Numbered from the stretch's first letter, positions 1-64,000 are shown. The stretch: DNA of 64,000 nt from Candidatus Cloacimonadota bacterium (GCA_049903315.1 JBNGBT010000003.1:64001-128000); one strand, 5' to 3'. Made by a program: numbers and translations. The notes: a model not told the origin generated them from the letters alone.

Positions 1-2
1 CC

Positions 3-794
3 TTGCCTATAATCAGATTTCCAAATACAGCTGTCTGCCTTTTGTAGGTGTATTGAGCTCAATGCCCTGTTTCTTAAAAGTTGTAGTCCTCTTTTCGGAG
101 GACAATATTTATTTACAATATAATACCTTCCCCGAAGCATGCTCTCATAGTTTGCACTCATGCTTGTGCTTCGGTATCTGCCATAATATAGGGGCATATC
201 AATATATTTCACCTTGTACTTTCTGGCAATTCTGATAAACAGATCGCGATCTTCACAACCAATTTTAGATAGATTAACATCGAACATACCGACATCATCA
301 ATGCACTTTTTTCTCACCACTGCAGATGAAAGATTGATATGGGCTTTCCTTAACAAAAGGTTGTGATAAATATGCCCAGATAGGTATTTCCCGTTATTAT
401 TGTGTCTTCCACCCTCGATAATTTTACCATCTTCGGTAATTCGTATTTTCCCACTATGTACCAGCCCAACCGCATTTTCTTTCTCAAGAACCGGAACACT
501 TTCAGCCAGCAAATTTGGCTTCCATTTGTTGTCGGAATCTAAGAATGAAATATAATCTCCGGTTGATCGGACAATACCATTATTCCTTGCAACTGCCACA
601 CCCTGATTTTCTTGATATATATAGGATATTTTGCTTATAAATTTACCCAAAACCAGTTTGGTGTTATCTGTCGAGCCATCGTCTACGACAATTACTTCAA
701 AATCTCTGAATGTCTGATTAAGGACACTTTCGACAGCCTCGGTGATATATTCTGCACAATTATATGTAGGTATGATAATGCTTACTTTTAGCAT
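3..794 (-). CDS. Glycosyltransferase family 2 (3' end runs off the window; absent from the ORF track)
   Basis: Manual translation of the minus strand from ATG at 794 gives MLKVSIIIPTYNCAEYITEAVESVLNQTFRDFEVIVVDDGSTD...ARNNGI...YISFLDSD, a classic GT-A N-terminus. It stays open to the window edge, and its start overlaps the end of the upstream GT2. Confidence 0.9.
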   Translation of the reverse strand, partial: MLKVSIIIPTYNCAEYITEAVESVLNQTFRDFEVIVVDDGSTDNTKLVLGKFISKISYIYQENQGVAVARNNGIVRSTGDYISFLDSDNKWKPNLLAESVPVLEKENAVGLVHSGKIRITEDGKIIEGGRHNNNGKYLSGHIYHNLLLRKAHINLSSAVVRKKCIDDVGMFDVNLSKIGCEDRDLFIRIARKYKVKYIDMPLYYGRYRSTSMSANYESMLRGRYYIVNKYCPPKRGLQLLRNRALSSIHLQKADSCIWKSDYRQ

Positions 795-1710
795 ACAATA
801 TCCTTTTTAATGTTCGTTTTACGAATATGGGTAATAAACACAGAATGAGATATTTTAATTTGAATGATCGCTTATTGTATTTTCTCGCTTCAAGAAAACT
901 TTTATATGCTTTCCAATTTTTTCCATGTTCCAGATAGGCATAACCAAACTTCGTGTATAGTTGATTCATCCTTACATCGACATCTTTGCGATTTTCAGCA
1001 TAAAAATTTTTATTATTTTTAATGAATCTTGTGACAGTTTGGATGTCAATTTTCTTATTTAATTCAAAATTTTGCTTGCTCAAACTTTCTGTCCAAACCC
1101 GACGTTCGAACAATTTTTCTTTAACTACTCCTGCCCTAAAATATTTTGCTAACCTGAAAAAGAATTCAAAATCTTCTCCTACCTCGAGGTTTTCGTTAAA
1201 AACACCTGATTGCTTCAGGCATGATCTTTTGAGTATTATAGCAGACGTGATAAGAAAAAAATCCATAAAGAATTCTAATAGAATATTTCCTTCTATCAAT
1301 TTAACTTTTCTCACATAATCATTGATGATCTTTCCATCTTGATCCATGAAATAATTATCGCAGTAGACAAATCCGAACTCGGGATTGAGATTGAATAATG
1401 CCAGTTGTTTTTCAATTTTCTTTGGTAGCCAGCGATCGTCAGCATCTAAAAAGGCAATGTATTCATTATTACTGTTTCGGATGCCAGTATTTCGAGCTGC
1501 TGCGGGTCCTTTTTGCTTTTGATAGAAATAGTTGATCCTTCCGGGAAATGTGTTCACAAATTCCTCAACAATTTTTTTCGTGTCATCCGTTGATCCATCA
1601 TCAACAATAGTAATATACGTATGTTGATGTGTTTGGTGTAAGACACTTTCTATCGCTTCTGAGATATAAATACAATTATATGTGGGTATTATCACATCAA
1701 CATTTCTCAT
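760..1710 (-). CDS. Glycosyltransferase family 2
   Basis: VDVIIPTYN, VDDGSTD, AARNTGI, AFLDADD and GEDFEF motifs. Likely start is MRNVDV at 1710. Confidence 0.92.
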   Translation of the reverse strand: MRNVDVIIPTYNCIYISEAIESVLHQTHQHTYITIVDDGSTDDTKKIVEEFVNTFPGRINYFYQKQKGPAAARNTGIRNSNNEYIAFLDADDRWLPKKIEKQLALFNLNPEFGFVYCDNYFMDQDGKIINDYVRKVKLIEGNILLEFFMDFFLITSAIILKRSCLKQSGVFNENLEVGEDFEFFFRLAKYFRAGVVKEKLFERRVWTESLSKQNFELNKKIDIQTVTRFIKNNKNFYAENRKDVDVRMNQLYTKFGYAYLEHGKNWKAYKSFLEARKYNKRSFKLKYLILCLLPIFVKRTLKRILYAKSKHYHTYI

Positions 1711-1835
1711 ATTGGTAAATGTGCAAATAAACATTAATATGTCAATATTATAAATACTAAAATAAAAAAATTACTTTACAAACGAACAGCCCTTCCAAGA
1801 ATATATAAATTAATAAATTATAAAGGTGACGCATT

Positions 1836-2267
1836 ATGCCAGCAACATTTACATTACCAGATGGTGACACTATTCTGATTCCGCAGATTAAAAGAATCTC
1901 AAAGATTTACGCATATAAAATGGACATGAATAGAGGGGTAGTTAAGAGAATTGAGGATCATAAACAGCCCAAAAATGTATCAGAACTCGTAAGTATAGAA
2001 CGTTACATCGATGTAATAGATAAAAGTGATATCGCATCCGACTTTTCATATATAGGTTTTGATATAGTCCTTTTTGATAATGACGTGAAACGCGTATTTA
2101 ATGATTTTTACATTGAGCTAAAAAGAATGCAAGATCAGGAGGATTTTAGCTACGAACATGCTCGAGCTAAATTACGTGACATCATACGAACTATTGTAAC
2201 GGTAAAAGAAGATCTTATTACTGCGATAGAAGATTTTTATCAAACCCACGGAGTTCAGCGAACATAG
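1836..2267 (+). CDS. Hypothetical protein
   Basis: 143-aa ORF with AAGGTG upstream, first of a closely spaced plus-strand run. No recognisable motif. Confidence 0.65.
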   Translation: MPATFTLPDGDTILIPQIKRISKIYAYKMDMNRGVVKRIEDHKQPKNVSELVSIERYIDVIDKSDIASDFSYIGFDIVLFDNDVKRVFNDFYIELKRMQDQEDFSYEHARAKLRDIIRTIVTVKEDLITAIEDFYQTHGVQRT

Positions 2268-2279
2268 ATAAGTTATAAT

Positions 2280-4145
2280 ATGCGAACTAGAATTTCATAT
2301 ATAGTTTTCTCAATAGTAGTCATTCTATCTGTGAGTGTTGTTGTATTGCATGCGCAGGATATTAAAGTATTTTGGCAAAAACAATATGAAGATTTCGGTT
2401 CTATGGACATCAACAGCATGATCCCCACGTCAGATAACGGATTCTTCCTGACCGGATCAATTTTTGAATCCAAAGATAATATCGATTGTTGGGCAATGAA
2501 ATTCAATCATTTAGGAAGTATTGAGTGGTATAGAGAGTTTGGAAGCGCTGGACTGAATGAAATTCCACATTCATGCATCCAACTGAAAGACAAAAGTTAT
2601 ATACTTTGTGGTGAGCAAAAAGATCGTATAGTCAATACAACAAGCGCGTGGGTGATGAAACTGGATTTCCGTGGAAGTGTAATTTGGGAAAAAACTTATA
2701 AACGGGGTAGAAATGACGCATTATATGCAATCTGTAGAGCACCGGATAATGGTTTTGTAGTAGCCGGCAGACAGAATATTGATGATATTCAGAAAAGCGA
2801 TGCATTTATATTACAATGTAATAGTGCCGGTGAAACAATCTGGGAAACTGTCTATGGGGGTATTAACAATGATGCTGTTTACTCGATTACCGCGACTCCC
2901 GACGGATATGCCATATGCGGAGCAAGGATTGTCGACGCATCGAGGAAAGCTGATTTTTGGATAATTAAGTTAGGGACAAAGGGAGAGCTTGAGTGGGACA
3001 GGTCTTTTGGTGGAAAGGGAGATGATGTTGCTCTGGGGCTATTTCATATGAACGATGGGGGATATACTTTCTGGGGAAATATGCTAAATCAAACGACTAA
3101 TCAGTCAGACACGTGGATCGTGAGAATTAGTAAAGAGGGGTATATCGAGTGGGAAAAAACCATTGGTGGTTTTGGCGCAGAAATTGCATCATCAGTATTT
3201 CACACACAAGATGATGGTTTTATCATTTGCGGAGAATCTGTTTTTTCTCATGAATTCAATAGCAATTTTTGGGTTCTAAAGTTAAATAGCGAGGGAGATA
3301 TCGAGTTTGATAACGAGTTTGTCGGACCTGGGAAAAAGTTGCTCAGTATGGTCACACAGGTAAGGGACGGGTCATATGTTATTTCCGGTTTTAGTAAACA
3401 GGGCACTTCATTAGAGATGAATTTATTTTTGCTCAAATTCAATCGAATACTCAATGCTGAGGATTCACTATATGCTGAGATTTCAGAATATGTAACCTCT
3501 GATTATGTCGGAGGTATGTTCTTACCAATACGCAGAAATCGAATGAAGCACTTCGAACCGATTGTATATCTTACTGATAAAAGCAGGATAATTGAAGAAG
3601 ATTTAAAAATTACGCCAACAAATTTTATGTATAAAAACAAATATTTTGAACAGACATATCAGTTTCAGGTACAAACAGAAACCAAGACCCTAAGAGAATT
3701 TAATAAAGAAGGCGTACACAAAGAGGTTCCGGTAATAAAGTATTATGGCAGGTACGGTGCCCTATTTGCACGAATGACCGCAAGATACTCCGATAAATAT
3801 CACCGAAGATTTTCAACGAGATTACGACCCAGGTGGCAGCCAAGATTTGAAGAAAGATATACTCCGTATAAAGAAACTTATGAGATTGATTCCAAAGAAG
3901 ATAAAACTGGACCCACAAACATACCGGGTAGATTCACCTGGCAAACTAAAAATCTTCATACTAAATCACCATTCCATCAGGGGGGCACTTTTTTTAAATT
4001 CGAACGAGCTAAAAGCCCAGCAAAAATCCAGGTGAGACTTACGGGATACAAAGTCTCATCTACTGTGCTGGTTCCAATGATCTTCCTTTGGCTTCTCATT
4101 CTAGCTGCTATCTTCATGAAAATATTATTCTCAATGAAAAAATAA
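2280..4145 (+). CDS. Secreted/membrane-anchored protein with repeated beta-propeller-like blades and a C-terminal TM helix
   Basis: N-terminal hydrophobic signal. About 7 repeats of the form (T/P)xDxG(F/Y)xxxG...xWxxKLxxxGxxEWxxx(F/Y)GG. C-terminal hydrophobic helix followed by KK. Confidence 0.75.
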   Translation: MRTRISYIVFSIVVILSVSVVVLHAQDIKVFWQKQYEDFGSMDINSMIPTSDNGFFLTGSIFESKDNIDCWAMKFNHLGSIEWYREFGSAGLNEIPHSCIQLKDKSYILCGEQKDRIVNTTSAWVMKLDFRGSVIWEKTYKRGRNDALYAICRAPDNGFVVAGRQNIDDIQKSDAFILQCNSAGETIWETVYGGINNDAVYSITATPDGYAICGARIVDASRKADFWIIKLGTKGELEWDRSFGGKGDDVALGLFHMNDGGYTFWGNMLNQTTNQSDTWIVRISKEGYIEWEKTIGGFGAEIASSVFHTQDDGFIICGESVFSHEFNSNFWVLKLNSEGDIEFDNEFVGPGKKLLSMVTQVRDGSYVISGFSKQGTSLEMNLFLLKFNRILNAEDSLYAEISEYVTSDYVGGMFLPIRRNRMKHFEPIVYLTDKSRIIEEDLKITPTNFMYKNKYFEQTYQFQVQTETKTLREFNKEGVHKEVPVIKYYGRYGALFARMTARYSDKYHRRFSTRLRPRWQPRFEERYTPYKETYEIDSKEDKTGPTNIPGRFTWQTKNLHTKSPFHQGGTFFKFERAKSPAKIQVRLTGYKVSSTVLVPMIFLWLLILAAIFMKILFSMKK

Positions 4146-4155
4146 ATAGCCTGTA

Positions 4156-5907
4156 ATGAAATTTTTTATTTCAATTTTTTGGTTATGGTTACAAATATTT
4201 CAATTCCAAGCTATCGCACAGAAAGTGTTTCAAACAAATGAACCCATCATCGATCAAACAACTTTCCGATCTCTTGCATTCCGTTGGATCGTTGAAGGAA
4301 ATCTAGAAATTACATCAACGGTGCTGGTTCAATATAGAAAAAAAGATACAACAGATTGGAAATTCGCACTGCCCTTGAGCCGAATTGATGGCGATCTGGT
4401 TAACAGAGAACATGGCTCTTTCAAAACGGGCAACTTGTTTTCCGGAAGCATTTTAAAGCTTGAACCAGCAACACAATATGAAGTTCAATTGAAACTCACC
4501 AATCCTGACGGATCGTATAAGGAAAAGAGAGTTGAGGTCAGTACTCGTGCCCCTGAAGAAAATTTTACTCCACAGAAAGTGCTCCATCTTTATCCGGAAA
4601 ATTATCCAGGGGAAATACAGAAACCGGCTTATACAGATCTTAATGAAATGCTCCATCAGTTAATTGGCGGCACGCTCATTGTTATTCATCCCGGAACCTA
4701 CTATGGATCCTATGAGTTTCTTCTGAGTGGATCAAGAAATAAACCTGTTGTTCTGCGCGGTTCTCCGGAAGGGGAAGCGATCTTCGATGGAAAAGGAACT
4801 GATGGTAAGATCTTTGATGTCACAGGAAAGAGTTATATCCATTTTGAAAATATCACAATCAGAAATGGTTTTACTGGCATCAAAGGAAATGATGCTGATG
4901 GTATTGTCGTGAAAAATTGCACGATCTTCGATGTTCATTACGGGATCACTTCCTTTACAAAAACAAGAAACTGGGTAATAGCAAATAATCACATCATGGG
5001 GCGTGTCGATGATTGGTCAGATAGAGACAGGGTAAAGAAGAAATATGGGACCTGCACCGGTGTGATAGTCGATGGCATCGGGCATGTGGTTTGCTATAAT
5101 ACAGTACATAATTTCTGGGATTGCGTGACGATCAGCAACCTCGAAGAGCCCGAACCCTGGTACGAACCCCACAATATGTGTATAGATTTTTACAACAACA
5201 ATCTCTATAATGCTGCTGACGACTGCATCGAGACAGATTTCAGCTACTACAATGTCCGGGTTTGGAATAACAAGATTACCAATTCCCATGTGGGAATAAG
5301 CACGCAGCCGGTGTACGGTGGTCCTGTATATATTTTTAGAAATGCGATTTATAATGTGAAAATTCCCCTTAAACTTCATAACTGGCCATCGGGCTTACTC
5401 ATTTTTAATAACACTTTTGTGGGTTCCGAACGTGCATTCTGGTCTGATCCTATCTGGCAAAACGCTAAAATTATGAATAATCTTTTCCTCGGAGCAAGCT
5501 CTTATTCAGTTGCAACAGGCTCTCCAGATGAAAGATCCATTTTAGACTACAACGGATACTACAGAATTCCCGCGCAGGAAAAGGTATTCAAATGGAGTAA
5601 TGATGCCGGTAATACATGGTTCCGCATGTCCGATCTCAGCGAATTCTACAATAAAACCGGACAAGAAGCTCATGGACGCATGGTTGATTATAGTATTTTT
5701 AATAATATTCAGATGCCAGTCGAGGGCACGACGTATGATCCCTCACAAATAGATTTGACTCTCTCGGGAGTTGGTGACGCAATTGATACTGGTACTTATA
5801 TACCCAATATTGCTGATGAATATATCGGATCTGCTCCAGATCTTGGTTGTCATGAATATTGCACTCCCCCTCCTCATTATGGACAGTTTGAAAATTTTGT
5901 GTATTAA
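4156..5907 (+). CDS. Secreted right-handed parallel beta-helix (pectin-lyase-like fold) protein with an N-terminal FN3-like domain
   Basis: Signal-like N-terminus, LEPATQYEVQL (FN3-like), IHPGTY, repeated xIxNNxI strands and a C-terminal APDLGCHE motif. Confidence 0.75.
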   Translation: MKFFISIFWLWLQIFQFQAIAQKVFQTNEPIIDQTTFRSLAFRWIVEGNLEITSTVLVQYRKKDTTDWKFALPLSRIDGDLVNREHGSFKTGNLFSGSILKLEPATQYEVQLKLTNPDGSYKEKRVEVSTRAPEENFTPQKVLHLYPENYPGEIQKPAYTDLNEMLHQLIGGTLIVIHPGTYYGSYEFLLSGSRNKPVVLRGSPEGEAIFDGKGTDGKIFDVTGKSYIHFENITIRNGFTGIKGNDADGIVVKNCTIFDVHYGITSFTKTRNWVIANNHIMGRVDDWSDRDRVKKKYGTCTGVIVDGIGHVVCYNTVHNFWDCVTISNLEEPEPWYEPHNMCIDFYNNNLYNAADDCIETDFSYYNVRVWNNKITNSHVGISTQPVYGGPVYIFRNAIYNVKIPLKLHNWPSGLLIFNNTFVGSERAFWSDPIWQNAKIMNNLFLGASSYSVATGSPDERSILDYNGYYRIPAQEKVFKWSNDAGNTWFRMSDLSEFYNKTGQEAHGRMVDYSIFNNIQMPVEGTTYDPSQIDLTLSGVGDAIDTGTYIPNIADEYIGSAPDLGCHEYCTPPPHYGQFENFVY

Positions 5908-5927
5908 CTATTTGAGCTGAGAAAACC

Positions 5928-6401
5928 ATGAAAATAAGATTTATTATAATTAGTTTTGTTTTCTTTATTATTTGCTGTCCTTTATATGCCGAATTGTTGG
6001 ACTCCACTTTCACGAGCGTAGGTTTCTTCCCAGTAGATTTGGGACGCTATGAATCACTGATTGATGTGCAAGTTATTCGATCACAAGCTGAATATGACTC
6101 CATCACAGCTGAGCTGAAGGAAAAACATTCATGGCTTGAAGAGGACCCCCCACAAATTGATTTTGAATATTTTATTTTGGCCGGAGATGAAAGTTGGGCA
6201 GACTGTGTTGCCTCTTTTTCTTATGAAGTTCAAAGAGATACAACTGCACAAAGCGTCATTATTACTATTATTGAGCATTATGGTGGTGGTCGAGGTATGA
6301 ACGTATATGATCATTGGTTCCTGATAAAAAAGATGCCCGAAGAATATTCGATAGAGTTCCGCCACGAAGAAGGAGAACCAAAATATCATTATGAAGATTA
6401 A
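5928..6401 (+). CDS. Hypothetical exported protein
   Basis: 157-aa ORF with a signal peptide. Its end overlaps the next gene's start. Confidence 0.65.
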   Translation: MKIRFIIISFVFFIICCPLYAELLDSTFTSVGFFPVDLGRYESLIDVQVIRSQAEYDSITAELKEKHSWLEEDPPQIDFEYFILAGDESWADCVASFSYEVQRDTTAQSVIITIIEHYGGGRGMNVYDHWFLIKKMPEEYSIEFRHEEGEPKYHYED

Positions 6402-6573
6402 AATATGCCCGATTTGCGGGAAGGAATTTCCCTGCTACGCAGATGATGATAGAACATGCTGGTGCGAATCATTTCCTCTCATAGATATAGATGATGACCT
6501 GGATTGCCTTTGCCCGGATTGCCTTGCAAAAAGAGCACTCGAACAGGATAGCCGGAAATCAAAAGGAGCTTGA
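6391..6573 (+). CDS. Cysteine-rich CWC family small protein
   Basis: CPICGKEFPC...CWCESFP...CLCPDCL pattern. Abuts the flavodoxin gene (TGA-ATG). Confidence 0.8.
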   Translation: MKIKICPICGKEFPCYADDDRTCWCESFPLIDIDDDLDCLCPDCLAKRALEQDSRKSKGA

Positions 6574-7062
6574 ATGAAAATTTTAGTAACTTACTACTCT
6601 CTTGAAGGAAATACACAATATCTTGCAGAAGGGATTGCGGAATGTCTCGAAGCTGACATTGTACGCTTGATGCCAGTAAAAGATATCAAGAATAATAAAA
6701 CAAAATATTTGTTTGGCGGTCGGCAAGCGGTCATGAAAAAGAAACCCAAATTGTTGCCATTTGATAAAAATCCAGAAGAATATGATCTAATCATTATCGG
6801 TACACCGGTCTGGGCTTCGACGATGACACCTGCTGTTCGCTCGTTTCTAAGTGGTAATGCTTTTAGGGATAAGAAGTTCGGCTTGTTCTGTTGCCATCGA
6901 GGTGGTCCTGGCAAAACACTCAGCTTCATGAAGGAGCTGCTTGAAGGAAATGATATACTTGGCTCAATTGAGTTTCGGGAACCGATAAAAGATGTGCTCA
7001 ATAAAAAAGAACAAGCATGTGAGTGGGCACAAGGTCTTATCGAAACAGCTCAATCTTTGTGA
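6574..7062 (+). CDS. Flavodoxin-like protein
   Basis: YYSLEGNT FMN-binding loop, IIIGTPVW and FGLFCC. Confidence 0.88.
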   Translation: MKILVTYYSLEGNTQYLAEGIAECLEADIVRLMPVKDIKNNKTKYLFGGRQAVMKKKPKLLPFDKNPEEYDLIIIGTPVWASTMTPAVRSFLSGNAFRDKKFGLFCCHRGGPGKTLSFMKELLEGNDILGSIEFREPIKDVLNKKEQACEWAQGLIETAQSL

Positions 7063-7788
7063 ATGAAAGATATATGCTTTGATAAGAATTATGGCAAATG
7101 GTTTATGGGGGATGTATTAAGAGCGATCAGAAAATTCAAGCTTATTTCAAAAAATGATCAAATCTCAGTTGCACTATCGGGTGGTAAAGACAGCACAACT
7201 TTGCTGTATATCTTGTCCTATCTCAAAAAGTTTTCCGATCTGTCATTCTCGCTTTCTGCAGCACATATCAGGATTGCGGATTACGACACATCCTCACTAC
7301 AAACATTCTGCGAGGAATTACATGTCGAGTATTTTGAAGATACGCTCAATTCAAATAATGAGCAGACTGTCGAAAATTGTTATATTTGCTCACGCCTGAA
7401 AAGAGGGGCATTGTCCTCATTGCTTTCAAAGCATAATATCTACAAAGTAGCTTATGGGCACCATGCCACGGATGTTGCCGAGACTTTTCTTATGAATATC
7501 ATCAACAATAAGAAACTTGGAGCTCTGACACCAAAAGTGGAAATTACTGAAAGTACTATGACAATAATTCGTCCCATGATCTATCTCGATGAGGGAACGA
7601 TAAAAAAACTCCATTCGTATTTTAACTTGCCAAGCTTTGATCATCCATGCCCATATAAAGCTAAGACTGTAAGGGACACATATAAAAAGATAATTCATGA
7701 GATCGATCAAATGCAGCCAGATGTGGAATTTTCAAAGAAAGTAATAGAAACTCTCGAACGCAGCGAGCTTAAAGACTGGACAAGATGA
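7063..7788 (+). CDS. TtcA-like PP-loop ATPase (tRNA thiolation family)
   Basis: ALSGGKDS PP-loop, CYICSRLKRG, GHHATDVAETF, IIRPM and CPY. Confidence 0.82.
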   Translation: MKDICFDKNYGKWFMGDVLRAIRKFKLISKNDQISVALSGGKDSTTLLYILSYLKKFSDLSFSLSAAHIRIADYDTSSLQTFCEELHVEYFEDTLNSNNEQTVENCYICSRLKRGALSSLLSKHNIYKVAYGHHATDVAETFLMNIINNKKLGALTPKVEITESTMTIIRPMIYLDEGTIKKLHSYFNLPSFDHPCPYKAKTVRDTYKKIIHEIDQMQPDVEFSKKVIETLERSELKDWTR

Positions 7789-7878
7789 TATTCAATTTAG
7801 AAGATGCCAATGTCATAATAATCAATCACCAACTAGTAAATCTGTTAGTATTGCTGAAGGAATAATACCGGAGAGACA

Positions 7879-9702
7879 ATGAAAAGATTTATAATTTTCA
7901 CCTTCTTTTTTTCCATGATATGTACTGCCCTATTTTCTCGATCATTAATTGACAGCCTGGAAACAGAGCTATTAACAGCTGACGGAAAAGCAAGGATAAA
8001 AATATTGTTTAAATTGGCTGAGCAATATCGAAATACTGATCCGCAGAAATCAATAGAATTCGCTGAAGAAGTTTTGCCGGAGATCGATCAAATTGAAAAC
8101 TCCGTTAATAGAGCCATATTTCTCAATAATTTAGGTTGGGCATATTACAATATCAAAGAGTTCCAGAATGCTTTAGATGTAACCAAAAGAGCATTAGTGT
8201 TAAGTGAACAGATTGATCATCAGGGGCTTATATCATTTTCTCTTAACAGTCTTGGCACCATTTATTGGGGGCAAAATAATTATAAAAAGGCTTTAGAAAA
8301 TCACCTTAAAGCTTTAAAAATTAGTGAAACATTGAATGACAGTGTGAATATTGCAAAAACAATGAATAACATTGGTCTAATTTTATTTGCGGAAGATAAT
8401 TACGATAAGTGTCTCGAATATTATCTGAAAGCCTTAGAGATACAGAATGAACTGGGTAATAAATTGGATATTGCAATCACAAACCAGAATATTGCTCATG
8501 TTTATGGTATGCTCGATGATTATGAGAAAACAATACAGTACCATATTTCTTCTTTAAAATTAGCAGAAGAGATAGGGTATGAAAGACTTGTCGGAGTAAT
8601 ACTAACTAATATGGCTATTTCCTATGCATACATGGATAAAATTGAGTTGGCACTAGAATATTTTGATAGAGCGCTGACTATAACGAGGAGGCTTGATGAT
8701 AAAGGTAATATAGCCAGGGCTTTGCATTATATTGCTGCAATAAACAAAGATAAGGGAAAGTATGATGAAGCTATTTCAATAGAGAGAGAAGCACTTGAAA
8801 TGGCTCAAGAAATTAATGATCAATTACAGATTAAATATATTTTAGAGGAATTGTCTTATATGTATGCTGACCTGAATGATTTTGAAAAAGCATATAATAA
8901 TCATGTAAGATTTAAAGAAATAAATGATTCCATATTCAATATTGAGAAATTCGAACAGATCACCGAAATGGAAACCAAATACGAAACAGAAAAGAAAGAA
9001 CAGCAGATCACTCTTCTCGAAAAAGACAATACCATTGCAGGAATGAAGATAAAGCGGCAAAGATTACTTTTGCTTTATTCTGCTATTGGAGTTGTATTGA
9101 TTCTGGCATTTGTATTAATTCTCTCTAATCTGTACAGGCAGAAGACAAAAACTGCCGCAGCTCTTGCTGTCGCAAATGGGAAGCTCGAAGAATTATCCCG
9201 AACCGACCCACTTACAAAGTTATGGAACCGCAGATATATGTACGAGATAATAGAGCGTGAAAGAGTGAGAATAAAAAGGTCCTTCGAAGCATTTTCCTTC
9301 ATTCTTATGGATATCGACCATTTCAAAATTGTAAATGACACCTACGGGCATGAGTGCGGAGATTATGTGCTCTCGACAATGGCAGTTATTCTGCGCTCAG
9401 CAGTGCGAAAACAGGATGTCGTTGGACGATGGGGCGGAGAGGAATTTCTTTTGTTTTTGCCGTCAACTGCACTCAAAGGCGCGATAACAATTGCTGAATC
9501 CATACGAAAAAAGATCGCAGATTATCCGTTTAGTTATGACTCAAAAGAGATTGCTATAACCTCCACGCTTGGAGTGAGTGAGTATGACGAGACAGTTTCA
9601 GTAGAAGAATGTATCAAGCTTGCTGATGATGGATTGTACACAGGAAAAGAGAGCGGAAGAAACAGGGTCGTGTCTGTTCAGGTAGAGGATAAGGGAGTAT
9701 AG
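7879..9702 (+). CDS. TPR-repeat sensor diguanylate cyclase
   Basis: Signal peptide, multiple TPR repeats and a TM helix, followed by TDPLTKLWNRR, DIDHFKIVNDTYGH and RWGGEEF. Confidence 0.92.
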   Translation: MKRFIIFTFFFSMICTALFSRSLIDSLETELLTADGKARIKILFKLAEQYRNTDPQKSIEFAEEVLPEIDQIENSVNRAIFLNNLGWAYYNIKEFQNALDVTKRALVLSEQIDHQGLISFSLNSLGTIYWGQNNYKKALENHLKALKISETLNDSVNIAKTMNNIGLILFAEDNYDKCLEYYLKALEIQNELGNKLDIAITNQNIAHVYGMLDDYEKTIQYHISSLKLAEEIGYERLVGVILTNMAISYAYMDKIELALEYFDRALTITRRLDDKGNIARALHYIAAINKDKGKYDEAISIEREALEMAQEINDQLQIKYILEELSYMYADLNDFEKAYNNHVRFKEINDSIFNIEKFEQITEMETKYETEKKEQQITLLEKDNTIAGMKIKRQRLLLLYSAIGVVLILAFVLILSNLYRQKTKTAAALAVANGKLEELSRTDPLTKLWNRRYMYEIIERERVRIKRSFEAFSFILMDIDHFKIVNDTYGHECGDYVLSTMAVILRSAVRKQDVVGRWGGEEFLLFLPSTALKGAITIAESIRKKIADYPFSYDSKEIAITSTLGVSEYDETVSVEECIKLADDGLYTGKESGRNRVVSVQVEDKGV

Positions 9703-9820
9703 TGTAATTTTTTAATATAAAATTGAGGTGCAGCAAAATTGACATTTTATGCTAGTTTGTAATTTATAGCTTATCATATTAAAAAGAGAAAAATGAAAAT
9801 TCATTTTATCGAGGTCAAAA

Positions 9821-10228
9821 ATGAAAAAGATCAAGTTTTTAACTATAATCCTGATCGTATGTGCTTTTTGGTCATGCAATCTATTTAAAGCGCACCATAA
9901 TGATAATATTACAGAGAACACTCCCATAATAACAAATGTTGAAGATGCTTACACATATACGGTTAATGCAGAAGCATTTTCCGACAGCACACGTGAAGCT
10001 CTTGTTTTCGGCAGTAATGAAGCCGTCCTTACGTATACAGTTCTAGATTATTCTGAGGGCTTTATTACTCTCGAAATTGATAATTCGGATACTTTGACTA
10101 TTTATAACGACACGATCGATGGCAATATTATCATCGTAGAAGATATCAACGAAAAGCCCTGTTTCATAGAGCTTGTGTTTGAAAACTTCAGTGGCATGTT
10201 TGAGCTTGCACTTGCGAGGGAAGATTAG
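9821..10228 (+). CDS. Hypothetical lipoprotein
   Basis: GAGG RBS and a signal peptide with a lipobox-like FWSC. Confidence 0.65.
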   Translation: MKKIKFLTIILIVCAFWSCNLFKAHHNDNITENTPIITNVEDAYTYTVNAEAFSDSTREALVFGSNEAVLTYTVLDYSEGFITLEIDNSDTLTIYNDTIDGNIIIVEDINEKPCFIELVFENFSGMFELALARED

Positions 10229-10275
10229 AGAAGTACTATTTGTTTTTACAAAACTAAATTAGGATATAAAACTCA

Positions 10276-10932
10276 GTGAAACCATACGTCACCACAAAAA
10301 CTCTTGAAGCAAAAACACAGCAATGGCTTGATAAAATTTCTCCTTTTAATCAGCATAAAATGGAGCTTGATACAGAGCATGCCTGCCTGCTGGTCATCGA
10401 TATGCAGAAATTTTTTCTTGATCCCAACTCACCGACCTATACCTGCGGCGGTGCTGCAATTCTACCAAATATAAAGAAATTGATAGAACAATTCAGAAAG
10501 CTCAAACGTCCGGTTATCTATACAAAACATGTCCATCATCCCGATAAATTGGACGCAGGCATCATGGGATGGTGGTGGGAAGGCATGTGCAAAGAAGGCA
10601 GTCCGGAAAGTGATATTGTAGAAGAATTATACCCTTTGCCCAATGAAAAAGTTGTTTTGAAACATCGGTACTCATCCTTTTATAATACAGATCTGGAAAT
10701 TGTGCTCAGATGCCTTGGCATCAAAGATGTAATTATCACAGGAATTATGACGTGCATGTGCTGCGAATCGACTGCGCGGGATGCGTATTATAGGGATTAT
10801 CGCGTATTCTTTCCTGCTGACGGCACAGGTGCGATCAACGAAGAGATGCATTTAGCGAGTCTGCTGAACCTTGGGTTTGGCTTTGCGTATATTACAAAAG
10901 TTAAGGAAATATTAACCCAACTTAAAAAGTAA
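10276..10932 (+). CDS. Isochorismatase-family cysteine hydrolase
   Basis: LLVIDMQKFF, KHRYSSF and TGIMTCMCCESTARDA. Confidence 0.9.
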   Translation: MKPYVTTKTLEAKTQQWLDKISPFNQHKMELDTEHACLLVIDMQKFFLDPNSPTYTCGGAAILPNIKKLIEQFRKLKRPVIYTKHVHHPDKLDAGIMGWWWEGMCKEGSPESDIVEELYPLPNEKVVLKHRYSSFYNTDLEIVLRCLGIKDVIITGIMTCMCCESTARDAYYRDYRVFFPADGTGAINEEMHLASLLNLGFGFAYITKVKEILTQLKK

Positions 10933-11136
10933 GAAATTTTTAAATTCGGAATGTCTTTATGGCGTACTTGTCACAAGCTCTCGACTTAGATGCACTTGAG
11001 ATATGTCGGAGTATATAACTTATTATTAATAACTCACCTCTAATTTTTATTCCTTAATTCCGACTTATGACAAGAATTCAGTATCGTAGAGCATGTCTTA
11101 AGTGTATCGAAAAAATAGAACTTACCTGCTTTATTC

Positions 11137-11856
11137 TTACTTCTTGCCAATAAAAAACAGCGAACTTGCAGGCGCATAGCCGTAGGTTTCTATCCAATCG
11201 ATGAGTTCATCAATCTTACGTGTATAGCTCTCAAATTCAGGAATTTCTTTATAACGATTGAGAGCTTGTGTTATACTCGCTTTCATTTTCGTAATGAATT
11301 CCGGATTTTTCGGATCATCGACGGGATAGGTCAGGTCGAATACTTCAAGCTGTGAGAAAGGAAATTTCTTTACGATCCTACGAATTCTATCTCTGCTATA
11401 GGTGTGGTCGTGGAAATCACCTTTTACCATATCGAGATCAGCAGCGAGGTGGTGGATTTTAATATGTGAATGCTGCGCTTCGGTTTGATCTCCGTCACCA
11501 TACATCTCTCCAATGAAAAAATACCCGCCCGTCTTGAGCACTCTGAACATTTCCGAAAGTACTGTATCCAACTTCTTCATGTGGTGAAGAGAATATTGAA
11601 TACCGACGGTATCAAACGTATTATCTTCGAAAGTGAGATTTTCTGCATCCATTTTAACGAAATGAACGGGCTTACCCTCAAATTGTTTTTGTGCATATTC
11701 AAGCGCTTTTTCATGAACATCAATACCGACAAAGTCCTGATAATCATTAAGTGTTTCCATTAGCATTTTGATGAATTGCCCCGATCCAGTTGCCACATCG
11801 AGCACTTTCCCGCCTGAAATCTCTTTTAATCGTATTTCCAATTTTTCTAAATCCAT
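11137..11856 (-). CDS. Class I SAM-dependent methyltransferase
   Basis: VLDVATGSG, GID, MDAENLTFEDNTFD and EMFRVLKTGG. Confidence 0.9.
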   Translation of the reverse strand: MDLEKLEIRLKEISGGKVLDVATGSGQFIKMLMETLNDYQDFVGIDVHEKALEYAQKQFEGKPVHFVKMDAENLTFEDNTFDTVGIQYSLHHMKKLDTVLSEMFRVLKTGGYFFIGEMYGDGDQTEAQHSHIKIHHLAADLDMVKGDFHDHTYSRDRIRRIVKKFPFSQLEVFDLTYPVDDPKNPEFITKMKASITQALNRYKEIPEFESYTRKIDELIDWIETYGYAPASSLFFIGKK

Positions 11857-11958
11857 ATGCCTGTTTCTGTGGGAGCATTATGATAAGTCAATAATAATTT
11901 CTTAGACAACGAGAAGATGATTTTTCAAACATTGCATTTCAGAAAGAGTAAAAAAAAT

Positions 11959-12516
11959 ATGCCATTATTTCAAGTTTTGTTTATTGCGGTCGGTCTTGCG
12001 ATGGATGCCTTTGCGGTTTCCCTTGCAAGTGGATTCTCTTTGAGGAGATCTTATGTATTTTGGAGTGCTATAATCGCCTTGTTTTTTGGTGGATTTCAAG
12101 CGCTCATGACGATAATCGGCTGGTTTGGAGGTAATTTATTCCGTGAGTATATTGAGAAGTTCGATCACTGGATCGCGTTTGGTCTCTTGCTCATCATCGG
12201 TTGCCGCATGATTTATGAAACATTTTGTTCACATCCTGAAAAAAAGCTTATTCGTCCGACAAATCTCCTGGTTTTGTTAGGTCTCGCCATTGCCACCAGC
12301 ATCGATGCGCTTGCTGTGGGATTAAGTTTTTCATTGCTTGACACACAGATCTTTTTACCTGCACTTTTAATCGGTATAGTGACATTTATTATTTCGTTTT
12401 GCGGAGTAATGTTGGGAAAATCTCTGGGAGAAAAATGGGGAGAAAGAGCCCACGTTTTTGGAGGAATTGTATTGATCCTTATCGGGATTAAAATACTTTT
12501 GGAGCACCTTACATAA
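11959..12516 (+). CDS. mntP: Manganese efflux pump MntP
   Basis: GLAMDAFAVS and ATSIDALAVG signature helices, plus DHWIAF. Confidence 0.9.
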   Translation: MPLFQVLFIAVGLAMDAFAVSLASGFSLRRSYVFWSAIIALFFGGFQALMTIIGWFGGNLFREYIEKFDHWIAFGLLLIIGCRMIYETFCSHPEKKLIRPTNLLVLLGLAIATSIDALAVGLSFSLLDTQIFLPALLIGIVTFIISFCGVMLGKSLGEKWGERAHVFGGIVLILIGIKILLEHLT

Positions 12517-12521
12517 AATAG

Positions 12522-12560
12522 TTGACAATCTATTTTGCTTGTTGGCAAACTTGCCAACAA
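12522..12560 (+). promoter_or_regulatory. -35 box (TTGACA) and putative ArsR operator palindrome
   Basis: TTGACA at 12522. Perfect inverted repeat TTGTTGGCAA-AC-TTGCCAACAA at 12539-12560, directly upstream of the ArsR RBS. Confidence 0.75.
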
Positions 12561-12574
12561 AGAAAGAAGGTGCT

Positions 12575-12898
12575 ATGATAACCTATAAAGAAGCGGAAAT
12601 AAGAAGCGAGGTCATCAAGGCAATGGCGCATCCGGTGCGGTTAATGGTGATCGAACTTCTAAAAGATGGCGAGAAGACCTTTTCCGAGCTGATGGAGTAT
12701 TTTGATATTGATAAATCAACCCTTTCCAAACACATCAGCGTACTGAAGGTTGCGGGTATCGTGTCATCTCAAAAAAGCGGTGCGGAGTCGGTTTTTCGAC
12801 TTCAGGTGCCGTGTGTTACTGAGTTCTTCAGCTGCGTGACCGCAGTGATACAAGATAAAATTACACAGCAGCAATGTTGCATCCGACCTGTAGATTAG
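12575..12898 (+). CDS. ArsR/SmtB family transcriptional regulator
   Basis: KAMAHPVRLMVIELL...STLSKHISVLKVAGIV winged HTH. C-terminal cysteines (PCVxxFxxC...CC). Confidence 0.9.
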   Translation: MITYKEAEIRSEVIKAMAHPVRLMVIELLKDGEKTFSELMEYFDIDKSTLSKHISVLKVAGIVSSQKSGAESVFRLQVPCVTEFFSCVTAVIQDKITQQQCCIRPVD

Positions 12899-12907
12899 AG
12901 GAATTCT

Positions 12908-14029
12908 ATGAATAGAGAATGGAAAAAATTCTTCTGGCTGATTGCGGCGTTCCTCGCCTTGTATTTTCTACCTTTTAATAAACAGATTGTTGCCGGTGCC
13001 CTTATAAACGGATTTTCTTTGCTCCACGAATATGCACGCGATCATGTACTTTTATGCCTTGTTCCGGCTTTTTTTATAGCAGGAGCGATCACAGTTTTTG
13101 TCAAAAAGGATGCAGTTCTCAAGTTGCTCGGTCCAAAGACCAAGAAGTGGATTTCCTACCCTATTGCTTCGATCTCGGGCGGAATTTTGGCAGTTTGCTC
13201 ATGCACAATCCTCCCTCTTTTTGCAGGTATCTGGAAGCGTGGCGCTGGCATCGGTCCCGCAACGACATTTCTCTATGCAGGTCCCGCAATCAATGTTGCA
13301 GCAATATTTCTGACTGGCACCGTTCTCGGGTGGGAACTTTCATTAGTTCGCCTGTTCTTTGCAATTTTCGGCGCAATCCTAATTGGATTGATTATGGGAA
13401 CACTCTTCAGGAATAATGCTGATGCCACGCAAAATGGATTTTCAGTTTCATCTGAAGAAAGCAATGTCTCAACAATCCCGATCGTGCTCTTATTCCTTAT
13501 GCAGCTTGCCTTTCTGATAACTGGCGGCTTAGCGATCAACGGCATTTTGAAATCAGTTCTATTGATTTTATATGTTATTATCATTTTGTATATCATTTTT
13601 TTCAAAATTGATAAAGAGTACCGAACTGGCTGGATCGATGAAACCTGGTCATTCACCAAAAAGATACTTCCCTTTCTCTTTGTCGGAATTTTTGTTGCAG
13701 GAGTTGTTGCAAAGGCATTACCCGAACATCTCATAAATTCTTTACTCGGCGGCAATCGACTTTTCTCAACTTTTTTTGCTTCAATATTTGGCGCAGTCAT
13801 GTATTTTGCTACCCTCACAGAAGTTCCGATCATACAATCCTTGATGTCTTTGGGTATGGGCAAAGGACCGGCACTAGCGCTCTTTCTCGCTGGATATTCT
13901 CTCAGCTTACCCAATATCATCGTGCTCAACAAGCTACTCGGCTTCAAAAGAGCGATGACCTATATCATATTGATAGTCGTCTATTCAGCAGGAGCTGGAT
14001 ATTTGTATGGAAATTATTTATTCGTATAG
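12908..14029 (+). CDS. ArsP/DUF318-type permease
   Basis: HVLLCLVPAFFIAG, LAVCSCTILPLF, FLYAGPAIN, MYFATLTEVPI and GPALALFLAG. Confidence 0.88.
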   Translation: MNREWKKFFWLIAAFLALYFLPFNKQIVAGALINGFSLLHEYARDHVLLCLVPAFFIAGAITVFVKKDAVLKLLGPKTKKWISYPIASISGGILAVCSCTILPLFAGIWKRGAGIGPATTFLYAGPAINVAAIFLTGTVLGWELSLVRLFFAIFGAILIGLIMGTLFRNNADATQNGFSVSSEESNVSTIPIVLLFLMQLAFLITGGLAINGILKSVLLILYVIIILYIIFFKIDKEYRTGWIDETWSFTKKILPFLFVGIFVAGVVAKALPEHLINSLLGGNRLFSTFFASIFGAVMYFATLTEVPIIQSLMSLGMGKGPALALFLAGYSLSLPNIIVLNKLLGFKRAMTYIILIVVYSAGAGYLYGNYLFV

Positions 14030-14036
14030 GAGAAAA

Positions 14037-14546
14037 ATGCTACATAAAATCACCATAACCTTACTGTTGTCTGCTGCGCTCATGCTTTTGAGTTGTACTC
14101 AAGGGGAAACTGATTCAAAATATCAAAAAACTGATCCGAATCAAACAAATGACCAAATCCAAAAGGAAAGGAGTTTAGATGAAGATCAGATTACTTCCCC
14201 GATAGAAAAAAAGGATCAGGTGGCACCCGAAGCTGAAAAAGAGACCTTGTCCGAAGAAGTAAATATAAAAGTTACATTTATTGAACTCGGCTCTAAGGAT
14301 TGTGTTCCCTGCAAAATGATGGAACCGATTCTTGATGAAATCAGAGAGGAATATAGCGATCAGGTAAATGTCGTGTTTCATGACGTGAAAACCAAAGAAG
14401 GTTATGCGTATGCTCAGCAATACAAGATCCGCGTGATTCCTACTCAGGTTTTTCTCGACAGCAATGGCGATGAGTATTTCCGGCACGAGGGATTTTTCCC
14501 CAAAGAAGAGTTGGTGAAAGTCTTCACTCAAAAGGGAGTAAAATAA
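14037..14546 (+). CDS. Thioredoxin-family lipoprotein
   Basis: AGGAG RBS, LLSC lipobox, ELGSKDCVPCKMM active site and IRVIPTQVF. Confidence 0.85.
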   Translation: MLHKITITLLLSAALMLLSCTQGETDSKYQKTDPNQTNDQIQKERSLDEDQITSPIEKKDQVAPEAEKETLSEEVNIKVTFIELGSKDCVPCKMMEPILDEIREEYSDQVNVVFHDVKTKEGYAYAQQYKIRVIPTQVFLDSNGDEYFRHEGFFPKEELVKVFTQKGVK

Positions 14547-14556
14547 TCGAGGCACT

Positions 14557-15264
14557 ATGATAGAGAACATTTTCACATGGCTGACTCACGCGCTGTATAC
14601 ATCGGTAGTTCTGTCTCTGCTAGCTTCGTTTTTGTGGGGCATATTGAGCATATTGCTCAGTCCATGCCATCTCACCAGTATTCCGCTCATTGTTGGTTTC
14701 ATAGATGATCAAGGACGTATCTCGACAAAACGGGCATTCTTAATCTCATTACTTTTCGCATTAGGTATTCTCATCACGATTGGTGTTATAGGCATTATTA
14801 CTAGTTTAATGGGAAGGATGTTGGGTGATATCGGCAATATCGGAAATTATATTATTGCGCTCATATTCTTTGTTATCGGTTTACATCTACTTGAAGTCAT
14901 TCCGCTTCCATTTGTAGGAAATGCTCAACAGCCGAAATTCAAAAAGAAAGGTCCCTTAGCAGCTTTTGTTATCGGTTTATTGTTTGGGATAGCACTTGGA
15001 CCATGCACCTTTGCCTATATGGCTCCAATGCTGGGAATTGTATTCAACGTATCATCTACCAATGTATTTTATGGTGCTTCCCTGATCTTTGCATATGCAC
15101 TCGGTCATTGTATTATAATCGTTCTAGCAGGTACTTTCACACAAGTAGTCCAGAAATATCTTCATTGGAATGAAAGAACAAAAGGGGCAATTATTGTAAA
15201 AAAAGTGTGCGGAGTTTTAGTCATTCTCGGTGGTATTTATCTTGTGATCAATGTTCTATTATAA
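14557..15264 (+). CDS. ccdA: CcdA/DsbD-type transmembrane disulfide reductase
   Basis: Six TM helices carrying the SPCHL and GPCTF cysteines. Confidence 0.85.
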   Translation: MIENIFTWLTHALYTSVVLSLLASFLWGILSILLSPCHLTSIPLIVGFIDDQGRISTKRAFLISLLFALGILITIGVIGIITSLMGRMLGDIGNIGNYIIALIFFVIGLHLLEVIPLPFVGNAQQPKFKKKGPLAAFVIGLLFGIALGPCTFAYMAPMLGIVFNVSSTNVFYGASLIFAYALGHCIIIVLAGTFTQVVQKYLHWNERTKGAIIVKKVCGVLVILGGIYLVINVLL

Positions 15265-15350
15265 ATCGTTTAATATTTGAAAGACACATAGAATTAATCC
15301 TAGAAATTTAAAATGATAGAGATTTGTTTATTTATCTCGGAAAGGAAAAA

Positions 15351-15590
15351 ATGAATATTAAAATTTTAGGAGCCGGCTGCGCAAAATGCAGACAGCTTGA
15401 AAAGAATGTTCAGACTGCCCTCGTAAATCTTAAGAGCGATGCTACAGTCGAAAAAGTAACCGACATCAATGAAATCATGAAGTACGAGGTTATGATGACC
15501 CCAGCACTCGTTATTGATGGAGCGGTGAAATCAACTGGAAAAGTATTTACAGTGTACGAATTGGAGAAACTCCTTACGCAATTGCAGTAG
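15351..15590 (+). CDS. Small redox-active disulfide protein (MTH895/thioredoxin-3 type)
   Basis: IKILGAGCAKC...VMMTPALVIDG. Confidence 0.88.
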   Translation: MNIKILGAGCAKCRQLEKNVQTALVNLKSDATVEKVTDINEIMKYEVMMTPALVIDGAVKSTGKVFTVYELEKLLTQLQ

Positions 15591-15635
15591 AACTTTTTCT
15601 ATAAATCAGTTAATTATCTTGCCAGATTTATAAAT

Positions 15636-16553
15636 ATGGTTCAAAAAACACACATGGAACACTCGCTAAATAATAGCATTACTGAAGTCGAAAACCATGA
15701 GATCAAAAAGGTTACATGGATTGGACTCTTTGTAAATCTCATTCTCTCTCTGCTAAAGTTCACTGTTGGTATTCTTGGTTACAGCCAGGCAATTGTGGCG
15801 GATGCAGTTCATAGCGTTTCTGACATGGCTACTGACGCTGCGGTTCTTATTGGAGTGAAATACTGGTCTGCGCCCCCCGATAAAGATCATCCATACGGAC
15901 ACTGGCGGATAGAAACAATTATCACAGGTTTTATAGGGATCGCACTTGCTGCAGTTGCAGTCGGAATAGGATACAATGCAATTGCGACCTTGAAAGATCA
16001 CTGTATTGAGACTCCAAGGTGGATTGCAATAATTGGTGCGCTCGTTTCGATCATCGTGAAGGAGTTCTTGTATCACTGGAATGTTAAGGTTGGCAGGAAA
16101 GTGAAGTCCTCTGCCCTTATTGCGAATGCCTGGCATCACAGATCTGATGCGCTGAGTTCTATTCCTGCCCTGCTTGCAGTAGCAATTTCCGTGATCAAAC
16201 CTCAATGGGCATTTGTTGATCACATCGGTGCGATCATCGTTTCATTGATCATACTCAAAGTTTCATGGGATATAGTTTTACCTGCGCTGAAAAAATTATC
16301 AGATTCCGGTGTTTCTGCCAAAGAAACGGAGCATATCCGATCTATCGCAATGCGAGTCGATGGTGTTAAGGATGCTCATGCAATACGTACCCGCGATGCA
16401 GGACACGGTATTTTCGTTGATATGCATGTACTAGTTGACGGAGATATTTCTGTTTCTGAAGGACATAGTATATCTGAAAAAGTACAGGACGAGATAATAA
16501 AGAACGGGCCTGATGTGCTCGACGTGGTGGTTCATATCGAGCCATTCATATGA
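15636..16553 (+). CDS. Cation diffusion facilitator (FieF-like) transporter
   Basis: ADAVHSVSD, HPYGH, NAWHHRSDA and VHIEP. Confidence 0.92.
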   Translation: MVQKTHMEHSLNNSITEVENHEIKKVTWIGLFVNLILSLLKFTVGILGYSQAIVADAVHSVSDMATDAAVLIGVKYWSAPPDKDHPYGHWRIETIITGFIGIALAAVAVGIGYNAIATLKDHCIETPRWIAIIGALVSIIVKEFLYHWNVKVGRKVKSSALIANAWHHRSDALSSIPALLAVAISVIKPQWAFVDHIGAIIVSLIILKVSWDIVLPALKKLSDSGVSAKETEHIRSIAMRVDGVKDAHAIRTRDAGHGIFVDMHVLVDGDISVSEGHSISEKVQDEIIKNGPDVLDVVVHIEPFI

Positions 16554-16615
16554 AAATACAAAAAGTATATTATAGACAAAGTTGACTAAAATTAAATTGT
16601 CTTTATAAAATATTT

Positions 16616-17185
16616 ATGAAAAGAGGTATAAATAGTATTACTGAAATTGATATAGAAAATATTGTTGGTTATAAAAAAATCGTTACTAGTTTAATTGAAT
16701 ATTATAAGAAATGCAAAAAAACGATCCTTGGAGAATTAAAAGATCTTCCTTCTAAGGGTAGTATACAACCAAAAAGAAGAGGTAAGAAATATTATTATTA
16801 CCTCGCTTTCAGAGAAAACGACAAAGTAAAGTTCAAATATATAGGAAAAGTTCGACCAATTGAATTAGAGGAAAAGTTGAAAAGAAGCAAGGAGTTAAAA
16901 AGAAAGCTTACTTTAATTAATGGTTTTTTATATTCTTTAGGAATGGCGAGACGTACCAATAGATTATCTCTTTCGATGCGTTTCCAGATTTTTGAAAGAG
17001 ATAATTTTACGTGTCAATATTGTGGTAGAAATGTTAAGGAAAATAATGTTATTTTAACTGTTGATCATATTTTACCCAAAAAGTTGGGCGGATCAGATAA
17101 ATTTGATAATCTTATTACGTCCTGTAGGGATTGTAATTTGGGAAAGCATGCCCATTATTACAAGTCAATCATAGATGGAGAATAG
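16616..17185 (+). CDS. HNH endonuclease with a basic N-terminal extension
   Basis: RFQIFERDNFTCQYCG...TVDHILPKKLGG...NLITSCRDCNLGK (Zn-binding HNH fold). Confidence 0.85.
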   Translation: MKRGINSITEIDIENIVGYKKIVTSLIEYYKKCKKTILGELKDLPSKGSIQPKRRGKKYYYYLAFRENDKVKFKYIGKVRPIELEEKLKRSKELKRKLTLINGFLYSLGMARRTNRLSLSMRFQIFERDNFTCQYCGRNVKENNVILTVDHILPKKLGGSDKFDNLITSCRDCNLGKHAHYYKSIIDGE

Positions 17186-17276
17186 CCTTCGTTTGTTTTT
17201 TAGAATACCAACCTCCTTTGACATAACCACTAATAACACCTATATTATCTATTAAAAATATTTGAGGATTTTACCT

Positions 17277-19091
17277 ATGGCACAAGAGAAAAAACAAGGG
17301 AAATTAACAGTTCACACTGAAAATATATTTCCTATCATAAAAAAGTGGCTCTACTCCGAGCATGATATTTTCCTGAGAGAACTCATTGCGAATGCTGTCG
17401 ATGCAATGAACAAGCGCGAAGCAATGGATCCCGATGTGAAAATTGATGAGCTTCAGGTCGAAGTAAAGATCAACAAACGCAAAAAAGCACTCGAGATCAT
17501 CGACAACGGCATCGGTATGACCCAGCAAGAGATCAAGAAATATATCAACCAGATCGCCTTTTCCAGCGCAGAAGGATTTGTAGAAAAATACAAGGATAGA
17601 CAGGGCAAACTTATTGGGCAATTCGGATTAGGATTTTACTCTTCATTTATGGTTGCGAAGAAAGTCACCATAGATTCTCTTTCATTTAAAAAGAGCTCAG
17701 AACCGGCATACTGGGAATGTGAAGGCAGTACTGATTTCCAGCTCGATGTTGGAAAACGAAAAGAGCCGGGCACTACAATCACAATTTATCTAAATAAAGA
17801 AAATGAAGATTATCTCGAGGACTTCAAAGTGAAAGAGTTGATCGAGAAATACTGCAACTTCATGCCCTTCCCCATCGTTTTTGATAAAAAAGTGGTGAAC
17901 ATCCAGAAAGCACTCTGGCACAAAAAGCCAAAAGATATCGAAGAAAGCGAATACAAAGAATTTTATAAAGAACTTTTTCACCAATACGAAGACCCGCTTT
18001 TTTGGATACATCTCAATGTTGATTTTCCGTTCAAGCTTGAAGGAATTCTCTACTTCCCCAAAATTAATCAACTCGATCTTGACCTCAACCGGGGTAAGAT
18101 AAAACTCTTTTGCCACGATGTTTTTGTTGCAGATGATCTGAAAGGCGTTGTGCCGGAATTCCTGCTTTTACTCCGTGGTGGCATGGATATTCCAGACATT
18201 CCCCTCAATGTTTCGCGCAGCTTTTTGCAGGAAGATAAACAGGTAAAAAAGATTTCTCAGTACATCATAAAGAAGGTGGCGGACAGTCTCAAAGACATTT
18301 TCAAAGAAGATAGAAAGCGCTATGATAGTTTGTGGAATGACATCAATCACTTCATCAAATACGGCATGTTGACCGAGGAAAAATTCTATGAAATTCTCAA
18401 AGATCAACTCATTTTCAAAACAACAAAAGGTGATTATGTAACAGTCGATGAATATCTTCTCAGAAATCCGCAGGAAGGCAAACAGAAGAAGATTTACTAT
18501 GCACCAAGCGAAGATCTCCAGGTTACTTATTTGAATATGATGAAGGAGCAGGGCGTTGAAGTGATCTTTGCACCAACGGTACTAGATGGTCATGTTTTCC
18601 AGAAAATAGAAATGGATAAAGGCGATGTATCCTTTGTGCGGATCGACTCCGAGATCAATGATAATATGGTGAACAAAGATAAAAAGGAAATCGTTGATCA
18701 GGATAATAAAACTCCATCCGATAAGATCAAGACCGTGTTTGAGAAAGCATTGAATAATGATAAGATCACAGTGGAAGTAAAGAGTCTGAAGGTGAAGGAT
18801 ATTCCAGCAATGGTTGTGTTTAATGAGCATATGCGCAGATTCCAGGAAATGAGCCAGTTCGCAAATCCGGAAGCAACAGATATGCTCGCAAGCCATACTC
18901 TTGTCGTGAACAGTGAAAATGATACAGTAAAAAAGATACTCATACTCAACGACAAAGGGAAAACTGAAGAAGTTGCATTGCTCTGCAGCTATATTCATGA
19001 ACTCGGGCTTATCGAGCAAAAACCTCTTACAGGAAAAGAACTTCAGTCATTCATCGAAAAATCTAACAAGATTTTGCAGATGATAGAATAG
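17277..19091 (+). CDS. htpG: Molecular chaperone HtpG (Hsp90)
   Basis: IFLRELIANAVDA, DNGIGM, IGQFGLGFYSSFMVA and PLNVSRSFLQ. Confidence 0.96.
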   Translation: MAQEKKQGKLTVHTENIFPIIKKWLYSEHDIFLRELIANAVDAMNKREAMDPDVKIDELQVEVKINKRKKALEIIDNGIGMTQQEIKKYINQIAFSSAEGFVEKYKDRQGKLIGQFGLGFYSSFMVAKKVTIDSLSFKKSSEPAYWECEGSTDFQLDVGKRKEPGTTITIYLNKENEDYLEDFKVKELIEKYCNFMPFPIVFDKKVVNIQKALWHKKPKDIEESEYKEFYKELFHQYEDPLFWIHLNVDFPFKLEGILYFPKINQLDLDLNRGKIKLFCHDVFVADDLKGVVPEFLLLLRGGMDIPDIPLNVSRSFLQEDKQVKKISQYIIKKVADSLKDIFKEDRKRYDSLWNDINHFIKYGMLTEEKFYEILKDQLIFKTTKGDYVTVDEYLLRNPQEGKQKKIYYAPSEDLQVTYLNMMKEQGVEVIFAPTVLDGHVFQKIEMDKGDVSFVRIDSEINDNMVNKDKKEIVDQDNKTPSDKIKTVFEKALNNDKITVEVKSLKVKDIPAMVVFNEHMRRFQEMSQFANPEATDMLASHTLVVNSENDTVKKILILNDKGKTEEVALLCSYIHELGLIEQKPLTGKELQSFIEKSNKILQMIE

Positions 19092-19113
19092 AATATTAGA
19101 ATCCATAATAAAT

Positions 19114-19145
19114 AAGCGGTTGTAAAAGCAGCCGCTTTTGCTTTA
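19114..19145 (+). terminator. Rho-independent terminator after htpG
   Basis: AAGCGGTTG-TAAAAG-CAGCCGCTT hairpin followed by a T-rich tail. Confidence 0.7.
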
Positions 19146-19193
19146 TTGTTTTGTTGACAAAAAAACATCCCGATGCAAACTTAATTTTATAAT

Positions 19194-20003
19194 TTGGATG
19201 TTAAACATGGAGAACGCTTGAACATATTTGATTCTGCCGGCATCGGGCTGCGTGCGCGCCTTGAGAACACAAAAGAATTCTATCTTTTTGTGATGCAGGT
19301 CTTCCGTAAAACCCTTACTTTTCACAGGCAAAAACAAATAGGATTCATCGTGCTGCTGCGCCAGATCATGTTTACCGGTTACGAAGCGCTTCCGCTTATA
19401 ATCTTTATCGCACTGAGCATTGGGGGACTCATCATTCTGGAAGGAAACTACATACTCGGCGGATTCGGGCAGAGCCAGCTTGTGTACGTGATACTCGTCA
19501 CCGTTGTTATTCGTGAACTGAGTATCATCATCACTGCACTTATTGTTATTGCCAGATCCGGGACAGCGATTTCCACTGAACTCGGCAACATGATCGTTAA
19601 CAACGAGATAAACCTTCTTCAGTCATTTGGCATTTCACCGATTTCATATCTTGTGGTATCCCGTTTTATCGGTGTCGTTGTTGCAGTATTTCTGCTGACC
19701 ATTTACTTCAATCTTGCTGCAGTAATCGGAGGGTGGCTTTTCTCAACGATCTTTTATCCAATGAATTTTGGCTATTTCGTAAGTCAATTTCTCTACGAGC
19801 TCTCTTTCGCAGATATCATCATTTTTGTGATCAAATCCATAGTATTCGGCACAGCTATTGCCCTTATATCTTGTTATCAGGGTTTGAAAGTTTCAGTTGC
19901 CTCGACTGAAGTGCCACAGCGCACCATAAAAGCAGCGGTCTCATCAGTGATAGCGGTTGTTGTATTCGATATAATAATTACAGTATTATTTTATATATTA
20001 TAA
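19194..20003 (+). CDS. mlaE: MlaE-family ABC permease (start may be the TTG at 19218)
   Basis: VIRELS...IARSGTAISTELGNM...E...GISPISYLVVSR and EVPQRT. Confidence 0.85.
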   Translation: MDVKHGERLNIFDSAGIGLRARLENTKEFYLFVMQVFRKTLTFHRQKQIGFIVLLRQIMFTGYEALPLIIFIALSIGGLIILEGNYILGGFGQSQLVYVILVTVVIRELSIIITALIVIARSGTAISTELGNMIVNNEINLLQSFGISPISYLVVSRFIGVVVAVFLLTIYFNLAAVIGGWLFSTIFYPMNFGYFVSQFLYELSFADIIIFVIKSIVFGTAIALISCYQGLKVSVASTEVPQRTIKAAVSSVIAVVVFDIIITVLFYIL

Positions 20004-20007
20004 CATC

Positions 20008-20754
20008 ATGAATGTAGAAATTAAAAACCTGTCTGTTGATATCGAAGAAGATATCATCATGAAGAATATTTCTTTTTCTATTGAAGAGCATCAGTCCTGC
20101 ATAATTATCGGCTCGTATGGCTACTATAACGGCATTTTGCTGAATGTGCTCGGTGGATTTTATCATCCTGCTGACGGAACTGTGTTTATTGCAGGGAAAG
20201 ATATTTATTCCAAAACTGAAGATGAAGTCATAGATCTGAGAAAGAAGATATCTTTTGTTTTTCAGGAAGGCGCGTTTCTTTCAAACCTGACTGTTCTTGA
20301 GAACTTGCTTTTGCCGGTAAAATTCTATGCAAAGAAATTTCAGAAGACAAAGATCATGAAGGAGATCAGGGATTATTGTGAGTACTTTGATGTACCTCCT
20401 GTTCTTGATAAGCGTCCCGCATTTATATCCTACACTTCGAAAAAAATACTTTCACTTATACGGGCACTCATTACTCATCCTGAAATAATTATCATCAATA
20501 AACCGCTATTTAATTTGGATATCAGAAATCAGATCAAAGTAATAAATTTGTTGAAAGACGTGAAAAAACAAGGCATGACCTTTATTATTTCAAGCAATTC
20601 CTTCGATGTGATAAAATCTCTTGCTAATCAGGTCGTGCATATCGAGAAGGGCTCGGTCCAGAAAATTATGTATGCAAAAAATAAAGATTTTTTAAAAGAA
20701 ATAAAACAATTAGATATATTATCAGACTTAGTAGGAGTCGAAGATGAAGTTTAA
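20008..20754 (+). CDS. MlaF-like ABC ATP-binding-fold protein with degenerate catalytic motifs
   Basis: ABC scaffold retained (ISFVFQEGAFLSNLTVLENLLLP, RALITHPEI), but the Walker A/B, signature and H-loop residues are replaced. Confidence 0.8.
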   Translation: MNVEIKNLSVDIEEDIIMKNISFSIEEHQSCIIIGSYGYYNGILLNVLGGFYHPADGTVFIAGKDIYSKTEDEVIDLRKKISFVFQEGAFLSNLTVLENLLLPVKFYAKKFQKTKIMKEIRDYCEYFDVPPVLDKRPAFISYTSKKILSLIRALITHPEIIIINKPLFNLDIRNQIKVINLLKDVKKQGMTFIISSNSFDVIKSLANQVVHIEKGSVQKIMYAKNKDFLKEIKQLDILSDLVGVEDEV

Positions 20755-21790
20755 ATTCAAACATACAGATAAAATCGTGGGTATATTCTTTCTCGTTGCA
20801 GTAGTAGCACTCATTTTTACCCTGGTAGTGGTTGCTGTTTCCAAGCGGATATTTGATAGAAAATATTATTTCACGACCCAGTTTGTTGATGCCACAGGGC
20901 TTTCAAGTTCCACAAAATTATTTTTTAAAGGTTACGAGATCGGGAAATTGAAAAAATATACTCTCAATATTAATAATCAAATCGATGCTGAGCTGGTTGT
21001 GTATAAAGAGTTCAGGAATAAGATCGTGGAGAATTCTGCAATTTTCAAAGCAACGAATCCTATAACTGGAAAGAGCACGATGGAATTTCTACAAGGACCG
21101 GACTGGAGCAAGGTGCTTGCAGAGGGTGAGTTCATTCCTTCTCTTGGCTCAGCAGCGGGAAAGCAGTTGCTCAAAGAAGGCCTTGTAAAGAAGAGTGGCG
21201 ATATGATGGAATCCGTGCTGAAAAATGTAGATCAGCTTTTGTATAACCTCACTCAGGATGAAAATCCTGATCAGGGAGCGCTTTTCCGCATGGTGTATAA
21301 TCTTGCAAACATGACAGATAAAATGGATGAGTCGTTGGAGAACGTCAATGCGATATTGGTATCATTGCAGAAGGATAATAATCCTGAAGACGGTGCAATG
21401 TTCCGTATTCTCAGCAATGTTGCAGACCTCACTGATGATTTTAAAGGCACTGCTGCACAGCTCGACGAAATGCTGGCAAATTACAAAAATCCAGATGATC
21501 TCATCGTAAAGCTGATCGATCCTGATAGAGAAAATCTCATATTTCCTATGCGAGATATGTTGCTCAATCTGAATGAAAATCTTGTTTCTATGAATAAAAT
21601 ACTGGAATTCATGTATATGCAGATGCCCGAATTTGCGGATATCCTGGCAAAGAGCAAAGTGTCGCTGCAAACCGCTCAGAAAACGCTGGAAGCCCTCAAC
21701 AACAATCCCTTCCTGCGCGGAGGCATCAAAGAGGAAGCTCCAACCCAGCAAAAAAATACAAAAATCAGATTAATGGATTTAGACCAATGA
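20744..21790 (+). CDS. mlaD: MlaD/MCE-family protein with a long helical C-terminus
   Basis: N-terminal TM, then F.DATGL...FKGYEIG (MCE domain), then coiled helical repeats. Confidence 0.85.
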   Translation: MKFKFKHTDKIVGIFFLVAVVALIFTLVVVAVSKRIFDRKYYFTTQFVDATGLSSSTKLFFKGYEIGKLKKYTLNINNQIDAELVVYKEFRNKIVENSAIFKATNPITGKSTMEFLQGPDWSKVLAEGEFIPSLGSAAGKQLLKEGLVKKSGDMMESVLKNVDQLLYNLTQDENPDQGALFRMVYNLANMTDKMDESLENVNAILVSLQKDNNPEDGAMFRILSNVADLTDDFKGTAAQLDEMLANYKNPDDLIVKLIDPDRENLIFPMRDMLLNLNENLVSMNKILEFMYMQMPEFADILAKSKVSLQTAQKTLEALNNNPFLRGGIKEEAPTQQKNTKIRLMDLDQ

Positions 21791-22638
21791 AAAAAATAAT
21801 ATTATTCTGCGGACTTATCGCACTCGTCGCTTGCTCGAGTCTTCCCAAATATGTTGATCTGCAATCCACAAAGGATGCAAACGATGCTATGAAGCGCGCA
21901 CAAAGTGCAGAAGCCGTCGGGTATTATCCGCAGGCGCAGCTTCTTTTTGAAAAAGCGTTCGACCTCTATACCAGTGTGGACAATCTGAAGGGAATCATTA
22001 TTTCCGGTCTTGCAGTGGCGCGGCAGTATTATTACTTGGATAATATGGAGCAATACGATATGTGGTATATGAAAATGTCCGTCATCGCACACAACGATGC
22101 GCCGGATTTCATCCCGCTTCTCTATCTTCTGCAGATGGAAGTTGCTTTTGATAAGGGAGAGTACGGCAGAGTGGTTACACTATCCCTCGCAGTGGAGACA
22201 ACTCAAAAGGAAATGCAGACGGAGTTGCTTTCATATAGATTACTGGCACTCTTGAAAACAGGTCAACCCTACCAAAAGGAGTTCGAGAAGATCAAACACA
22301 ATATTCCCGGTTTGCGTTCCATGTTCAAAAAGAACAAGCTCGATGACCCAAAGATAGTTTCCTATGCTGCCTATACTCTTGGCTACGCAATGAGCAAAGA
22401 GAAGCAATGGGTAAAAGCAATAGAATTCTTTGAAGTAGCACACAAATATGATCAACTTATCGAGAATACAGGCGGGCTTGCTGACGATGTGTATGCAATG
22501 GGAGTTGCCTATGATAAGCTTGGCGATACTGAAATGGCGTTGAGCTGTTATATCCGAGCGCGGGATATGTATGATATCATCAAAGATGAGGAGATGAGTT
22601 CGGTCGTAGAAACAAAGATCAAAAATATATTAGAATAG
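21787..22638 (+). CDS. TPR-repeat lipoprotein
   Basis: LVAC lipobox and TPR-like helices. Start overlaps the mlaD stop (ATGA). Confidence 0.75.
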   Translation: MKKIILFCGLIALVACSSLPKYVDLQSTKDANDAMKRAQSAEAVGYYPQAQLLFEKAFDLYTSVDNLKGIIISGLAVARQYYYLDNMEQYDMWYMKMSVIAHNDAPDFIPLLYLLQMEVAFDKGEYGRVVTLSLAVETTQKEMQTELLSYRLLALLKTGQPYQKEFEKIKHNIPGLRSMFKKNKLDDPKIVSYAAYTLGYAMSKEKQWVKAIEFFEVAHKYDQLIENTGGLADDVYAMGVAYDKLGDTEMALSCYIRARDMYDIIKDEEMSSVVETKIKNILE

Positions 22639-22694
22639 AGCTGAGATTAAGGGAATTGGGCTGAAATTTTTGGATGCTAAAAATATATGTACGT

Positions 22695-23564
22695 ATGATC
22701 AAAGAAATACTCGCCAAAACAATTCTCAATAATGTAAAACAGCCGGATACATGGTTTGGACTGCGCTACAATTTGAACCTCTACCGAGGATGCCAGCACC
22801 AGTGCATCTATTGTGATTCCAGAAGCGATTGTTATCATATCGAGGATTTTGCCGATATCCTGATCAAAACAAATGCAATTGAAGTCTTGAAGGATGAACT
22901 TCCGAGAAAACGAAAGAAGGGAACCATAGGTTTTGGCTCAATGAATGATCCATACATGCCGATCGAAAAGGAAAGGGAACTTACAAGAAAAGCGCTGGAA
23001 GTAATTAATAAGAATCACTTTCCTGTTCATATTCTTACGAAAAGCACTTTGGTTTTAAGGGATATTGATATACTAAAAAAGATGGCTGAGCACTATGCAG
23101 CAGTGAGTTTTACTATTACTACAGCATATGATGGACTGTGCAAAAAGCTTGAACCCGGTGCACCTGTAGCGTCCGAAAGGTTTGCTGCGATGAAGGAGTT
23201 GAGCGAGAATGGGATTTATACAGGAATACTTATGATGCCCATTCTGCCTTTTATTGAGGATACGAAAGAAAATGTTGAAGCGATCGTGTCACGAGCAGCT
23301 GAGAGTGGCGCATCGTATATCATTCCATGGTTTGGCATGTCTATGAGAAGCGGACAGCGCGAGTATTTTTATGCAAAATTGGACGAACTCTTTCCCAGAT
23401 TGAGAGCAAAATATGAGATTAGATTTGGGGAGCAGTATCAGTGTTCAGTTCCTCATGCCAAAGAGTTGTCTCACTATTTTGATGAGATATCTAAAAAGTA
23501 CGGCATTACTAAAAAGATGAATGTGTATGAGGAGAAAAGAGAGCAGGAAGAGTTGTTTGGATGA
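22695..23564 (+). CDS. Radical SAM protein (SPL-like/Rv2578c-type family)
   Basis: NLYRGCQHQCIYCDSRS (CxxxCxxC), GSMNDPY, ILTKS and LEPGAP. Confidence 0.88.
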   Translation: MIKEILAKTILNNVKQPDTWFGLRYNLNLYRGCQHQCIYCDSRSDCYHIEDFADILIKTNAIEVLKDELPRKRKKGTIGFGSMNDPYMPIEKERELTRKALEVINKNHFPVHILTKSTLVLRDIDILKKMAEHYAAVSFTITTAYDGLCKKLEPGAPVASERFAAMKELSENGIYTGILMMPILPFIEDTKENVEAIVSRAAESGASYIIPWFGMSMRSGQREYFYAKLDELFPRLRAKYEIRFGEQYQCSVPHAKELSHYFDEISKKYGITKKMNVYEEKREQEELFG

Positions 23565-23594
23565 TAAACTTATTTTTTAAATTTCTAAATCCGA

Positions 23595-23762
23595 ATGTCT
23601 GATAAAATTTCAAAGCACAAAACTTTTCTTGATGAAGAAAGAAGTGCCGGCAAACACTCAATTTCCACCACAGTTGACAATTTCTCATCAGGTATTTATT
23701 TTACCAACCTGAGTATTGACGGAGTTCAAAAAGAAGTCAGTAAAGTAGTGGTGTTGAGGTAA
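23595..23762 (+). pseudogene. Orphan 3' remnant of a secretion C-terminal sorting domain
   Basis: Translates as ...FLDEERSAGKHSISTTVDNFSSGIYFTNLSIDGVQKEVSKVVVLR*. This closely matches the C-terminus of the next gene (...LSSGIYFTKLTIDGVDKEVSKVVVLR*). Confidence 0.75.
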
Positions 23763-23784
23763 AAATTCTGAAAATAAGGATTTA

Positions 23785-26517
23785 ATGAAAAAGTTAATAT
23801 TGTTTGCTGTTTTGTTTATTTGCTCAAACTTATTGGCGCAAAATCGAGATATTCCTGTAACACGAGATTTAAATCCCGATGCCGTGTATGATACCTACCA
23901 GGACTGGATTGCCAAAAATCCGCCGCAAATAACCAATGCTTTTGAAGTAAGCAGAATGCACACAAATCAAAGAGATGAGGGACTCCTGATACTAGTTAAC
24001 AGCGACCTGTATGAACATATTGAACATTCACTGATTGTGTATCAGCAGGATTTGGCAGATGACGGATTCAATTCATATATCGTGGTATTCGAAGGTACAT
24101 CATCTGCTGATCTTAAACAGGAGATACTTTTGTACTATCAGTTGGAAAGCATTATAAATGTGGTTCTTATAGGAAACCTGCCGGTTGCATGGTACGAAAT
24201 GTTTGAAGACTGGAATGACAATGGAGTGCAAGATCCCGACGAAAACTGGGTTGAGTTTCCATGTGATCTTTATTTCACTGATATAGATGGGATATGGGTT
24301 GATTTTGATGAGGACGGCATTCTTGATTATCATGGAGGTGAGCAGCATCCGGAACTCGCCATAGGCAGGATAGTTGCCAATAATATGAGTATGGTTGATG
24401 CATCTGAATATGAACTTGTGAATAGTTATTTTCAGCGCAATCACCTTTTCAGGTCTGGCGTCATTACTAGCCACTATTTTTCTCTGGCATATATTGATGA
24501 TGACTGGGCGTATTGGGGAAATGAATATCAGCAGTCAATGCTCTTGGCATATCCTTCAGTCGAACTTGTAAATGATATAGAAGAAACCAACGCTGGAGAT
24601 TATCTTAATAATCGTTTGATCTCTGATTATGAACTCATCCAGGTGCATGTTCATTCAGGACCGGATGCCCACTACTTCTATTATAATTCCGGGAGTGATT
24701 ATCAACTTGTACATAATTATGAAATAGCTGCCGTCAATCCTACAGCCCATTTCTATAATCTGTTTGCGTGTTCGAACTCAAGATATACCACTTCGAATAA
24801 TATGGGCGGCATGTATATTTACGGCAGCGAGCACGGTTTGGCAACTTTGGGTTCTACAAAAACGGGCAGTATGCTTGGATTTACCGATTTCTATCACCCT
24901 CTTTCTGAAGATAAAACAATCGGAGAGTCACTGCGTTTATGGTGGGAATTGAATGTGGATACTGCACCATATTCCGGTTGGGAGAGGGCATGGTTCTACG
25001 GTATGATAATTCAAGGAGATCCTTCACTCAGAAGACATTATGATAAACATTCTGGAATTTTTGCATACTTCGAAGCAGACGAATATATCGGTCTAACTCC
25101 TCATTTGGTTCATTTTACAGACCTAAGCGTTCCACCCGACTCGATTGTATCATGGCAATGGGATTTCCAGAATGACGGTATTATTGATTCTTATGAACAG
25201 AATCCTTCCTTTTCATACACCGAGTCAGGGAGTTTTACAGTGTCATTAACAGTAACTGATACGCATGATTCAACAGATACGGAAATCAGGGAAAACTATA
25301 TAAGAGTGGATATTCCTCTTGTGAATAATATTACACAGCATACAGGCTATAGAACAATACAAGAGGGAATTGATAACGCAAATGAAGGTGATGTCATTAT
25401 CCTTGAGGAAAATTGTTATTTTGAAAATATTAATTTCAACGGGAAAAATATTACACTTGCTTCCAAATATTTGACGGAACAGGATACATCGTATATTTCC
25501 CAAACTATTCTTGACGGAAATAATGAAGATGCTGTAGTGAAAATCATAAATGGAGAGGATTCGACAGCTGTTTTAATGGGTTTAACAATAAGAAACGGGT
25601 ATTCAAGTACTGGTGGCGGGATTTGCATTGAGAATTCTTCCCCGTGTTTGTATAATTTAAAAATATCGGATAATAGCTCAACTTCCGGAGGTGGCATTTT
25701 CTGCCAAAATTCTTACAGTACTGTAAAAAACTCAATCATTTCAAATAATAGTTCTGTCTATTATGGCGGTGGTGTTTTTTGCAATAAATCTTCACCGGAC
25801 TTTGTAAATGTAACAGTTGAGGGTAATAGTTCAGCTTATCAGGGGGGCGGTATTTCCTGTTATAATAGTTCTGAACCGGTTTTAACAAATACAATTTTCT
25901 GGAACAATAATCCGCAGGAAATTTACTTTAGTGGAATATTAGATCCGAATGAAATTACTATAAATTACTCTGATGTTCAAGGTGGCGTGACGGGAATAAC
26001 GACAAATAATAACGGGGCAATACACTGGCTCTTTGGTAATATTGATGATGATCCATTATTTGCCGATCCTCTCAATGGAGACTATCATCTGAGCTGGACA
26101 AATTACCCAATTACTGATTCAACAAAGTCGCCATGTATCGATGCGGGAGATCCGAGCTCTCCATTGGATCCAGATGGTACTATCGCTGATATAGGAGCAT
26201 ATTACTTCAATCAAAATGTTTCAGTTGATGATCCGCAGGGAACTTGGCTATATATGCTTACAAATTATCCTAATCCAATTTTTATAAACAATAGCGATCT
26301 CTCAGTGAGTTTTTCTATTCATAAGCCAAGCAGAGTTAAAATTCAACTTTACAATATCAAAGGACAACTTGTTTCAACACTTATTAATGAAAATAAAAAT
26401 ATCGGAAATCACACAGTTACTTGTTTCGTTGAAGCGTTGTCATCAGGTATTTATTTTACAAAACTTACTATTGATGGAGTTGATAAAGAAGTAAGTAAGG
26501 TCGTGGTGTTGAGGTAG
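23785..26517 (+). CDS. Secreted C25 (gingipain-like) cysteine peptidase + PKD + beta-helix + C-terminal sorting domain
   Basis: VVLIGNLP, CDLYFTD.DG and ELAIGRI, with the catalytic His/Cys region VHSGP...FACSN. PKD signature SWQWDFQNDG...QNPSFSY, GGGI repeats, and NYPNP...YNIKGQLV...SGIYF. Confidence 0.85.
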   Translation: MKKLILFAVLFICSNLLAQNRDIPVTRDLNPDAVYDTYQDWIAKNPPQITNAFEVSRMHTNQRDEGLLILVNSDLYEHIEHSLIVYQQDLADDGFNSYIVVFEGTSSADLKQEILLYYQLESIINVVLIGNLPVAWYEMFEDWNDNGVQDPDENWVEFPCDLYFTDIDGIWVDFDEDGILDYHGGEQHPELAIGRIVANNMSMVDASEYELVNSYFQRNHLFRSGVITSHYFSLAYIDDDWAYWGNEYQQSMLLAYPSVELVNDIEETNAGDYLNNRLISDYELIQVHVHSGPDAHYFYYNSGSDYQLVHNYEIAAVNPTAHFYNLFACSNSRYTTSNNMGGMYIYGSEHGLATLGSTKTGSMLGFTDFYHPLSEDKTIGESLRLWWELNVDTAPYSGWERAWFYGMIIQGDPSLRRHYDKHSGIFAYFEADEYIGLTPHLVHFTDLSVPPDSIVSWQWDFQNDGIIDSYEQNPSFSYTESGSFTVSLTVTDTHDSTDTEIRENYIRVDIPLVNNITQHTGYRTIQEGIDNANEGDVIILEENCYFENINFNGKNITLASKYLTEQDTSYISQTILDGNNEDAVVKIINGEDSTAVLMGLTIRNGYSSTGGGICIENSSPCLYNLKISDNSSTSGGGIFCQNSYSTVKNSIISNNSSVYYGGGVFCNKSSPDFVNVTVEGNSSAYQGGGISCYNSSEPVLTNTIFWNNNPQEIYFSGILDPNEITINYSDVQGGVTGITTNNNGAIHWLFGNIDDDPLFADPLNGDYHLSWTNYPITDSTKSPCIDAGDPSSPLDPDGTIADIGAYYFNQNVSVDDPQGTWLYMLTNYPNPIFINNSDLSVSFSIHKPSRVKIQLYNIKGQLVSTLINENKNIGNHTVTCFVEALSSGIYFTKLTIDGVDKEVSKVVVLR

Positions 26518-26776
26518 GAAAATGCTCAATATAAAAAAACTTCTCAATTAATGCAGTTGAGTTTTCATTCGCCATCTTTATTTTCTCTGTAGTGCTCTAT
26601 TGATGCCACTCACATCTGCAAATTATATTATGTATTCATAAATTTGGACAATTTGGAGAAAATATTGACAGCTAAAGCAAAATTCAATCAAATTCATCTC
26701 GTTGTTTTGTGAATATTTTTTGAGTGCTCTATTATTTGCGTATATGGGTTTTACTATAGTAAAAAACCCATGAAGG

Positions 26777-27619
26777 GTGAATCAAATGAAAAGGATAATT
26801 TTTCTTCTGTTTATTCTTATTTCATTAAAATTTTATCTGTGTTGTGATAATTTACATTGTGTCGTCGAAATTGCATTAAGTTCAATTAGATGTGATAAAT
26901 TTGATATAGTTGCCGAGTTAGACACTGATGGACTAAACATAAAAATCATGAGTGACTTACCATCAAATACAATCATCAATGTAGACGTAGTACGACAATT
27001 CTGGGAGGTCGGATCTTCAAGAAATTATACGATACCATATTATTCTGAATTTACAGCCCTTGCAAGATGGCAAAAAGGTGAAGTCATAAAATTAGATGAT
27101 AATGCATGGCTCAAGGATCTAAATAATAAAAAAGAAACCTTGGAGAAGATGGGAAATCCTATAAAAATAAGTGAGATCAGCGATTGTGTCGAGGTTCAGG
27201 TTTATCTGCCCCTTCAAGAGGAAAATTTTGGTTTTAATAATAAATATCTTACAGGCAAAGAGGTTTCGGTTGCCAATATGAATTATATTCAGAAAAACAT
27301 TAAAGTCCTGTCACCATTACTTAATGCTCCGCCAAAATCAAAATTAAGCATTACCGGCAAGTGGATTGACACGTCAGAGGTGCGTCCTGTAGGAATTGTT
27401 TATGTTCACCAGGAGCAGGGTGTCATTCATGTAGATTTTCTCCATAATAATGGAAGCGTGACCAAGTATGAAGCGATTGAGTTTAATGTTGAAAACGATA
27501 CGCGATATTATATAAAAAATAATTATGATGGGGAATATTTTATTATACGAAATGATGGGAATCTATATTGGTATGATGATTTTGGATTGGTAATGAAATG
27601 TTATAAGTATAATGAGTAA
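26777..27619 (+). CDS. Hypothetical exported protein
   Basis: 280-aa ORF with an N-terminal hydrophobic signal. AT-rich, with no motif recognised. Confidence 0.65.
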   Translation: MNQMKRIIFLLFILISLKFYLCCDNLHCVVEIALSSIRCDKFDIVAELDTDGLNIKIMSDLPSNTIINVDVVRQFWEVGSSRNYTIPYYSEFTALARWQKGEVIKLDDNAWLKDLNNKKETLEKMGNPIKISEISDCVEVQVYLPLQEENFGFNNKYLTGKEVSVANMNYIQKNIKVLSPLLNAPPKSKLSITGKWIDTSEVRPVGIVYVHQEQGVIHVDFLHNNGSVTKYEAIEFNVENDTRYYIKNNYDGEYFIIRNDGNLYWYDDFGLVMKCYKYNE

Positions 27620-27747
27620 CAATTCAGATCAAATTCAGTAATTCCAACAATATCCATTCCGTTTACATTAATTTCTGCCATCACTTCTTTACTATATAAC
27701 AAGACACAGTGTCAGTCTTCGTGTGTCGCTCCGCTCCAAGCGAAGAC

Positions 27748-27823
27748 TGGTGGAGCTAACGGGGCTCGAACCCGTGACCCTTTGTCTGCCAGACAAATGC
27801 TCTCCCAGCTGAGCTATAGCCCC
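27748..27823 (-). tRNA. tRNA-Ala (GGC)
   Basis: Reverse complement GGGGCTATAGCTCAGCTGGGAGAGCATTTGTCTGGCAGACAAAGGGTCACGGGTTCGAGCCCCGTTAGCTCCACCA. 76 nt, G3:U70 pair, anticodon GGC, encoded CCA. Confidence 0.96.
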
Positions 27824-27858
27824 ACGTATTGCGTAAAATCTATGTGCGAGTTTTTATG

Positions 27859-28320
27859 TCAAATTTTGCTGTTTGGAAATTGTTCTTTAATAATAATAGA
27901 AGTAATCTCAGGAATTACCTCAGCAACTTTTTCAGTGCATTTCTCGGAAAAGGTAAAAATATCTTCAACTTCAATCGCATAAATTATAATTTCTTTCGGA
28001 AGATCAGCATCGTGTTTTTTCATAAGTTCGAGTGCGCTGAACATATCCATGTCGTGCGGGGAACTGTGATGGAGTGTGGATTTGAATTCCTCGATGCCAA
28101 ACTTGAAATAATTACCGGGTTGTCCATTCTTGGTTCTGATTGAATCAATTAAGATAAGCTTGTCATAACCGATTATTTCATCAACAACACGAAATCCAGC
28201 AGCACTTGCTTCGATTACATCTATATCAGGTAGTTTTTCCTTGATCAGTCTGGCGACGTGAATCCCAACACCATCATCAGAGAGAATTGTGTTACCAAGT
28301 CCAAGAACAAGGGTTTTCAC
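27859..28320 (-). CDS. Hydrogenase maturation protease
   Basis: LGLGNTILSDDGVG, ILIDSI and SSPHD. Immediately downstream of the large subunit gene. Confidence 0.92.
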   Translation of the reverse strand: MKTLVLGLGNTILSDDGVGIHVARLIKEKLPDIDVIEASAAGFRVVDEIIGYDKLILIDSIRTKNGQPGNYFKFGIEEFKSTLHHSSPHDMDMFSALELMKKHDADLPKEIIIYAIEVEDIFTFSEKCTEKVAEVIPEITSIIIKEQFPNSKI

Positions 28321-28322
28321 GC

Positions 28323-29786
28323 TTAGTCTCTACGAATGGTTTCTACTATTGAATTGTCCTTGTCATGCACGTTTATAATAAGAGGTGTCGAGCCGGGTAA
28401 TGAATGCGTCGCACATGCCATACAGGGGTCATATGCACGGAAAGCCATTTCCACCATGTTTAGCAAACCATCATCAACCTTACCGTTCTTAATAAGGGCT
28501 TTGGCGGCTTTTGCAATAGAAAGTGACATTGCTGCAGAATTTCCAACAGTCGCAACAATCAGGTTTACTGCTTTGACCATTCCCTGCTCATCAGTTTTAT
28601 AATGATGAATAAGTGTACCTCGTGCAGCTTCAACGATGCCAACACCTTCAGATGGTGTCTCAGTAGGTATATTTCTGATATCTGGAGAAATGATCGTTTT
28701 ATCTTCGAGCAGTTCAATAATATGCTCGGATGCGTATAAAGCTTCGATCAAGCGTGCCCAGTGGAATGCCAGCGTGTTATGTGCCGGTTTGCCACCGAGT
28801 GTTTCATACATGCGCTCATATTCTTCTTGAGCCATTGGAGTTGCCATGCCATCAGAAACATTGAGACGCGCAAGAGGAGCAACGCGGTAAATCCCACTTT
28901 TCTTTCCATCTTCAAAGCCTTTCCAGCCGATGGTTTTGAGGAAGGGGAATTTCATATAACTCCAGGGCTCAACGTGTTCTGCGATCTGCTGCAGATATTC
29001 CTCAGGTCCGAATTTTGAAAATTCTTTGCCGTCAGGATCGACCACACGGACTTTGCCGTCATAAAAATTCACTTTATTATTTTCATCGACCAAGCCCATG
29101 TAATAGGTTTTGTGTTTATAAATATCACCGACAATAAGATCAACATATGCATTATTGCCAAGGACAATATTGTTGAATATTTCGATGCTTTCTTTTGCGA
29201 AATCTCGCGCTTCGAGAGCAATTTTCAGGAATTCCAGTCTTTTTTCTTCAGTCAAACCCTTAGAGACACCGCCGGGAAGCCCACCAACAGGATGGATTAT
29301 CCTGCCGGAGAGATACGTAACGATATTTCTTATCTGTCTGCGGTTTTTGATTACTCTGGTCCCGATTTCCAAGCCGACTTTTGCAATAACGCCAAGAATA
29401 TTACGCTCTTTTGCAGGTGCTGATGGTGTGACTACAAAATCAGGACCGCCAAGGAAGAAGAAGTGCAGCATGTGATCTTCAAATATATAGGAATCATAGA
29501 CAAGTTGGCGAAGTTTCTTTGCAGTTTCAGTTGGTTTGACATTATATACGGCATCGACTGTTTTCGTGGAAGCCATATGATGAGCCATGGGACACACACC
29601 GCAAATTCGTGGTGTGATACGTGGCAGTTCTTCGACGGGACGGTCAATGCAAAACTGCTCAAACCCCCTTAATTCAGGAATTTGCAGATATGCATTTTCT
29701 ACATTGCCGCTGTCGTCTAAAAATATTTCTATTTTACCATGGCCTTCCAGCCTGGTAATAGGATCTATAGTGACTTTTGTACCCAT
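28323..29786 (-). CDS. mvhA: [NiFe]-hydrogenase large subunit, MvhA/group 3c type
   Basis: TRLEGHG, L1 PRICGVCPMAH and L2 AFRAYDPCMACATH, followed by a cleavable C-terminal tail. Confidence 0.93.
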   Translation of the reverse strand: MGTKVTIDPITRLEGHGKIEIFLDDSGNVENAYLQIPELRGFEQFCIDRPVEELPRITPRICGVCPMAHHMASTKTVDAVYNVKPTETAKKLRQLVYDSYIFEDHMLHFFFLGGPDFVVTPSAPAKERNILGVIAKVGLEIGTRVIKNRRQIRNIVTYLSGRIIHPVGGLPGGVSKGLTEEKRLEFLKIALEARDFAKESIEIFNNIVLGNNAYVDLIVGDIYKHKTYYMGLVDENNKVNFYDGKVRVVDPDGKEFSKFGPEEYLQQIAEHVEPWSYMKFPFLKTIGWKGFEDGKKSGIYRVAPLARLNVSDGMATPMAQEEYERMYETLGGKPAHNTLAFHWARLIEALYASEHIIELLEDKTIISPDIRNIPTETPSEGVGIVEAARGTLIHHYKTDEQGMVKAVNLIVATVGNSAAMSLSIAKAAKALIKNGKVDDGLLNMVEMAFRAYDPCMACATHSLPGSTPLIINVHDKDNSIVETIRRD

Positions 29787-29792
29787 GATATA

Positions 29793-30806
29793 TTATTTCT
29801 CCTCTTTTGAATCGGTCATAATTTTTCTGCGGAAATAGGATTTCGCAAGAGAGAATCGATAGAACAGACCTGCTGGATCGACAATCTGGTCAAGGAGTTT
29901 CTGAACATGAGCTTCACTCATATCCTCCTCGCCTTCCAGTCCTACTACAGAAGCGAGGGCAGCGATCATTTTCGCGCCGACATCATGTACTTCTGAGGGT
30001 GGTCCATAGCAGCCCCTGCACGGCATATTTGCTGTAATACAGCGTCCGTCATTCTCTCCATTACAGCCCGAACGGGTGACAGGACCCATGCAAATGATCC
30101 CCTGTGCAAGAAAGCATTTTTCGGGATCTACTTGTACTAATGAGACACGATTTATTTTATCCAGAGATAGTTTTTCCGGTTTAGTTTCATTTCTGGAGCA
30201 TACTTCGCAGAGCGCTTTGTTTGGAGCGAGAACTGTTCCTTTTGGAGGTAGATCTCCGGATAAGATCGTTTTGATTGCACGCATGGTGAGATAGGGAGCA
30301 GGAGAACAGCCCGGGAGATAGTAATCCACATCAATGACTTGATCGGTCGCTTTCACCGTGTTGTGGAATTTTGGAAGCGTGAGTTCACCCTCTGGTACTT
30401 CGGATAGCTCTTGTGGGACAACGCCATCTGGATTATCAACAGAGGGGCATTTGCCCCCATAGGATGAAGCGAAAATAGATTCCCTATCCCAGAAATTTGC
30501 AAGACCAGGTATGCCGCCAAGCTGCGAACAGGATCCGAAAGAAATAATGAGTTGCGCTTTCTTACGAAGCAGTTTTGCCATCTCTTCCTGCTCGTCTGTA
30601 CGAATAGCTCCATTTATAAAGCATACAGTGATCTCATTATCCTGCATGTTTTTTACATCTGATGTCTTGAAATCCATCGCACAGGGCCAGAATACTATAT
30701 CGATGAGCTCAGCAACTTTCAATATATCCTCATGCAGATCAACGATCGCTTCTTCGCATCCACCACAGGATGCGCACCAATAAAAACCAACTTTTGGCTT
30801 TGCCAT
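29793..30806 (-). CDS. mvhG: [NiFe]-hydrogenase small subunit, MvhG type
   Basis: WCASCGGCEE, FGSCSQLGG, LPGCSP and CFLAQGIICMGPVTRSGC...CRGCYGP. No Tat signal, so cytoplasmic. Confidence 0.92.
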   Translation of the reverse strand: MAKPKVGFYWCASCGGCEEAIVDLHEDILKVAELIDIVFWPCAMDFKTSDVKNMQDNEITVCFINGAIRTDEQEEMAKLLRKKAQLIISFGSCSQLGGIPGLANFWDRESIFASSYGGKCPSVDNPDGVVPQELSEVPEGELTLPKFHNTVKATDQVIDVDYYLPGCSPAPYLTMRAIKTILSGDLPPKGTVLAPNKALCEVCSRNETKPEKLSLDKINRVSLVQVDPEKCFLAQGIICMGPVTRSGCNGENDGRCITANMPCRGCYGPPSEVHDVGAKMIAALASVVGLEGEEDMSEAHVQKLLDQIVDPAGLFYRFSLAKSYFRRKIMTDSKEEK

Positions 30807-30824
30807 TAAACCTCCAAAAATATT

Positions 30825-31263
30825 AAACCACGAATTAACACAGATTTTCTCGAATTATAAAATGATTCTTTCATATTGCAGACTCTGTGAATGAAAGTTC
30901 AAAATAATTGCTAAACGCAATCCGGTGGCTTTTAAATAATTAAGTGCTTGAGCTTTATGAATATCAGTTATTTGCTCAACAGTTTTTAATTCTAATATGA
31001 CTTTATTCTCCACAAGAATATCTGCAAAATAGCTGCCAACATTCTCATTTCTAAACATGACATTTATTTGTTTTTGTTGTTCAGCTTCAATTCCTTCCTT
31101 TCGAAATAGAACCATCATAGCATTTTCATAAACCTTTTCTAAGAAACCCGGTCCGAGTTCTCTATGAACACTCATAGCGACACCTATTATTTTGAACGAA
31201 AGATTTTTAAAAAGAAGTTTTTCTTTTTGCACATTAGTGTCCATTCGAGTTAATCCGTGGTTT
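30825..31263. mobile_element. Inverted-repeat-bounded GxxExxY cassette inserted in the operon
   Basis: Left end AAACCACGAATTAACACAGATTTTCTCGAAT and right end ATTAGTGTCCATTCGAGTTAATCCGTGGTTT are imperfect inverted copies built from ~10-nt units. Confidence 0.6.
30855..31244 (-). CDS. GxxExxY protein
   Basis: VHRELGPGFLEKVYENA, ADILVENKVILELK and QALNYLKATGLRLAIILNF. Confidence 0.92.
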   Translation of the reverse strand: MDTNVQKEKLLFKNLSFKIIGVAMSVHRELGPGFLEKVYENAMMVLFRKEGIEAEQQKQINVMFRNENVGSYFADILVENKVILELKTVEQITDIHKAQALNYLKATGLRLAIILNFHSQSLQYERIIL

Positions 31264-31265
31264 CT

Positions 31266-32933
31266 TTATCTTAATGTTCCTTGATATTCAGTAGTATGTT
31301 GACGTTCTTTTACAGAAGAGGGAGTATAATCTGGTAGCACCATTGGGGAGATATGTTTTTTATCTACTCCGATCTTTTGAACTTCCTTATCATATTCGGT
31401 GATATGGGAAAGGGTCAATGCACCAGTTTTAATTTTCTTTGCGTACTGCGCCGCATAAATACCAGCGCGACGTCCGAAGACAATGAGATCTAGTTGAGAA
31501 TTTCCCATCAAACGATTACGACCATGAATGCCGCCTGCTGCTTCACCAGCAACAAAAAGACCATTAACTTTTGTTTCACAATGATCATTTATTTCTATTC
31601 CGCCGTTCTGGTAATGAAGTGTAGGGTACACAAGGATGGGATCCTGGGTAATGTCAACATCAAATCGCTCGAACTGACGAAGCATAGCGGGCAGGTTTTT
31701 CTTTATTGTGCCTGATCCGCTTATTTTTTCTATTAGCGGCGAGTCAAGCCAGATACCGACCTGACCACCTGGTGTTGGGATACCCAGGTCGCGAGCTGTG
31801 CATTCCCGAATGAACGATGATGCTTCAATATCACGTGGTTCAAGAGGATGAACAAATAAATCACCATTTTTATTTACTGGCTGTGCACCGAGTCCACGAA
31901 GTTTTTCCGTGCAGAGAAATCCAAGAATTTGTGGAGGATACACGGCACCTGTCGGATGATATTGCACCGAATCCATGTACAACAGATTTGCTCCAGCGCG
32001 ATATGCGATTACAAGCCCGTCCGCAGTTGCGCCGTAATGATTGGTCGTTTCAAATCCCTTCACATGAAGGCGCCCAAAGCCACCAGTTGCAATGATAGTA
32101 GCTTTGGCTTTAACTGTGTAATAGTTCCTATTTTCGAGATGGTACAGCACTGCACCTGCGACATTTCCCTTATCGTCTTTAATCAGTTCAACTGCTGGCT
32201 GATGCTCGAGAATCTTAATTTTATCAGGCCTGTTAAGTATCTCATCACGGATAGTTCTGCAAATCGCTGCGCCAGTGTAGTCCCGGGCAGAATGCATACG
32301 GGGACGGCATGTGCCGCCGCCTGGTTTTGTGAGCATTGTTCCTTCTTCAGTCCTGTCAAACATAACACCGAGATCCTGAAGCCAGTGTATCGCATCTGGA
32401 GCTTCTGAGACCAATGCTTTGACCAGTGCGGGGACATTATCAAAGTGTCCGCCACCCATCACATCGAGATAATGAAGGATAGGATTGTCATCAGGAAGAA
32501 CTGCTGCCTGGATTCCACCCTGAGCCATCATTGAGTTGGAATCCCCGATTCGAAGCTTTGTAACGAGAAGGACATCCGCTCCGTTTTCTGCTGCGAGAAG
32601 TGATGCGGAAAAACCAGCAGAACCTGCCCCAATAACGAGGACATCGGTTTCATAGTCAGGATGTTTCAGGTCGAAAAAGTTCGGCTTGATCCTCGAATAA
32701 GCCTCGAGTTGATCAACGACTTCGGTCGTAATAGTCTCGCCTTTGTTCGGTCCGATACGCACTTTTTTGCGTGCATCTTTCTTATAGTCAGGATGGAAAT
32801 TATCAAGCACTTCCTGCCGTTCTTCCGCAGACATCATCGGGAAGATCGATTTACCTGAACGTGCGAGTTTCAATCGCTCCGGTCGTGTTTTTTCGACTTT
32901 TCTGATCGATTTGCGCATATATTCTGGATACAT
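31266..32933 (-). CDS. Soluble fumarate-reductase/SdhA-family flavoprotein (TfrA-like)
   Basis: VIGAGSAG FAD loop, SNSMMAQGG, IIATGGFG, QYHPTG, EKLRGLG, PRD, HYQNGG, AGE and NRLMGNS. Confidence 0.85.
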   Translation of the reverse strand: MYPEYMRKSIRKVEKTRPERLKLARSGKSIFPMMSAEERQEVLDNFHPDYKKDARKKVRIGPNKGETITTEVVDQLEAYSRIKPNFFDLKHPDYETDVLVIGAGSAGFSASLLAAENGADVLLVTKLRIGDSNSMMAQGGIQAAVLPDDNPILHYLDVMGGGHFDNVPALVKALVSEAPDAIHWLQDLGVMFDRTEEGTMLTKPGGGTCRPRMHSARDYTGAAICRTIRDEILNRPDKIKILEHQPAVELIKDDKGNVAGAVLYHLENRNYYTVKAKATIIATGGFGRLHVKGFETTNHYGATADGLVIAYRAGANLLYMDSVQYHPTGAVYPPQILGFLCTEKLRGLGAQPVNKNGDLFVHPLEPRDIEASSFIRECTARDLGIPTPGGQVGIWLDSPLIEKISGSGTIKKNLPAMLRQFERFDVDITQDPILVYPTLHYQNGGIEINDHCETKVNGLFVAGEAAGGIHGRNRLMGNSQLDLIVFGRRAGIYAAQYAKKIKTGALTLSHITEYDKEVQKIGVDKKHISPMVLPDYTPSSVKERQHTTEYQGTLR

Positions 32934-32957
32934 ATCTATTCTCCTAAACTTTTAAAT

Positions 32958-33644
32958 TTATCCTGTTTTAATATCGCGATCATAATATCGCTTTTTTATG
33001 GTTTCTGCATCAGATTTCTCGAGTTTTTGAAGTTCATCTTCATACAGTCCCTCTGCAATTTCTTTAACTCGATTTTCAAGGTCTGGGCTTTTGGGAAGAA
33101 GATACTTTCCTGTAAGACGGCGAGCAAGGATGGCTGCATTATATTGTACGATTTCTGCAGGGCATCTCAGCGCACATAATCCACAGCGGATACAGTCAAA
33201 TGAAAGATCTGCTGCTCTGGCAACATCACCCCGGATAAGTGCCTGCACATAATCCATCACTTCGATATCCTGAGGGCATATCTTCGTACAAGTATTGCAT
33301 CCCACACATCTGAACAGTGTCGGATAAAGTGTTTTGAAAGCATCGATATCAGGATCAACTTTATTAATATCGTAAATGGACTTTTCGGCAGGAACAAACG
33401 GAATCTGAGCGATGTTCATTCCGTCTGTGACAACAGTCTGGCATGCAAGACCTGCCTGCAATTTATAGTCACCCTTTTCTCTATACAAGGTTCCGCATGC
33501 ACCACAAAAACCTTCTCGACAACCGACACCAACCGTCAGCTGAAAGCCTGCATACTCCAATGCACCGATTATGGTTGACCCTTCTGGCACATCAAAACCT
33601 TCCCCTAAAATATATACTTTCACCATGGGAACGTTCTTAGGCAT
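32958..33644 (-). CDS. Fe-S subunit ([2Fe-2S] + 2x[4Fe-4S]) of the fumarate-reductase-like enzyme
   Basis: GCREGFCGAC...LACQT, CVGCNTCTKICP and CIRCGLCALRCP. Confidence 0.85.
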   Translation of the reverse strand: MPKNVPMVKVYILGEGFDVPEGSTIIGALEYAGFQLTVGVGCREGFCGACGTLYREKGDYKLQAGLACQTVVTDGMNIAQIPFVPAEKSIYDINKVDPDIDAFKTLYPTLFRCVGCNTCTKICPQDIEVMDYVQALIRGDVARAADLSFDCIRCGLCALRCPAEIVQYNAAILARRLTGKYLLPKSPDLENRVKEIAEGLYEDELQKLEKSDAETIKKRYYDRDIKTG

Positions 33645-33749
33645 TATGATTCCTCCTGCTATTTATAATAATCGTTGAAACATAAAAACTGCACATTGCA
33701 AAGTCTACATTCATTTATTCAGTCCTTTCGATATCATGACTAATTTTGT

Positions 33750-34166
33750 TCATGTACAATCAATCTTAGGAATTGGACCTAATTTCTTGATTTGTTCAGT
33801 AAATTCTTTCATGCTGTTTGCAAATTTTTTTCCTTCGCTTGCAGATATCCATTCCAGTCGAAGACGATTGGGATTCAACCCGAGTTGTTCCAGTACTTTT
33901 TTCAGCAATATCACTCTTCTTTTCGTTTTATAATTACCACTTTGATAATGACAGTCACCGGGATGACATCCGCCTATGAATACACCGTCGCATCCTTTGC
34001 TGAATGCAAGGAGTACATGCTGCGGATCTACACGTGACGAGCAGAGTGTTTTTATCACCACGCCATTTGGCGGATATTTCATGCGTGATGTGCCGGCAAG
34101 GTCTGCACCGGAATAGGTACACCATTTACATAAGAAACAGACAATTTTTGGTTCAAAATCTTTCAT
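33750..34166 (-). CDS. mvhD: Hydrogenase iron-sulfur subunit MvhD
   Basis: FEPKIVCFLCKWCTYSGADLAG, CSSRVDP, GCHPGDCHY and WISASEG. The start is set at MKDFEP (34166). Confidence 0.93.
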   Translation of the reverse strand: MKDFEPKIVCFLCKWCTYSGADLAGTSRMKYPPNGVVIKTLCSSRVDPQHVLLAFSKGCDGVFIGGCHPGDCHYQSGNYKTKRRVILLKKVLEQLGLNPNRLRLEWISASEGKKFANSMKEFTEQIKKLGPIPKIDCT

Positions 34167-34200
34167 GAGATTTCCTACCCCACATGTATATTGGGCGAGC

Positions 34201-36156
34201 TTAAATGCCGCTCGCAATTATCTTGATCATATTATCAATCTGATTATCAGTAAGATTTTTCTGCTGCGCAGCGCCGGAAGGACATGCGCTGATACACGCG
34301 CCGCAACCTTCACAGAGTATTTCGTTCACTTCCACGATTTTGGAAACTTGGTTCAATTTTCGTGCGCCGTACGGGCAGGTTCCCACACAAATCGTACAAC
34401 CGGAGCAAAGGTCTTCATCAACAGATGCTATTATTGGCGAGTGATAGATCTTGTCGCTAGACAACAGAATAAGGGCTTTCGCAGCAGCACCAGAAGCCTG
34501 TGATACAGAATCGGGAATGTCACGAGGTCCCTGCGAAGTCCCTGCAAAATAAAATCCAGCTTGCAGACTTTCTACAGGACGCAATTTCGGATGAGCTTCA
34601 GTTAGGAATCCCTTATCATCAGTGTTGATCTTCAGATTTTTTACGAGATCATGAGAACCCTCGCTTGGCACGATTCCCATTGCAAGAACAACGAGATCGG
34701 CTTTTACTTCGATCTTTTTTCCGCTGAGCGTATCCATACCCATTACGATCATTTTGTCGCCTTCTTTATATATCTTAGCTACTTTACCACGGATATAGAG
34801 GATACCTTCTTCGGACACTGCCTGCTGGACAAATTCCTCATAACGTTTACCTCCTGCCCTGATATCAATGTAAAAGATATAGGGCTGTCCGTTGTGGATC
34901 TTGTGTTTATAAAGTTTCGCATGCTTGAGCGTGTACATGCAGCAAATTTTCGAGCAATAGGAAAGATGATGTTCCGGATCGCGGGAACCGGAGCATTGGA
35001 CAAAGACTATCTCTTTCGGAACTTTGCCGTCAGAGGGTCGATATATTTCACCGCCTGTTGGACCCGTTGCAGAGAGGATTCTCTCGAACTGCAAACTTGT
35101 AATTACATCCGGATATTTTCCATATCCATATTCTGGGATTTTTTCGACAGGATAAAGGTCAAAACCGGTTGCTACAATTACTGCACCTATTTCTTCTTCA
35201 ATAATAGTCTCTTTTGCATCATAATTTATTGCTTCCGCAGTACATTTCTCACGACATTTTCCGCATGCAATAGGTTCTAAGCCGAGGCAATTTTCCACAT
35301 CAAGTGTATAGGTTGCAGGGATTGCTTGCGGGAATGGAATATAAATTGCCTTACGCCATTCGAGTCCTTCCTCTTGCTCGCTTGGAACGAGCACGGGGCA
35401 CACCTCAGTGCAATCGTCACAGAGATTGCATTTAGCAGGATCAACATATAGTGCTTTACGCTTGATCTTTACATTAAAATTACCAATATATCCGTTAATG
35501 CTTTCCACTTCGCTATTTACATAGAGTTTGATATTTTTATGTTTGCTCAATGCCACCATTTTCGGAGTAAGAATGCACTGGGAGCAGTCGAGTGTGGGGA
35601 AGGTTTCAGAAAGCTGTATCATGTGCCCGCCGATTGAAGGCTTCTTTTCGACCATTATTACTTTGAAGCCTGCATCTGCAATATCAAGTGCTGCTTGGAT
35701 ACCGGAAATACCTCCGCCTATAACAAGAGCTTTCTTTGTAACAGGAGCAGAAACAGGATAAAGGGATTCATTCAGTTTAAGTTTTTCAATACCTGTTTTA
35801 ATGATCAATTTTGCTTTATGTGTTCCCTGCTCGATGTCGTTATGGACCCAACTGCATTGCTCGCGGATATTCGCGATCTCCATCTGGTATTCATTAAGAC
35901 CGGATTCCTTCATTACAGTCTGGAACGTGGATTCGTGTAAGGTCGGGGAGCATGCAGCAACGACCACACCGCCCAGTTTGTGTTCTTGGATTGCATTCTT
36001 AATATGATTCTGTCCGGGATCTGAGCACATGAACATATAGTTTTCAATATAGGTAACTCCCGGATAATCAAGCAGTTCTTCGGTGAGTCTTTCGACATCA
36101 ACTGTATCTTTAATGTTTATACCGCAATGGCAAATAAAAACGCCGATTCTTTTCAT
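34201..36156 (-). CDS. hdrA: Heterodisulfide reductase subunit A (flavin-based electron-bifurcating)
   Basis: GVFICHCGINI, VAACSP, ANIREQCSWVH, IGGGISG, TFPTLDCSQCILTPKM, an inserted ferredoxin, YCSKICCMY and a C-terminal 2x[4Fe-4S]. Confidence 0.96.
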   Translation of the reverse strand: MKRIGVFICHCGINIKDTVDVERLTEELLDYPGVTYIENYMFMCSDPGQNHIKNAIQEHKLGGVVVAACSPTLHESTFQTVMKESGLNEYQMEIANIREQCSWVHNDIEQGTHKAKLIIKTGIEKLKLNESLYPVSAPVTKKALVIGGGISGIQAALDIADAGFKVIMVEKKPSIGGHMIQLSETFPTLDCSQCILTPKMVALSKHKNIKLYVNSEVESINGYIGNFNVKIKRKALYVDPAKCNLCDDCTEVCPVLVPSEQEEGLEWRKAIYIPFPQAIPATYTLDVENCLGLEPIACGKCREKCTAEAINYDAKETIIEEEIGAVIVATGFDLYPVEKIPEYGYGKYPDVITSLQFERILSATGPTGGEIYRPSDGKVPKEIVFVQCSGSRDPEHHLSYCSKICCMYTLKHAKLYKHKIHNGQPYIFYIDIRAGGKRYEEFVQQAVSEEGILYIRGKVAKIYKEGDKMIVMGMDTLSGKKIEVKADLVVLAMGIVPSEGSHDLVKNLKINTDDKGFLTEAHPKLRPVESLQAGFYFAGTSQGPRDIPDSVSQASGAAAKALILLSSDKIYHSPIIASVDEDLCSGCTICVGTCPYGARKLNQVSKIVEVNEILCEGCGACISACPSGAAQQKNLTDNQIDNMIKIIASGI

Positions 36157-36165
36157 TATAATCCT

Positions 36166-37044
36166 TTACATTAAACCTTTTTCTTTAAGCAGGGGCTCGG
36201 GATTGACATAATGTAGTTTCTTCCAGTCCTTATTCCATTTCTGCCCAAGTGCAATTGCCATGAGTTCTGTAAAATAGAAAACAGGCATGGGTGTAAATTC
36301 CAAAAATTCTTTAGATGTTTCTTTCTGTCGCTGATCGAGGTTGAATGCACATAGCGGACAGCTTGTGATAAGTGCTTCACAACCAGCATCGCGTGCGGAG
36401 TTTATGATCTCATAAGTCCTTTTTACCGTCACATCTGTTTCGATAATGGTTTGATATGCTCCGCAGCATTCCAGCCGGTAAGGAAATACAACACCCTCGC
36501 CGCCAAGTGTATTCACAAGCTCTTCCATAATAGTGGGATCTTCATAATCATCTATTGCAAGTTCTTTCGGGCGTACAAGAAGGCATCCGTAATATGCGCC
36601 GATCTTCATATCTTTAAGGGGTTTTGTAATCTTTTCCTTGATTCCCTCAAAAGTAATTCTATTCTTGAGAATGCTCAGAAGATGCACAACATCTGTCGTC
36701 CCCTTGAATTTTGAATCTTCTTTGTACATGAAGTCATTGACTTTACGCAGATTTTCTTCATCATTAAGAATGAATTCCTTTGCCCTTTTCAGTGTATTAT
36801 AGCACATACTGCACAAAGTTACAAGTTCATCATATCCCTGATTCTCAGCGCGGAGAAGATTTCTGATCGAAGAAAGCTGAAGCATGAGGTCATCTGTCGT
36901 CATTGAGAATACAGTGCCGCAACAGATCCAATTTTCCATCTCTTCTAACGGTTGTCCGAGCACTTCCATGACTTGCATAGCGGATTCTTCAAAATGCTTG
37001 GCATTTGTCTTCAGAGTGCAACCCGGGAAATATCCAAGTTTCAT
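36166..37044 (-). CDS. hdrB: Heterodisulfide reductase subunit B (two CCG domains)
   Basis: YFPGCT...WICCG...LCSMC and YYGCLL...ECCG...SCPLC. Confidence 0.92.
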   Translation of the reverse strand: MKLGYFPGCTLKTNAKHFEESAMQVMEVLGQPLEEMENWICCGTVFSMTTDDLMLQLSSIRNLLRAENQGYDELVTLCSMCYNTLKRAKEFILNDEENLRKVNDFMYKEDSKFKGTTDVVHLLSILKNRITFEGIKEKITKPLKDMKIGAYYGCLLVRPKELAIDDYEDPTIMEELVNTLGGEGVVFPYRLECCGAYQTIIETDVTVKRTYEIINSARDAGCEALITSCPLCAFNLDQRQKETSKEFLEFTPMPVFYFTELMAIALGQKWNKDWKKLHYVNPEPLLKEKGLM

Positions 37045-37110
37045 ACGTTTGTTCCTTTAATAATTTTCATACAAACTAATATAATTATTTTTAATATTCA
37101 TCATCAACTT

Positions 37111-37518
37111 CTAACCTGTAAGTTTGCGAAATGCGCTGACCAATGCAATTTGCGGAAGGTCTTTCAGCTCTTTTGATGAAAGGTCTTCGGGTTTAAGTGT
37201 ACCCCCCCGCTGGCGAAGATTGATAGTGCGAAGCGCTTCCATAACTTGTGCAACCTCTATGCCTTTTGGACAGCGTGTCGAGCACTGCAGGCATGTCGAG
37301 CATATCCAGATAGTTTTTGAGTTAAGTAATTCATCGACGCAGCCGAGTTGAGCAAGACGAATAACCTGGTTGGGAGGTAAGTCCATGTAATCAGTAACAG
37401 GGCAGCCGGACGAACAAATTCCGCATTGATAACAATCAAATACATTCTGTCCGGAGATTTCTTCAATTTTATCAACAAGAGAATTCTTTATATTTTCGCG
37501 GGTGATCTTTAAACTCAT
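37111..37518 (-). CDS. hdrC: Heterodisulfide reductase subunit C
   Basis: CYQCGICSSGCP and IWICSTCLQCSTRCPKG. Adjacent to hdrB. Confidence 0.9.
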   Translation of the reverse strand: MSLKITRENIKNSLVDKIEEISGQNVFDCYQCGICSSGCPVTDYMDLPPNQVIRLAQLGCVDELLNSKTIWICSTCLQCSTRCPKGIEVAQVMEALRTINLRQRGGTLKPEDLSSKELKDLPQIALVSAFRKLTG

Positions 37519-38057
37519 TATTGTTCCTCATTATAATCATAACCTGCCTGAAATGCTTTCATGTTCAGGTCTTTGAATTTACTGGGTACAGAATCAGAGA
37601 TAGCTTCCTTCATTGCATCAGGAGATACTATCTTTGCCTGTTTTGTTGCGAATCCCAGCATAACTATGTTTGCCACGATCTTTTTACCAAGTTCTTCAGC
37701 AAGACGGGTTGCAGGAATTCCTTTTGCAATAAAATCTTTATGTGACTGTATCTTCTCCACAAGATCAGTATCATACAAAAGGATACCGCCATTTTTCAGG
37801 ATCGGAAGAAAGGTATCATATCCTTCCTGGGACATTGCAAGGAGAACATCGGCACTATCAACAAGCGGGTATTCAACATTTTGGGATGAAATGACAACCT
37901 GCGAGCTACAAGCGCCACCACGAGCTTCCGGTCCGTATGCCTGGGTCATGGAAGAGTGTTTCTGATCATATATTGAAGCTGCTTTTCCAACAATGAAGGC
38001 TGAGAGGATAATGCCCTGTCCGCCAAATCCTGATATTTTAACTCTGAGTTCGCTCAT
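37518..38057 (-). CDS. korC: 2-oxoacid:ferredoxin oxidoreductase gamma subunit
   Basis: SGFGGQGII, YGPEARGGAC and NIVMLG. Substrate (2-oxoglutarate) inferred from context. Confidence 0.85.
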   Translation of the reverse strand: MSELRVKISGFGGQGIILSAFIVGKAASIYDQKHSSMTQAYGPEARGGACSSQVVISSQNVEYPLVDSADVLLAMSQEGYDTFLPILKNGGILLYDTDLVEKIQSHKDFIAKGIPATRLAEELGKKIVANIVMLGFATKQAKIVSPDAMKEAISDSVPSKFKDLNMKAFQAGYDYNEEQ

Positions 38058-38074
38058 GTATTGCTCCTGACAAA

Positions 38075-39007
38075 TTAAAAATCTCTACTTGCTGTATATT
38101 TTCGATCTTTTCTATGTGTAATTTTTCTGGAATTGCTTTGCATCTCTTCCCAGTTTGAAAACTTTGCTAACCGGGTTTTAATACCAGCCTGGACATTTTC
38201 CCAGAAAGTGGGTCTGTCTTCATTTACAAATTCACCACACACGATCTCATTATCCATGCTGAGAGGTATTTGTGTTGGGTCAGCTTCATGGTTTATAATA
38301 GCTCGTGTCTGGAATTCTTTAAGCAGATCCAGCCCTGTTCCACCCTTATTTTTACGCGCAAAAACCGTTGCACAGGGAGAGACTATCTCTATAAAGCAGA
38401 AACCTTTTTTGTTGGCAGCCCTCGCAATTGAATCTGTCAAACGACGGGCATGCATTGTGGTCCAGCGAGCTACATAACTTGCGCCTGCAGCAGCTGCAAG
38501 CCCAACCAGATTAAAGGGCATCTCATAGTTGCCGTATGGAGCGGTCGAACTATAAGCGCCAAGTGGAGTAGTAGGGGCGTTTTGCCCACCGGTCATGCCA
38601 TATATGAAATTGTTCACACAGATCACATTAATATCTACATTTCTTCTTGCTGCATGGATGAGATGGTTTCCACCGATTGCAAAGAGGTCACCGTCCCCAG
38701 AAAATACAAATACTGTAAGATCGCGATTTGCGAGTTTCAGCCCTGTCGCAAAAGGTATTGCTCGACCGTGAGTCGTATGATAAGAATCAAGCCGAAGATA
38801 GCCGGCAACTCGACCGGTACAGCCGATGCCCGACACTATTGCTGTTTTATCATAAGACACGCCTGCTTTTTTCAAACCTTCTATAAAGGTTGTCACTGCT
38901 GAGCCAAGCCCACACCCGGAGCACCAGATATGAGGCATTCTATCCATTCTCAGGAGATCTTCCATTGGATGGGATATTTCTTGTATTTGAGCTGTATTAT
39001 TTGCCAT
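38075..39007 (-). CDS. korB: 2-oxoacid:ferredoxin oxidoreductase beta (TPP-binding) subunit
   Basis: WCSGCG, SGIGC, HTTHGRA, GDGDLFAIGGNH and NNFIYGMTGGQ. The start is set at MANNT (39007), overlapping the alpha gene end. Confidence 0.88.
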   Translation of the reverse strand: MANNTAQIQEISHPMEDLLRMDRMPHIWCSGCGLGSAVTTFIEGLKKAGVSYDKTAIVSGIGCTGRVAGYLRLDSYHTTHGRAIPFATGLKLANRDLTVFVFSGDGDLFAIGGNHLIHAARRNVDINVICVNNFIYGMTGGQNAPTTPLGAYSSTAPYGNYEMPFNLVGLAAAAGASYVARWTTMHARRLTDSIARAANKKGFCFIEIVSPCATVFARKNKGGTGLDLLKEFQTRAIINHEADPTQIPLSMDNEIVCGEFVNEDRPTFWENVQAGIKTRLAKFSNWEEMQSNSRKITHRKDRKYTASRDF

Positions 39008-40154
39008 GTGCGACCTCTTCAATTGCGTGCAGCACGTCTTCAAATTTATGTATGCCGCCACCGGGATGTGGAACAAGTTTGACGTGTGAATTGTCATGTG
39101 AGCATCGTTCTACTTCGAGTGATATTTGCCCGAGATTCATTTCGGGAACGATAAAACCAGCCACTTTTCCTGAAAGTTTGCGTATTTTTTCTTCGGGGAA
39201 AGGCCATACTGTTTTTAAGCGTAAATATCCAACTTTAATTCCCTTTTTCTTTGCCATAGTTATCGCAGGGAGAACAGTGCGGGATGTAATTCCATAGGAA
39301 ATCACGATCACATCTGCACCTTTGATATCATATTCTTCAGTTAGAGAAATATCATTTATATTATTTTTGATTTTATTCACAAGCCTGGGCACGAGTTCTT
39401 CCTGGCATTCAACGGACATGTCTGGATAACCACGTCTGTCATGAGTGAGTCCTGTTGTATGATAGCGATATCCGTCACCAGCTTTTGCAAAATCAGGGAT
39501 TAGATTTTTACCATAATCATATGCGAGATAATCTGCTGGTTTTTTATTTGTATATTTCCTATTAATAATCTCAAGTTCTTCAATTGGGGGAATGATAACT
39601 TTCTCTGTCATGTGTCCTACGAGTGCGTCTGCCATAAGGAAAACTGGTAGTCTGTACTTTTCAGAAAAATTGAAAGCAGTTACTGTGAGATCAAAGAATT
39701 CCTGGGGTGAGTTCGGTACAAGAGAGATACTTCCGTAGTCACCATGTGAACCCCATCGAGCCTGCATCATATCTGATTGTCCCCAGGTGGTTGGAAGTCC
39801 TGTGGAAGGCGAACCTCTTTGTACATTGACCACTACGCATGGAGCTTCCATCATCATACCAAGACCGATGTTCTCGTTCATGAGCGAGATGCCCGGTCCA
39901 GATGTTGCGGTCATGGATTTCATGCCAGCCCACGAAGCGCCGAGTATTCCTGCCATTGATGCAATTTCGTCTTCATACTGTATAAATACTCCCTGAAGAA
40001 GCGGGAGTCTCATTGCCATACGTTCTGCAATTTCTGATGCGGGAGTTATAGGATAGCCCCCAAAGAAACGGCACCCGGCAGCAAGTGCACCTTCAGCACA
40101 GGCGATATCGCCCTGCATGAAAAATTCACCATGTAATCGTGATTCTTGGAACAC
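38997..40154 (-). CDS. korA: 2-oxoacid:ferredoxin oxidoreductase alpha subunit
   Basis: GYPITPASE, EDEIAS, TATSGPG, QRGSPSTGLPT and EMNLGQ. Confidence 0.88.
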   Translation of the reverse strand: MFQESRLHGEFFMQGDIACAEGALAAGCRFFGGYPITPASEIAERMAMRLPLLQGVFIQYEDEIASMAGILGASWAGMKSMTATSGPGISLMNENIGLGMMMEAPCVVVNVQRGSPSTGLPTTWGQSDMMQARWGSHGDYGSISLVPNSPQEFFDLTVTAFNFSEKYRLPVFLMADALVGHMTEKVIIPPIEELEIINRKYTNKKPADYLAYDYGKNLIPDFAKAGDGYRYHTTGLTHDRRGYPDMSVECQEELVPRLVNKIKNNINDISLTEEYDIKGADVIVISYGITSRTVLPAITMAKKKGIKVGYLRLKTVWPFPEEKIRKLSGKVAGFIVPEMNLGQISLEVERCSHDNSHVKLVPHPGGGIHKFEDVLHAIEEVAHGK

Positions 40155-40414
40155 TATTCCTCCTTCTCAGTAACAAATATTGCAAAATCAGGACAGATCA
40201 TTTCACATAAGCCACAAAAAGTACACTTGTCCGGTTTTGCGACAACAGGAGGATGATATCCCTTTTTGTTAAAATCCTTGGAGAGTTCAAGTACATCTCT
40301 GGGACAGTACTCGATACAGAAGGAGCATCCTTTACATCGATCGGTGATGATATGGATTTCTCCGCATATTGTTTTGGGTTTTTCTTTCCCAAATGGCTTT
40401 TCCCAATATCTCAT
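40154..40414 (-). CDS. korD: 2-oxoacid:ferredoxin oxidoreductase delta (2x[4Fe-4S] ferredoxin) subunit
   Basis: CKGCSFCIEYCP and CTFCGLCEMICPDFAI. Confidence 0.85.
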   Translation of the reverse strand: MRYWEKPFGKEKPKTICGEIHIITDRCKGCSFCIEYCPRDVLELSKDFNKKGYHPPVVAKPDKCTFCGLCEMICPDFAIFVTEKEE

Positions 40415-40603
40415 TCAAAACTCCTTGGAGTTGATAATCGGAATTTGAAATTCTTCAATAGGCCGTAAAAATTTATATTTTCTTGAAACAAATACATTTA
40501 TTGAATCCTTTTTCAAGATTTTCAACCTGCTGTTCTTCGATAAATTATAATTTCTAATTTCAAAAATTTCTTTCGTATTTTATCTAGTTTCAAATTTCGA
40601 GTT

Positions 40604-41164
40604 TCAAGTTTCAATTTTATATTTCTCGACACCTTCCTGATAGATGTCATTTCCATAAATATCATTTGCGACAATGCACGGAAAATCCTCGACTTTGAGT
40701 TCGCGAATTGCTTCAGTTCCGAGATCATCGTAAGCAATCACTTTTGCAGCAGTAATGGATTTGGCAACGACCACTGCAGCTCCGCCGATCGCAGCGAGAT
40801 ACACTGCCTTGTTCTTTTTCATGGAATCGATAACTGCCTGACTGCGAGGACCTTTGCCGATCATGCCTTTGAGTCCGACATCCATAAGTGCAGGTGCATA
40901 GGGGTCCATTCTATAGCTTGTGGTAGGACCTGCAGAACCGATCGGTTTTCCGGGAGGAGCCGGAGCAGGACCAACGTAATATATTATTTGCCCTTTTATA
41001 TCAAAGGGAAGTTCTTTTCCTGCTTCAACAAGATCGACCAACCGCTTGTGTGCTGCATCCCGCCCTGTGTAGATCGTTCCGGAAATAAGCACTTTGTCGC
41101 CGATAGAAAGTTTGGAAACATCTTCATCTGTCAAAGGAGTCTGCAATTTTACTGTCTGTGCCAT
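40604..41164 (-). CDS. Class I Fe-S fumarate hydratase, beta subunit (tartrate/fumarate hydro-lyase family)
   Basis: GRDAAHKR, GPTTSYRMD, MIGKG and DLGTEAI. Confidence 0.9.
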   Translation of the reverse strand: MAQTVKLQTPLTDEDVSKLSIGDKVLISGTIYTGRDAAHKRLVDLVEAGKELPFDIKGQIIYYVGPAPAPPGKPIGSAGPTTSYRMDPYAPALMDVGLKGMIGKGPRSQAVIDSMKKNKAVYLAAIGGAAVVVAKSITAAKVIAYDDLGTEAIRELKVEDFPCIVANDIYGNDIYQEGVEKYKIET

Positions 41165-41176
41165 GTGATTTCCTCC

Positions 41177-42022
41177 TTAAATGACTGCTGTTTTATGCCG
41201 TGCTGCATGACATTGAATGTTCACTGCTACAGGCATTGAAGCAATGTGACAAGGTTTGTACATGATGGACACAGCGAGAGCAGTTGTTCTGCCACCGAAT
41301 CCCTGGGGACCGATCCCGAGCTTGTTCACTTTTTCCAGAATTTCCGCTTCTACTTTTGCCCATTTTTTTTCAGGATGAGATTCATTGAGGGGGCGGAGCA
41401 GTGATTTTTTGGCAAGAAGTGCACTCTGCTCAAAGTTCCCGCCAAGACCGACACCTACAACTATTGGAGGACAAGGATTTCCACCGGAACGTCTTACGCG
41501 GTCAACGACAAAATTCACCACGCCCTCGATGCCGTCCGCAGCTTTCATCATTTTCACTTCGCTCATGTTCTCGGAACCACCGCCTTTAGGTGCAACGGTG
41601 ATCTTTATTTTCTCGCCGGGCACAATATCAGTATAAATGAGTCCGGGAGTGTTATCTTTTGTGTTCACACGACCGATGATAGGGTCATCAACAAGAGACT
41701 TACGTAAATAGCCATCTTTATAACCCTGACGGATGCCTTCATGGATCGCTTCATAAAAATCTCCACCCACGAGATGAACATCCTGTCCGAGCTCGACAAA
41801 AACAACTGCCACACCGGTATCCTGGCAGGATGGCATTTTTTCTTTGGCTGCCAGTTCATAATTTTCCAGAAGGATAGCAAGCACTTCCTTTGCTGTTGGA
41901 GACTCTTCTTTTTCGTAAAATTCCTTGATCTTATCTAGCACATCTTCACCAATGTAATAGTTGGCATCGATACACAGTTTTTTGACAACAGGAATAATTT
42001 CTTTTACATCGATTTCTCTCAC
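41177..42022 (-). CDS. Class I Fe-S fumarate hydratase, alpha subunit
   Basis: CQDTG, YLRKS, PKGGGSEN, GNPCPP, GIGPQGFGG and CHAARH. Confidence 0.9.
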   Translation of the reverse strand: MREIDVKEIIPVVKKLCIDANYYIGEDVLDKIKEFYEKEESPTAKEVLAILLENYELAAKEKMPSCQDTGVAVVFVELGQDVHLVGGDFYEAIHEGIRQGYKDGYLRKSLVDDPIIGRVNTKDNTPGLIYTDIVPGEKIKITVAPKGGGSENMSEVKMMKAADGIEGVVNFVVDRVRRSGGNPCPPIVVGVGLGGNFEQSALLAKKSLLRPLNESHPEKKWAKVEAEILEKVNKLGIGPQGFGGRTTALAVSIMYKPCHIASMPVAVNIQCHAARHKTAVI

Positions 42023-42031
42023 GAAAACTCC

Positions 42032-42901
42032 TTATGATAAAACTTCTATGGTTGCTTGTCCGATATCAGCAGGTGATTTGCAAACACGTACACTGGCCTG
42101 TTCAAGGGCGGTCATCTTTTCCTGAGCAGTACCCTTGCTGCCTGCAATGATAGCGCCTGCATGTCCCATCCGCTTTCCTTTGGGCGCGGTCTGCCCAGCG
42201 ATGAAAGCAACAACGGGTTTTTTCATATGATTTTTTATATAATGAGCTGCCTGGATTTCAAGGTCGCCACCGATCTCGCCTATGATAACCACCGCATGAG
42301 TTTCGGGATCGTCTTCAAAACGTTTCAGCAGATCGATAAATGTCGAGCCTATGATCGGGTCACCGCCGATACCGATGGCAGTAGTAACACCCAATCCTGC
42401 TTTCACAACCTGATTTGCAGCTTCGTAGGTTAGGGTGCCGGATTTCGATATGACACCGACATGCCCTTTTTTGAAAATACTTCCCGGCATAATGCCGATC
42501 TTTGCTTCACCTGCCGTGATGATGCCCGGACAGTTCGGTCCGATGAGTACTGAGCCCTTTTTTGTGACGTACATTTTTGCATACATAACATCAAGTGTGG
42601 GAATGCCTTCGGAAATACACACGATAACTTTAATGCCTGCATCGGCAGCTTCCATGATTGCATCTGCAGCAAAAGATGGCGGAACGAGAATGAGTGAGGT
42701 GTCAGCTCCGGTATGATCAACCGCATCTTTGACTGTGCTGAACACAGGTCTGCCAAGATGGATCTGACCTCCTTTACCGGGGGTTACACCACCAACTATA
42801 TTCGTGCCGTATTCAATACACTGCTCTGCATGAAAGGTAGCTTCTTTGCCCGTAAAACCCTGCACTATAACTTTCGAATTTTTATTTACTAATATTCCCA
42901 T
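42032..42901 (-). CDS. sucD: Succinyl-CoA ligase alpha subunit
   Basis: [36 protein letters not shown] and MGHAGA (phospho-His). Confidence 0.96.
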
Positions 42902-42903
42902 GA

Positions 42904-44073
42904 TCACACTCCCTTTGCCGCTTCAACTGCTTTTTGAGCTCCATCAGCGAGACTGCTGGCAGAAATAATATTTGGAATGTGTGCTTTTTGGAGAATTTCC
43001 TGCGCGATTTCAGCATTCGTTCCATCCAGCCGGACAATGACAGGAACAGAAACATTAGTCTCTTTTGCAGCATCGAGTATGCCGTTTGCAATCCTGTCAC
43101 AGCGAACGATCCCGCCGAAAATGTTCACAAAGATCGCTTTTACATTTTTATCTCTGAGAATGATTTCGAAGCCCTTTGCTACAGTTTCTGCCGAAGCATC
43201 TCCGCCGACATCGAGGAAATTTGCTGGTTCGCCGCCTTTGATTTTAATAATATCCATCGTGGACATCGCAAGCCCAGCGCCGTTTACCATGCATCCTACA
43301 TTGCCGTCGAGTTTGATGTAATTCAGGTTGAAATTACTCGCTTCCAGTTCAGTTGGTTCTTCTTCGGAAAGATCACGCATCTCAAGAATATCCGGATGTC
43401 TGAACAGGGCGTTATCATCAAAATTTATTTTTGCATCGAGTGCAATAAAGGTGTCATCATCTTTCAGTACAAGGGGATTAATTTCGATAAGACTCGCGTC
43501 TTTTTCTTTATAGAGTTTATACAAAGCACGGGCAAATTGTGCAAAATTACGGGATTGCAATTTATCCAACCCAAGCCCGTTCGCAAGCATCACACCATGA
43601 AAATTCCTAAAGCCGATCAGGGGATCGATGCGTACTTTAATTATCTTTTCCGGAGATTCCGCAGCGACTTTTTCGATTTCCATTCCGCCTTCGGTCGATA
43701 CGATCATCACAGGCATTTCTGATCCGCGGTCAAGCACCAGCCCAAGATAATATTCTTTCTTGATTGGTGCAACTTCTTCGATATAGATTTTCTGAACGAG
43801 TTTGCCTTTGGGACCTGTCTGGTGAGTGACCAATTTCATGCCCAGCATATTCTCTGCAATGGTTTTTACATCTTCAATCGAGGATGCGATTTTAACTCCG
43901 CCGCCCTTTCCTCTGCCGCCTGCATGCACTTGTGCTTTAACTACCCATTTTTTGCTGTCGATCTCTCGGGCTGCTTCTATTGCTTGCTCAGGAGTCTCGG
44001 CCATCGTGCCGTGTGGGATTGTCACACCATAATGTTTGAAAAGCTGTTTCGCTTGATATTCATGAATATTCAT
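42904..44073 (-). CDS. sucC: Succinyl-CoA ligase beta subunit
   Basis: [42 protein letters not shown] and [10 protein letters not shown]. Confidence 0.96.
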
Positions 44074-44267
44074 ATGATTTTATCAATCTAAAAAATTTAG
44101 TGTGCTCGTAAGAACACGGCATGTTGCTTGTCAAGTGAAATCGGATTTTTCTCGAAAATTTTGGGGAATTTGTTTATTTGCAATTAATTGAGATAAAGTT
44201 CAAGCTTATATATAGTGTAAAAGAGTAATAATTTTTGCAATTTAATTACGGCGTTAAATCCCAATAT

Positions 44268-44299
44268 AAAAAAAGAGACGCACTCTCGTACGTCTCTTT
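44268..44299 (-). terminator. Rho-independent terminator after the carboxypeptidase gene
   Basis: AAAGAGACG...CGTCTCTTT stem with a U-tract on the minus strand. Confidence 0.7.
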
Positions 44300-44322
44300 A
44301 TGTATAAGTAGCTCGCGTTGAG

Positions 44323-46818
44323 TTACTTCATTAAAACCATCTTTTTAATTGTTTCATTCTTCTCAGTTGAGAGCTTATAAAAATACACGCCAGAGGGTAC
44401 ATCATTTCCCTTGGTATCCCAGACGATATTTCTGCTTAAAATGTCTTCGGGAGTTAATTCAATACGATCTACAAGCTGACCAAGAAGATTATAAATTGAT
44501 ATTTCTGCATGTTCTGTATTGGAAGGAAGTGAGAAAGCAAACTGTGTTGAATGTCTGAATGGATTCGGGTAGTTCTGATAGAGAGCAAAGGTATTTTGTG
44601 GAGCTGGGTCATCGTTTGAGTAATTATTCTCAAATTTATAAATCTTGAAATCATCAATATAAATACCGTCATCAGTTACATATGTATCAGTATCAAATTT
44701 GAATCTGAAATATACTGTTTGCCCGAGGTAATTAATAAGATCAAACGATTGAGTTTCCCAGGAAGTATGACTCCCTGTGTAGCTCTCGAGATCGGTCCAG
44801 TTTGTGCCATTGGTGGAGATCTGGAAATACGCAAAATCATAACCGGATTCTATAGAATATTTTGTCATAAACTCGACATGTGCAGATAGAGCGCTTGTTA
44901 GATCAATCGTTTCATTCAGAGTTGCGTAGGAGAGTTCATTGTTGCCATATTCTCCATCCGGACTGTCCGCAAGTGAGAATAAGCCGCTATAACTTTGCGT
45001 GGTGCTCAAACCCCAATCACCTGTAGTGTTCCATTTTCCTGAACCGAGTTCAAGATCATCAATAAAGAAGGGCTCAACCATGACGAATGTGTAGGTGTTT
45101 ACGAATTGCGATACGTCCATGACATAGGTAAAAGTGCCGTATGAAGTGGCAGTGATCTCTACTTCGTAACTGCCAAAGGGAACATTATCGATCTGGGCGT
45201 AGCCCGTTGTATTTGTCGCAACTGTGTCCAGCGGGGTGTCAAGCACACAAATATCTGCATTTGGGATCGCAAAGCCGTCCTCATTTTTGAGGTTGATATG
45301 AACATTGACCGTTGCTGCAGGGATAAGCTCAACATCGAGTTCTGTTTGAAAACCAGTAACGACCTGCACATCCTCGATCGTTTTCGGAATGTAACCGAAG
45401 GCAGAGAATGTGAGATCATACATTCCAGGGAGTAGAATTCTGTAATAACGTCCGAAATCAGGTCCGCTCATGTATGGTTCGACCTCAGTTCCTGTATCAT
45501 CAATGCTGTGGACAAAAACCTCAGCATCGAGAAAATCACCGGACAGACTGTCAGTAATATTACCTGTGATAACTCGGTCAAAAATTCTATCGATGAGTAT
45601 CAATCCTGCAGAAAGGTTATTATTAATGATTGAATTCATTGTTGTTGCACTGGGGATGAAACTTGTGCCGAGTTCTGTAATAAAATAAAAAATTCTTTCT
45701 ACACCATACCCATAATCGGTTGTGGTTCCCGAGCATGGATAGAGAGCATTTGTCTGCTGGGGAGTGTAGTGTCCACCATATTGAGACGGAACTGTCACAG
45801 CCATTTCCTGACCGAGATTTGCTAGAGCGCTCTGGTCGGGTGCCTGGCATGTCATACTGAAGCCAAGAGGCCACATTATGAGTTCGCTATAACTGTGGTA
45901 AGACATACCCAGATCAAACCTGTATTGCGCAAGAAGGTTTCTCAATGCACTGGTTTCAGGCTCAGAGAAAGGTTCTGGACCGCAGTATGTTTCACCGGTA
46001 GGTCCGCTTGTTCCTTCTCCACCAAACCACTCAAGTGGTCCGTAATTCCTGTTGCAGTCAACCCCATCAGGATATTGATAACCGCCCCAGGTGATCTGGC
46101 CGTTAAGATCATTATCTCTAATATTTTTTCTCCACGAAGTATCATCCTGACTGATCACGATCTTATGACCATCGGGATTAACAAGTGGGACGAACCAAAT
46201 CTGTGCATTATCAATCCAGAAAGTCACATCCGGGTCAGTGCCGTAGTTATCCACGAGGTAGTTCAGGATAAGCATTGTCAATTCCATACCAATGGGTTCA
46301 CGGGCATGGTGTCCGCCATCAAAAATAATATTGGGTTCATCTTCGTTGGATGTGACATTATCCGAAAGTTTAAGGCACCATATATCGTGCTGATAATCAT
46401 CATAATTTGTATTACCCCATGTGGAATAATACTTTCCTCGAGATTCGCCGATTGTGGTAAGAGTAATAAGACCTGGATTGCTGAAGGCAAGCTGGAGAAG
46501 CTCTGTTTTCATGTCATCGTAAGTGCGGTAGCCGTAAATATCTTTTGCCCTTGTGACGATATTTTCTTTCATTTTTGTTTCGGAATCCACAATGCGGAAG
46601 CGGTAACCAAGTTTGGAAATTTCAGGAAGTCTTTCCTCGTGGATGAAAATATCAATATATTTTTCCGGGAAATATGATGCGATATCATAATCGTTTTCCA
46701 AAAAGTATGAAGCGATTGCTCTCCCCGGGTTGTCAATACGGATTATAACTTTCTCGGCAAGAAGGGGAACAGAAAACAGGAGGGTAAAAACTAAAAGTGT
46801 AAAAATTGTCTTTTTCAT
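44323..46818 (-). CDS. Secreted M14 zinc carboxypeptidase with Ig-like and jelly-roll domains and a C-terminal sorting domain
   Basis: GGHHAREP (HxxE), NPDG, WRKN, DCNRNY, FSEPET, YHSYS and ELG, with C-terminal QNYPNPF...IYNLLGQLV...SGVYFYKL. Confidence 0.9.
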   Translation of the reverse strand: MKKTIFTLLVFTLLFSVPLLAEKVIIRIDNPGRAIASYFLENDYDIASYFPEKYIDIFIHEERLPEISKLGYRFRIVDSETKMKENIVTRAKDIYGYRTYDDMKTELLQLAFSNPGLITLTTIGESRGKYYSTWGNTNYDDYQHDIWCLKLSDNVTSNEDEPNIIFDGGHHAREPIGMELTMLILNYLVDNYGTDPDVTFWIDNAQIWFVPLVNPDGHKIVISQDDTSWRKNIRDNDLNGQITWGGYQYPDGVDCNRNYGPLEWFGGEGTSGPTGETYCGPEPFSEPETSALRNLLAQYRFDLGMSYHSYSELIMWPLGFSMTCQAPDQSALANLGQEMAVTVPSQYGGHYTPQQTNALYPCSGTTTDYGYGVERIFYFITELGTSFIPSATTMNSIINNNLSAGLILIDRIFDRVITGNITDSLSGDFLDAEVFVHSIDDTGTEVEPYMSGPDFGRYYRILLPGMYDLTFSAFGYIPKTIEDVQVVTGFQTELDVELIPAATVNVHINLKNEDGFAIPNADICVLDTPLDTVATNTTGYAQIDNVPFGSYEVEITATSYGTFTYVMDVSQFVNTYTFVMVEPFFIDDLELGSGKWNTTGDWGLSTTQSYSGLFSLADSPDGEYGNNELSYATLNETIDLTSALSAHVEFMTKYSIESGYDFAYFQISTNGTNWTDLESYTGSHTSWETQSFDLINYLGQTVYFRFKFDTDTYVTDDGIYIDDFKIYKFENNYSNDDPAPQNTFALYQNYPNPFRHSTQFAFSLPSNTEHAEISIYNLLGQLVDRIELTPEDILSRNIVWDTKGNDVPSGVYFYKLSTEKNETIKKMVLMK

Positions 46819-46961
46819 ATCTATGTCTCCGATCATTTTTTCTTCTATGAATATAATTTATAGTGAAATTTTGCAATGGCAATTTATTGTCAAATTTATT
46901 TGAATAAACTTTCGGGGGGTTTCAATTGACAAAAAATTTGAACAATTTTCTTTCTATGCTC

Positions 46962-47939
46962 ATGAAAAAGAAGGCATTGGTAACCGGAGCAAATGGATTT
47001 GTCGGCAGTAATCTTGTACGCGGGTTGCTGAAAAAAGGTTATCACGTTACCTGCATGGTAAGGCGTACGTCGAATCTCAGCTCGATCGATGGGCTTTCCG
47101 TATCATATAAATATGTGGACTATAACTCAATTCCTTCATTGCAGGAGGCATGTAAAGATCAGCAAATTGTTTTTCATATTGCTGCAAAAGTGCGGGAACT
47201 CACAGAAAAGCGATATTTTAATGCCAATGTAGAAGTAACAAGAAAACTACTCGAAGCAGTAAAAGGGAGTAGCGTTGAAAAATTCAATTTTCTAAGCACC
47301 CAAGCTGCCGCAGGACCTGCTCGAGGACTCAAACCCAAAAAAGAAACCTGTGAGTGTAATCCTATTTCATATTACGGGAAAAGTAAACTTGCAGCAGAAG
47401 AATTAGTTCGCGAAGAATGCCCGGTTCCATGGATCATTATTCGTCCTCCAAGCGTATATGGGCCGTACGACAGAGACTTTTTACAATATTTTAAACTCGT
47501 GAATAAACATCTCGCTCCGCTGGCTGGTTTCAAGAAAAAATATCTCAGTCTTGTCTATGTGGAAGATCTTGTGCGGATGATACTCCTTGCTGCAGAAAGC
47601 AAGCCTGCGCACAACCAAACGTTTTTTGCTGGAGATGGAAATATTTATAAACTTGAGAATTTTATTGATGCAGTAAAAAAAGCAATGGGGAAAAAAGTAA
47701 TAAATTTACACATACCGATTTTCCTAAGCTATCTTCTCGCACTTTTCAATGAAGGAATGAAACACTTCACAAAAAAGCAAGCAATAATAAATGTTCAGAA
47801 GGTCAAAGAAATGAAACAGTGCCATTGGCTTTGCAGTATTGAAAAAGCACAAAAATTACTCAATTACCAACCACATCATTCTCTGCAAGAGGGAGTGAAT
47901 GAAACCTATCAATGGTATAAGGAACATAAATGGTTATGA
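46962..47939 (+). CDS. NAD-dependent epimerase/dehydratase (extended SDR)
   Basis: LVTGANGFVG, YGKSK and IIRPPSVYGP. Confidence 0.9.
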   Translation: MKKKALVTGANGFVGSNLVRGLLKKGYHVTCMVRRTSNLSSIDGLSVSYKYVDYNSIPSLQEACKDQQIVFHIAAKVRELTEKRYFNANVEVTRKLLEAVKGSSVEKFNFLSTQAAAGPARGLKPKKETCECNPISYYGKSKLAAEELVREECPVPWIIIRPPSVYGPYDRDFLQYFKLVNKHLAPLAGFKKKYLSLVYVEDLVRMILLAAESKPAHNQTFFAGDGNIYKLENFIDAVKKAMGKKVINLHIPIFLSYLLALFNEGMKHFTKKQAIINVQKVKEMKQCHWLCSIEKAQKLLNYQPHHSLQEGVNETYQWYKEHKWL

Positions 47940-49726
47940 AAAAATATATTTTAGTGCTTCTTTCAGTATTTCTTATGAGCATACTTCATGCGCAGAAAGC
48001 CGGTCCTTCAAAAGAAAAACTTATTTATAAACCGGACTCACTCCTTATTGATTCACTTGCCACTGTGATAACTGAACCAGAATTGGACACAAGCATAGTA
48101 GTGATGCCGATCGAGGAGCTGGAAGAATATATAGTTTCTTTGCAGGACACTTTTTTTTCTTATGAAGCAAAATCATTTCTGACCGATGAGTATTACTCTT
48201 TTGGGAATTCGCATTATGTAGTACCCGACCACAATGGTTCGATTGGAATATTAGGATCTAAACTGGATAATATCACGCAGCCCAAAGATCTGTTTTATCC
48301 TTTAATGAATTATTATGTGCTTCAAAATGATGATGGCAGAGATGAGCTCACTCCTTTGAACAATTCATTCCGGGCACTCTTAACTGATGTGCAATATTCG
48401 AATGGCGACTTCAATAATGAGAACAAGAGCATCGGTTTCATCAAGAATGAATTTGCCAACATAATTGATTTTCAGCTCTATTCTCAAAGCGGAGAGCATA
48501 CGAGCCCGTGGGGAAATAAATGCTACTTTGATAATTTTGTCTTTCAATTGCATAAAAATATTCTCACGGAATCTTACACAACGCATCGATTTAATTACAA
48601 TTTCATTAAATTATTCTCGGCCAAGGAAACATATAATGTATTCAATCCGGATTACGGAATTTCTCCTGATGCGCAGTATTTTCAAAAAAATGAAACGATC
48701 ATTAATCAATTTGATGCCTTCCTTTTCGATGAAATCCTTCATTTTTCCTACCTGAACCAGTACGGCAAAGAGCATATTTATAGTAATTCCGCACACAGAC
48801 CAAAAAATACGATCATGCGCCATCAGTTCAACATCGGTATAGATCTTCCGCTTGAGGAATATGCAACGGAGATTTTACTCCGCGCAGATTTGCAGGGCAT
48901 TGACCACTTTTACTGGAAAGGATTTCTGCATGATTATCTCATACATGTTTCTATGAATTCACCCGGCATTTTTGCGGATTTCTACTCAATAAAAATCATC
49001 AATGATGTGATATTTTCTGAAAAGCCGGATACGGTTTTCATTATGCCGGAGCTTGTTTTTGATATTCCGATCACGGAAAAGATCAATTCCGAGCTGTCTG
49101 TAGGTGCTCGAAGAAAAGAGAATAATTTCTATTATAATGGAGTGTATGCACTTGATAATAGAACGAAAGTAATTTTCAGCAATGCAGAAATTTCCTACTC
49201 AAATGAAAATACGAAGATTTCTCTTAATGCATTTTATGATGAGATCAGAAATGACGGGCAATGGATCTTATCCAATGATCAGAGTTCGTCTGCATATGAG
49301 AGTCTTGATGATTTCAAACTATTTGGGGTAGGTGCTGATACCGAACTTCATTCAAAAATATTAGGAATAGATAATACATACAACTTATCCGCCACCTATA
49401 CACATTGCCCTGATGATATTGTAAACTACCCTTCATATAAAGCGAAATTCCAATGGAAAAACAAGAAGCAGCTCCCTCATATGAATTTTATATTTCTTAA
49501 TGCCGAAGCATCCTATCTTGGCAGTTTTCTCGATATTACTGGAAATAAAGTCGATCATCAACTCTTTTGTTCTACTGAGGTCGGCGTGAGTATTAAACGG
49601 TTTTTGCTCTATTTGAAATTGACAAACATATTCAATATTCTTGACTCAAATTATTTCATGTACACACTCAATGAAGTAAATCCATTTGGTATCGCTTTTG
49701 GTGTGCAATGGAATTTCATAAATTAA
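47936..49726 (+). CDS. Hypothetical exported protein, probable outer-membrane beta-barrel
   Basis: Signal peptide and amphipathic beta-strand pattern, ending in ...FGVQWNFIN. Confidence 0.6.
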   Translation: MKKYILVLLSVFLMSILHAQKAGPSKEKLIYKPDSLLIDSLATVITEPELDTSIVVMPIEELEEYIVSLQDTFFSYEAKSFLTDEYYSFGNSHYVVPDHNGSIGILGSKLDNITQPKDLFYPLMNYYVLQNDDGRDELTPLNNSFRALLTDVQYSNGDFNNENKSIGFIKNEFANIIDFQLYSQSGEHTSPWGNKCYFDNFVFQLHKNILTESYTTHRFNYNFIKLFSAKETYNVFNPDYGISPDAQYFQKNETIINQFDAFLFDEILHFSYLNQYGKEHIYSNSAHRPKNTIMRHQFNIGIDLPLEEYATEILLRADLQGIDHFYWKGFLHDYLIHVSMNSPGIFADFYSIKIINDVIFSEKPDTVFIMPELVFDIPITEKINSELSVGARRKENNFYYNGVYALDNRTKVIFSNAEISYSNENTKISLNAFYDEIRNDGQWILSNDQSSSAYESLDDFKLFGVGADTELHSKILGIDNTYNLSATYTHCPDDIVNYPSYKAKFQWKNKKQLPHMNFIFLNAEASYLGSFLDITGNKVDHQLFCSTEVGVSIKRFLLYLKLTNIFNILDSNYFMYTLNEVNPFGIAFGVQWNFIN

Positions 49727-49732
49727 ATGCGG

Positions 49733-49829
49733 AACCACGAAACACACGAAATGCACGAAAAAATAGAGTGTGAGTAAAGATTTAAAAACTAAAAATCTAT
49801 GTTCGTGTTTTTTAGTGCTTTTCGTGCTA
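49733..49829. repeat. Intergenic palindromic element made of CACGAAA units (empty cassette)
   Basis: AACCACGAAACACACGAAATGCACGAAA ... TTCGTGTTTTTTAGTGCTTTTCGTGC. The outer motif is the same as at the GxxExxY cassette ends. Confidence 0.6.
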
Positions 49830-49854
49830 AGAATATTCTGATTACGGAGTGTCT

Positions 49855-50046
49855 ATGGAATGTAAAAAAACTGTAAATATGCACATGTGCAATTGCACCT
49901 ATCCATGCGATAAAAAGGGTATGTGCTGCGAGTGCATTGCATATCACAGAAAAAGGGGAGAGCTCCCAGCCTGTTATTTTACTGAAGCTCAGGAGAAAAC
50001 GTATGACAGAAGTATTGAATATTTTATTCAAGTAAACACACGGTAA
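49855..50046 (+). CDS. Small cysteine-rich protein (DUF6485-like)
   Basis: [31 protein letters not shown]...TYDRS, with a GGAG RBS. Confidence 0.75.
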
Positions 50047-50066
50047 TGAACAAGAGGAGGCAACTC

Positions 50067-52139
50067 ATGCAAAAAATTACCATTTCTTTATTTATGCTGC
50101 TTCTTATCTTTGCAGCAAGCGCCGGCGCAACTGATTTTATGAAAGCCGGTGAAAACCAACCTCAGTCTGTCCAAAATTATGACATTTCAAAAATGAAAAT
50201 GTATCAGGGACAGATGAGAGACAATACCCCTGTGCCCGATTACAACATGGTCGTCAATCCTTTTAGCATTATGACTTCCTATTATGATTACATGCCGGGA
50301 AGTTATGTCAGCTATCCTATCCGACCGCAGAGCGATTATGGCGGCGGCACCTACATGACGTTTTTCGGCACGGCATCGACCACTACAAACCGCCGTCAGT
50401 ACTGGGCATATGCAGATGCTGCCGGAAACGTCGGTGGAAACTGGGCAACCATCAGCACCTATGATTACTGGCAGGGCTATGGCAGCATGGCAGTTCATCC
50501 TGCCACCGGCAACCCCTTTGCTTCGTGGCACGAGGATTTCGGTGCAGATCCAAAACTTCCCTTTAACTATGATGACTACCACCTGCTCTCGATTCCCGGA
50601 TTCTGGGCTACACCTATCGTGTTTCTCAACACCCCGCCAAATCAATATTGCTGGCCCTATATTCATGTGGGAGCTTCTCCGGACGGAGCCAACTATTTAA
50701 GGATCTATCATTTGTCCAACAATAATAACACTGATTCTTTTGGAAATTTCTGTGAAGATGTGCGCATTCTCTATACTGATATTGAGAATTCTGAGTGGGT
50801 AGATTTTTCTACCATCATGAATACTGCCAATTGGGATGAAGTCACTGTGTTCACAGACTGGCGCGCAAAATCCTGCCGACCTTTCCAATCCTTTGCTGTT
50901 GATCCCAATTTAGACGGACATGTCGCATTCATCGGATGTGCAGCTTGGCTGGAAGGTGACCTTGGAGATATGCCAGTAGAACAAGGAGCATTCATGTGGG
51001 AATCCTTTGATTACGGAGAGACCTGGGATTATGCAAACTTGCACTCAGATGGTCCGACCGATTACTTCTACACAGTTGCAAATCTTCCTCAGTTTGAGGA
51101 TAATAACCTGCAAATTCTGCCGGAGCTTCAAGTCGGAGCGTTTGGCTATCACAGCACCGCAACCTTTGATAATTATGGATTGCATTTTCCCTATATTCAA
51201 TATTATGGATTTGATGACGCAGGTACTTATTACTTCAACCACTTTCTTCCCTCTGCAGAATTAGTATGGAATGGCACTGATTTTGAATATCATAATGTGC
51301 CAGGTTTCCCATGGATGGATACCGGGACCTCGGGTCATGATGTACCATGGGGTGTCGAAGGTGATGATACACTCTATGTGTACAGCGTGGCGTATTCAAA
51401 ATATGAACCTGCCGGAGGAGCAGCCCTCTTTCATGAAAGTACTCAAAAACAAGCAGTAAATGTTGAGAATAACTGGATGCTCCAGATGTGGGTGGACGGA
51501 ACATATGTACAGCTTGCTGAAGATGGCGATCCTGCATATGCTGCCTATGCACAGCATCCATTGATCTATATTTCGGTCTCCAGCAATAATGGTCAAACCT
51601 GGTCTGAACCTCTTGAATTTACTGATATTTACAATCCTAATTTCAACTTCTCCGACCAGATCACGGTCTATCCCTACATCTCCCAGAACATTAAAGATAT
51701 TGGTGATGATTGGGGTGAGATCATGTATTACTATTTCAATGATAATTCCTTTGGCTCTTTTGTTCAGGGACAGGGAGCACAAACCGGCGGTGAGATCACT
51801 CAGGGTGTTCTTCAGATAAAATTTCCTGAAGTGGGTGTCGATGACGAACCAATTCCCAATATGATACTATCCAGGAATACGCCAAATCCTTTCTGGAACT
51901 CAACGAAGATATCCTTCACGAGCAAGAAGGTATTGAACGAAGGAACTAACGTCGCGATTTACAATGCTAAAGGTCAACTCGTCCGCACTTTGCCATTAAC
52001 TCTTGAGACTCCTCAAAATGGTTATACAGATTGGGACGGCAAAGATGATGAGGGTCACAATGTTACAAATGGGATTTACTTCTATAAACTGCAAGGATCT
52101 GTTGATTCACCGGCTGGTAAAATGCTCTTAACCCGATAA
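50067..52139 (+). CDS. Secreted protein with Asp-box/BNR-like motifs and a C-terminal sorting (FlgD-Ig-like) domain, paralog 1
   Basis: AGGAGG RBS, signal peptide, ESFDYGETW and SSNNGQTWSEP Asp-boxes, and NTPNPF...IYNAKGQLV...WDGKD...GIYFYKL. Confidence 0.8.
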   Translation: MQKITISLFMLLLIFAASAGATDFMKAGENQPQSVQNYDISKMKMYQGQMRDNTPVPDYNMVVNPFSIMTSYYDYMPGSYVSYPIRPQSDYGGGTYMTFFGTASTTTNRRQYWAYADAAGNVGGNWATISTYDYWQGYGSMAVHPATGNPFASWHEDFGADPKLPFNYDDYHLLSIPGFWATPIVFLNTPPNQYCWPYIHVGASPDGANYLRIYHLSNNNNTDSFGNFCEDVRILYTDIENSEWVDFSTIMNTANWDEVTVFTDWRAKSCRPFQSFAVDPNLDGHVAFIGCAAWLEGDLGDMPVEQGAFMWESFDYGETWDYANLHSDGPTDYFYTVANLPQFEDNNLQILPELQVGAFGYHSTATFDNYGLHFPYIQYYGFDDAGTYYFNHFLPSAELVWNGTDFEYHNVPGFPWMDTGTSGHDVPWGVEGDDTLYVYSVAYSKYEPAGGAALFHESTQKQAVNVENNWMLQMWVDGTYVQLAEDGDPAYAAYAQHPLIYISVSSNNGQTWSEPLEFTDIYNPNFNFSDQITVYPYISQNIKDIGDDWGEIMYYYFNDNSFGSFVQGQGAQTGGEITQGVLQIKFPEVGVDDEPIPNMILSRNTPNPFWNSTKISFTSKKVLNEGTNVAIYNAKGQLVRTLPLTLETPQNGYTDWDGKDDEGHNVTNGIYFYKLQGSVDSPAGKMLLTR

Positions 52140-52160
52140 ACTTCAATAATAATTAAGTAC

Positions 52161-52192
52161 AAAGTCCGTGTCTTTTGATGCGGACTTTTTTT
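52161..52192 (+). terminator. Rho-independent terminator (copy 1)
   Basis: AAAGTCCGTGTC-TTTT-GATGCGGACTTTTTTT. Confidence 0.8.
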
Positions 52193-52270
52193 ATTGACAA
52201 AAATTTTGAAATAATACCTAATGCGTATGCACAAATATGTTTTGGGAATATATTTCTCAAAGGAGGAACA

Positions 52271-54250
52271 ATGAAAAGTGTGATTTTTATGCTGGTTGTG
52301 ATCTTATTTGTAAGTTCGCAGCAATTAATAGCTGAGAATAATCCTGTTCCTGAATACGACTTCCTTACCTACCCTACCACAATAATGACTTCTTATTATG
52401 ACTATTTACCCGGCGGCTTGAATACATACCCAATAGCACATCAAACAGATCTTGGAGATGGAACGTATTTGATTTTTATGGCACAAGATGAGTCCTCATC
52501 AAATCGTAGGGTTTATGATGCATATTTGAACTCTGATGGTACTGTATCCTATTATGGCCCCATTACCTGGCAAGACCGCTCGCAAGGTTATGGTGATATC
52601 GAAGTTCATCCAGCCACAGGTGATGGCGTTGCAACATGGCATGAATTTTTAACAACAGAGTATGCATGTGCAATTGCATTGTATGATTATGGATTGACTT
52701 ATCCACCGTGGGGTTGGATGATAGGATATATACATTCAATCCCTCCCGACGAATATCTTTGGCCCCAGATCCATAAAGGACCGTCACCGCTTGGAGATGA
52801 TTGGATAAGATTTTACCATGTATCATATAATGGTGCATCCGATCCTTTTGATCATCCATGTGAAGACATGCGCATTCTCTATATTGATATAGAAAATACA
52901 CCCACTGCTGATTTGACCCCAATTCTTATTGAGAGCAATTGGACTGCAGTATATCCTCTATATAGCTGGCGTGACGTATCTTGTCGTCCCAGCGCTTCAT
53001 TTGCAATAGATTATATGAATCCCGGACATGTAGCAATTATCGGGCTGGCTTCCTGGTTGGAAGGTGATCTTGGGAACATGCCGGTCGAGGAAGGCGCATT
53101 TGTGTGGGAGTCATTCGATTATGGTGCTACCTGGGATACTTCAAACCTACATGACGATGGTCCCGGATCAGCATTTTACGACGTTGATAATCTACCCCAG
53201 TTCGAGCTGCCCGGTGGAGATATTCCTGATAAACTCTACACACGAGCCGGAGGATATAAGAGCACTGCGGTCATAGATAATGAAGGAAATGTTCATTTTC
53301 CATATTTGCAGGAATATACTATGGAAGATGTGGATGGATACTACTATTTCCAGACAGAATTTCTCCCACAGGCAGAATTTGTATGGGATGGCGATGATTT
53401 TATTTTCAGAAATGTACCTGCTTTTCCGTGGATGGACAATGGCGGATCAGGACATGATGTACCCTGGGGGATCGATCCGGCAACGGGAGATACTCTTTTT
53501 CAATATGCTCAAGCACTCTATTATTATGACGATCTTAGCCCATGGAGTAGTGTACAGGCACAATCCTTTTCTGTGGACAACGAGTGGATGATACAGTTAT
53601 GGACTGATTGTACATACATGTATTATGCTATAATTGGAGAGCCTGGTTATTATGAATATGGTATCCATCCCCTTATTGCAATTTCTGCATCTAAGGATAA
53701 TGGGGAGACCTGGTCGGAACCGCTCTATCTTACTGATATATATAATCCGAATTATAACTTTGCAGACCAGATCACCGTGTATCCTTATACTCAAAAGATC
53801 ATCGAGGATGTGGATGGCAGTGATGGGAAATTTGTCATTATGTATATGGATGATAATGATTTCGGTTCATACATCCTTGGACAGGGACCTAATACCGGAG
53901 GTCAGATCAACGAATTAATTATTCAAATGGATTTCAGTTTTCTCGATGCAGGTGAGGAACCTGTTCCCGATATTGTTTTTTCGCAAAATCAACCAAATCC
54001 TTTCCGGCACACAACGAAGATTTCTTTCAGTAGCAAGAAGGCATTGAAAGAAGGAACTGAAGTAGCAATTTACAATGCAAAAGGGCAGCTTGTCCGCGCG
54101 TTGCTCTTAACTCTTGAAACTCCTCAAAACGGCTATGCAGATTGGGACGGGAAAGATGCCGAAGGTTATCAAGTTGCGAGTGGGATATATTTCTATAAAC
54201 TGCAAGGATCAGTTGACTCACCTGCAGGAAAGATGCTTTTAGCTCGATAA
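52271..54250 (+). CDS. Secreted protein with Asp-box motifs and a C-terminal sorting domain, paralog 2
   Basis: AGGAGG RBS before MKSVIF. Shares MTSYYDY.PG, VHPATG, CED.RILY, WLEGDLG.MPVE.GAF.WESFDYG and FxDQITVYPY with paralog 1. Confidence 0.8.
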   Translation: MKSVIFMLVVILFVSSQQLIAENNPVPEYDFLTYPTTIMTSYYDYLPGGLNTYPIAHQTDLGDGTYLIFMAQDESSSNRRVYDAYLNSDGTVSYYGPITWQDRSQGYGDIEVHPATGDGVATWHEFLTTEYACAIALYDYGLTYPPWGWMIGYIHSIPPDEYLWPQIHKGPSPLGDDWIRFYHVSYNGASDPFDHPCEDMRILYIDIENTPTADLTPILIESNWTAVYPLYSWRDVSCRPSASFAIDYMNPGHVAIIGLASWLEGDLGNMPVEEGAFVWESFDYGATWDTSNLHDDGPGSAFYDVDNLPQFELPGGDIPDKLYTRAGGYKSTAVIDNEGNVHFPYLQEYTMEDVDGYYYFQTEFLPQAEFVWDGDDFIFRNVPAFPWMDNGGSGHDVPWGIDPATGDTLFQYAQALYYYDDLSPWSSVQAQSFSVDNEWMIQLWTDCTYMYYAIIGEPGYYEYGIHPLIAISASKDNGETWSEPLYLTDIYNPNYNFADQITVYPYTQKIIEDVDGSDGKFVIMYMDDNDFGSYILGQGPNTGGQINELIIQMDFSFLDAGEEPVPDIVFSQNQPNPFRHTTKISFSSKKALKEGTEVAIYNAKGQLVRALLLTLETPQNGYADWDGKDAEGYQVASGIYFYKLQGSVDSPAGKMLLAR

Positions 54251-54270
54251 ACTTCTCCTAATTCGATTCG

Positions 54271-54302
54271 AAAGTCCGTGTCTTTTGATGCGGACTTTTT
54301 TT
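54271..54302 (+). terminator. Rho-independent terminator (copy 2, identical to copy 1)
   Basis: Same 32-nt sequence as 52161-52192. Confidence 0.8.
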
Positions 54303-54358
54303 ATGAGTCGTTTTAAGGAGCTGGCATCCTGACTATATCATATGATGATTGCAATAGC

Positions 54359-54417
54359 TAAATCCAAAATAATAGTTGACGTAAATTTTTCAGCTTCATT
54401 TTTGTAAAACCAAATTA
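54359..54417 (+). repeat. ~60-bp promoter-containing direct repeat, copy 1
   Basis: TAAATCCAAAATAATAGTTGACGTAAATTTTTCAGCTTCATTTTTGTAAAACCAAATTA, which recurs at 55622-55681. Confidence 0.85.
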
Positions 54418-54492
54418 GTGAAAAAATATGTAAGTGTTAATGAAAAACGGATAGAAGATCGAGATTTTGTAGAGTGCGAAAGAGGTGTCTGT

Positions 54493-55524
54493 ATGGCTTC
54501 CATTGGTGCAATAATTAAAAAATATCAGTTGATATCCTATTTTATTCTAACTTATATTATTACATGGATTATTTTTTTCATACCATTATTCATTACAATC
54601 GCGGACTGGCCAACCAAGATTCTTGTAATGGCAATAGGTGGAACCGGACCTGCATTTGCTGCAATAATCCTATCACATATTTTAAAGCCCAGCAAAATTA
54701 AGACAAACACAAAAAAATATCTGACTGTTCTCATTATTGCAACGCTGATAACTGCTGCTCTGATAGTAAATTACCTACAGATTTCGACCTCAGCATCCTT
54801 CCTGCTCCTGCTCCTTGTATTCGTAAATGCAGTTATCGCAGCTTTTATAATAAGCGGCGGTTTATCTCCCCGTAAGGGGATTAAGGAATTGCTGAGTAAA
54901 CTCTACATCTGGAAAGTCAGCTGGAAATATTATGTGATGGCACTCGTCTTCATTCCAGCCCTGACATTTATCACCGCAATTTACTGCACCATGAATGCTG
55001 GAATTTCCCTACGTGAAATTTCACCCCATTTATCATTGAGTGTTGTATTTTCGGTAATCATCACATGTGGATATGTAACTCTCGTCAGGGGGCCATTAAG
55101 GGAAGAAATAGGATGGAGAGGTTTTGCACTTCCACGACTACAGTATCGATATTCCCCGCTTTTTGCATCACTTATCCTGGGAATTATATGGACTGTCTGG
55201 CACCTGCCACTGCATTTAAGCGGAATTTACGGTGGTGGAATTGGGGGATTCATTGAGAGATTCTACTATAATATCGGAATTACATTCCTCATTACCTGGA
55301 TCTATAATCATTCAAAAGGGAGTCTCCTGTTGACTACTTTCTTTCATACATCTTTCAATTCTACCGCCACGGTGATATCTCTTCCCGCAGGAATAGACGG
55401 ATCACTTTTCATGCTGATCTACGGTGGTCTGATCAATATTGCAGCCATAGTTGTTATCTTCACTGACAGGATGTGGATAAAACTCCCCAAAGACCACAAG
55501 GCTGTGTACAAATATTATGACTAA
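54493..55524 (+). CDS. CPBP/CAAX-protease (Abi) family intramembrane metalloprotease
   Basis: EEIGWRGFALPRL, WTVWHLP and FFHTSFN, in a multi-TM protein. Confidence 0.9.
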   Translation: MASIGAIIKKYQLISYFILTYIITWIIFFIPLFITIADWPTKILVMAIGGTGPAFAAIILSHILKPSKIKTNTKKYLTVLIIATLITAALIVNYLQISTSASFLLLLLVFVNAVIAAFIISGGLSPRKGIKELLSKLYIWKVSWKYYVMALVFIPALTFITAIYCTMNAGISLREISPHLSLSVVFSVIITCGYVTLVRGPLREEIGWRGFALPRLQYRYSPLFASLILGIIWTVWHLPLHLSGIYGGGIGGFIERFYYNIGITFLITWIYNHSKGSLLLTTFFHTSFNSTATVISLPAGIDGSLFMLIYGGLINIAAIVVIFTDRMWIKLPKDHKAVYKYYD

Positions 55525-55621
55525 CTGGAAATAAGTATATTTCCTCTTTTATATTCAAAAAATACCTTCAAATTATTTTCTGTAACTTTCCTGGACTCGT
55601 TTTGATTTATATAGAGGACTG

Positions 55622-55681
55622 TAAATCCGAAATAATAGTTGACGTAAATTTTTCAGCTTCATTTTTTGTAAAACCAAATTA
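55622..55681 (+). repeat. ~60-bp promoter-containing direct repeat, copy 2
   Basis: Matches 54359-54417 with one substitution and one extra T. Confidence 0.85.
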
Positions 55682-55703
55682 TTAAAAAAGTATGTACGTT
55701 TAA

Positions 55704-56453
55704 ATGAAAAAAAGAATAATAGTTCTCGTTGGGTTACTGCTTCTCATACCCCTCCTGCTTTCTGCGAAAGTCACGTATCCCAAACCTACGCAATGGGTGA
55801 ATGATTTTGCAGGTGTACTTTCCAGCAGCACAGTCAGCCAACTGAATAGACTTGCGCTCGAGATCAAACAGAAGACTGGTTTCGAACTTGCTGTGGCGGT
55901 TGTCAAAGATATGCAGGGAGAAGACTATTACACCTACGCAAATAAATTGTATGCGACATGGGGAGTAGGAACCAAAGATGATGAGGGCTGCCTTATACTT
56001 ATCGCAGTTGATGAACGAAAACTGAAGATCGAAGTCGGCTATGGAGCAGAGGGCTTCATCACAGATGGGCTTGCTGGTGAGATCGCAGATACCTACATGG
56101 TCCCATATCTCAAAAATAACAACTGGGATGAGGGATTGATTCAAGGTTACCTTGCACTTGCTTCTGTCGTTGGCAGGAATTATGGAGTGCAGTTCGACGG
56201 CGTTCCTGAAGAAGTATATCAAATTGATGAGAAACCAGATGCCAGAAGTATTATTAAATTCATTATTGGATTTATTATCTTCTTGCTGATCTTCGGTGGT
56301 CGCATGGGATTTTTTCCATTCCTTTTCCTTGGTGGAATGGGGGGGGGGAGAAGCTCAGGTGGAAGTTGGAGCAGTGGTAGTGGAGGATTTGGCGGTTTTG
56401 GTGGCTTCGGCGGAGGCATGAGTGGAGGCGGAGGAGTAGGTCGAGGTTTCTAA
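55704..56453 (+). CDS. TPM-domain (YgcG-like) membrane protein
   Basis: VNDFAGVLS and IEVGYGAEGFITD, then a TM helix and a Gly-rich GGFGGFGGGMSGGGG tail. Confidence 0.9.
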   Translation: MKKRIIVLVGLLLLIPLLLSAKVTYPKPTQWVNDFAGVLSSSTVSQLNRLALEIKQKTGFELAVAVVKDMQGEDYYTYANKLYATWGVGTKDDEGCLILIAVDERKLKIEVGYGAEGFITDGLAGEIADTYMVPYLKNNNWDEGLIQGYLALASVVGRNYGVQFDGVPEEVYQIDEKPDARSIIKFIIGFIIFLLIFGGRMGFFPFLFLGGMGGGRSSGGSWSSGSGGFGGFGGFGGGMSGGGGVGRGF

Positions 56454-57025
56454 TGCCGTGGTATTTGATCATTATAATTTTTATACTTAATATTCTCTGG
56501 GGAATCGGATTTTTCTATTTTCTTCTCCTTATTTTCTTTCATCCGAGAAAGAAGCTGAAACTTTTTGGTAAAGAACTGCCTATTGTTGGAATTCTCATAT
56601 TCTTACGGAATAAGGTCGCCGGGATCATCAAAGAGAAATATGAAACATTCATAGAACGCTTCCCGGGTGGTGCGGTAAATGTGAAAAAAGAGGAGTTCAT
56701 TCGGAGCATTTACGAAAAGATCCAGCAATGGACAGAAGAGAAGTTGTCGGTGCAGAACCTTCCACCCTTCATCCAAAAACCGCTTCTCTCCTTTGTACAG
56801 GTTGTTTCAGACCATTTTTTAAAAGAACTATTCAGGAATTTTATTCCCAATCTTGCAGAAAAATATCAGATCAAAGAAAAAATATTCAATTTGTTGTCAG
56901 ATGAAAATATGAAATTTATTGAAGATAAAGCAAAATATTATCTCACGAAACCATTGGTGATCATAGGGGCTCTTTTCGGATTGCTCTTTGGTTTTTTAAA
57001 CCTAATTTTGCTGATTATCTTCTAA
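56453..57025 (+). CDS. Hypothetical membrane protein (N- and C-terminal TM; DUF445-like topology)
   Basis: Hydrophobic termini, FHPRKK...P, and C-terminal GALFGLLFG. Coupled to the TPM gene by a TAATG overlap. Confidence 0.65.
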   Translation: MPWYLIIIIFILNILWGIGFFYFLLLIFFHPRKKLKLFGKELPIVGILIFLRNKVAGIIKEKYETFIERFPGGAVNVKKEEFIRSIYEKIQQWTEEKLSVQNLPPFIQKPLLSFVQVVSDHFLKELFRNFIPNLAEKYQIKEKIFNLLSDENMKFIEDKAKYYLTKPLVIIGALFGLLFGFLNLILLIIF

Positions 57026-57048
57026 ATGAAATAAAGAGAGAGGTCTCC

Positions 57049-58290
57049 ATGAAAAAAATATTCCTTATTGCACTTATACTATTATGTGCAGGCATGTCTT
57101 ATGCTGAAACCTTTAACATTGATAAGGTAATTCAGCTCGGTCTGGAAAATTCTTACGATATCACAAACCAGATCTACACACTGAAGAAATCAAAGCAAAG
57201 TCTCTACTCATCGTTTCTTGACGTCTTACCCAATGCATACTACTCGATTTCAAATACAGAAACTGCCAACTCAACTTCAAAATCCGGAAGTATCAGTATT
57301 ACTGAAACTGTGTACAGCGATGATTACCGTTATTTCAATATCACGGGTAATCTTTCGTCTCTGAGAAAAAGTAAGATCGATCTTGAGATCACAAGAAAAA
57401 ATCTCATCTATAATATCATCTCATCCTATCTGGATGTGCTTCTCAAGGAAAAACTATATGATGTTTCTAAAATGGCGCTGAAAATCGCAAAGATGAATTA
57501 TGATGAGACAAAAACTCTGCGAACGTACGGCAAAGTTTCCGAACTCGATATGCAGCAGGCAGAAATTGATCTTTCAAGTGCTCAGATCGATTCATTGAAA
57601 TCCGAATATAATTACGAGAACAGTAAGATGGATCTGTGCTTTCTATTGAGCATTGATTATGATGAAAACGACACATTTGCAGAGCTTGATTATGCGTTTA
57701 CTGAAAACCAGACATTCAATCTTGAAATTGATAAAAATCTTACGGTTAATTCATATAAAGAAAGCTTGAAGCAGTCTAAGCTGAATTATGTTCAGAATTG
57801 GTTGGAGTTCATTCCTACACTGAGTTTTTCTGTGAATAAAACACTGCCCTGGGAAAAGAGCGGCCTTTTTGATTTTGATTCGAAAAGTTCTCCTATTCAG
57901 TATACACTTGCACTCTCTTATCCTCTGCTTAATCCATTGACAAATCTACCCACAAACAAATCATCACACTATAGTTATAAGCAGGCAAAACTTTTGTATG
58001 AGCACAAAAAGAAGGGAGAACAGCAGGATTTTATGCAGGCAGTAAAGAATTTCAACCAGCTTCAAAAGAGCTATGAACTTGCTAAAAAGCAGGAAAATCT
58101 TTCCGAGATGCATTTCAATCTTGTAAATGAAAAGTACCGACTCGGGCAAGCAGACCTGACCGAGTTGGAAAACGCCCGACAGGAAAGATTTAAAAGTATG
58201 AGTTCTACGATAAGCCATTATTATTCTCTCATTATGGCTCAGGAAAATATTCATCTTATTACAAACGAAAAATTGTTAAATAGATATTAA
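57049..58290 (+). CDS. TolC-family outer membrane efflux protein
   Basis: Signal peptide and two helical repeats (YGKVSELDM.QAE, YRLGQADLTELENA). Lies next to an MFP gene. Confidence 0.8.
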   Translation: MKKIFLIALILLCAGMSYAETFNIDKVIQLGLENSYDITNQIYTLKKSKQSLYSSFLDVLPNAYYSISNTETANSTSKSGSISITETVYSDDYRYFNITGNLSSLRKSKIDLEITRKNLIYNIISSYLDVLLKEKLYDVSKMALKIAKMNYDETKTLRTYGKVSELDMQQAEIDLSSAQIDSLKSEYNYENSKMDLCFLLSIDYDENDTFAELDYAFTENQTFNLEIDKNLTVNSYKESLKQSKLNYVQNWLEFIPTLSFSVNKTLPWEKSGLFDFDSKSSPIQYTLALSYPLLNPLTNLPTNKSSHYSYKQAKLLYEHKKKGEQQDFMQAVKNFNQLQKSYELAKKQENLSEMHFNLVNEKYRLGQADLTELENARQERFKSMSSTISHYYSLIMAQENIHLITNEKLLNRY

Positions 58291-58301
58291 GGCAGGTAAG
58301 T

Positions 58302-59432
58302 ATGAAAAAATTTGTATGGATCATAATCATTGTTGTCATCATTGTAGTAGTAGTTGTATCTGTGACAGGTAAAAAGAAGACAACTCAGCAGGAAGGCGGC
58401 AAAAAAACGCCAACTGCAGTTGCTAAGATAGATGATATCTCAATTGTGCTTGATGAAGTGGGAGAGATTAGACCGGTTAAGGAAGTCAATGTAAAATCAA
58501 AACTGAGTGGACGCATCAGTAAAATGTTCGTGGAAGAGGGTGAGAATATAAAAGTGGGTGATATCATCGCAGAAATAGAACCCGATATGGCTCAGGCACA
58601 GACCCTTTCACGCATTAAAAGCACTCTCAAAACAACTGAGATCAATCTAGAGAATGCCCAGAAAGATTATGATTCCAGCAAAGAGCTTTACAATAAAAGT
58701 CTTATCTCCGATGAAGAGTGGCGTGATGCACAGAATGCACTTAAGCTTTCGCAGATCAGCTATGATTCTGCACTGGAACAATATAAACTCGTTGAAGAGA
58801 TCGGGATAACAGAAACCAACATGAAAGTCACCGCCCCTGTTTCAGGAATGATAATTCATAAGGATGTAGAAGAAGGTGAGATGGTCGTTTCCAGCGAGTC
58901 TTATTCCGGCGGGACAGTGCTCATAACCATTGCAGATCTTTCTCAAATGATCATTCTCACGGATATCAATGAAGTGGATATTGGCAAGATCTCTCTTGGA
59001 AGAGAGGCAAAGATCACTATCGATGCTTTTCCGGATAAGAAATTTAATGGTGAGATCATACATATATCACCAATGGCAGCGATTGGGAATAATAATATTC
59101 GGACATTTGAAGTGAAGGTTTCTATCGAAGATAATTTGAAAGAACTTCGTCCGGGTATGAGTGCAAACGTCACCATTATCGGTAAAACAAGAAAACAAGT
59201 TGTGACAATCCCCATACAGGCAATATTCCAGGATGAGAACGGCAATGATGTTGTCTATATAGTAAAATCAGACACACTTATCTCATCTGCTATTGTAAAA
59301 ACCGGCATCAATGATCTACAGAAAGTAGAAATTCTTGAAGGTATTGCTGAAGGTGATACAATCTCTTTAGTAGAAAAGTATGATCCAAGCCAGAATAGTG
59401 CAAACACGAGACGAAGATTTGGAATTCATTAA
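58302..59432 (+). CDS. Efflux periplasmic adaptor (MacA/HlyD-like)
   Basis: VKSKLSGRI...VEEGE.IKVGD lipoyl halves, APVSG, IADLS, VDIGKI and LRPGMSA. Confidence 0.9.
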   Translation: MKKFVWIIIIVVIIVVVVVSVTGKKKTTQQEGGKKTPTAVAKIDDISIVLDEVGEIRPVKEVNVKSKLSGRISKMFVEEGENIKVGDIIAEIEPDMAQAQTLSRIKSTLKTTEINLENAQKDYDSSKELYNKSLISDEEWRDAQNALKLSQISYDSALEQYKLVEEIGITETNMKVTAPVSGMIIHKDVEEGEMVVSSESYSGGTVLITIADLSQMIILTDINEVDIGKISLGREAKITIDAFPDKKFNGEIIHISPMAAIGNNNIRTFEVKVSIEDNLKELRPGMSANVTIIGKTRKQVVTIPIQAIFQDENGNDVVYIVKSDTLISSAIVKTGINDLQKVEILEGIAEGDTISLVEKYDPSQNSANTRRRFGIH

Positions 59433-59467
59433 TAATTCACACATATAAATGTAGAGGAAAAAAACTG

Positions 59468-60922
59468 ATGAAAAAAGTCGAATTCACTTTGAATAATCTA
59501 GATGAAGTCTTCCCCGACGACTTCACTGAAGAACAGAAAGCTCGGGCGAAAACAATTTTTCTAAAAAAACTCGCTGAATTATCCCACCGTTTTTATAATG
59601 GTAAAATACAGACTGTGCCGAAAGCCGCAGTTTTTGGTTTCAACTGGTTCAATGTGTGGTACACCCCAGGCGTGTCTAAAATATCAACAGCTATTCGTGA
59701 TGATAATGACACTTCTTTTGAGCTTTCAAACAGAGGTAATCTCGTTGCAGTGGTGAGTGATTCAACACGTGTGCTGGGAGATGGTGACTGTACTCCTCCG
59801 GGAGGGCTCGGAGTTATGGAAGGAAAAGCATTTCTGATGAAATATCTCGGCGGTGTTGATGCTGTGGCACTTTGCGTGGATAGTTATAATGACAAAGGTG
59901 AGCACGATCCAGACAAGATCATCGAATTTGTCAAGATGTGCCAGCCCAGCTTTGGAGCGATCAATCTGGAAGATATTTCTCAGCCGAATTGTTACAAAGT
60001 GCTTGATACACTTCGTGAAGAATGCTACATTCCTGTATGGCATGATGATGCCCAGGGTACTGCCTGCGTAACGCTCGCGGGTCTTATCAATGCACTGAAA
60101 CTTGCGGGCAAGAAGATCGGAGATGTCCGAATTACTATGCTCGGCGCAGGTGCTTCCAATACAACGATCGCCCGAATAATCATTGCTGCCGGCGGCGACC
60201 CGAAGAAGATGATTATGTTCGATTCCAAGGGCGGACTGCACACAAACAGAGAAGATATCAAAGCCGATAAACGGTTCTACCGCAAATGGGAACTCTGTGA
60301 AAAAACTAATCCCGGCAAGATAAATGATATTGCGGAAGCCTGCAAGGGCGCTGATGTGCTTATTGCTCTTTCCAAACCGGGTCCCGACACAGTAAAGCCC
60401 GAGTGGATCAGGTCGATGGCTGAGAAATCAATCGTCTTTACCTGCGCGAATCCAGTGCCGGAAATATACCCCTACGCTGCGAAAGAAGCAGGAGCATTCA
60501 TCGTCGCAACAGGGCGTGGTGATTTTCCGAACCAGGTGAATAATTCAATCGGATTCCCCGGTATTTTAAAGGGTGCGCTCATGGTTCGTGCACGAAAGGT
60601 GACAGATGAGATGGCGATCGCTGCAGCATATTCTCTTGCAAACTATGCGGAGAAACGCGGCATTGATCCAGAAAATATTGTTCCTACAATGGATGAAGCG
60701 AATGTCTTTCCGGAAGAAGCCGCCGATGTCGCAATGCAGGCTATTAAAGATGGTGTTGCCAGAGTAACAATGACCCGGGAAGAAGCCTTCAATATAGCAA
60801 AAAGAGATATTGAACATGCCCGAAAACTCACAGCTTCACTTACTGAGAATGGTTTTATCAAATCCCCTGACCAGGACATGCTTCAGGATGCGCTCAAATG
60901 GGCTATTGGGCAGGTTCAGTAA
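59468..60922 (+). CDS. NAD(P)-dependent malic enzyme
   Basis: YTPGV, VMEGKA, INLEDI, HDDAQGTA, GAGAS, ANPVPEI and ATGRGDFPNQVNN. Confidence 0.93.
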   Translation: MKKVEFTLNNLDEVFPDDFTEEQKARAKTIFLKKLAELSHRFYNGKIQTVPKAAVFGFNWFNVWYTPGVSKISTAIRDDNDTSFELSNRGNLVAVVSDSTRVLGDGDCTPPGGLGVMEGKAFLMKYLGGVDAVALCVDSYNDKGEHDPDKIIEFVKMCQPSFGAINLEDISQPNCYKVLDTLREECYIPVWHDDAQGTACVTLAGLINALKLAGKKIGDVRITMLGAGASNTTIARIIIAAGGDPKKMIMFDSKGGLHTNREDIKADKRFYRKWELCEKTNPGKINDIAEACKGADVLIALSKPGPDTVKPEWIRSMAEKSIVFTCANPVPEIYPYAAKEAGAFIVATGRGDFPNQVNNSIGFPGILKGALMVRARKVTDEMAIAAAYSLANYAEKRGIDPENIVPTMDEANVFPEEAADVAMQAIKDGVARVTMTREEAFNIAKRDIEHARKLTASLTENGFIKSPDQDMLQDALKWAIGQVQ

Positions 60923-61060
60923 AACACTTACTCAGATTTCGCGGTAGATATCATTAAAGATTAATATAATGTTTTGTGTAATACTCAAACTGAAATTGAA
61001 TTTCTAATTACAAATATCTAATTTCTAATAGAATATCAAATAAGAAATGACAAATGTTAA

Positions 61061-61243
61061 ATAGAAAAGGATTTCGAATATAAAATAGGTATTTGCAAAA
61101 AGTGGGCTAAAGATTCAATACATTTGTTAGGGATGTTTTTAAAAGCAGTTCAACAATTACAGGAAGAAGCAAAAATTTATTGGTAAAAAGCTAACGGGGT
61201 AAATTTAATTTTTTCATCAATTGTAATTAAATCAAGGAAGAAT
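61061..61243 (+). pseudogene. Truncated four-helix-bundle (23S rRNA IVP-like) gene remnant
   Basis: Manual translation gives IEKDFEYKIGICKKWAKDSIHLLGMFLKAVQQLQEEAKIYW*KANGVNLIFSSIVIKSRKN, which resembles the C-terminal half of four-helix-bundle proteins. It has an internal stop and no N-half, and is flanked by 7-nt-period repeats. Confidence 0.65.
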
Positions 61244-61316
61244 TTTTTTTTTTTTGGCATTTAAGTTTTAGTTTTAATTTGTAATTAGAAATTTGGATTT
61301 AGGAATTATTTTATGT

Positions 61317-61733
61317 TTATTCTTCCTTCACAACAACAGTTCCTGCAATAAGGTCATGAAATCCCTGGTGCTTTTTTGTAAAAAGAATGAGAAGTATTCC
61401 CAGTCCTCCAAAAAGGATGGAAAATATTTTCACAAAAAATCGAACAAAAGCTCTCATAAAAGTAATCCTTGCGTCGTCATGACTGTCCTGCACCCGGATG
61501 CCAATGAGCATTTTTCCAAAAGTACCCTGAAGAGGAGAGCATTCTAACGTACATTCATAAAGGATGATAATGATTATGTACATAATAATGTGTGTGTCAA
61601 ATATAAAACCCCAAGCATCTTGAAAGAAGATGCAGAATTCATCACACAAATAATAGAGTATTATAAGGAAGGGGAGATCAAGTACGAATGCGGCGAATCT
61701 TCGAAATATGCTTGCGTAAATTACTGTGCTCAT
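61317..61733 (-). CDS. RDD family protein
   Basis: YASIFRRFAAFVLD, QGTFGK.LIGIRV and KHQGFHDLIAGTVVV. Confidence 0.9.
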   Translation of the reverse strand: MSTVIYASIFRRFAAFVLDLPFLIILYYLCDEFCIFFQDAWGFIFDTHIIMYIIIIILYECTLECSPLQGTFGKMLIGIRVQDSHDDARITFMRAFVRFFVKIFSILFGGLGILLILFTKKHQGFHDLIAGTVVVKEE

Positions 61734-61840
61734 TCTCTCTCCATAAAATCAAACTCATATTATTTTCCTTTTAGACCACCGTCAATCATTGCTTTATTGT
61801 TTATATACCAGATAGATAAAGTTTAAATTCTTTGTCAAAT

Positions 61841-61871
61841 AAAAAACGGCTCGAGGATGAACCCGAGCCGT
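61841..61871 (-). terminator. Rho-independent terminator after the FadL-like gene
   Basis: ACGGCTCG...CGAGCCGT stem with a U-tract on the minus strand. Confidence 0.75.
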
Positions 61872-61893
61872 AGAGACAGAATTAAATTTTAAA

Positions 61894-63168
61894 TTACATT
61901 AAGCCCATTCCAATAGCAAGATTGAAAGCAAAGATGTCGAGTTTGTGCTTACCGGGCATATTATGTGTGGATAAGGTTACATCACGTTCTTTACCCATAA
62001 GATATTCAAAACCGAGATCAATATCAAATTTACCAGCGCAGAAACCAAGTCCGCCAGTTACAACATTGTTTGTGGAGGAAGGGAAAAGGATTGTAAGAGT
62101 TTCATCCGGAGCCGGTGCGGGATCATAATAATAACCTGCACGAACGGCTAATTTCTCACTCGCCATGTATTCAAGACCGAAGCGTAACTGAGTACAATCT
62201 TTCCAGTCAAGAACAAAAGTGTCGTCACCTGTTGCTGCAGTTACAGCTTTCCAAACTGGATCTTTGAAATCAGTGTGGAATTCTTTTTCGCTTTTTGCCC
62301 ATTGACTATATTGTGCATCAGCAGTAATGGTCAATTTATCCATTGGCTTTACCGCGATACCAAAAGCTGCCCAAAGAGGCCATGCAACATCGCGATCAAA
62401 ATCAGTAGTTGCGAGTCCACCCTGTGCTTGCATGAGTGCATTTTCAGCTTCACCACTCATGGTAACTTTGATTTCCGTACGTGCACTCACGCCAAATTGG
62501 ATCATGTCTGATAGTTTGCAGAGCAATCCACCGGAAACACCAAAGCCAGTACCGGTTGAAGATTCTGTATATTGAACCCCATGAAGACCAGTAGAGTCAG
62601 TATAGGTGGAAGGTCTTTTCATATCAAACATACCATAGAAGATATTACCTGTGAGTCCAAATGAGAACATGTCGTTGATCTTGTAGGCAACTGTGGGTGC
62701 AATGTCAATCACGGCGATCTTGGACATCCATTCGAGATCTCCACCGGAGATGGGAATAAGATCTGCGCCCTTATACTCGGCACCGAGACCAGCGGGAACA
62801 AAGATACCCAGACCGAGAGCAAGTTTGCCCATATTATAATTTGCGAAGAGATTCGGGCTTGCATAGTTATTTGCTTTAGTTTTTGCGTCAATAACGAAGT
62901 AATCAGGGGGATATCCGAAATCGGATGAATTTGCTTTGTAAGTACCGAATGGAATAATATCGGTACCAAAGGCATAGAGTGAGGAATTTTGTCCTGCCAA
63001 ACCTGCTGGATTCCAATAGATTGCAGTCGGGTCATCTGCAAGACCCACCATTGCTCCACCCATTCCTAATGCTCTTGGTCCTATGCTGTTCAGGCTGAGA
63101 CCATTTGCAAAGAGTGAAGTTACTGAGAAGATAGTAACGAGAAAGAGAACTAATAGTCCTTTTTTCAT
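61894..63168 (-). CDS. OmpP1/FadL-family outer membrane transporter
   Basis: Signal peptide, RALGMGGA..GLADDPTAIYWNPAGL hatch motif, and LRFGLEY...VRAGYYYD. Confidence 0.9.
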   Translation of the reverse strand: MKKGLLVLFLVTIFSVTSLFANGLSLNSIGPRALGMGGAMVGLADDPTAIYWNPAGLAGQNSSLYAFGTDIIPFGTYKANSSDFGYPPDYFVIDAKTKANNYASPNLFANYNMGKLALGLGIFVPAGLGAEYKGADLIPISGGDLEWMSKIAVIDIAPTVAYKINDMFSFGLTGNIFYGMFDMKRPSTYTDSTGLHGVQYTESSTGTGFGVSGGLLCKLSDMIQFGVSARTEIKVTMSGEAENALMQAQGGLATTDFDRDVAWPLWAAFGIAVKPMDKLTITADAQYSQWAKSEKEFHTDFKDPVWKAVTAATGDDTFVLDWKDCTQLRFGLEYMASEKLAVRAGYYYDPAPAPDETLTILFPSSTNNVVTGGLGFCAGKFDIDLGFEYLMGKERDVTLSTHNMPGKHKLDIFAFNLAIGMGLM

Positions 63169-63397
63169 ACCTACTCCTTTCATTATTTTGATATAGGTTA
63201 TTCGAAAGAAAAATTCCCTAAAAATTTGTCAATAAATTTAGTTTCATTAAATTTCTGCTTATGTGTAAAATAGCTGAATATTATACCAAGAATGCAATAG
63301 ACGAAAAAAAGAGCTAATATTTGACAAGCAAAAAGCTGTTTCTTTAGGTATCAAAGGTGTCCAAAAATTTATAATTGAAAGAGGATAGGATAAAACT

Positions 63398-63796
63398 ATG
63401 ATAACAAAAATAAATCATATAGGAATTGCTGCTCGAAATCTTGATGAAGCGATAGAAACGTATAAAAATCTTGGATTTTCCATCATAAACAGAGAAATTG
63501 TTTCATCTCAGAAAGTGGAAGTGGCAATGATACAAATTGGAAAAAACTACATTGAGCTTCTCCAACCTACTGCGGAAGACAGCCCTATTGCAAAATTCCT
63601 TGAGCACAATGGACCCGGTATCCATCATCTCGCAGTGAGAGTCGATGATATTGAGAAAACATTACTCGAGTATGAGAAAAAGGGAATTCTAATGATCGAT
63701 ACGGTTCCACGCGAGGGTGCACACGGCACCAAAATTGCCTTTGTTCATCCAAAATCTACCAATGGAGTTTTACTCGAACTTTGTATGAAAGCTTAA
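63398..63796 (+). CDS. mce: Methylmalonyl-CoA epimerase
   Basis: INHIGIA, IELLQP...SPIAKFL...GPGIHHLA.RV and GAHG.KIAFVHPKSTNGVLLEL. Confidence 0.9.
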   Translation: MITKINHIGIAARNLDEAIETYKNLGFSIINREIVSSQKVEVAMIQIGKNYIELLQPTAEDSPIAKFLEHNGPGIHHLAVRVDDIEKTLLEYEKKGILMIDTVPREGAHGTKIAFVHPKSTNGVLLELCMKA

Positions 63797-63842
63797 GAGT
63801 GAGGAAAGAAGAGGGGATGCATTTCGTTTCAAATGTATTATA

Positions 63843-64000
63843 GCACACAGATTCGCGCTGATGAAGCAGATGAACGCTAAAAAATTTTATCTACGTTTAG
63901 TAGATAATGTTCCTGTTGATAAATCTCATTTCTTAATAAAAGTTGAAATATTTTAAAAAGCAAATTTATTATCGGCGGGAATCAGTTCTATCTGTGCTTA
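63843..64000. repeat. Intergenic imperfect palindromic element (CAGAT/ATCTG units), probably cut by the window end
   Basis: GCACACAGATTCGCGCTGATGAAGCAGATGAACGCT ... ATCGGCGGGAATCAGTTCTATCTGTGC. Confidence 0.45.

Follow-up and report, generated by a model that had tools for sequence, protein, structure and literature searches.

A conserved HdrABC-fumarate reductase gene run of Cloacimonadota, predicted to couple H2 oxidation to fumarate reduction and 2-oxoglutarate synthesis

A cluster of TFR, OGOR, fumarase, SCS, Mvh (group 3c) and Hdr genes is known from Ca. Celaenobacter, a member of the Cloacimonadota, and has been read as H2-driven reverse TCA (Williams et al. 2021, PMC8542988). Direct bifurcation to OGOR and a fumarate reductase had been proposed for an NADH-fed Flx form (Rubin-Blum et al. 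2019, PMC6315080), and the corresponding korABCD-tfrAB-flxABCD-hdrABC cluster is found in tubeworm symbionts and in Thioflavicoccus mobilis (PMC6315080; Mitchell et al. 2024, PMC11636981). In Riftia symbionts the Flx form is co-expressed in an operon-like manner, which speaks for the coupling considered below; the expression of tfrAB diverged from the rest, which speaks against it. The succinate operon of Pseudoclostridium thermosuccinogenes (PMC7282089) combines fumarase, an Hdr module and a two-subunit fumarate reductase, for which ferredoxin reduction coupled to the formation of succinate was proposed.

We analyzed a 64,000-nt stretch of a Candidatus Cloacimonadota genome (the window), a lineage mainly described as fermentative. 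On its minus strand, 18 intact ORFs form one run from 44073 to 27859, and ORFs and family scans match every label and the co-oriented order given by an earlier sequence-only reading. The likely starts of sucD, korB and mvhD were revised to 42901, 39007 and 34166, respectively. The features are as follows.

44272..44299, minus strand: terminator-like hairpin closing the upstream gene (12 pairs plus a T run)
42904..44073, minus strand: sucC, succinyl-CoA synthetase beta (NF001913, 584 bits, cut-off 370)
42032..42901, minus strand: sucD, succinyl-CoA synthetase alpha (NF004230, 439 bits, cut-off 336; start refined)
41177..42022, minus strand: Fe-S fumarate hydratase alpha (NF004885, 413 bits, cut-off 276)
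40604..41164, minus strand: Fe-S fumarate hydratase beta (NF005310, 286 bits, cut-off 238)
40154..40414, minus strand: korD, OFOR delta, 2x[4Fe-4S] (top match OGOR_delta, under cut-off)
38997..40154, minus strand: korA, OFOR alpha (NF006412, 553 bits, cut-off 411)
38075..39007, minus strand: korB, OFOR beta (top PDB match 8ys5; start refined)
37518..38057, minus strand: korC, OFOR gamma (family scan; stop base 37518 is the hdrC start base)
37111..37518, minus strand: hdrC, 2x[4Fe-4S] (family scan; 8 cluster Cys in 19/19 homologues)
36166..37044, minus strand: hdrB, two CCG domains, all ten non-cubane-cluster Cys present
34201..36156, minus strand: hdrA, bifurcating-type FAD/Fe-S subunit (5odc_A, E 8e-206; E358, K411)
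33750..34166, minus strand: mvhD, [2Fe-2S] adaptor (PF02662, E 4e-54; start refined)
32958..33644, minus strand: FrdB-like Fe-S subunit, one [2Fe-2S] and two [4Fe-4S] motifs, CCG-less
31266..32933, minus strand: soluble fumarate-reductase flavoprotein (active-site residues, Asn133)
30855..31244, minus strand: GxxExxY ORF (TIGR04256)
29793..30806, minus strand: mvhG, hydrogenase small subunit (family scans)
28323..29786, minus strand: mvhA, [NiFe]-hydrogenase large subunit, Mvh/group 3c type, L1 and L2 motifs intact
27859..28320, minus strand: hydrogenase maturation protease (TIGR00072, 106 bits, cut-off 47)
59468..60922, plus strand: malic enzyme, about 15 kb from the cluster, which it adjoins in several relatives

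The sequence-only reading was also right about the overlap of korC and hdrC, the position of the Fe-S/flavoprotein pair between mvhD and mvhG, and the mostly tiny gaps: at 12 of the 17 junctions the spacing does not exceed 25 nt, and the five wider ones are fumB-korD (189 nt), mvhD-FeS (105 nt), hdrC-hdrB (66 nt), GxxExxY-mvhG (48 nt) and hdrA-mvhD (about 34 nt). Internal terminators, which it had named as evidence against a single run, were not predicted in any intergenic gap of the run, and the sole strong hairpin (44299-44272) lies upstream, where it likely marks the 5' limit of the operon. Promoter and terminator scans otherwise stayed at chance level (15 terminator sites between 27000 and 45000, against 14.2 +/- 3.1 expected). 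An RNA search returned six runs with only 5-8% of the sampled words; in the four examined as contigs, the pieces were mostly less than 95% alike and none spanned the gene run, and strand and single transcripts are not readable from contigs. No convincing transmembrane helix was found in any protein of the run (top 19-residue hydropathy 1.73, fumarase beta), which bears out the description of the module as membrane-independent.

By comparison with Ca. Celaenobacter (PMC8542988), as far as the cluster description there goes, both genomes hold this gene set in one cluster, keep a second cluster for ACL, aconitase and IDH, and also hold Rnf and Mbh-Mrp. Judged from published descriptions, the cluster of the tubeworm symbionts and T. 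mobilis likewise interleaves kor and hdr with genes for a soluble Frd, co-oriented with a donor module, but its donor is NADH via Flx rather than H2 via Mvh. The P. thermosuccinogenes operon, with an Flx donor, no kor or sucCD as listed and a fermentative role, differs from the Mvh, kor and sucCD arrangement here. The novelty was overrated at first, because cluster and mechanism had both appeared in print, for the Flx form in 2019 and for this phylum in 2021. What the present analysis adds is the CCG-less Frd pair, the Asn in place of the covalent-FAD His and the weak ACL link across Cloacimonadota, the last of which is not reported in the cluster section of Williams et al.

The kor-hdr-mvhD-FeS-flavoprotein-mvhGA order recurs in the same genus and family (e.g., loci L025, L027 and L030) and also in other families (L122-L124); this gene order lies far beyond chance expectation. 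In many phyla, kor genes sit between hdrCB and hdrA, and GTDB genomes hold at least 580 matching stretches. Among 177 Cloacimonadota genomes, the flavoprotein and HdrB each occur in 47, and both in 44. Only 7 of the 47 flavoprotein-bearing genomes have ATP citrate lyase (8/48 if G009, whose cluster is broken at a contig end, is included), and five further genomes have ACL without the flavoprotein. That G009 had lost Frd and Mvh in nature was considered and rejected, the gap being a contig break. In the 44 loci whose upstream sequence extends for 9 kb or more, we counted hdrA in 39 (5 show none), hdrB in 39 and korA in 32; the electron donor is Flx-type in 24 and Mvh in 6, none has both, and 14 have neither. 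Since the flavoprotein tracks HdrB (44/47) but ACL accompanies it so rarely, the conserved core is HdrABC plus FrdAB with swappable electron donors, not an autotrophy module. Carbon fixation as the general purpose of the module is weakened by the same ACL count; the host genome itself carries the full ACL-type gene set. The Frd pair of G125, a complete genome, is separated from kor-hdr-mvh by about 2.4 Mb, and this, the low ACL count and the 5 long loci without hdrA count against the coupled scheme set out below.

The six fumarate-site residues of E. coli FrdA (H232, T244, E245, R287, H355 and R390), matched by motif, are kept in the flavoprotein as H326, T342, E343, R367, H440 and R474 and are invariant in 77/77 homologues. 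Asn133 replaces the covalent-FAD His (of 7d6v), again in 77/77. Enzymes without the covalent FAD bond reduce fumarate and do not oxidize succinate, an activity for which this bond is reportedly needed; the Asn at this position thus favours a one-way enzyme acting in fumarate reduction over succinate oxidation. The flavoprotein also has a conserved N-terminal extension of about 90 residues and lacks the SdhA C-terminal domain. Its partner FrdB is short (228 aa here, 220-237 aa in 74/74 homologues, against 488 positions in the TfrB profile), carries two complete four-Cys [4Fe-4S] motifs in 74/74, and lacks the CCG domain (no PF02754 match here), again in 74/74. The top NCBIfam match of the flavoprotein is TfrA, of the Methanothermobacter enzyme TfrAB, which is soluble and supplies succinate for 2-oxoglutarate synthesis. 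However, the TfrA model scores 327 bits against a cut-off of 718, with the last 120 profile positions missing and the N-terminal extension added, and the TfrB model 40 against 385, FrdB lacking the CCG half of TfrB. A true TfrAB was rejected on these scores and on the missing thiol-oxidizing domain, and we consider the label TFR misleading for this pair. A succinate dehydrogenase or quinol:fumarate reductase was rejected as well, since the covalent-FAD His, the [3Fe-4S] cluster and an anchor gene or helix in the run are all absent. Wolinella SdhABE (PMC2680327), a methylmenaquinol:fumarate reductase, is alike in its non-covalent FAD, one-way reduction and HdrB-like third subunit, but it is periplasmic, Tat-exported and quinol-fed, whereas the present pair is predicted to be cytoplasmic and no Tat-like motif was found in the run proteins.

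All six hdrABC and mvhDGA subunits are intact with their cluster ligands, as in MvhADG-HdrABC of hydrogenotrophic methanogens (5ODC, 8RVU, 9SFI), and the bifurcating-flavin Glu and Lys are shared: E358 and K411 of HdrA, corresponding to E356 and K409 in M. thermolithotrophicus, are kept in 43/43 homologues. The HdrB cluster Cys are kept in 40-41 of 41. Among PDB entries, MvhA matches methanogen MvhA best (5odc_F, E 9e-124, 417 bits; next 7t2r_D, 381), and this match and the mvhD/hdr neighbours agree with the expected group 3c. The locus departs from the methanogen system in having fumarate reductase and Kor genes inserted in the operon, and the one CoM-synthesis marker searched, ComA, has no match in the 96% complete genome, which argues against CoM-S-S-CoB as the high-potential acceptor. 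DsrC likewise has no match, and no second CCG protein besides HdrB was found in this genome.

From the genes, their order, cofactor motifs, conservation and co-occurrence, we infer that the proteins form a complex and bifurcate electrons, by which path these get from Hdr to Frd, and which way Kor runs. MvhAG would oxidize 2 H2, and the electrons would pass via MvhD onto the FAD of HdrA and be bifurcated there. The high-potential pair would travel via HdrC, HdrB and then the FrdB-like subunit to the flavoprotein, whose non-covalent FAD would reduce fumarate to succinate, so that fumarate rather than the CoM/CoB disulfide would be the final acceptor. The low-potential pair, through ferredoxin or directly through KorD, would drive KorABCD from succinyl-CoA to 2-oxoglutarate, with fumarase supplying fumarate and SucCD supplying succinyl-CoA. 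The predicted net reaction is 2 H2 + fumarate + succinyl-CoA + CO2 -> succinate + 2-oxoglutarate + CoA. The coupled chemistry has a dG0' of about -66 kJ and would be exergonic down to about 0.2 Pa H2, where it reaches zero, both calculated from assumed potentials. We regard this whole scheme as moderately probable. Because the Frd pair has no thiol-oxidizing domain of its own, HdrB most likely passes the electrons to FrdB by direct protein contact or by a bound thiol. Against the scheme, HdrB is of the intact disulfide-reductase type, which is superfluous for a pure wire. More tentatively, HdrABC and the N-terminally extended, CCG-less FrdAB may form one soluble complex with direct transfer from Hdr to fumarate without a free thiol and KorD as built-in ferredoxin; this would be a supercomplex that fixes CO2 by bifurcating from H2 to fumarate and succinyl-CoA. 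For the Flx form, such cofactor-free transfer was already suggested in 2019, and our literature search found no demonstration of it.

For Kor, the top PDB matches of korA are 1yd7 followed by the 2-oxoglutarate enzymes 8ys5 and 6n2n, and korB matches 8ys5 (E 8e-65); 2-oxoglutarate-specific models are the top matches of beta and delta yet stay under cut-off, so the specificity rests on best matches and neighbours. POR and IOR genes stand separately from kor. The genome search proposed earlier for citrate cleavage, isocitrate dehydrogenase and aconitase returned acn-aclB-aclA-idh, with AclAB called by SucCD-like folds, the citrate-synthase domain and the position between acn and idh. The genome also holds POR, malic enzyme and a PYC/OADA protein; the malate dehydrogenase candidate is an Ldh_2-family protein, no classical Ldh_1 MDH being found. 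No citrate synthase was found, AclA being the sole citrate-synthase-domain match. Regular-expression scans missed malic enzyme (recovered by HMM) and PPDK (one on C1), so their blanks, including PEP carboxykinase, were set aside. The predicted ACL-type reverse TCA gene set is thus complete, and the segment can close an ACL-type cycle here and serve only as a reductive branch in most relatives. The module is probably not self-contained for autotrophy, since one full turn plus pyruvate synthesis would need more reduced ferredoxin than it delivers. Monomeric IDH tracks ACL (15/177 genomes); all five ACL-less module genomes checked have a PF00180 protein, which may be IDH or LeuB.

The direction of Kor is where the strongest alternative departs. 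In a fermentative succinate hub, the Hdr-Frd chemistry would be unchanged, but Kor and SucCD would run oxidatively on glutamate-derived 2-oxoglutarate, yielding ATP and additional reduced ferredoxin, with the ferredoxin spent at Rnf or the Mbh-Mrp hydrogenase, with succinate excreted or converted to propionate via methylmalonyl-CoA. We consider this rather unlikely as a full account, although 40/47 module genomes lack an ACL match, the genome encodes Rnf, Mbh-Mrp and methylmalonyl-CoA mutase and contains glutamate dehydrogenase motifs, a fermenter produces succinate with the Flx form, and relatives (L125-L127 and L131) combine hdrACB-frdBA with sucCD, fumAB and malic enzyme without an adjacent mvh. 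The interleaving of kor between hdrCB and hdrA fits direct low-potential delivery to Kor instead, and ACL, aconitase and IDH without citrate synthase also speak against the hub.

The second alternative concerns the link, not the direction. In a methanogen-type thiol shuttle, the form given by the sequence-only reading and by Williams et al., HdrB would reduce a free disulfide and a Tfr would re-oxidize the thiols with fumarate. HdrB does carry both non-cubane-cluster motifs, hdrB directly precedes frdB in many loci, the second FrdB domain is HdrC-like (hhalign probability 93%), and the TfrB profile is matched by HdrC over positions 116-220 and by HdrB over 262-471, which makes TfrB resemble a fused FrdB and HdrB. 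Here, the shuttle could work only as a split Tfr with a second copy of the same HdrB docked on FrdB, which seems improbable given the uniformly short CCG-less FrdB, the sub-cut-off Tfr scores, a cluster without a candidate thiol carrier gene, and the missing ComA, DsrC and second CCG protein. The thiol-disulfide analogy, in the form given by the sequence-only reading, is not supported on the same grounds.

Running the system backwards, with succinate oxidation confurcated with reduced ferredoxin to H2 in syntrophic propionate oxidation via methylmalonyl-CoA, is very improbable: a 2025 preprint interprets the cluster of marine Cloacimonadota as mmc-like and connects it with propionate oxidation, and the mutase is present, but the covalent-FAD His is missing throughout and H2 below about 0.2 Pa would be needed at standard concentrations. 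Mere co-location, with the flavoprotein an L-aspartate oxidase or acting on another substrate and Mvh-Hdr using a separate disulfide, is hardly credible: NadB structures are among its top PDB matches and the genome has a NadA match without a separate NadB-like match to the flavoprotein query, but NadB was rejected on the TIGR00551 score (272 bits, cut-off 453), the dedicated Fe-S partner in 75/80 loci, the tight co-occurrence with HdrB and the separate weak homologue, likely NadB, that close relatives hold beside the flavoprotein.

Few acceptors of HdrABC are known from organisms other than methanogens. If fumarate is the acceptor in this family, the coupled scheme would give a function to a widespread cluster, and H2 or NADH could power the two difficult reductions of the reverse TCA cycle independently of a membrane; if the cofactor-free supercomplex exists, the high-potential acceptor would be identified for a broad class of Hdr enzymes from non-methanogens. 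Williams et al. name the pair TFR and draw CoM/CoB in the cluster scheme; the locus sharpens the published question, in that this name misleads, the enzyme looks one-way and the cluster ought not to be taken as an autotrophy marker. T. mobilis and P. thermosuccinogenes, which carry the Flx form and are in culture, are better suited to tests than this uncultured genome. Searches of the ESM Atlas returned generic names only. The GxxExxY ORF has 31% GC against 37-47% in its neighbours and five paralogues in the genome, and it is present, absent or relocated in relatives; it was rejected as a complex subunit and is probably mobile filler.

The gene cluster, and the hypothesis that its products act jointly, are already known, so the possible novelty raised by the sequence-only reading did not survive the literature check. 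Williams 2021 reports the cluster from Ca. Celaenobacter, where ACL, aconitase and IDH are encoded at another site, and reads it as H2-driven reverse TCA (PMC8542988), and Rubin-Blum 2019 proposes Kor, Hdr, Flx and Tfr as a complex bifurcating directly to OGOR and fumarate reductase (PMC6315080). Later papers report operon-like co-expression with tfrAB excepted (Mitchell 2024, PMC11636981), MvhADG-HdrABC in 11/19 clade B MAGs and reverse-TCA genes that are not widespread in the Cloacimonadota phylum (PMC12590816), and a complex still termed suggested as of 2026 (PMC13147460); related literature comprises PMC2680327, PMC5773532, PMC12054007, PMC8764690, PMC12542636 and bioRxiv 2025.11.11.687785. 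No purification or assay of an Hdr-Frd-Kor-type complex was found in the literature searched, which covered few subscription journals, in agreement with the earlier statement that no biochemical characterisation was known. What we add is that the Frd pair (the FrdB-like Fe-S subunit and the flavoprotein) is no true Tfr, is apparently one-way and is linked to HdrB rather than to ACL.

The run itself is real, conserved and functionally coherent. Its 18 minus-strand ORFs begin with sucC (44073) and end with the hydrogenase protease (27859) as first described, each label being backed by NCBIfam or Pfam. Twelve of the 17 junctions measure 25 nt or less, fumarase beta and korD are set apart by the widest gap (189 nt), and base 37518 is indeed common to korC and hdrC. 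The internal gaps hold no terminator-like site in a scan that was at chance level overall (15 sites vs 14.2 +/- 3.1 expected), and the one strong terminator hairpin closes the gene upstream of the run. No convincing membrane helix or Tat-like motif was found in any subunit.

The Mvh-Hdr half looks competent for bifurcation, judged from its conserved residues. The L1 and L2 motifs of MvhA are intact, and its nearest match is methanogen MvhA, which fits the expected group 3c. HdrA aligns with 5ODC over nearly its full length, and the Lys and Glu proposed as markers of bifurcating HdrA are retained in 43/43 homologues of at least 55% identity; all ten cluster cysteines of HdrB persist in 40-41 of 41 homologues, and the eight of HdrC in 19/19. 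The genome of the window carries a single hdrA; in the close relatives L024, L026, L028 and L033, a second hdrA of about 800 aa (MvhD-fused size) stands in tandem ahead of the 650-aa gene. A tRNA-Sec is encoded in the genome, yet the Mvh and Hdr subunits of the run use Cys, without in-frame TGA.

We lean towards a module in which electron bifurcation at HdrA would be the coupling step, with the net reaction 2 H2 + fumarate + succinyl-CoA + CO2 -> succinate + 2-oxoglutarate + CoA. The relevant potentials are -414 mV for H2, +33 mV for fumarate and -520 mV for 2-oxoglutarate synthesis; computed with these values, the net reaction yields -66 kJ, a gain that vanishes at about 0.2 Pa H2. The reductive direction is our firmest inference at Frd and a less firm one at Kor. 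The predicted 1:1 balance of fumarate to CO2 holds for this segment only, and beyond it pyruvate synthesis requires additional reduced ferredoxin. A thiol-free Hdr-Frd-Kor supercomplex would be the boldest reading, and we entertain it only tentatively.

For the host genome (2.96 Mb, 96% complete), the closest named flavoprotein homologues among the matches listed come from Cloacimonadota MAGs, at 90-92% identity. The citrate-cleaving enzymes, aconitase and isocitrate dehydrogenase that the sequence-only reading had proposed to look for lie together outside the window.

Selected genes of the host genome, G000 (C33, C44 and C55 are its contigs)
G000:C33:171843-179235, acn-aclBA-idh block, gene order acn-aclB-aclA-idh
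window 59468-60922, malic enzyme
G000:C44:58642-59742, Ldh_2-family gene closing a sugar-nucleotide cluster, sole malate-dehydrogenase candidate
G000:C55:73809-74744, NadA, sole match in the genome, within an apparent surface-polysaccharide gene cluster

The genome also encodes POR and IOR, a PYC/OADA protein and methylmalonyl-CoA mutase, together with Mbh-Mrp, hyp, Rnf and PPDK genes named by eye from translations. A classical MDH was not found in this 96% complete genome, nor was any citrate synthase beyond the domain within AclA. A full ACL-type cycle is possible in this genome. With the flavoprotein as query, no separate NadB-like gene was found.

The flavoprotein search returned at least 597 stretches, of which at least 580 were confirmed; carriers among the best 80 include Cloacimonadota, Aminicenantes, Eubacteriales, Sumerlaeota, Marinimicrobia, WOR-3, Spirochaetales, Bacteroidales, Gallionella and others. 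Among the best 80 loci analysed, 75 have the Fe-S gene beside the flavoprotein. The core association recurs in relatives, as the proposed synteny survey was to establish: the 44 loci that have 9 kb or more of upstream sequence, some of which are the same contigs as the loci cited by L number and whose kin count as non-independent, hold hdrA in 39, hdrB in 39 and korA in 32, and the donor is Mvh in 6, a Flx-type trio (NADH-fed) in 24, both in 0 and neither in 14. HdrABC with FrdAB is thus the stable core; the donor modules, kor and sucCD-fum are exchanged or relocated. In the complete genome G125, frdBA lies about 2.4 Mb away from kor-hdr-mvh, which counts against a strict unit. A GlcD-type FAD dehydrogenase gene comes next after the flavoprotein in L043, L044, L051 and L055 and is possibly a third electron-donor module.

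Of 177 Cloacimonadota genomes that are at least 85% complete, 47 carry the flavoprotein and 47 HdrB, with 44 genomes common to both, and close MvhA is present in 31 (38 listed, 7 at 38-40% identity removed), 30 of which have the flavoprotein. AclA occurs in 13 genomes, just 7 of them with the flavoprotein; of the six others, G009 is explained by a contig break. In its distribution the Frd pair therefore follows HdrB and not ACL. The acn-aclBA-idh block occurs patchily, yet AclA is 89-96% identical across two Cloacimonadota families vs mostly 66-74% for the Frd flavoprotein across those same families, a difference suggesting that the ACL block has spread horizontally in recent times. Since most carriers of the module are without an ACL match and the same genes fit a fermentative role, Kor and SucCD might run oxidatively instead, which we regard as less likely than the reductive module.

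The Frd pair resembles TfrAB at the fumarate end, as had been supposed, but not at the thiol end. The top NCBIfam match of the flavoprotein is TfrA, at 327 bits vs a cut-off of 718 and with the final 120 profile positions unmatched; at its N-terminus, instead, the protein is extended by about 90 conserved residues. The motifs bearing the fumarate residues of E. coli FrdA are present, six positions being invariant in 77/77 homologues (77 of 82 ORF hits retained after filtering for coverage, identity and duplicates). One [2Fe-2S] motif and two complete [4Fe-4S] motifs are present in the Fe-S subunit, its 12 Cys and its length of 220-237 residues holding in 74/74 homologues (74 of 82 hits retained), and neither the window protein nor any of the 74 has a CCG domain; the second half of the 488-position TfrB profile is matched by HdrB of the window. 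Because the pair is without its own thiol-oxidising capacity and HdrB is the sole CCG protein found in the genome, it is not a true Tfr. A thiol shuttle, conceivable solely if HdrB doubles as part of a split Tfr and a putative thiol takes part, is for the same reasons improbable; DsrC and ComA were likewise not found in the genome. The Fe-S subunit has an HdrC-like second domain and could thereby dock on either HdrB or HdrA.

The covalent-FAD His of 7d6v corresponds to Asn133 in the flavoprotein and is Asn in 77/77 homologues, and without the covalent FAD bond succinate oxidation is reportedly lost whereas fumarate reduction is retained. The pair thus looks one-way and reductive. Succinate oxidation for propionate syntrophy, put forward for marine Cloacimonadota in a 2025 preprint, is very unlikely here given this flavin site, and co-location alone is hardly credible.

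Two small features accompany the run:
window 27748-27823, minus strand like the protease gene, tRNA-Ala(GGC), beginning 35 bases beyond the stop of that gene
window 30855-31244, minus strand, GxxExxY ORF, low-GC, with 5 paralogues elsewhere in the genome

The tRNA may be co-transcribed with the run or may mark the operon end. The GxxExxY ORF, present or absent depending on the relative, is more like filler and resembles a small mobile or junction-seeking element; such ORFs sit at differing operon junctions in differing relatives (loci L023, L032, L033, L036, L053 and L128). The operon is flanked by several large secreted proteins whose C-terminal domains are of the T9SS type (window 23785-26517, 44323-46836 and 50046-54250); one is probably a zinc carboxypeptidase, which accords with a lifestyle of peptide degradation.

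Follow-up and report, generated by a model that had tools for sequence, protein, structure and literature searches.

A conserved flavoprotein-FeS pair encoded with Mvh and Hdr genes in a Cloacimonadota genome, and its possible role in H2-driven fumarate reduction

Gene content of the locus

The sequence analyzed in this study (the window) is a stretch of 64,000 nucleotides from a Candidatus Cloacimonadota bacterium, probably a relative of Ca. Celaenobacter (GCA_049903315.1, JBNGBT010000003.1:64001-128000). It contains a run of 18 co-oriented genes in the order sucC-sucD-fumA-fumB-korD-korA-korB-korG-hdrC-hdrB-hdrA-mvhD-FeS-Fp-GxxExxY-mvhG-mvhA-protease (Table 1), with no gap wider than 189 bp and only 24 bp between the ORFs of the flavoprotein (Fp) and the FeS subunit. 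A promoter/terminator scan of the run gave results at chance level (44 versus 38.6 +/- 6.0; 15 versus 14.7 +/- 4.2), so the case for co-transcription is one of gene spacing alone. RNA runs matched 5-12% of words, and the contigs assembled from them were mostly 85-95% alike and come from relatives, so they show neither expression nor one transcript. The GxxExxY gene has five other homologous matches in the genome and is missing from this position in most related loci.

Table 1. Features of the gene run in the window.
Feature	Position	Strand	Basis
Hydrogenase maturation protease	27859..28320	-	
mvhG + mvhA, F420-non-reducing-type [NiFe] hydrogenase	28323..30806	-	
GxxExxY protein, passenger gene	30855..31244	-	
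Flavoprotein Fp, complex-II superfamily, 555 aa	31266..32933	-	ORF, alignment to E. coli FrdA
FeS subunit (228 aa) with a [2Fe-2S] motif; two CxxCxxCxxxCP motifs in an HdrC-like domain	32958..33644	-	
mvhD, FlpD family, hydrogenase-Hdr adaptor	33750..34166	-	
hdrA, 651 aa, aligned over its full length to 5ODC chain A	34201..36156	-	
hdrB, 292 aa, two CCG domains	36166..37044	-	
hdrC, 135 aa, two 4Fe-4S motifs	37111..37518	-	
korDABG, four-subunit 2-oxoacid (likely 2-oxoglutarate):ferredoxin oxidoreductase	37518..40414	-	
Class I fumarate hydratase, alpha + beta subunits	40604..42022	-	above NCBIfam cut-offs
sucC + sucD, succinyl-CoA synthetase	42032..44073	-	above NCBIfam cut-offs

All six subunits of an MvhADG-HdrABC complex are encoded in the run. 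HdrA keeps the residues aligned to Glu356 and Lys409 of 5ODC, which we take to be FAD-site residues, and HdrB keeps ten cysteines, presumably cluster ligands, that do not vary across the 45 loci compared, though HdrA, HdrB and HdrC all score under the methanogen equivalog cut-offs. Profile searches of the genome, which is 96.4% complete, identified HdrB as its only CCG protein and found no Sdh_cyt or FrdC family match anywhere. An earlier note on this DNA had reported that SdhC/D and FrdC are missing from the cluster, and this is borne out genome-wide.

The flavoprotein and its FeS partner

Fp was aligned with FrdA, SdhA and NadB as annotated in the E. coli K-12 record. All seven of the FrdA residues that we take to form the dicarboxylate site (H232/T244/E245/R248/R287/H355/R390) are kept in Fp as H326/T342/E343/R346/R367/H440/R474, in agreement with the motifs listed in the earlier note. 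The position of FrdA His44, presumably the flavinylation His, is occupied by Asn133 within the segment S-N-S-M-M-A-Q-G-G. All 40 homologues aligned, picked from 120 matches listed, have the same Asn, which confirms the proposed loss of the covalent-FAD His. The same His is missing in the alignment from two reference TfrA proteins, so its loss is not peculiar to Fp. At what we take to be a pocket position, Phe116 in FrdA and Glu121 in NadB, Fp has Gly205, conserved at a level of at least 90% in the same 40 homologues. Since Fp thus lacks the Phe of the FrdA/SdhA pocket lining, fumarate is best called a putative substrate.

The N-terminal extension of Fp (95 aa) is conserved and is predicted to be helical in the structure model (pLDDT mostly >80). 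Its Rossmann motif begins past 101 residues, compared with 11-14 in E. coli SdhA, FrdA and NadB, and 77 residues lie beyond the RLxGN motif, compared with 138-233 in those NadB, TfrA, TfrA-like, Sdh1, SdhA and FrdA rows that were readable by motif count. These values match the long extension (~95 aa) and short tail described previously. The modeled core aligns to Sdh1/FrdA with TM 0.64-0.66, and a profile search found Fp to be the sole full-length FAD_binding_2 protein of the genome.

The FeS subunit has 12 Cys (42/47/50/68; 113/116/119/123; 151/154/157/161), one more than E. coli SdhB and FrdB with 11 each. None of the 12 varies among 45 aligned sequences, so the earlier description of a [2Fe-2S] motif and two complete four-Cys motifs, with no [3Fe-4S] motif, stands. 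Its C-terminal half is HdrC-like (probability 94.7%), and it is 24% identical to FrdB over 149 aa. The structure model of this subunit was of low confidence (pLDDT 60) and a fold search gave weak [2Fe-2S]-domain matches; both were left unused. A Pfam search found no CCG match in the FeS subunit. The earlier claim that CCG is lacking thus holds for this protein but not for its surroundings, since HdrB, 2.5 kb upstream, has two such domains. Similarly, the earlier note had considered a CCG partner encoded elsewhere; the genome has no second CCG protein, but the one that it has lies in the same cluster.

Fp forms a clade separate from TfrA and NadB

From 150 Fp representatives, 78 near-full-length sequences were family-scanned and 57 were placed in a 72-row quick tree. 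In a careful tree of 30 rows, with the long-branch row P0349 and redundant rows left out and unrooted since AprA is absent from it, the window family and its sister groups split from TfrA (Methanococcus voltae and a Methanomicrobiales cluster), Sdh1, SdhA/FrdA and NadB at 100/100. Grouping the core family with the 2 TfrA rows was rejected by an AU test (p 2e-69), a grouping that was chosen post hoc, after the first tree, and that excluded the sister rows. TfrA is the best NCBIfam match of Fp (NF004900), at 327 bits versus a cut-off of 718, and the FeS subunit scores 40 bits on the TfrB model versus a cut-off of 385. Judged by sequence, Fp is a clade of its own, neither TfrA nor NadB, and TfrA is the label of the wrong family. 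The phylogeny suggested earlier, with SdhA, FrdA, TfrA and NadB as references, thus puts Fp outside NadB. Three known identities can be rejected: TfrA, by the bit scores, the split and the AU test; NadB, by Gly205 in place of Glu121, the same split and a score of 272 bits versus a cut-off of 453; and SdhAB/FrdAB of types A-D, by Asn133 at the His44 position, the 12 Cys and the lack of an anchor match.

The altered pocket raises the question of a different substrate, with Fp acting as an L-aspartate oxidase or dehydrogenase in the role of NadB or on another enoate. The genome has nadA and no NadB or NadX match, as would fit such a role. However, nadA is an orphan inside a polysaccharide gene cluster, no nadC scores over the cut-off, and Fp lacks the Glu121 of NadB, stays under the cut-off of the NadB model and falls outside that clade. 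Additionally, 9 of the 24 Cloacimonadota genomes that carry the Fp family have a second, NadB-sized homologue (32-36% identity; a candidate by size), and the neighbors of Fp are fumarase and succinyl-CoA synthetase. This reading is therefore very improbable. Even harder to credit is an enzyme of type E or MFR-like, in which HdrB would serve as an SdhE-type peripheral membrane anchor to quinone. HdrB does score almost as well on the MFR SdhE model (163 bits) as on the HdrB model (170 bits), both under cut-off, and the genome has one UbiA-family gene. However, hdrB is flanked by the HdrA and HdrC genes, a search for quinone synthesis limited to MqnA/D gave no genome match, and Fp reaches only 197 bits on the MFR model versus a cut-off of 1100.

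Distribution of the pair and its neighbors

Of 7514 candidates searched, 7030 are FeS homologues at E <= 1e-10. Cloacimonadota, Marinimicrobia, Myxococcota, WOR-3, Chloroflexota and Sumerlaeota are among the sources of the best 80 of 591 genome loci, whose genes were labeled by their best BLAST hits to window proteins. Among these 80, Fp directly follows FeS in 74, the remaining 6 stopping at the locus edge, and 20 have hdrB as the gene immediately upstream of FeS. In the 48 of these loci that are well flanked, hdrB was found in 41, hdrA in 40, fumA in 23, mvhA in 21 and korA in 16, while 6 show no hdr gene. Two loci (L036 and L049) read hdrC-hdrB-FeS-Fp without an adjacent hdrA, and in two others (L037 and L038) a methylmalonyl-CoA epimerase gene is directly upstream of FeS. 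Twelve genomes behind selected loci, including those of the 6 without hdr, all have HdrA and CCG matches (12/12), and in four of them (G114, G115, G116 and G120) there is a single CCG protein.

A sample of 111 Cloacimonadota genomes, each at least 90% complete and possibly overlapping with those 12, contains the Fp family in 24 (55-100% identity), HdrB in 26 and HdrA in 27. HdrA and HdrB occur together in 24 of 24 carriers of the Fp family and the family occurs in none of the 85 HdrB-negative genomes, although the sampled genomes are related and such counts overstate independence. In the two HdrB-positive genomes without the family, the contigs stop just past mvhD or hdrB. This co-occurrence and the missing anchor families support the earlier reading of a soluble fumarate reductase that has no membrane anchor and relies on Hdr, and the Fp-FeS-Hdr-Mvh set is a real, conserved gene system. 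MvhA was found in 20 of the 24 carriers (in one at 39% only) and is missing in four, and in three near-complete genomes (G033, G044 and G089) the Fp-FeS pair lies far from hdr.

Those three genomes and the 6 well-flanked loci without hdr, as well as two [4Fe-4S] motifs that could take electrons from ferredoxin, would fit a stand-alone fumarate reductase fed by ferredoxin or flavodoxin, with the hdr/mvh clustering reflecting co-regulation only. However, all 24 carriers have HdrA and HdrB while Hdr is otherwise nearly absent (26-27 of 111 genomes), and without Fp-FeS the HdrABC of this genome would have no evident high-potential acceptor, which makes this explanation quite unlikely.

A sister clade (P0253, ~40-47% identity) has the same two-subunit FeS-Fp anatomy. 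A NuoF-like NADH-binding gene is directly next in 46 of its 59 loci with downstream sequence, and an hdr/mvh match was found in none of 74 loci. One database protein (P0252) fuses FeS and Fp, and eight join the FeS subunit to a FlxA/HydG-type NAD/FAD domain; as the junctions are variable, these eight may be read-through artifacts and were used for adjacency only. No FeS-CCG fusion was found among 7997 longer candidates.

A proposed route from H2 to fumarate

The reading favored here, at a probability of roughly 45%, is that the pair carries out H2-driven fumarate reduction and is wired to HdrABC by protein contact; the substrate, direction, bifurcation and docking are inferred from sequence. 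In this scheme, electrons from H2 would pass through MvhAG and MvhD to the FAD of HdrA and bifurcate there. The low-potential arm would reduce ferredoxin/KorD, with which KorABG would reductively carboxylate succinyl-CoA. In the high-potential arm, electrons would move by protein contact from HdrC/HdrB through the two [4Fe-4S] clusters and the [2Fe-2S] cluster to a non-covalent FAD and on to fumarate, and free CoM/CoB would not be needed. The net reaction would be 2 H2 + fumarate + Fd_ox -> succinate + Fd_red, at about -70 kJ/mol at standard state. The fumarase, succinyl-CoA synthetase, Kor, Hdr and Mvh genes share the orientation of Fp-FeS, which, together with the seven conserved catalytic residues, supports the role in H2-driven fumarate reduction. 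ATP-citrate lyase (ACL) is encoded elsewhere on the same contig, beside ORFs that by inspection are isocitrate dehydrogenase and aconitase, so in the window genome a reverse TCA cycle can be served. ACL was found in 5 of the 24 Cloacimonadota carriers and gave no match in 19, and in most carriers the pair would serve the reductive C4 branch only.

The same net reaction could be reached with a diffusible carrier linking two halves, as in a split thiol:fumarate reductase. MvhADG-HdrABC would reduce a disulfide and ferredoxin, Fp-FeS-HdrB would re-oxidize the thiols with the same hdrB product, and the published TFR model uses CoM/CoB. Since the C-terminal half of FeS is HdrC-like, FeS together with HdrB recreates the domain order of TfrB, and thiols could conceivably cycle through an HdrB common to both complexes. 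The invariant HdrB cysteines, the placement of hdrB directly upstream of FeS and the hdrC-hdrB-FeS-Fp loci without an adjacent hdrA are all consistent with it, and it is proposed in the available text of PMC8542988 and is an option in that of PMC6315080. However, profile searches of the genome gave no match to DsrC, ComA or TusA and a ComD-like match only under the cut-off, and ComD is absent from 10 congeners. A single CCG protein would also have to run in both directions, in this genome as in the four noted above, Fp is outside the TfrA clade, and the lack of FeS-CCG fusions, although weak evidence, points the same way. This makes the split enzyme a doubtful but serious alternative. Protein contact is favored by the exchange of donors among lineages and by the absence of both a second CCG protein and a known thiol carrier.

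Several observations sit against the favored reading. HdrB keeps its ten cluster cysteines in every locus compared, as expected if a disulfide is still turned over, the pair can be unlinked from hdr, and MvhA is not found in all carriers. Gly205 stands in place of the pocket Phe, and in Ca. Endoriftia the expression of tfrAB diverges from the rest of the cluster according to the available part of PMC11636981.

The reaction could also run in the opposite direction. Propionate or glutamate would then be broken down at very low H2, with succinate and reduced ferredoxin confurcated to fumarate and 2 H2. The genome encodes methylmalonyl-CoA mutase, the epimerase gene is directly upstream of FeS in two loci, and few carriers have ACL. 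By hand calculation, this direction costs ~+12 kJ/mol at 1 Pa H2 and a ferredoxin potential of -500 mV, which would be reachable with a high succinate:fumarate ratio. However, the cost at standard state is +70 kJ/mol, and the potential of a non-covalent FAD, as predicted for Fp, is too low for efficient succinate oxidation. The mutase and epimerase are equally compatible with propionate formation, and the available text of PMC8542988 reports that propionate-oxidation capacity was not found in the MAGs described there. Succinate oxidation is therefore unlikely.

A more speculative extension of direct wiring, possible but with the odds against it, is that one supercomplex would let HdrA send H2 electrons to both fumarate and 2-oxoglutarate synthase without a free thiol or quinone, and that FeS-Fp would be a plug-in terminal module that works with Mvh-Hdr, Flx or NuoF-type donors depending on the lineage.

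To our knowledge, many bacteria have HdrABC without coenzymes M and B, and few high-potential acceptors are known for it. The Fp-FeS family offers a concrete candidate for that acceptor, namely fumarate. If true, the reduced ferredoxin required by 2-oxoglutarate synthase would be paid for with energy that soluble fumarate reduction normally wastes, and a quinone-free reductive TCA branch would become cheaper. The separate lineage of Fp and the 19 carriers without an ACL match suggest that the 'TfrAB' label and the autotrophy derived from it need care.

Comparison with known systems

An Hdr-linked architecture of this kind was put forward as new in the earlier note, but both the cluster and the Hdr-to-fumarate proposal are already in print, which limits the surprise; what is new here is the separate Fp clade, the co-occurrence with HdrA/HdrB, the low frequency of ACL and the NuoF-like sister clade. 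The papers below are cited for the parts of each that were available. In Ca. Celaenobacter, PMC8542988 (Williams 2021) assigns one cluster to TFR, OGOR, Mvh and Hdr together. Its tagged TfrA/TfrB contig Ga0208771_1000075 is locus L004 of this study, with both proteins 92% identical to the window pair, its second TfrA/TfrB tag set is L038 by coordinates, and its 'TfrAB' genes are the same genes in the same cluster order as in the window. A CoM/CoB cycle is drawn there, whereas in the window Fp is outside TfrA, FeS is without CCG, and no CoM-synthesis marker was found. PMC6315080 (Rubin-Blum 2019) proposed a Flx-Hdr/TfrAB/KorABCD complex for tubeworm symbionts and Thioflavicoccus, with kor genes interspersed among hdr genes; the idea is the same, namely direct bifurcation by Hdr to OGOR and to a fumarate reductase that lacks an anchor. 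By description, the donor there is NADH via Flx, whereas H2 via Mvh is proposed here. In Ca. Endoriftia, the cluster is co-expressed with the exception of tfrAB (PMC11636981, Mitchell 2024). PMC13147460 restates the Hdr-TfrAB proposal and urges tests of AB-type soluble enzymes, and PMC12590816 notes that clade B Cloacimonadota have MvhADG-HdrABC and gives the textbook acceptor, CoM-S-S-CoB; further background is in PMC5861303, PMC8764690, PMC7325909 and PMC3578206. The literature searched, in which few subscription journals were covered and supplements only partly, held no purification, assay or structure of such a complex.

Methanogen TfrAB (NF004900/NF004898; described in part through PMC8764690) is, like Fp, soluble and without a flavinylation His, and the domain order of its TfrB is matched by FeS and HdrB together. 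However, TfrB has fused CCG domains that the window FeS lacks, and Fp is 35% identical to M. voltae TfrA, belongs to a separate clade and has no helical tail. The E. coli SdhAB and FrdAB enzymes share their fold and catalytic residues with the window pair, but the pair has no His44, no [3Fe-4S] motif, no anchor and no helical domain. With MvhADG-HdrABC (5ODC), the window shares the full Mvh-Hdr set, the HdrA FAD-site residues and the HdrB cysteines; the acceptor in that complex is CoM-S-S-CoB, for which the window genome has no evident source.

Among the literature searched, Hydrogenobacter thermophilus FrdABCDE is the only characterized enzyme that appears to be a functional analogue. As described in the available part of PMC13147460, it and the 'AB-type' enzymes are soluble, irreversible and fed by a soluble redox module, although FrdABCDE, likened here by description, is fed by NADH, has five subunits and involves no Hdr. 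For MetFV-HdrABC-MvhD, the available text of PMC5861303 proposes methylene-H4F as the acceptor, and fumarate would be the acceptor in the window by the same kind of reasoning.

Sister clade and neighboring genes

In the sister clade of the FeS-flavoprotein pair (L104-L177), for which the query protein came from a gammaproteobacterial MAG, the pair is followed by the gene for a NuoF-like NADH/FMN subunit at 46 of the 59 loci with downstream sequence, and korAB often comes next. The sister-clade FeS protein, flavoprotein and NuoF-like subunit are a candidate NADH:fumarate reductase of three subunits.

The surroundings of the pair differ among loci. At locus L007 an insert of three genes separates mvhG from the flavoprotein gene, similar genes were found at L006, L011, L012, L015 and L029, and homologues of the GxxExxY gene vary in position among related clusters. 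The epimerase gene of L037 and L038 has kor genes on one side and suc/fum on the other. A second, longer hdrA (about 790-800 aa) is in tandem with, or near, the 650-aa hdrA in L004, L025, L066 and L103, and this 790-aa form is the sole hdrA in many other loci.

Coordinates of neighboring and side genes (by locus, or by contig of the source genome, G000)
Feature	Location	Remark
GlcD-like FAD dehydrogenase (score below cut-off), small FeS protein, second mvhD	L007:12431-14876	insert
GxxExxY gene	window 30855-31244	between flavoprotein gene and mvhG
Methylmalonyl-CoA epimerase	L037:9269-9670; L038:6075-6476	adjoins FeS gene upstream
Second hdrA, about 790-800 aa	L004:4154-6731	others in L025, L066, L103
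Sister-clade FeS, flavoprotein, NuoF-like genes	L106:9372-12891	example
Orphan nadA	L094:7810-8745 (G000 C55)	within polysaccharide gene cluster
ComD-like match	G000 C44:16265-16723	below cut-off; 379-aa frame

Source genome and wider flavoprotein family

The source genome, which carries the orphan nadA, gave zero matches for nadB, nadX and nadC. Its ComD-like frame, for which no match was found in 10 congeners, is possibly a phosphonopyruvate decarboxylase, though this is a guess.

In the wider flavoprotein family, P0256/P0432 (542 aa), listed under Prochlorococcus sp. MIT 1201, has the N-terminal extension. A related group of about 400-415 aa (P0274, P0283, P0287, P0298 and similar proteins) has neither the extension nor the tail, and in several of its members the catalytic Thr position is Pro.
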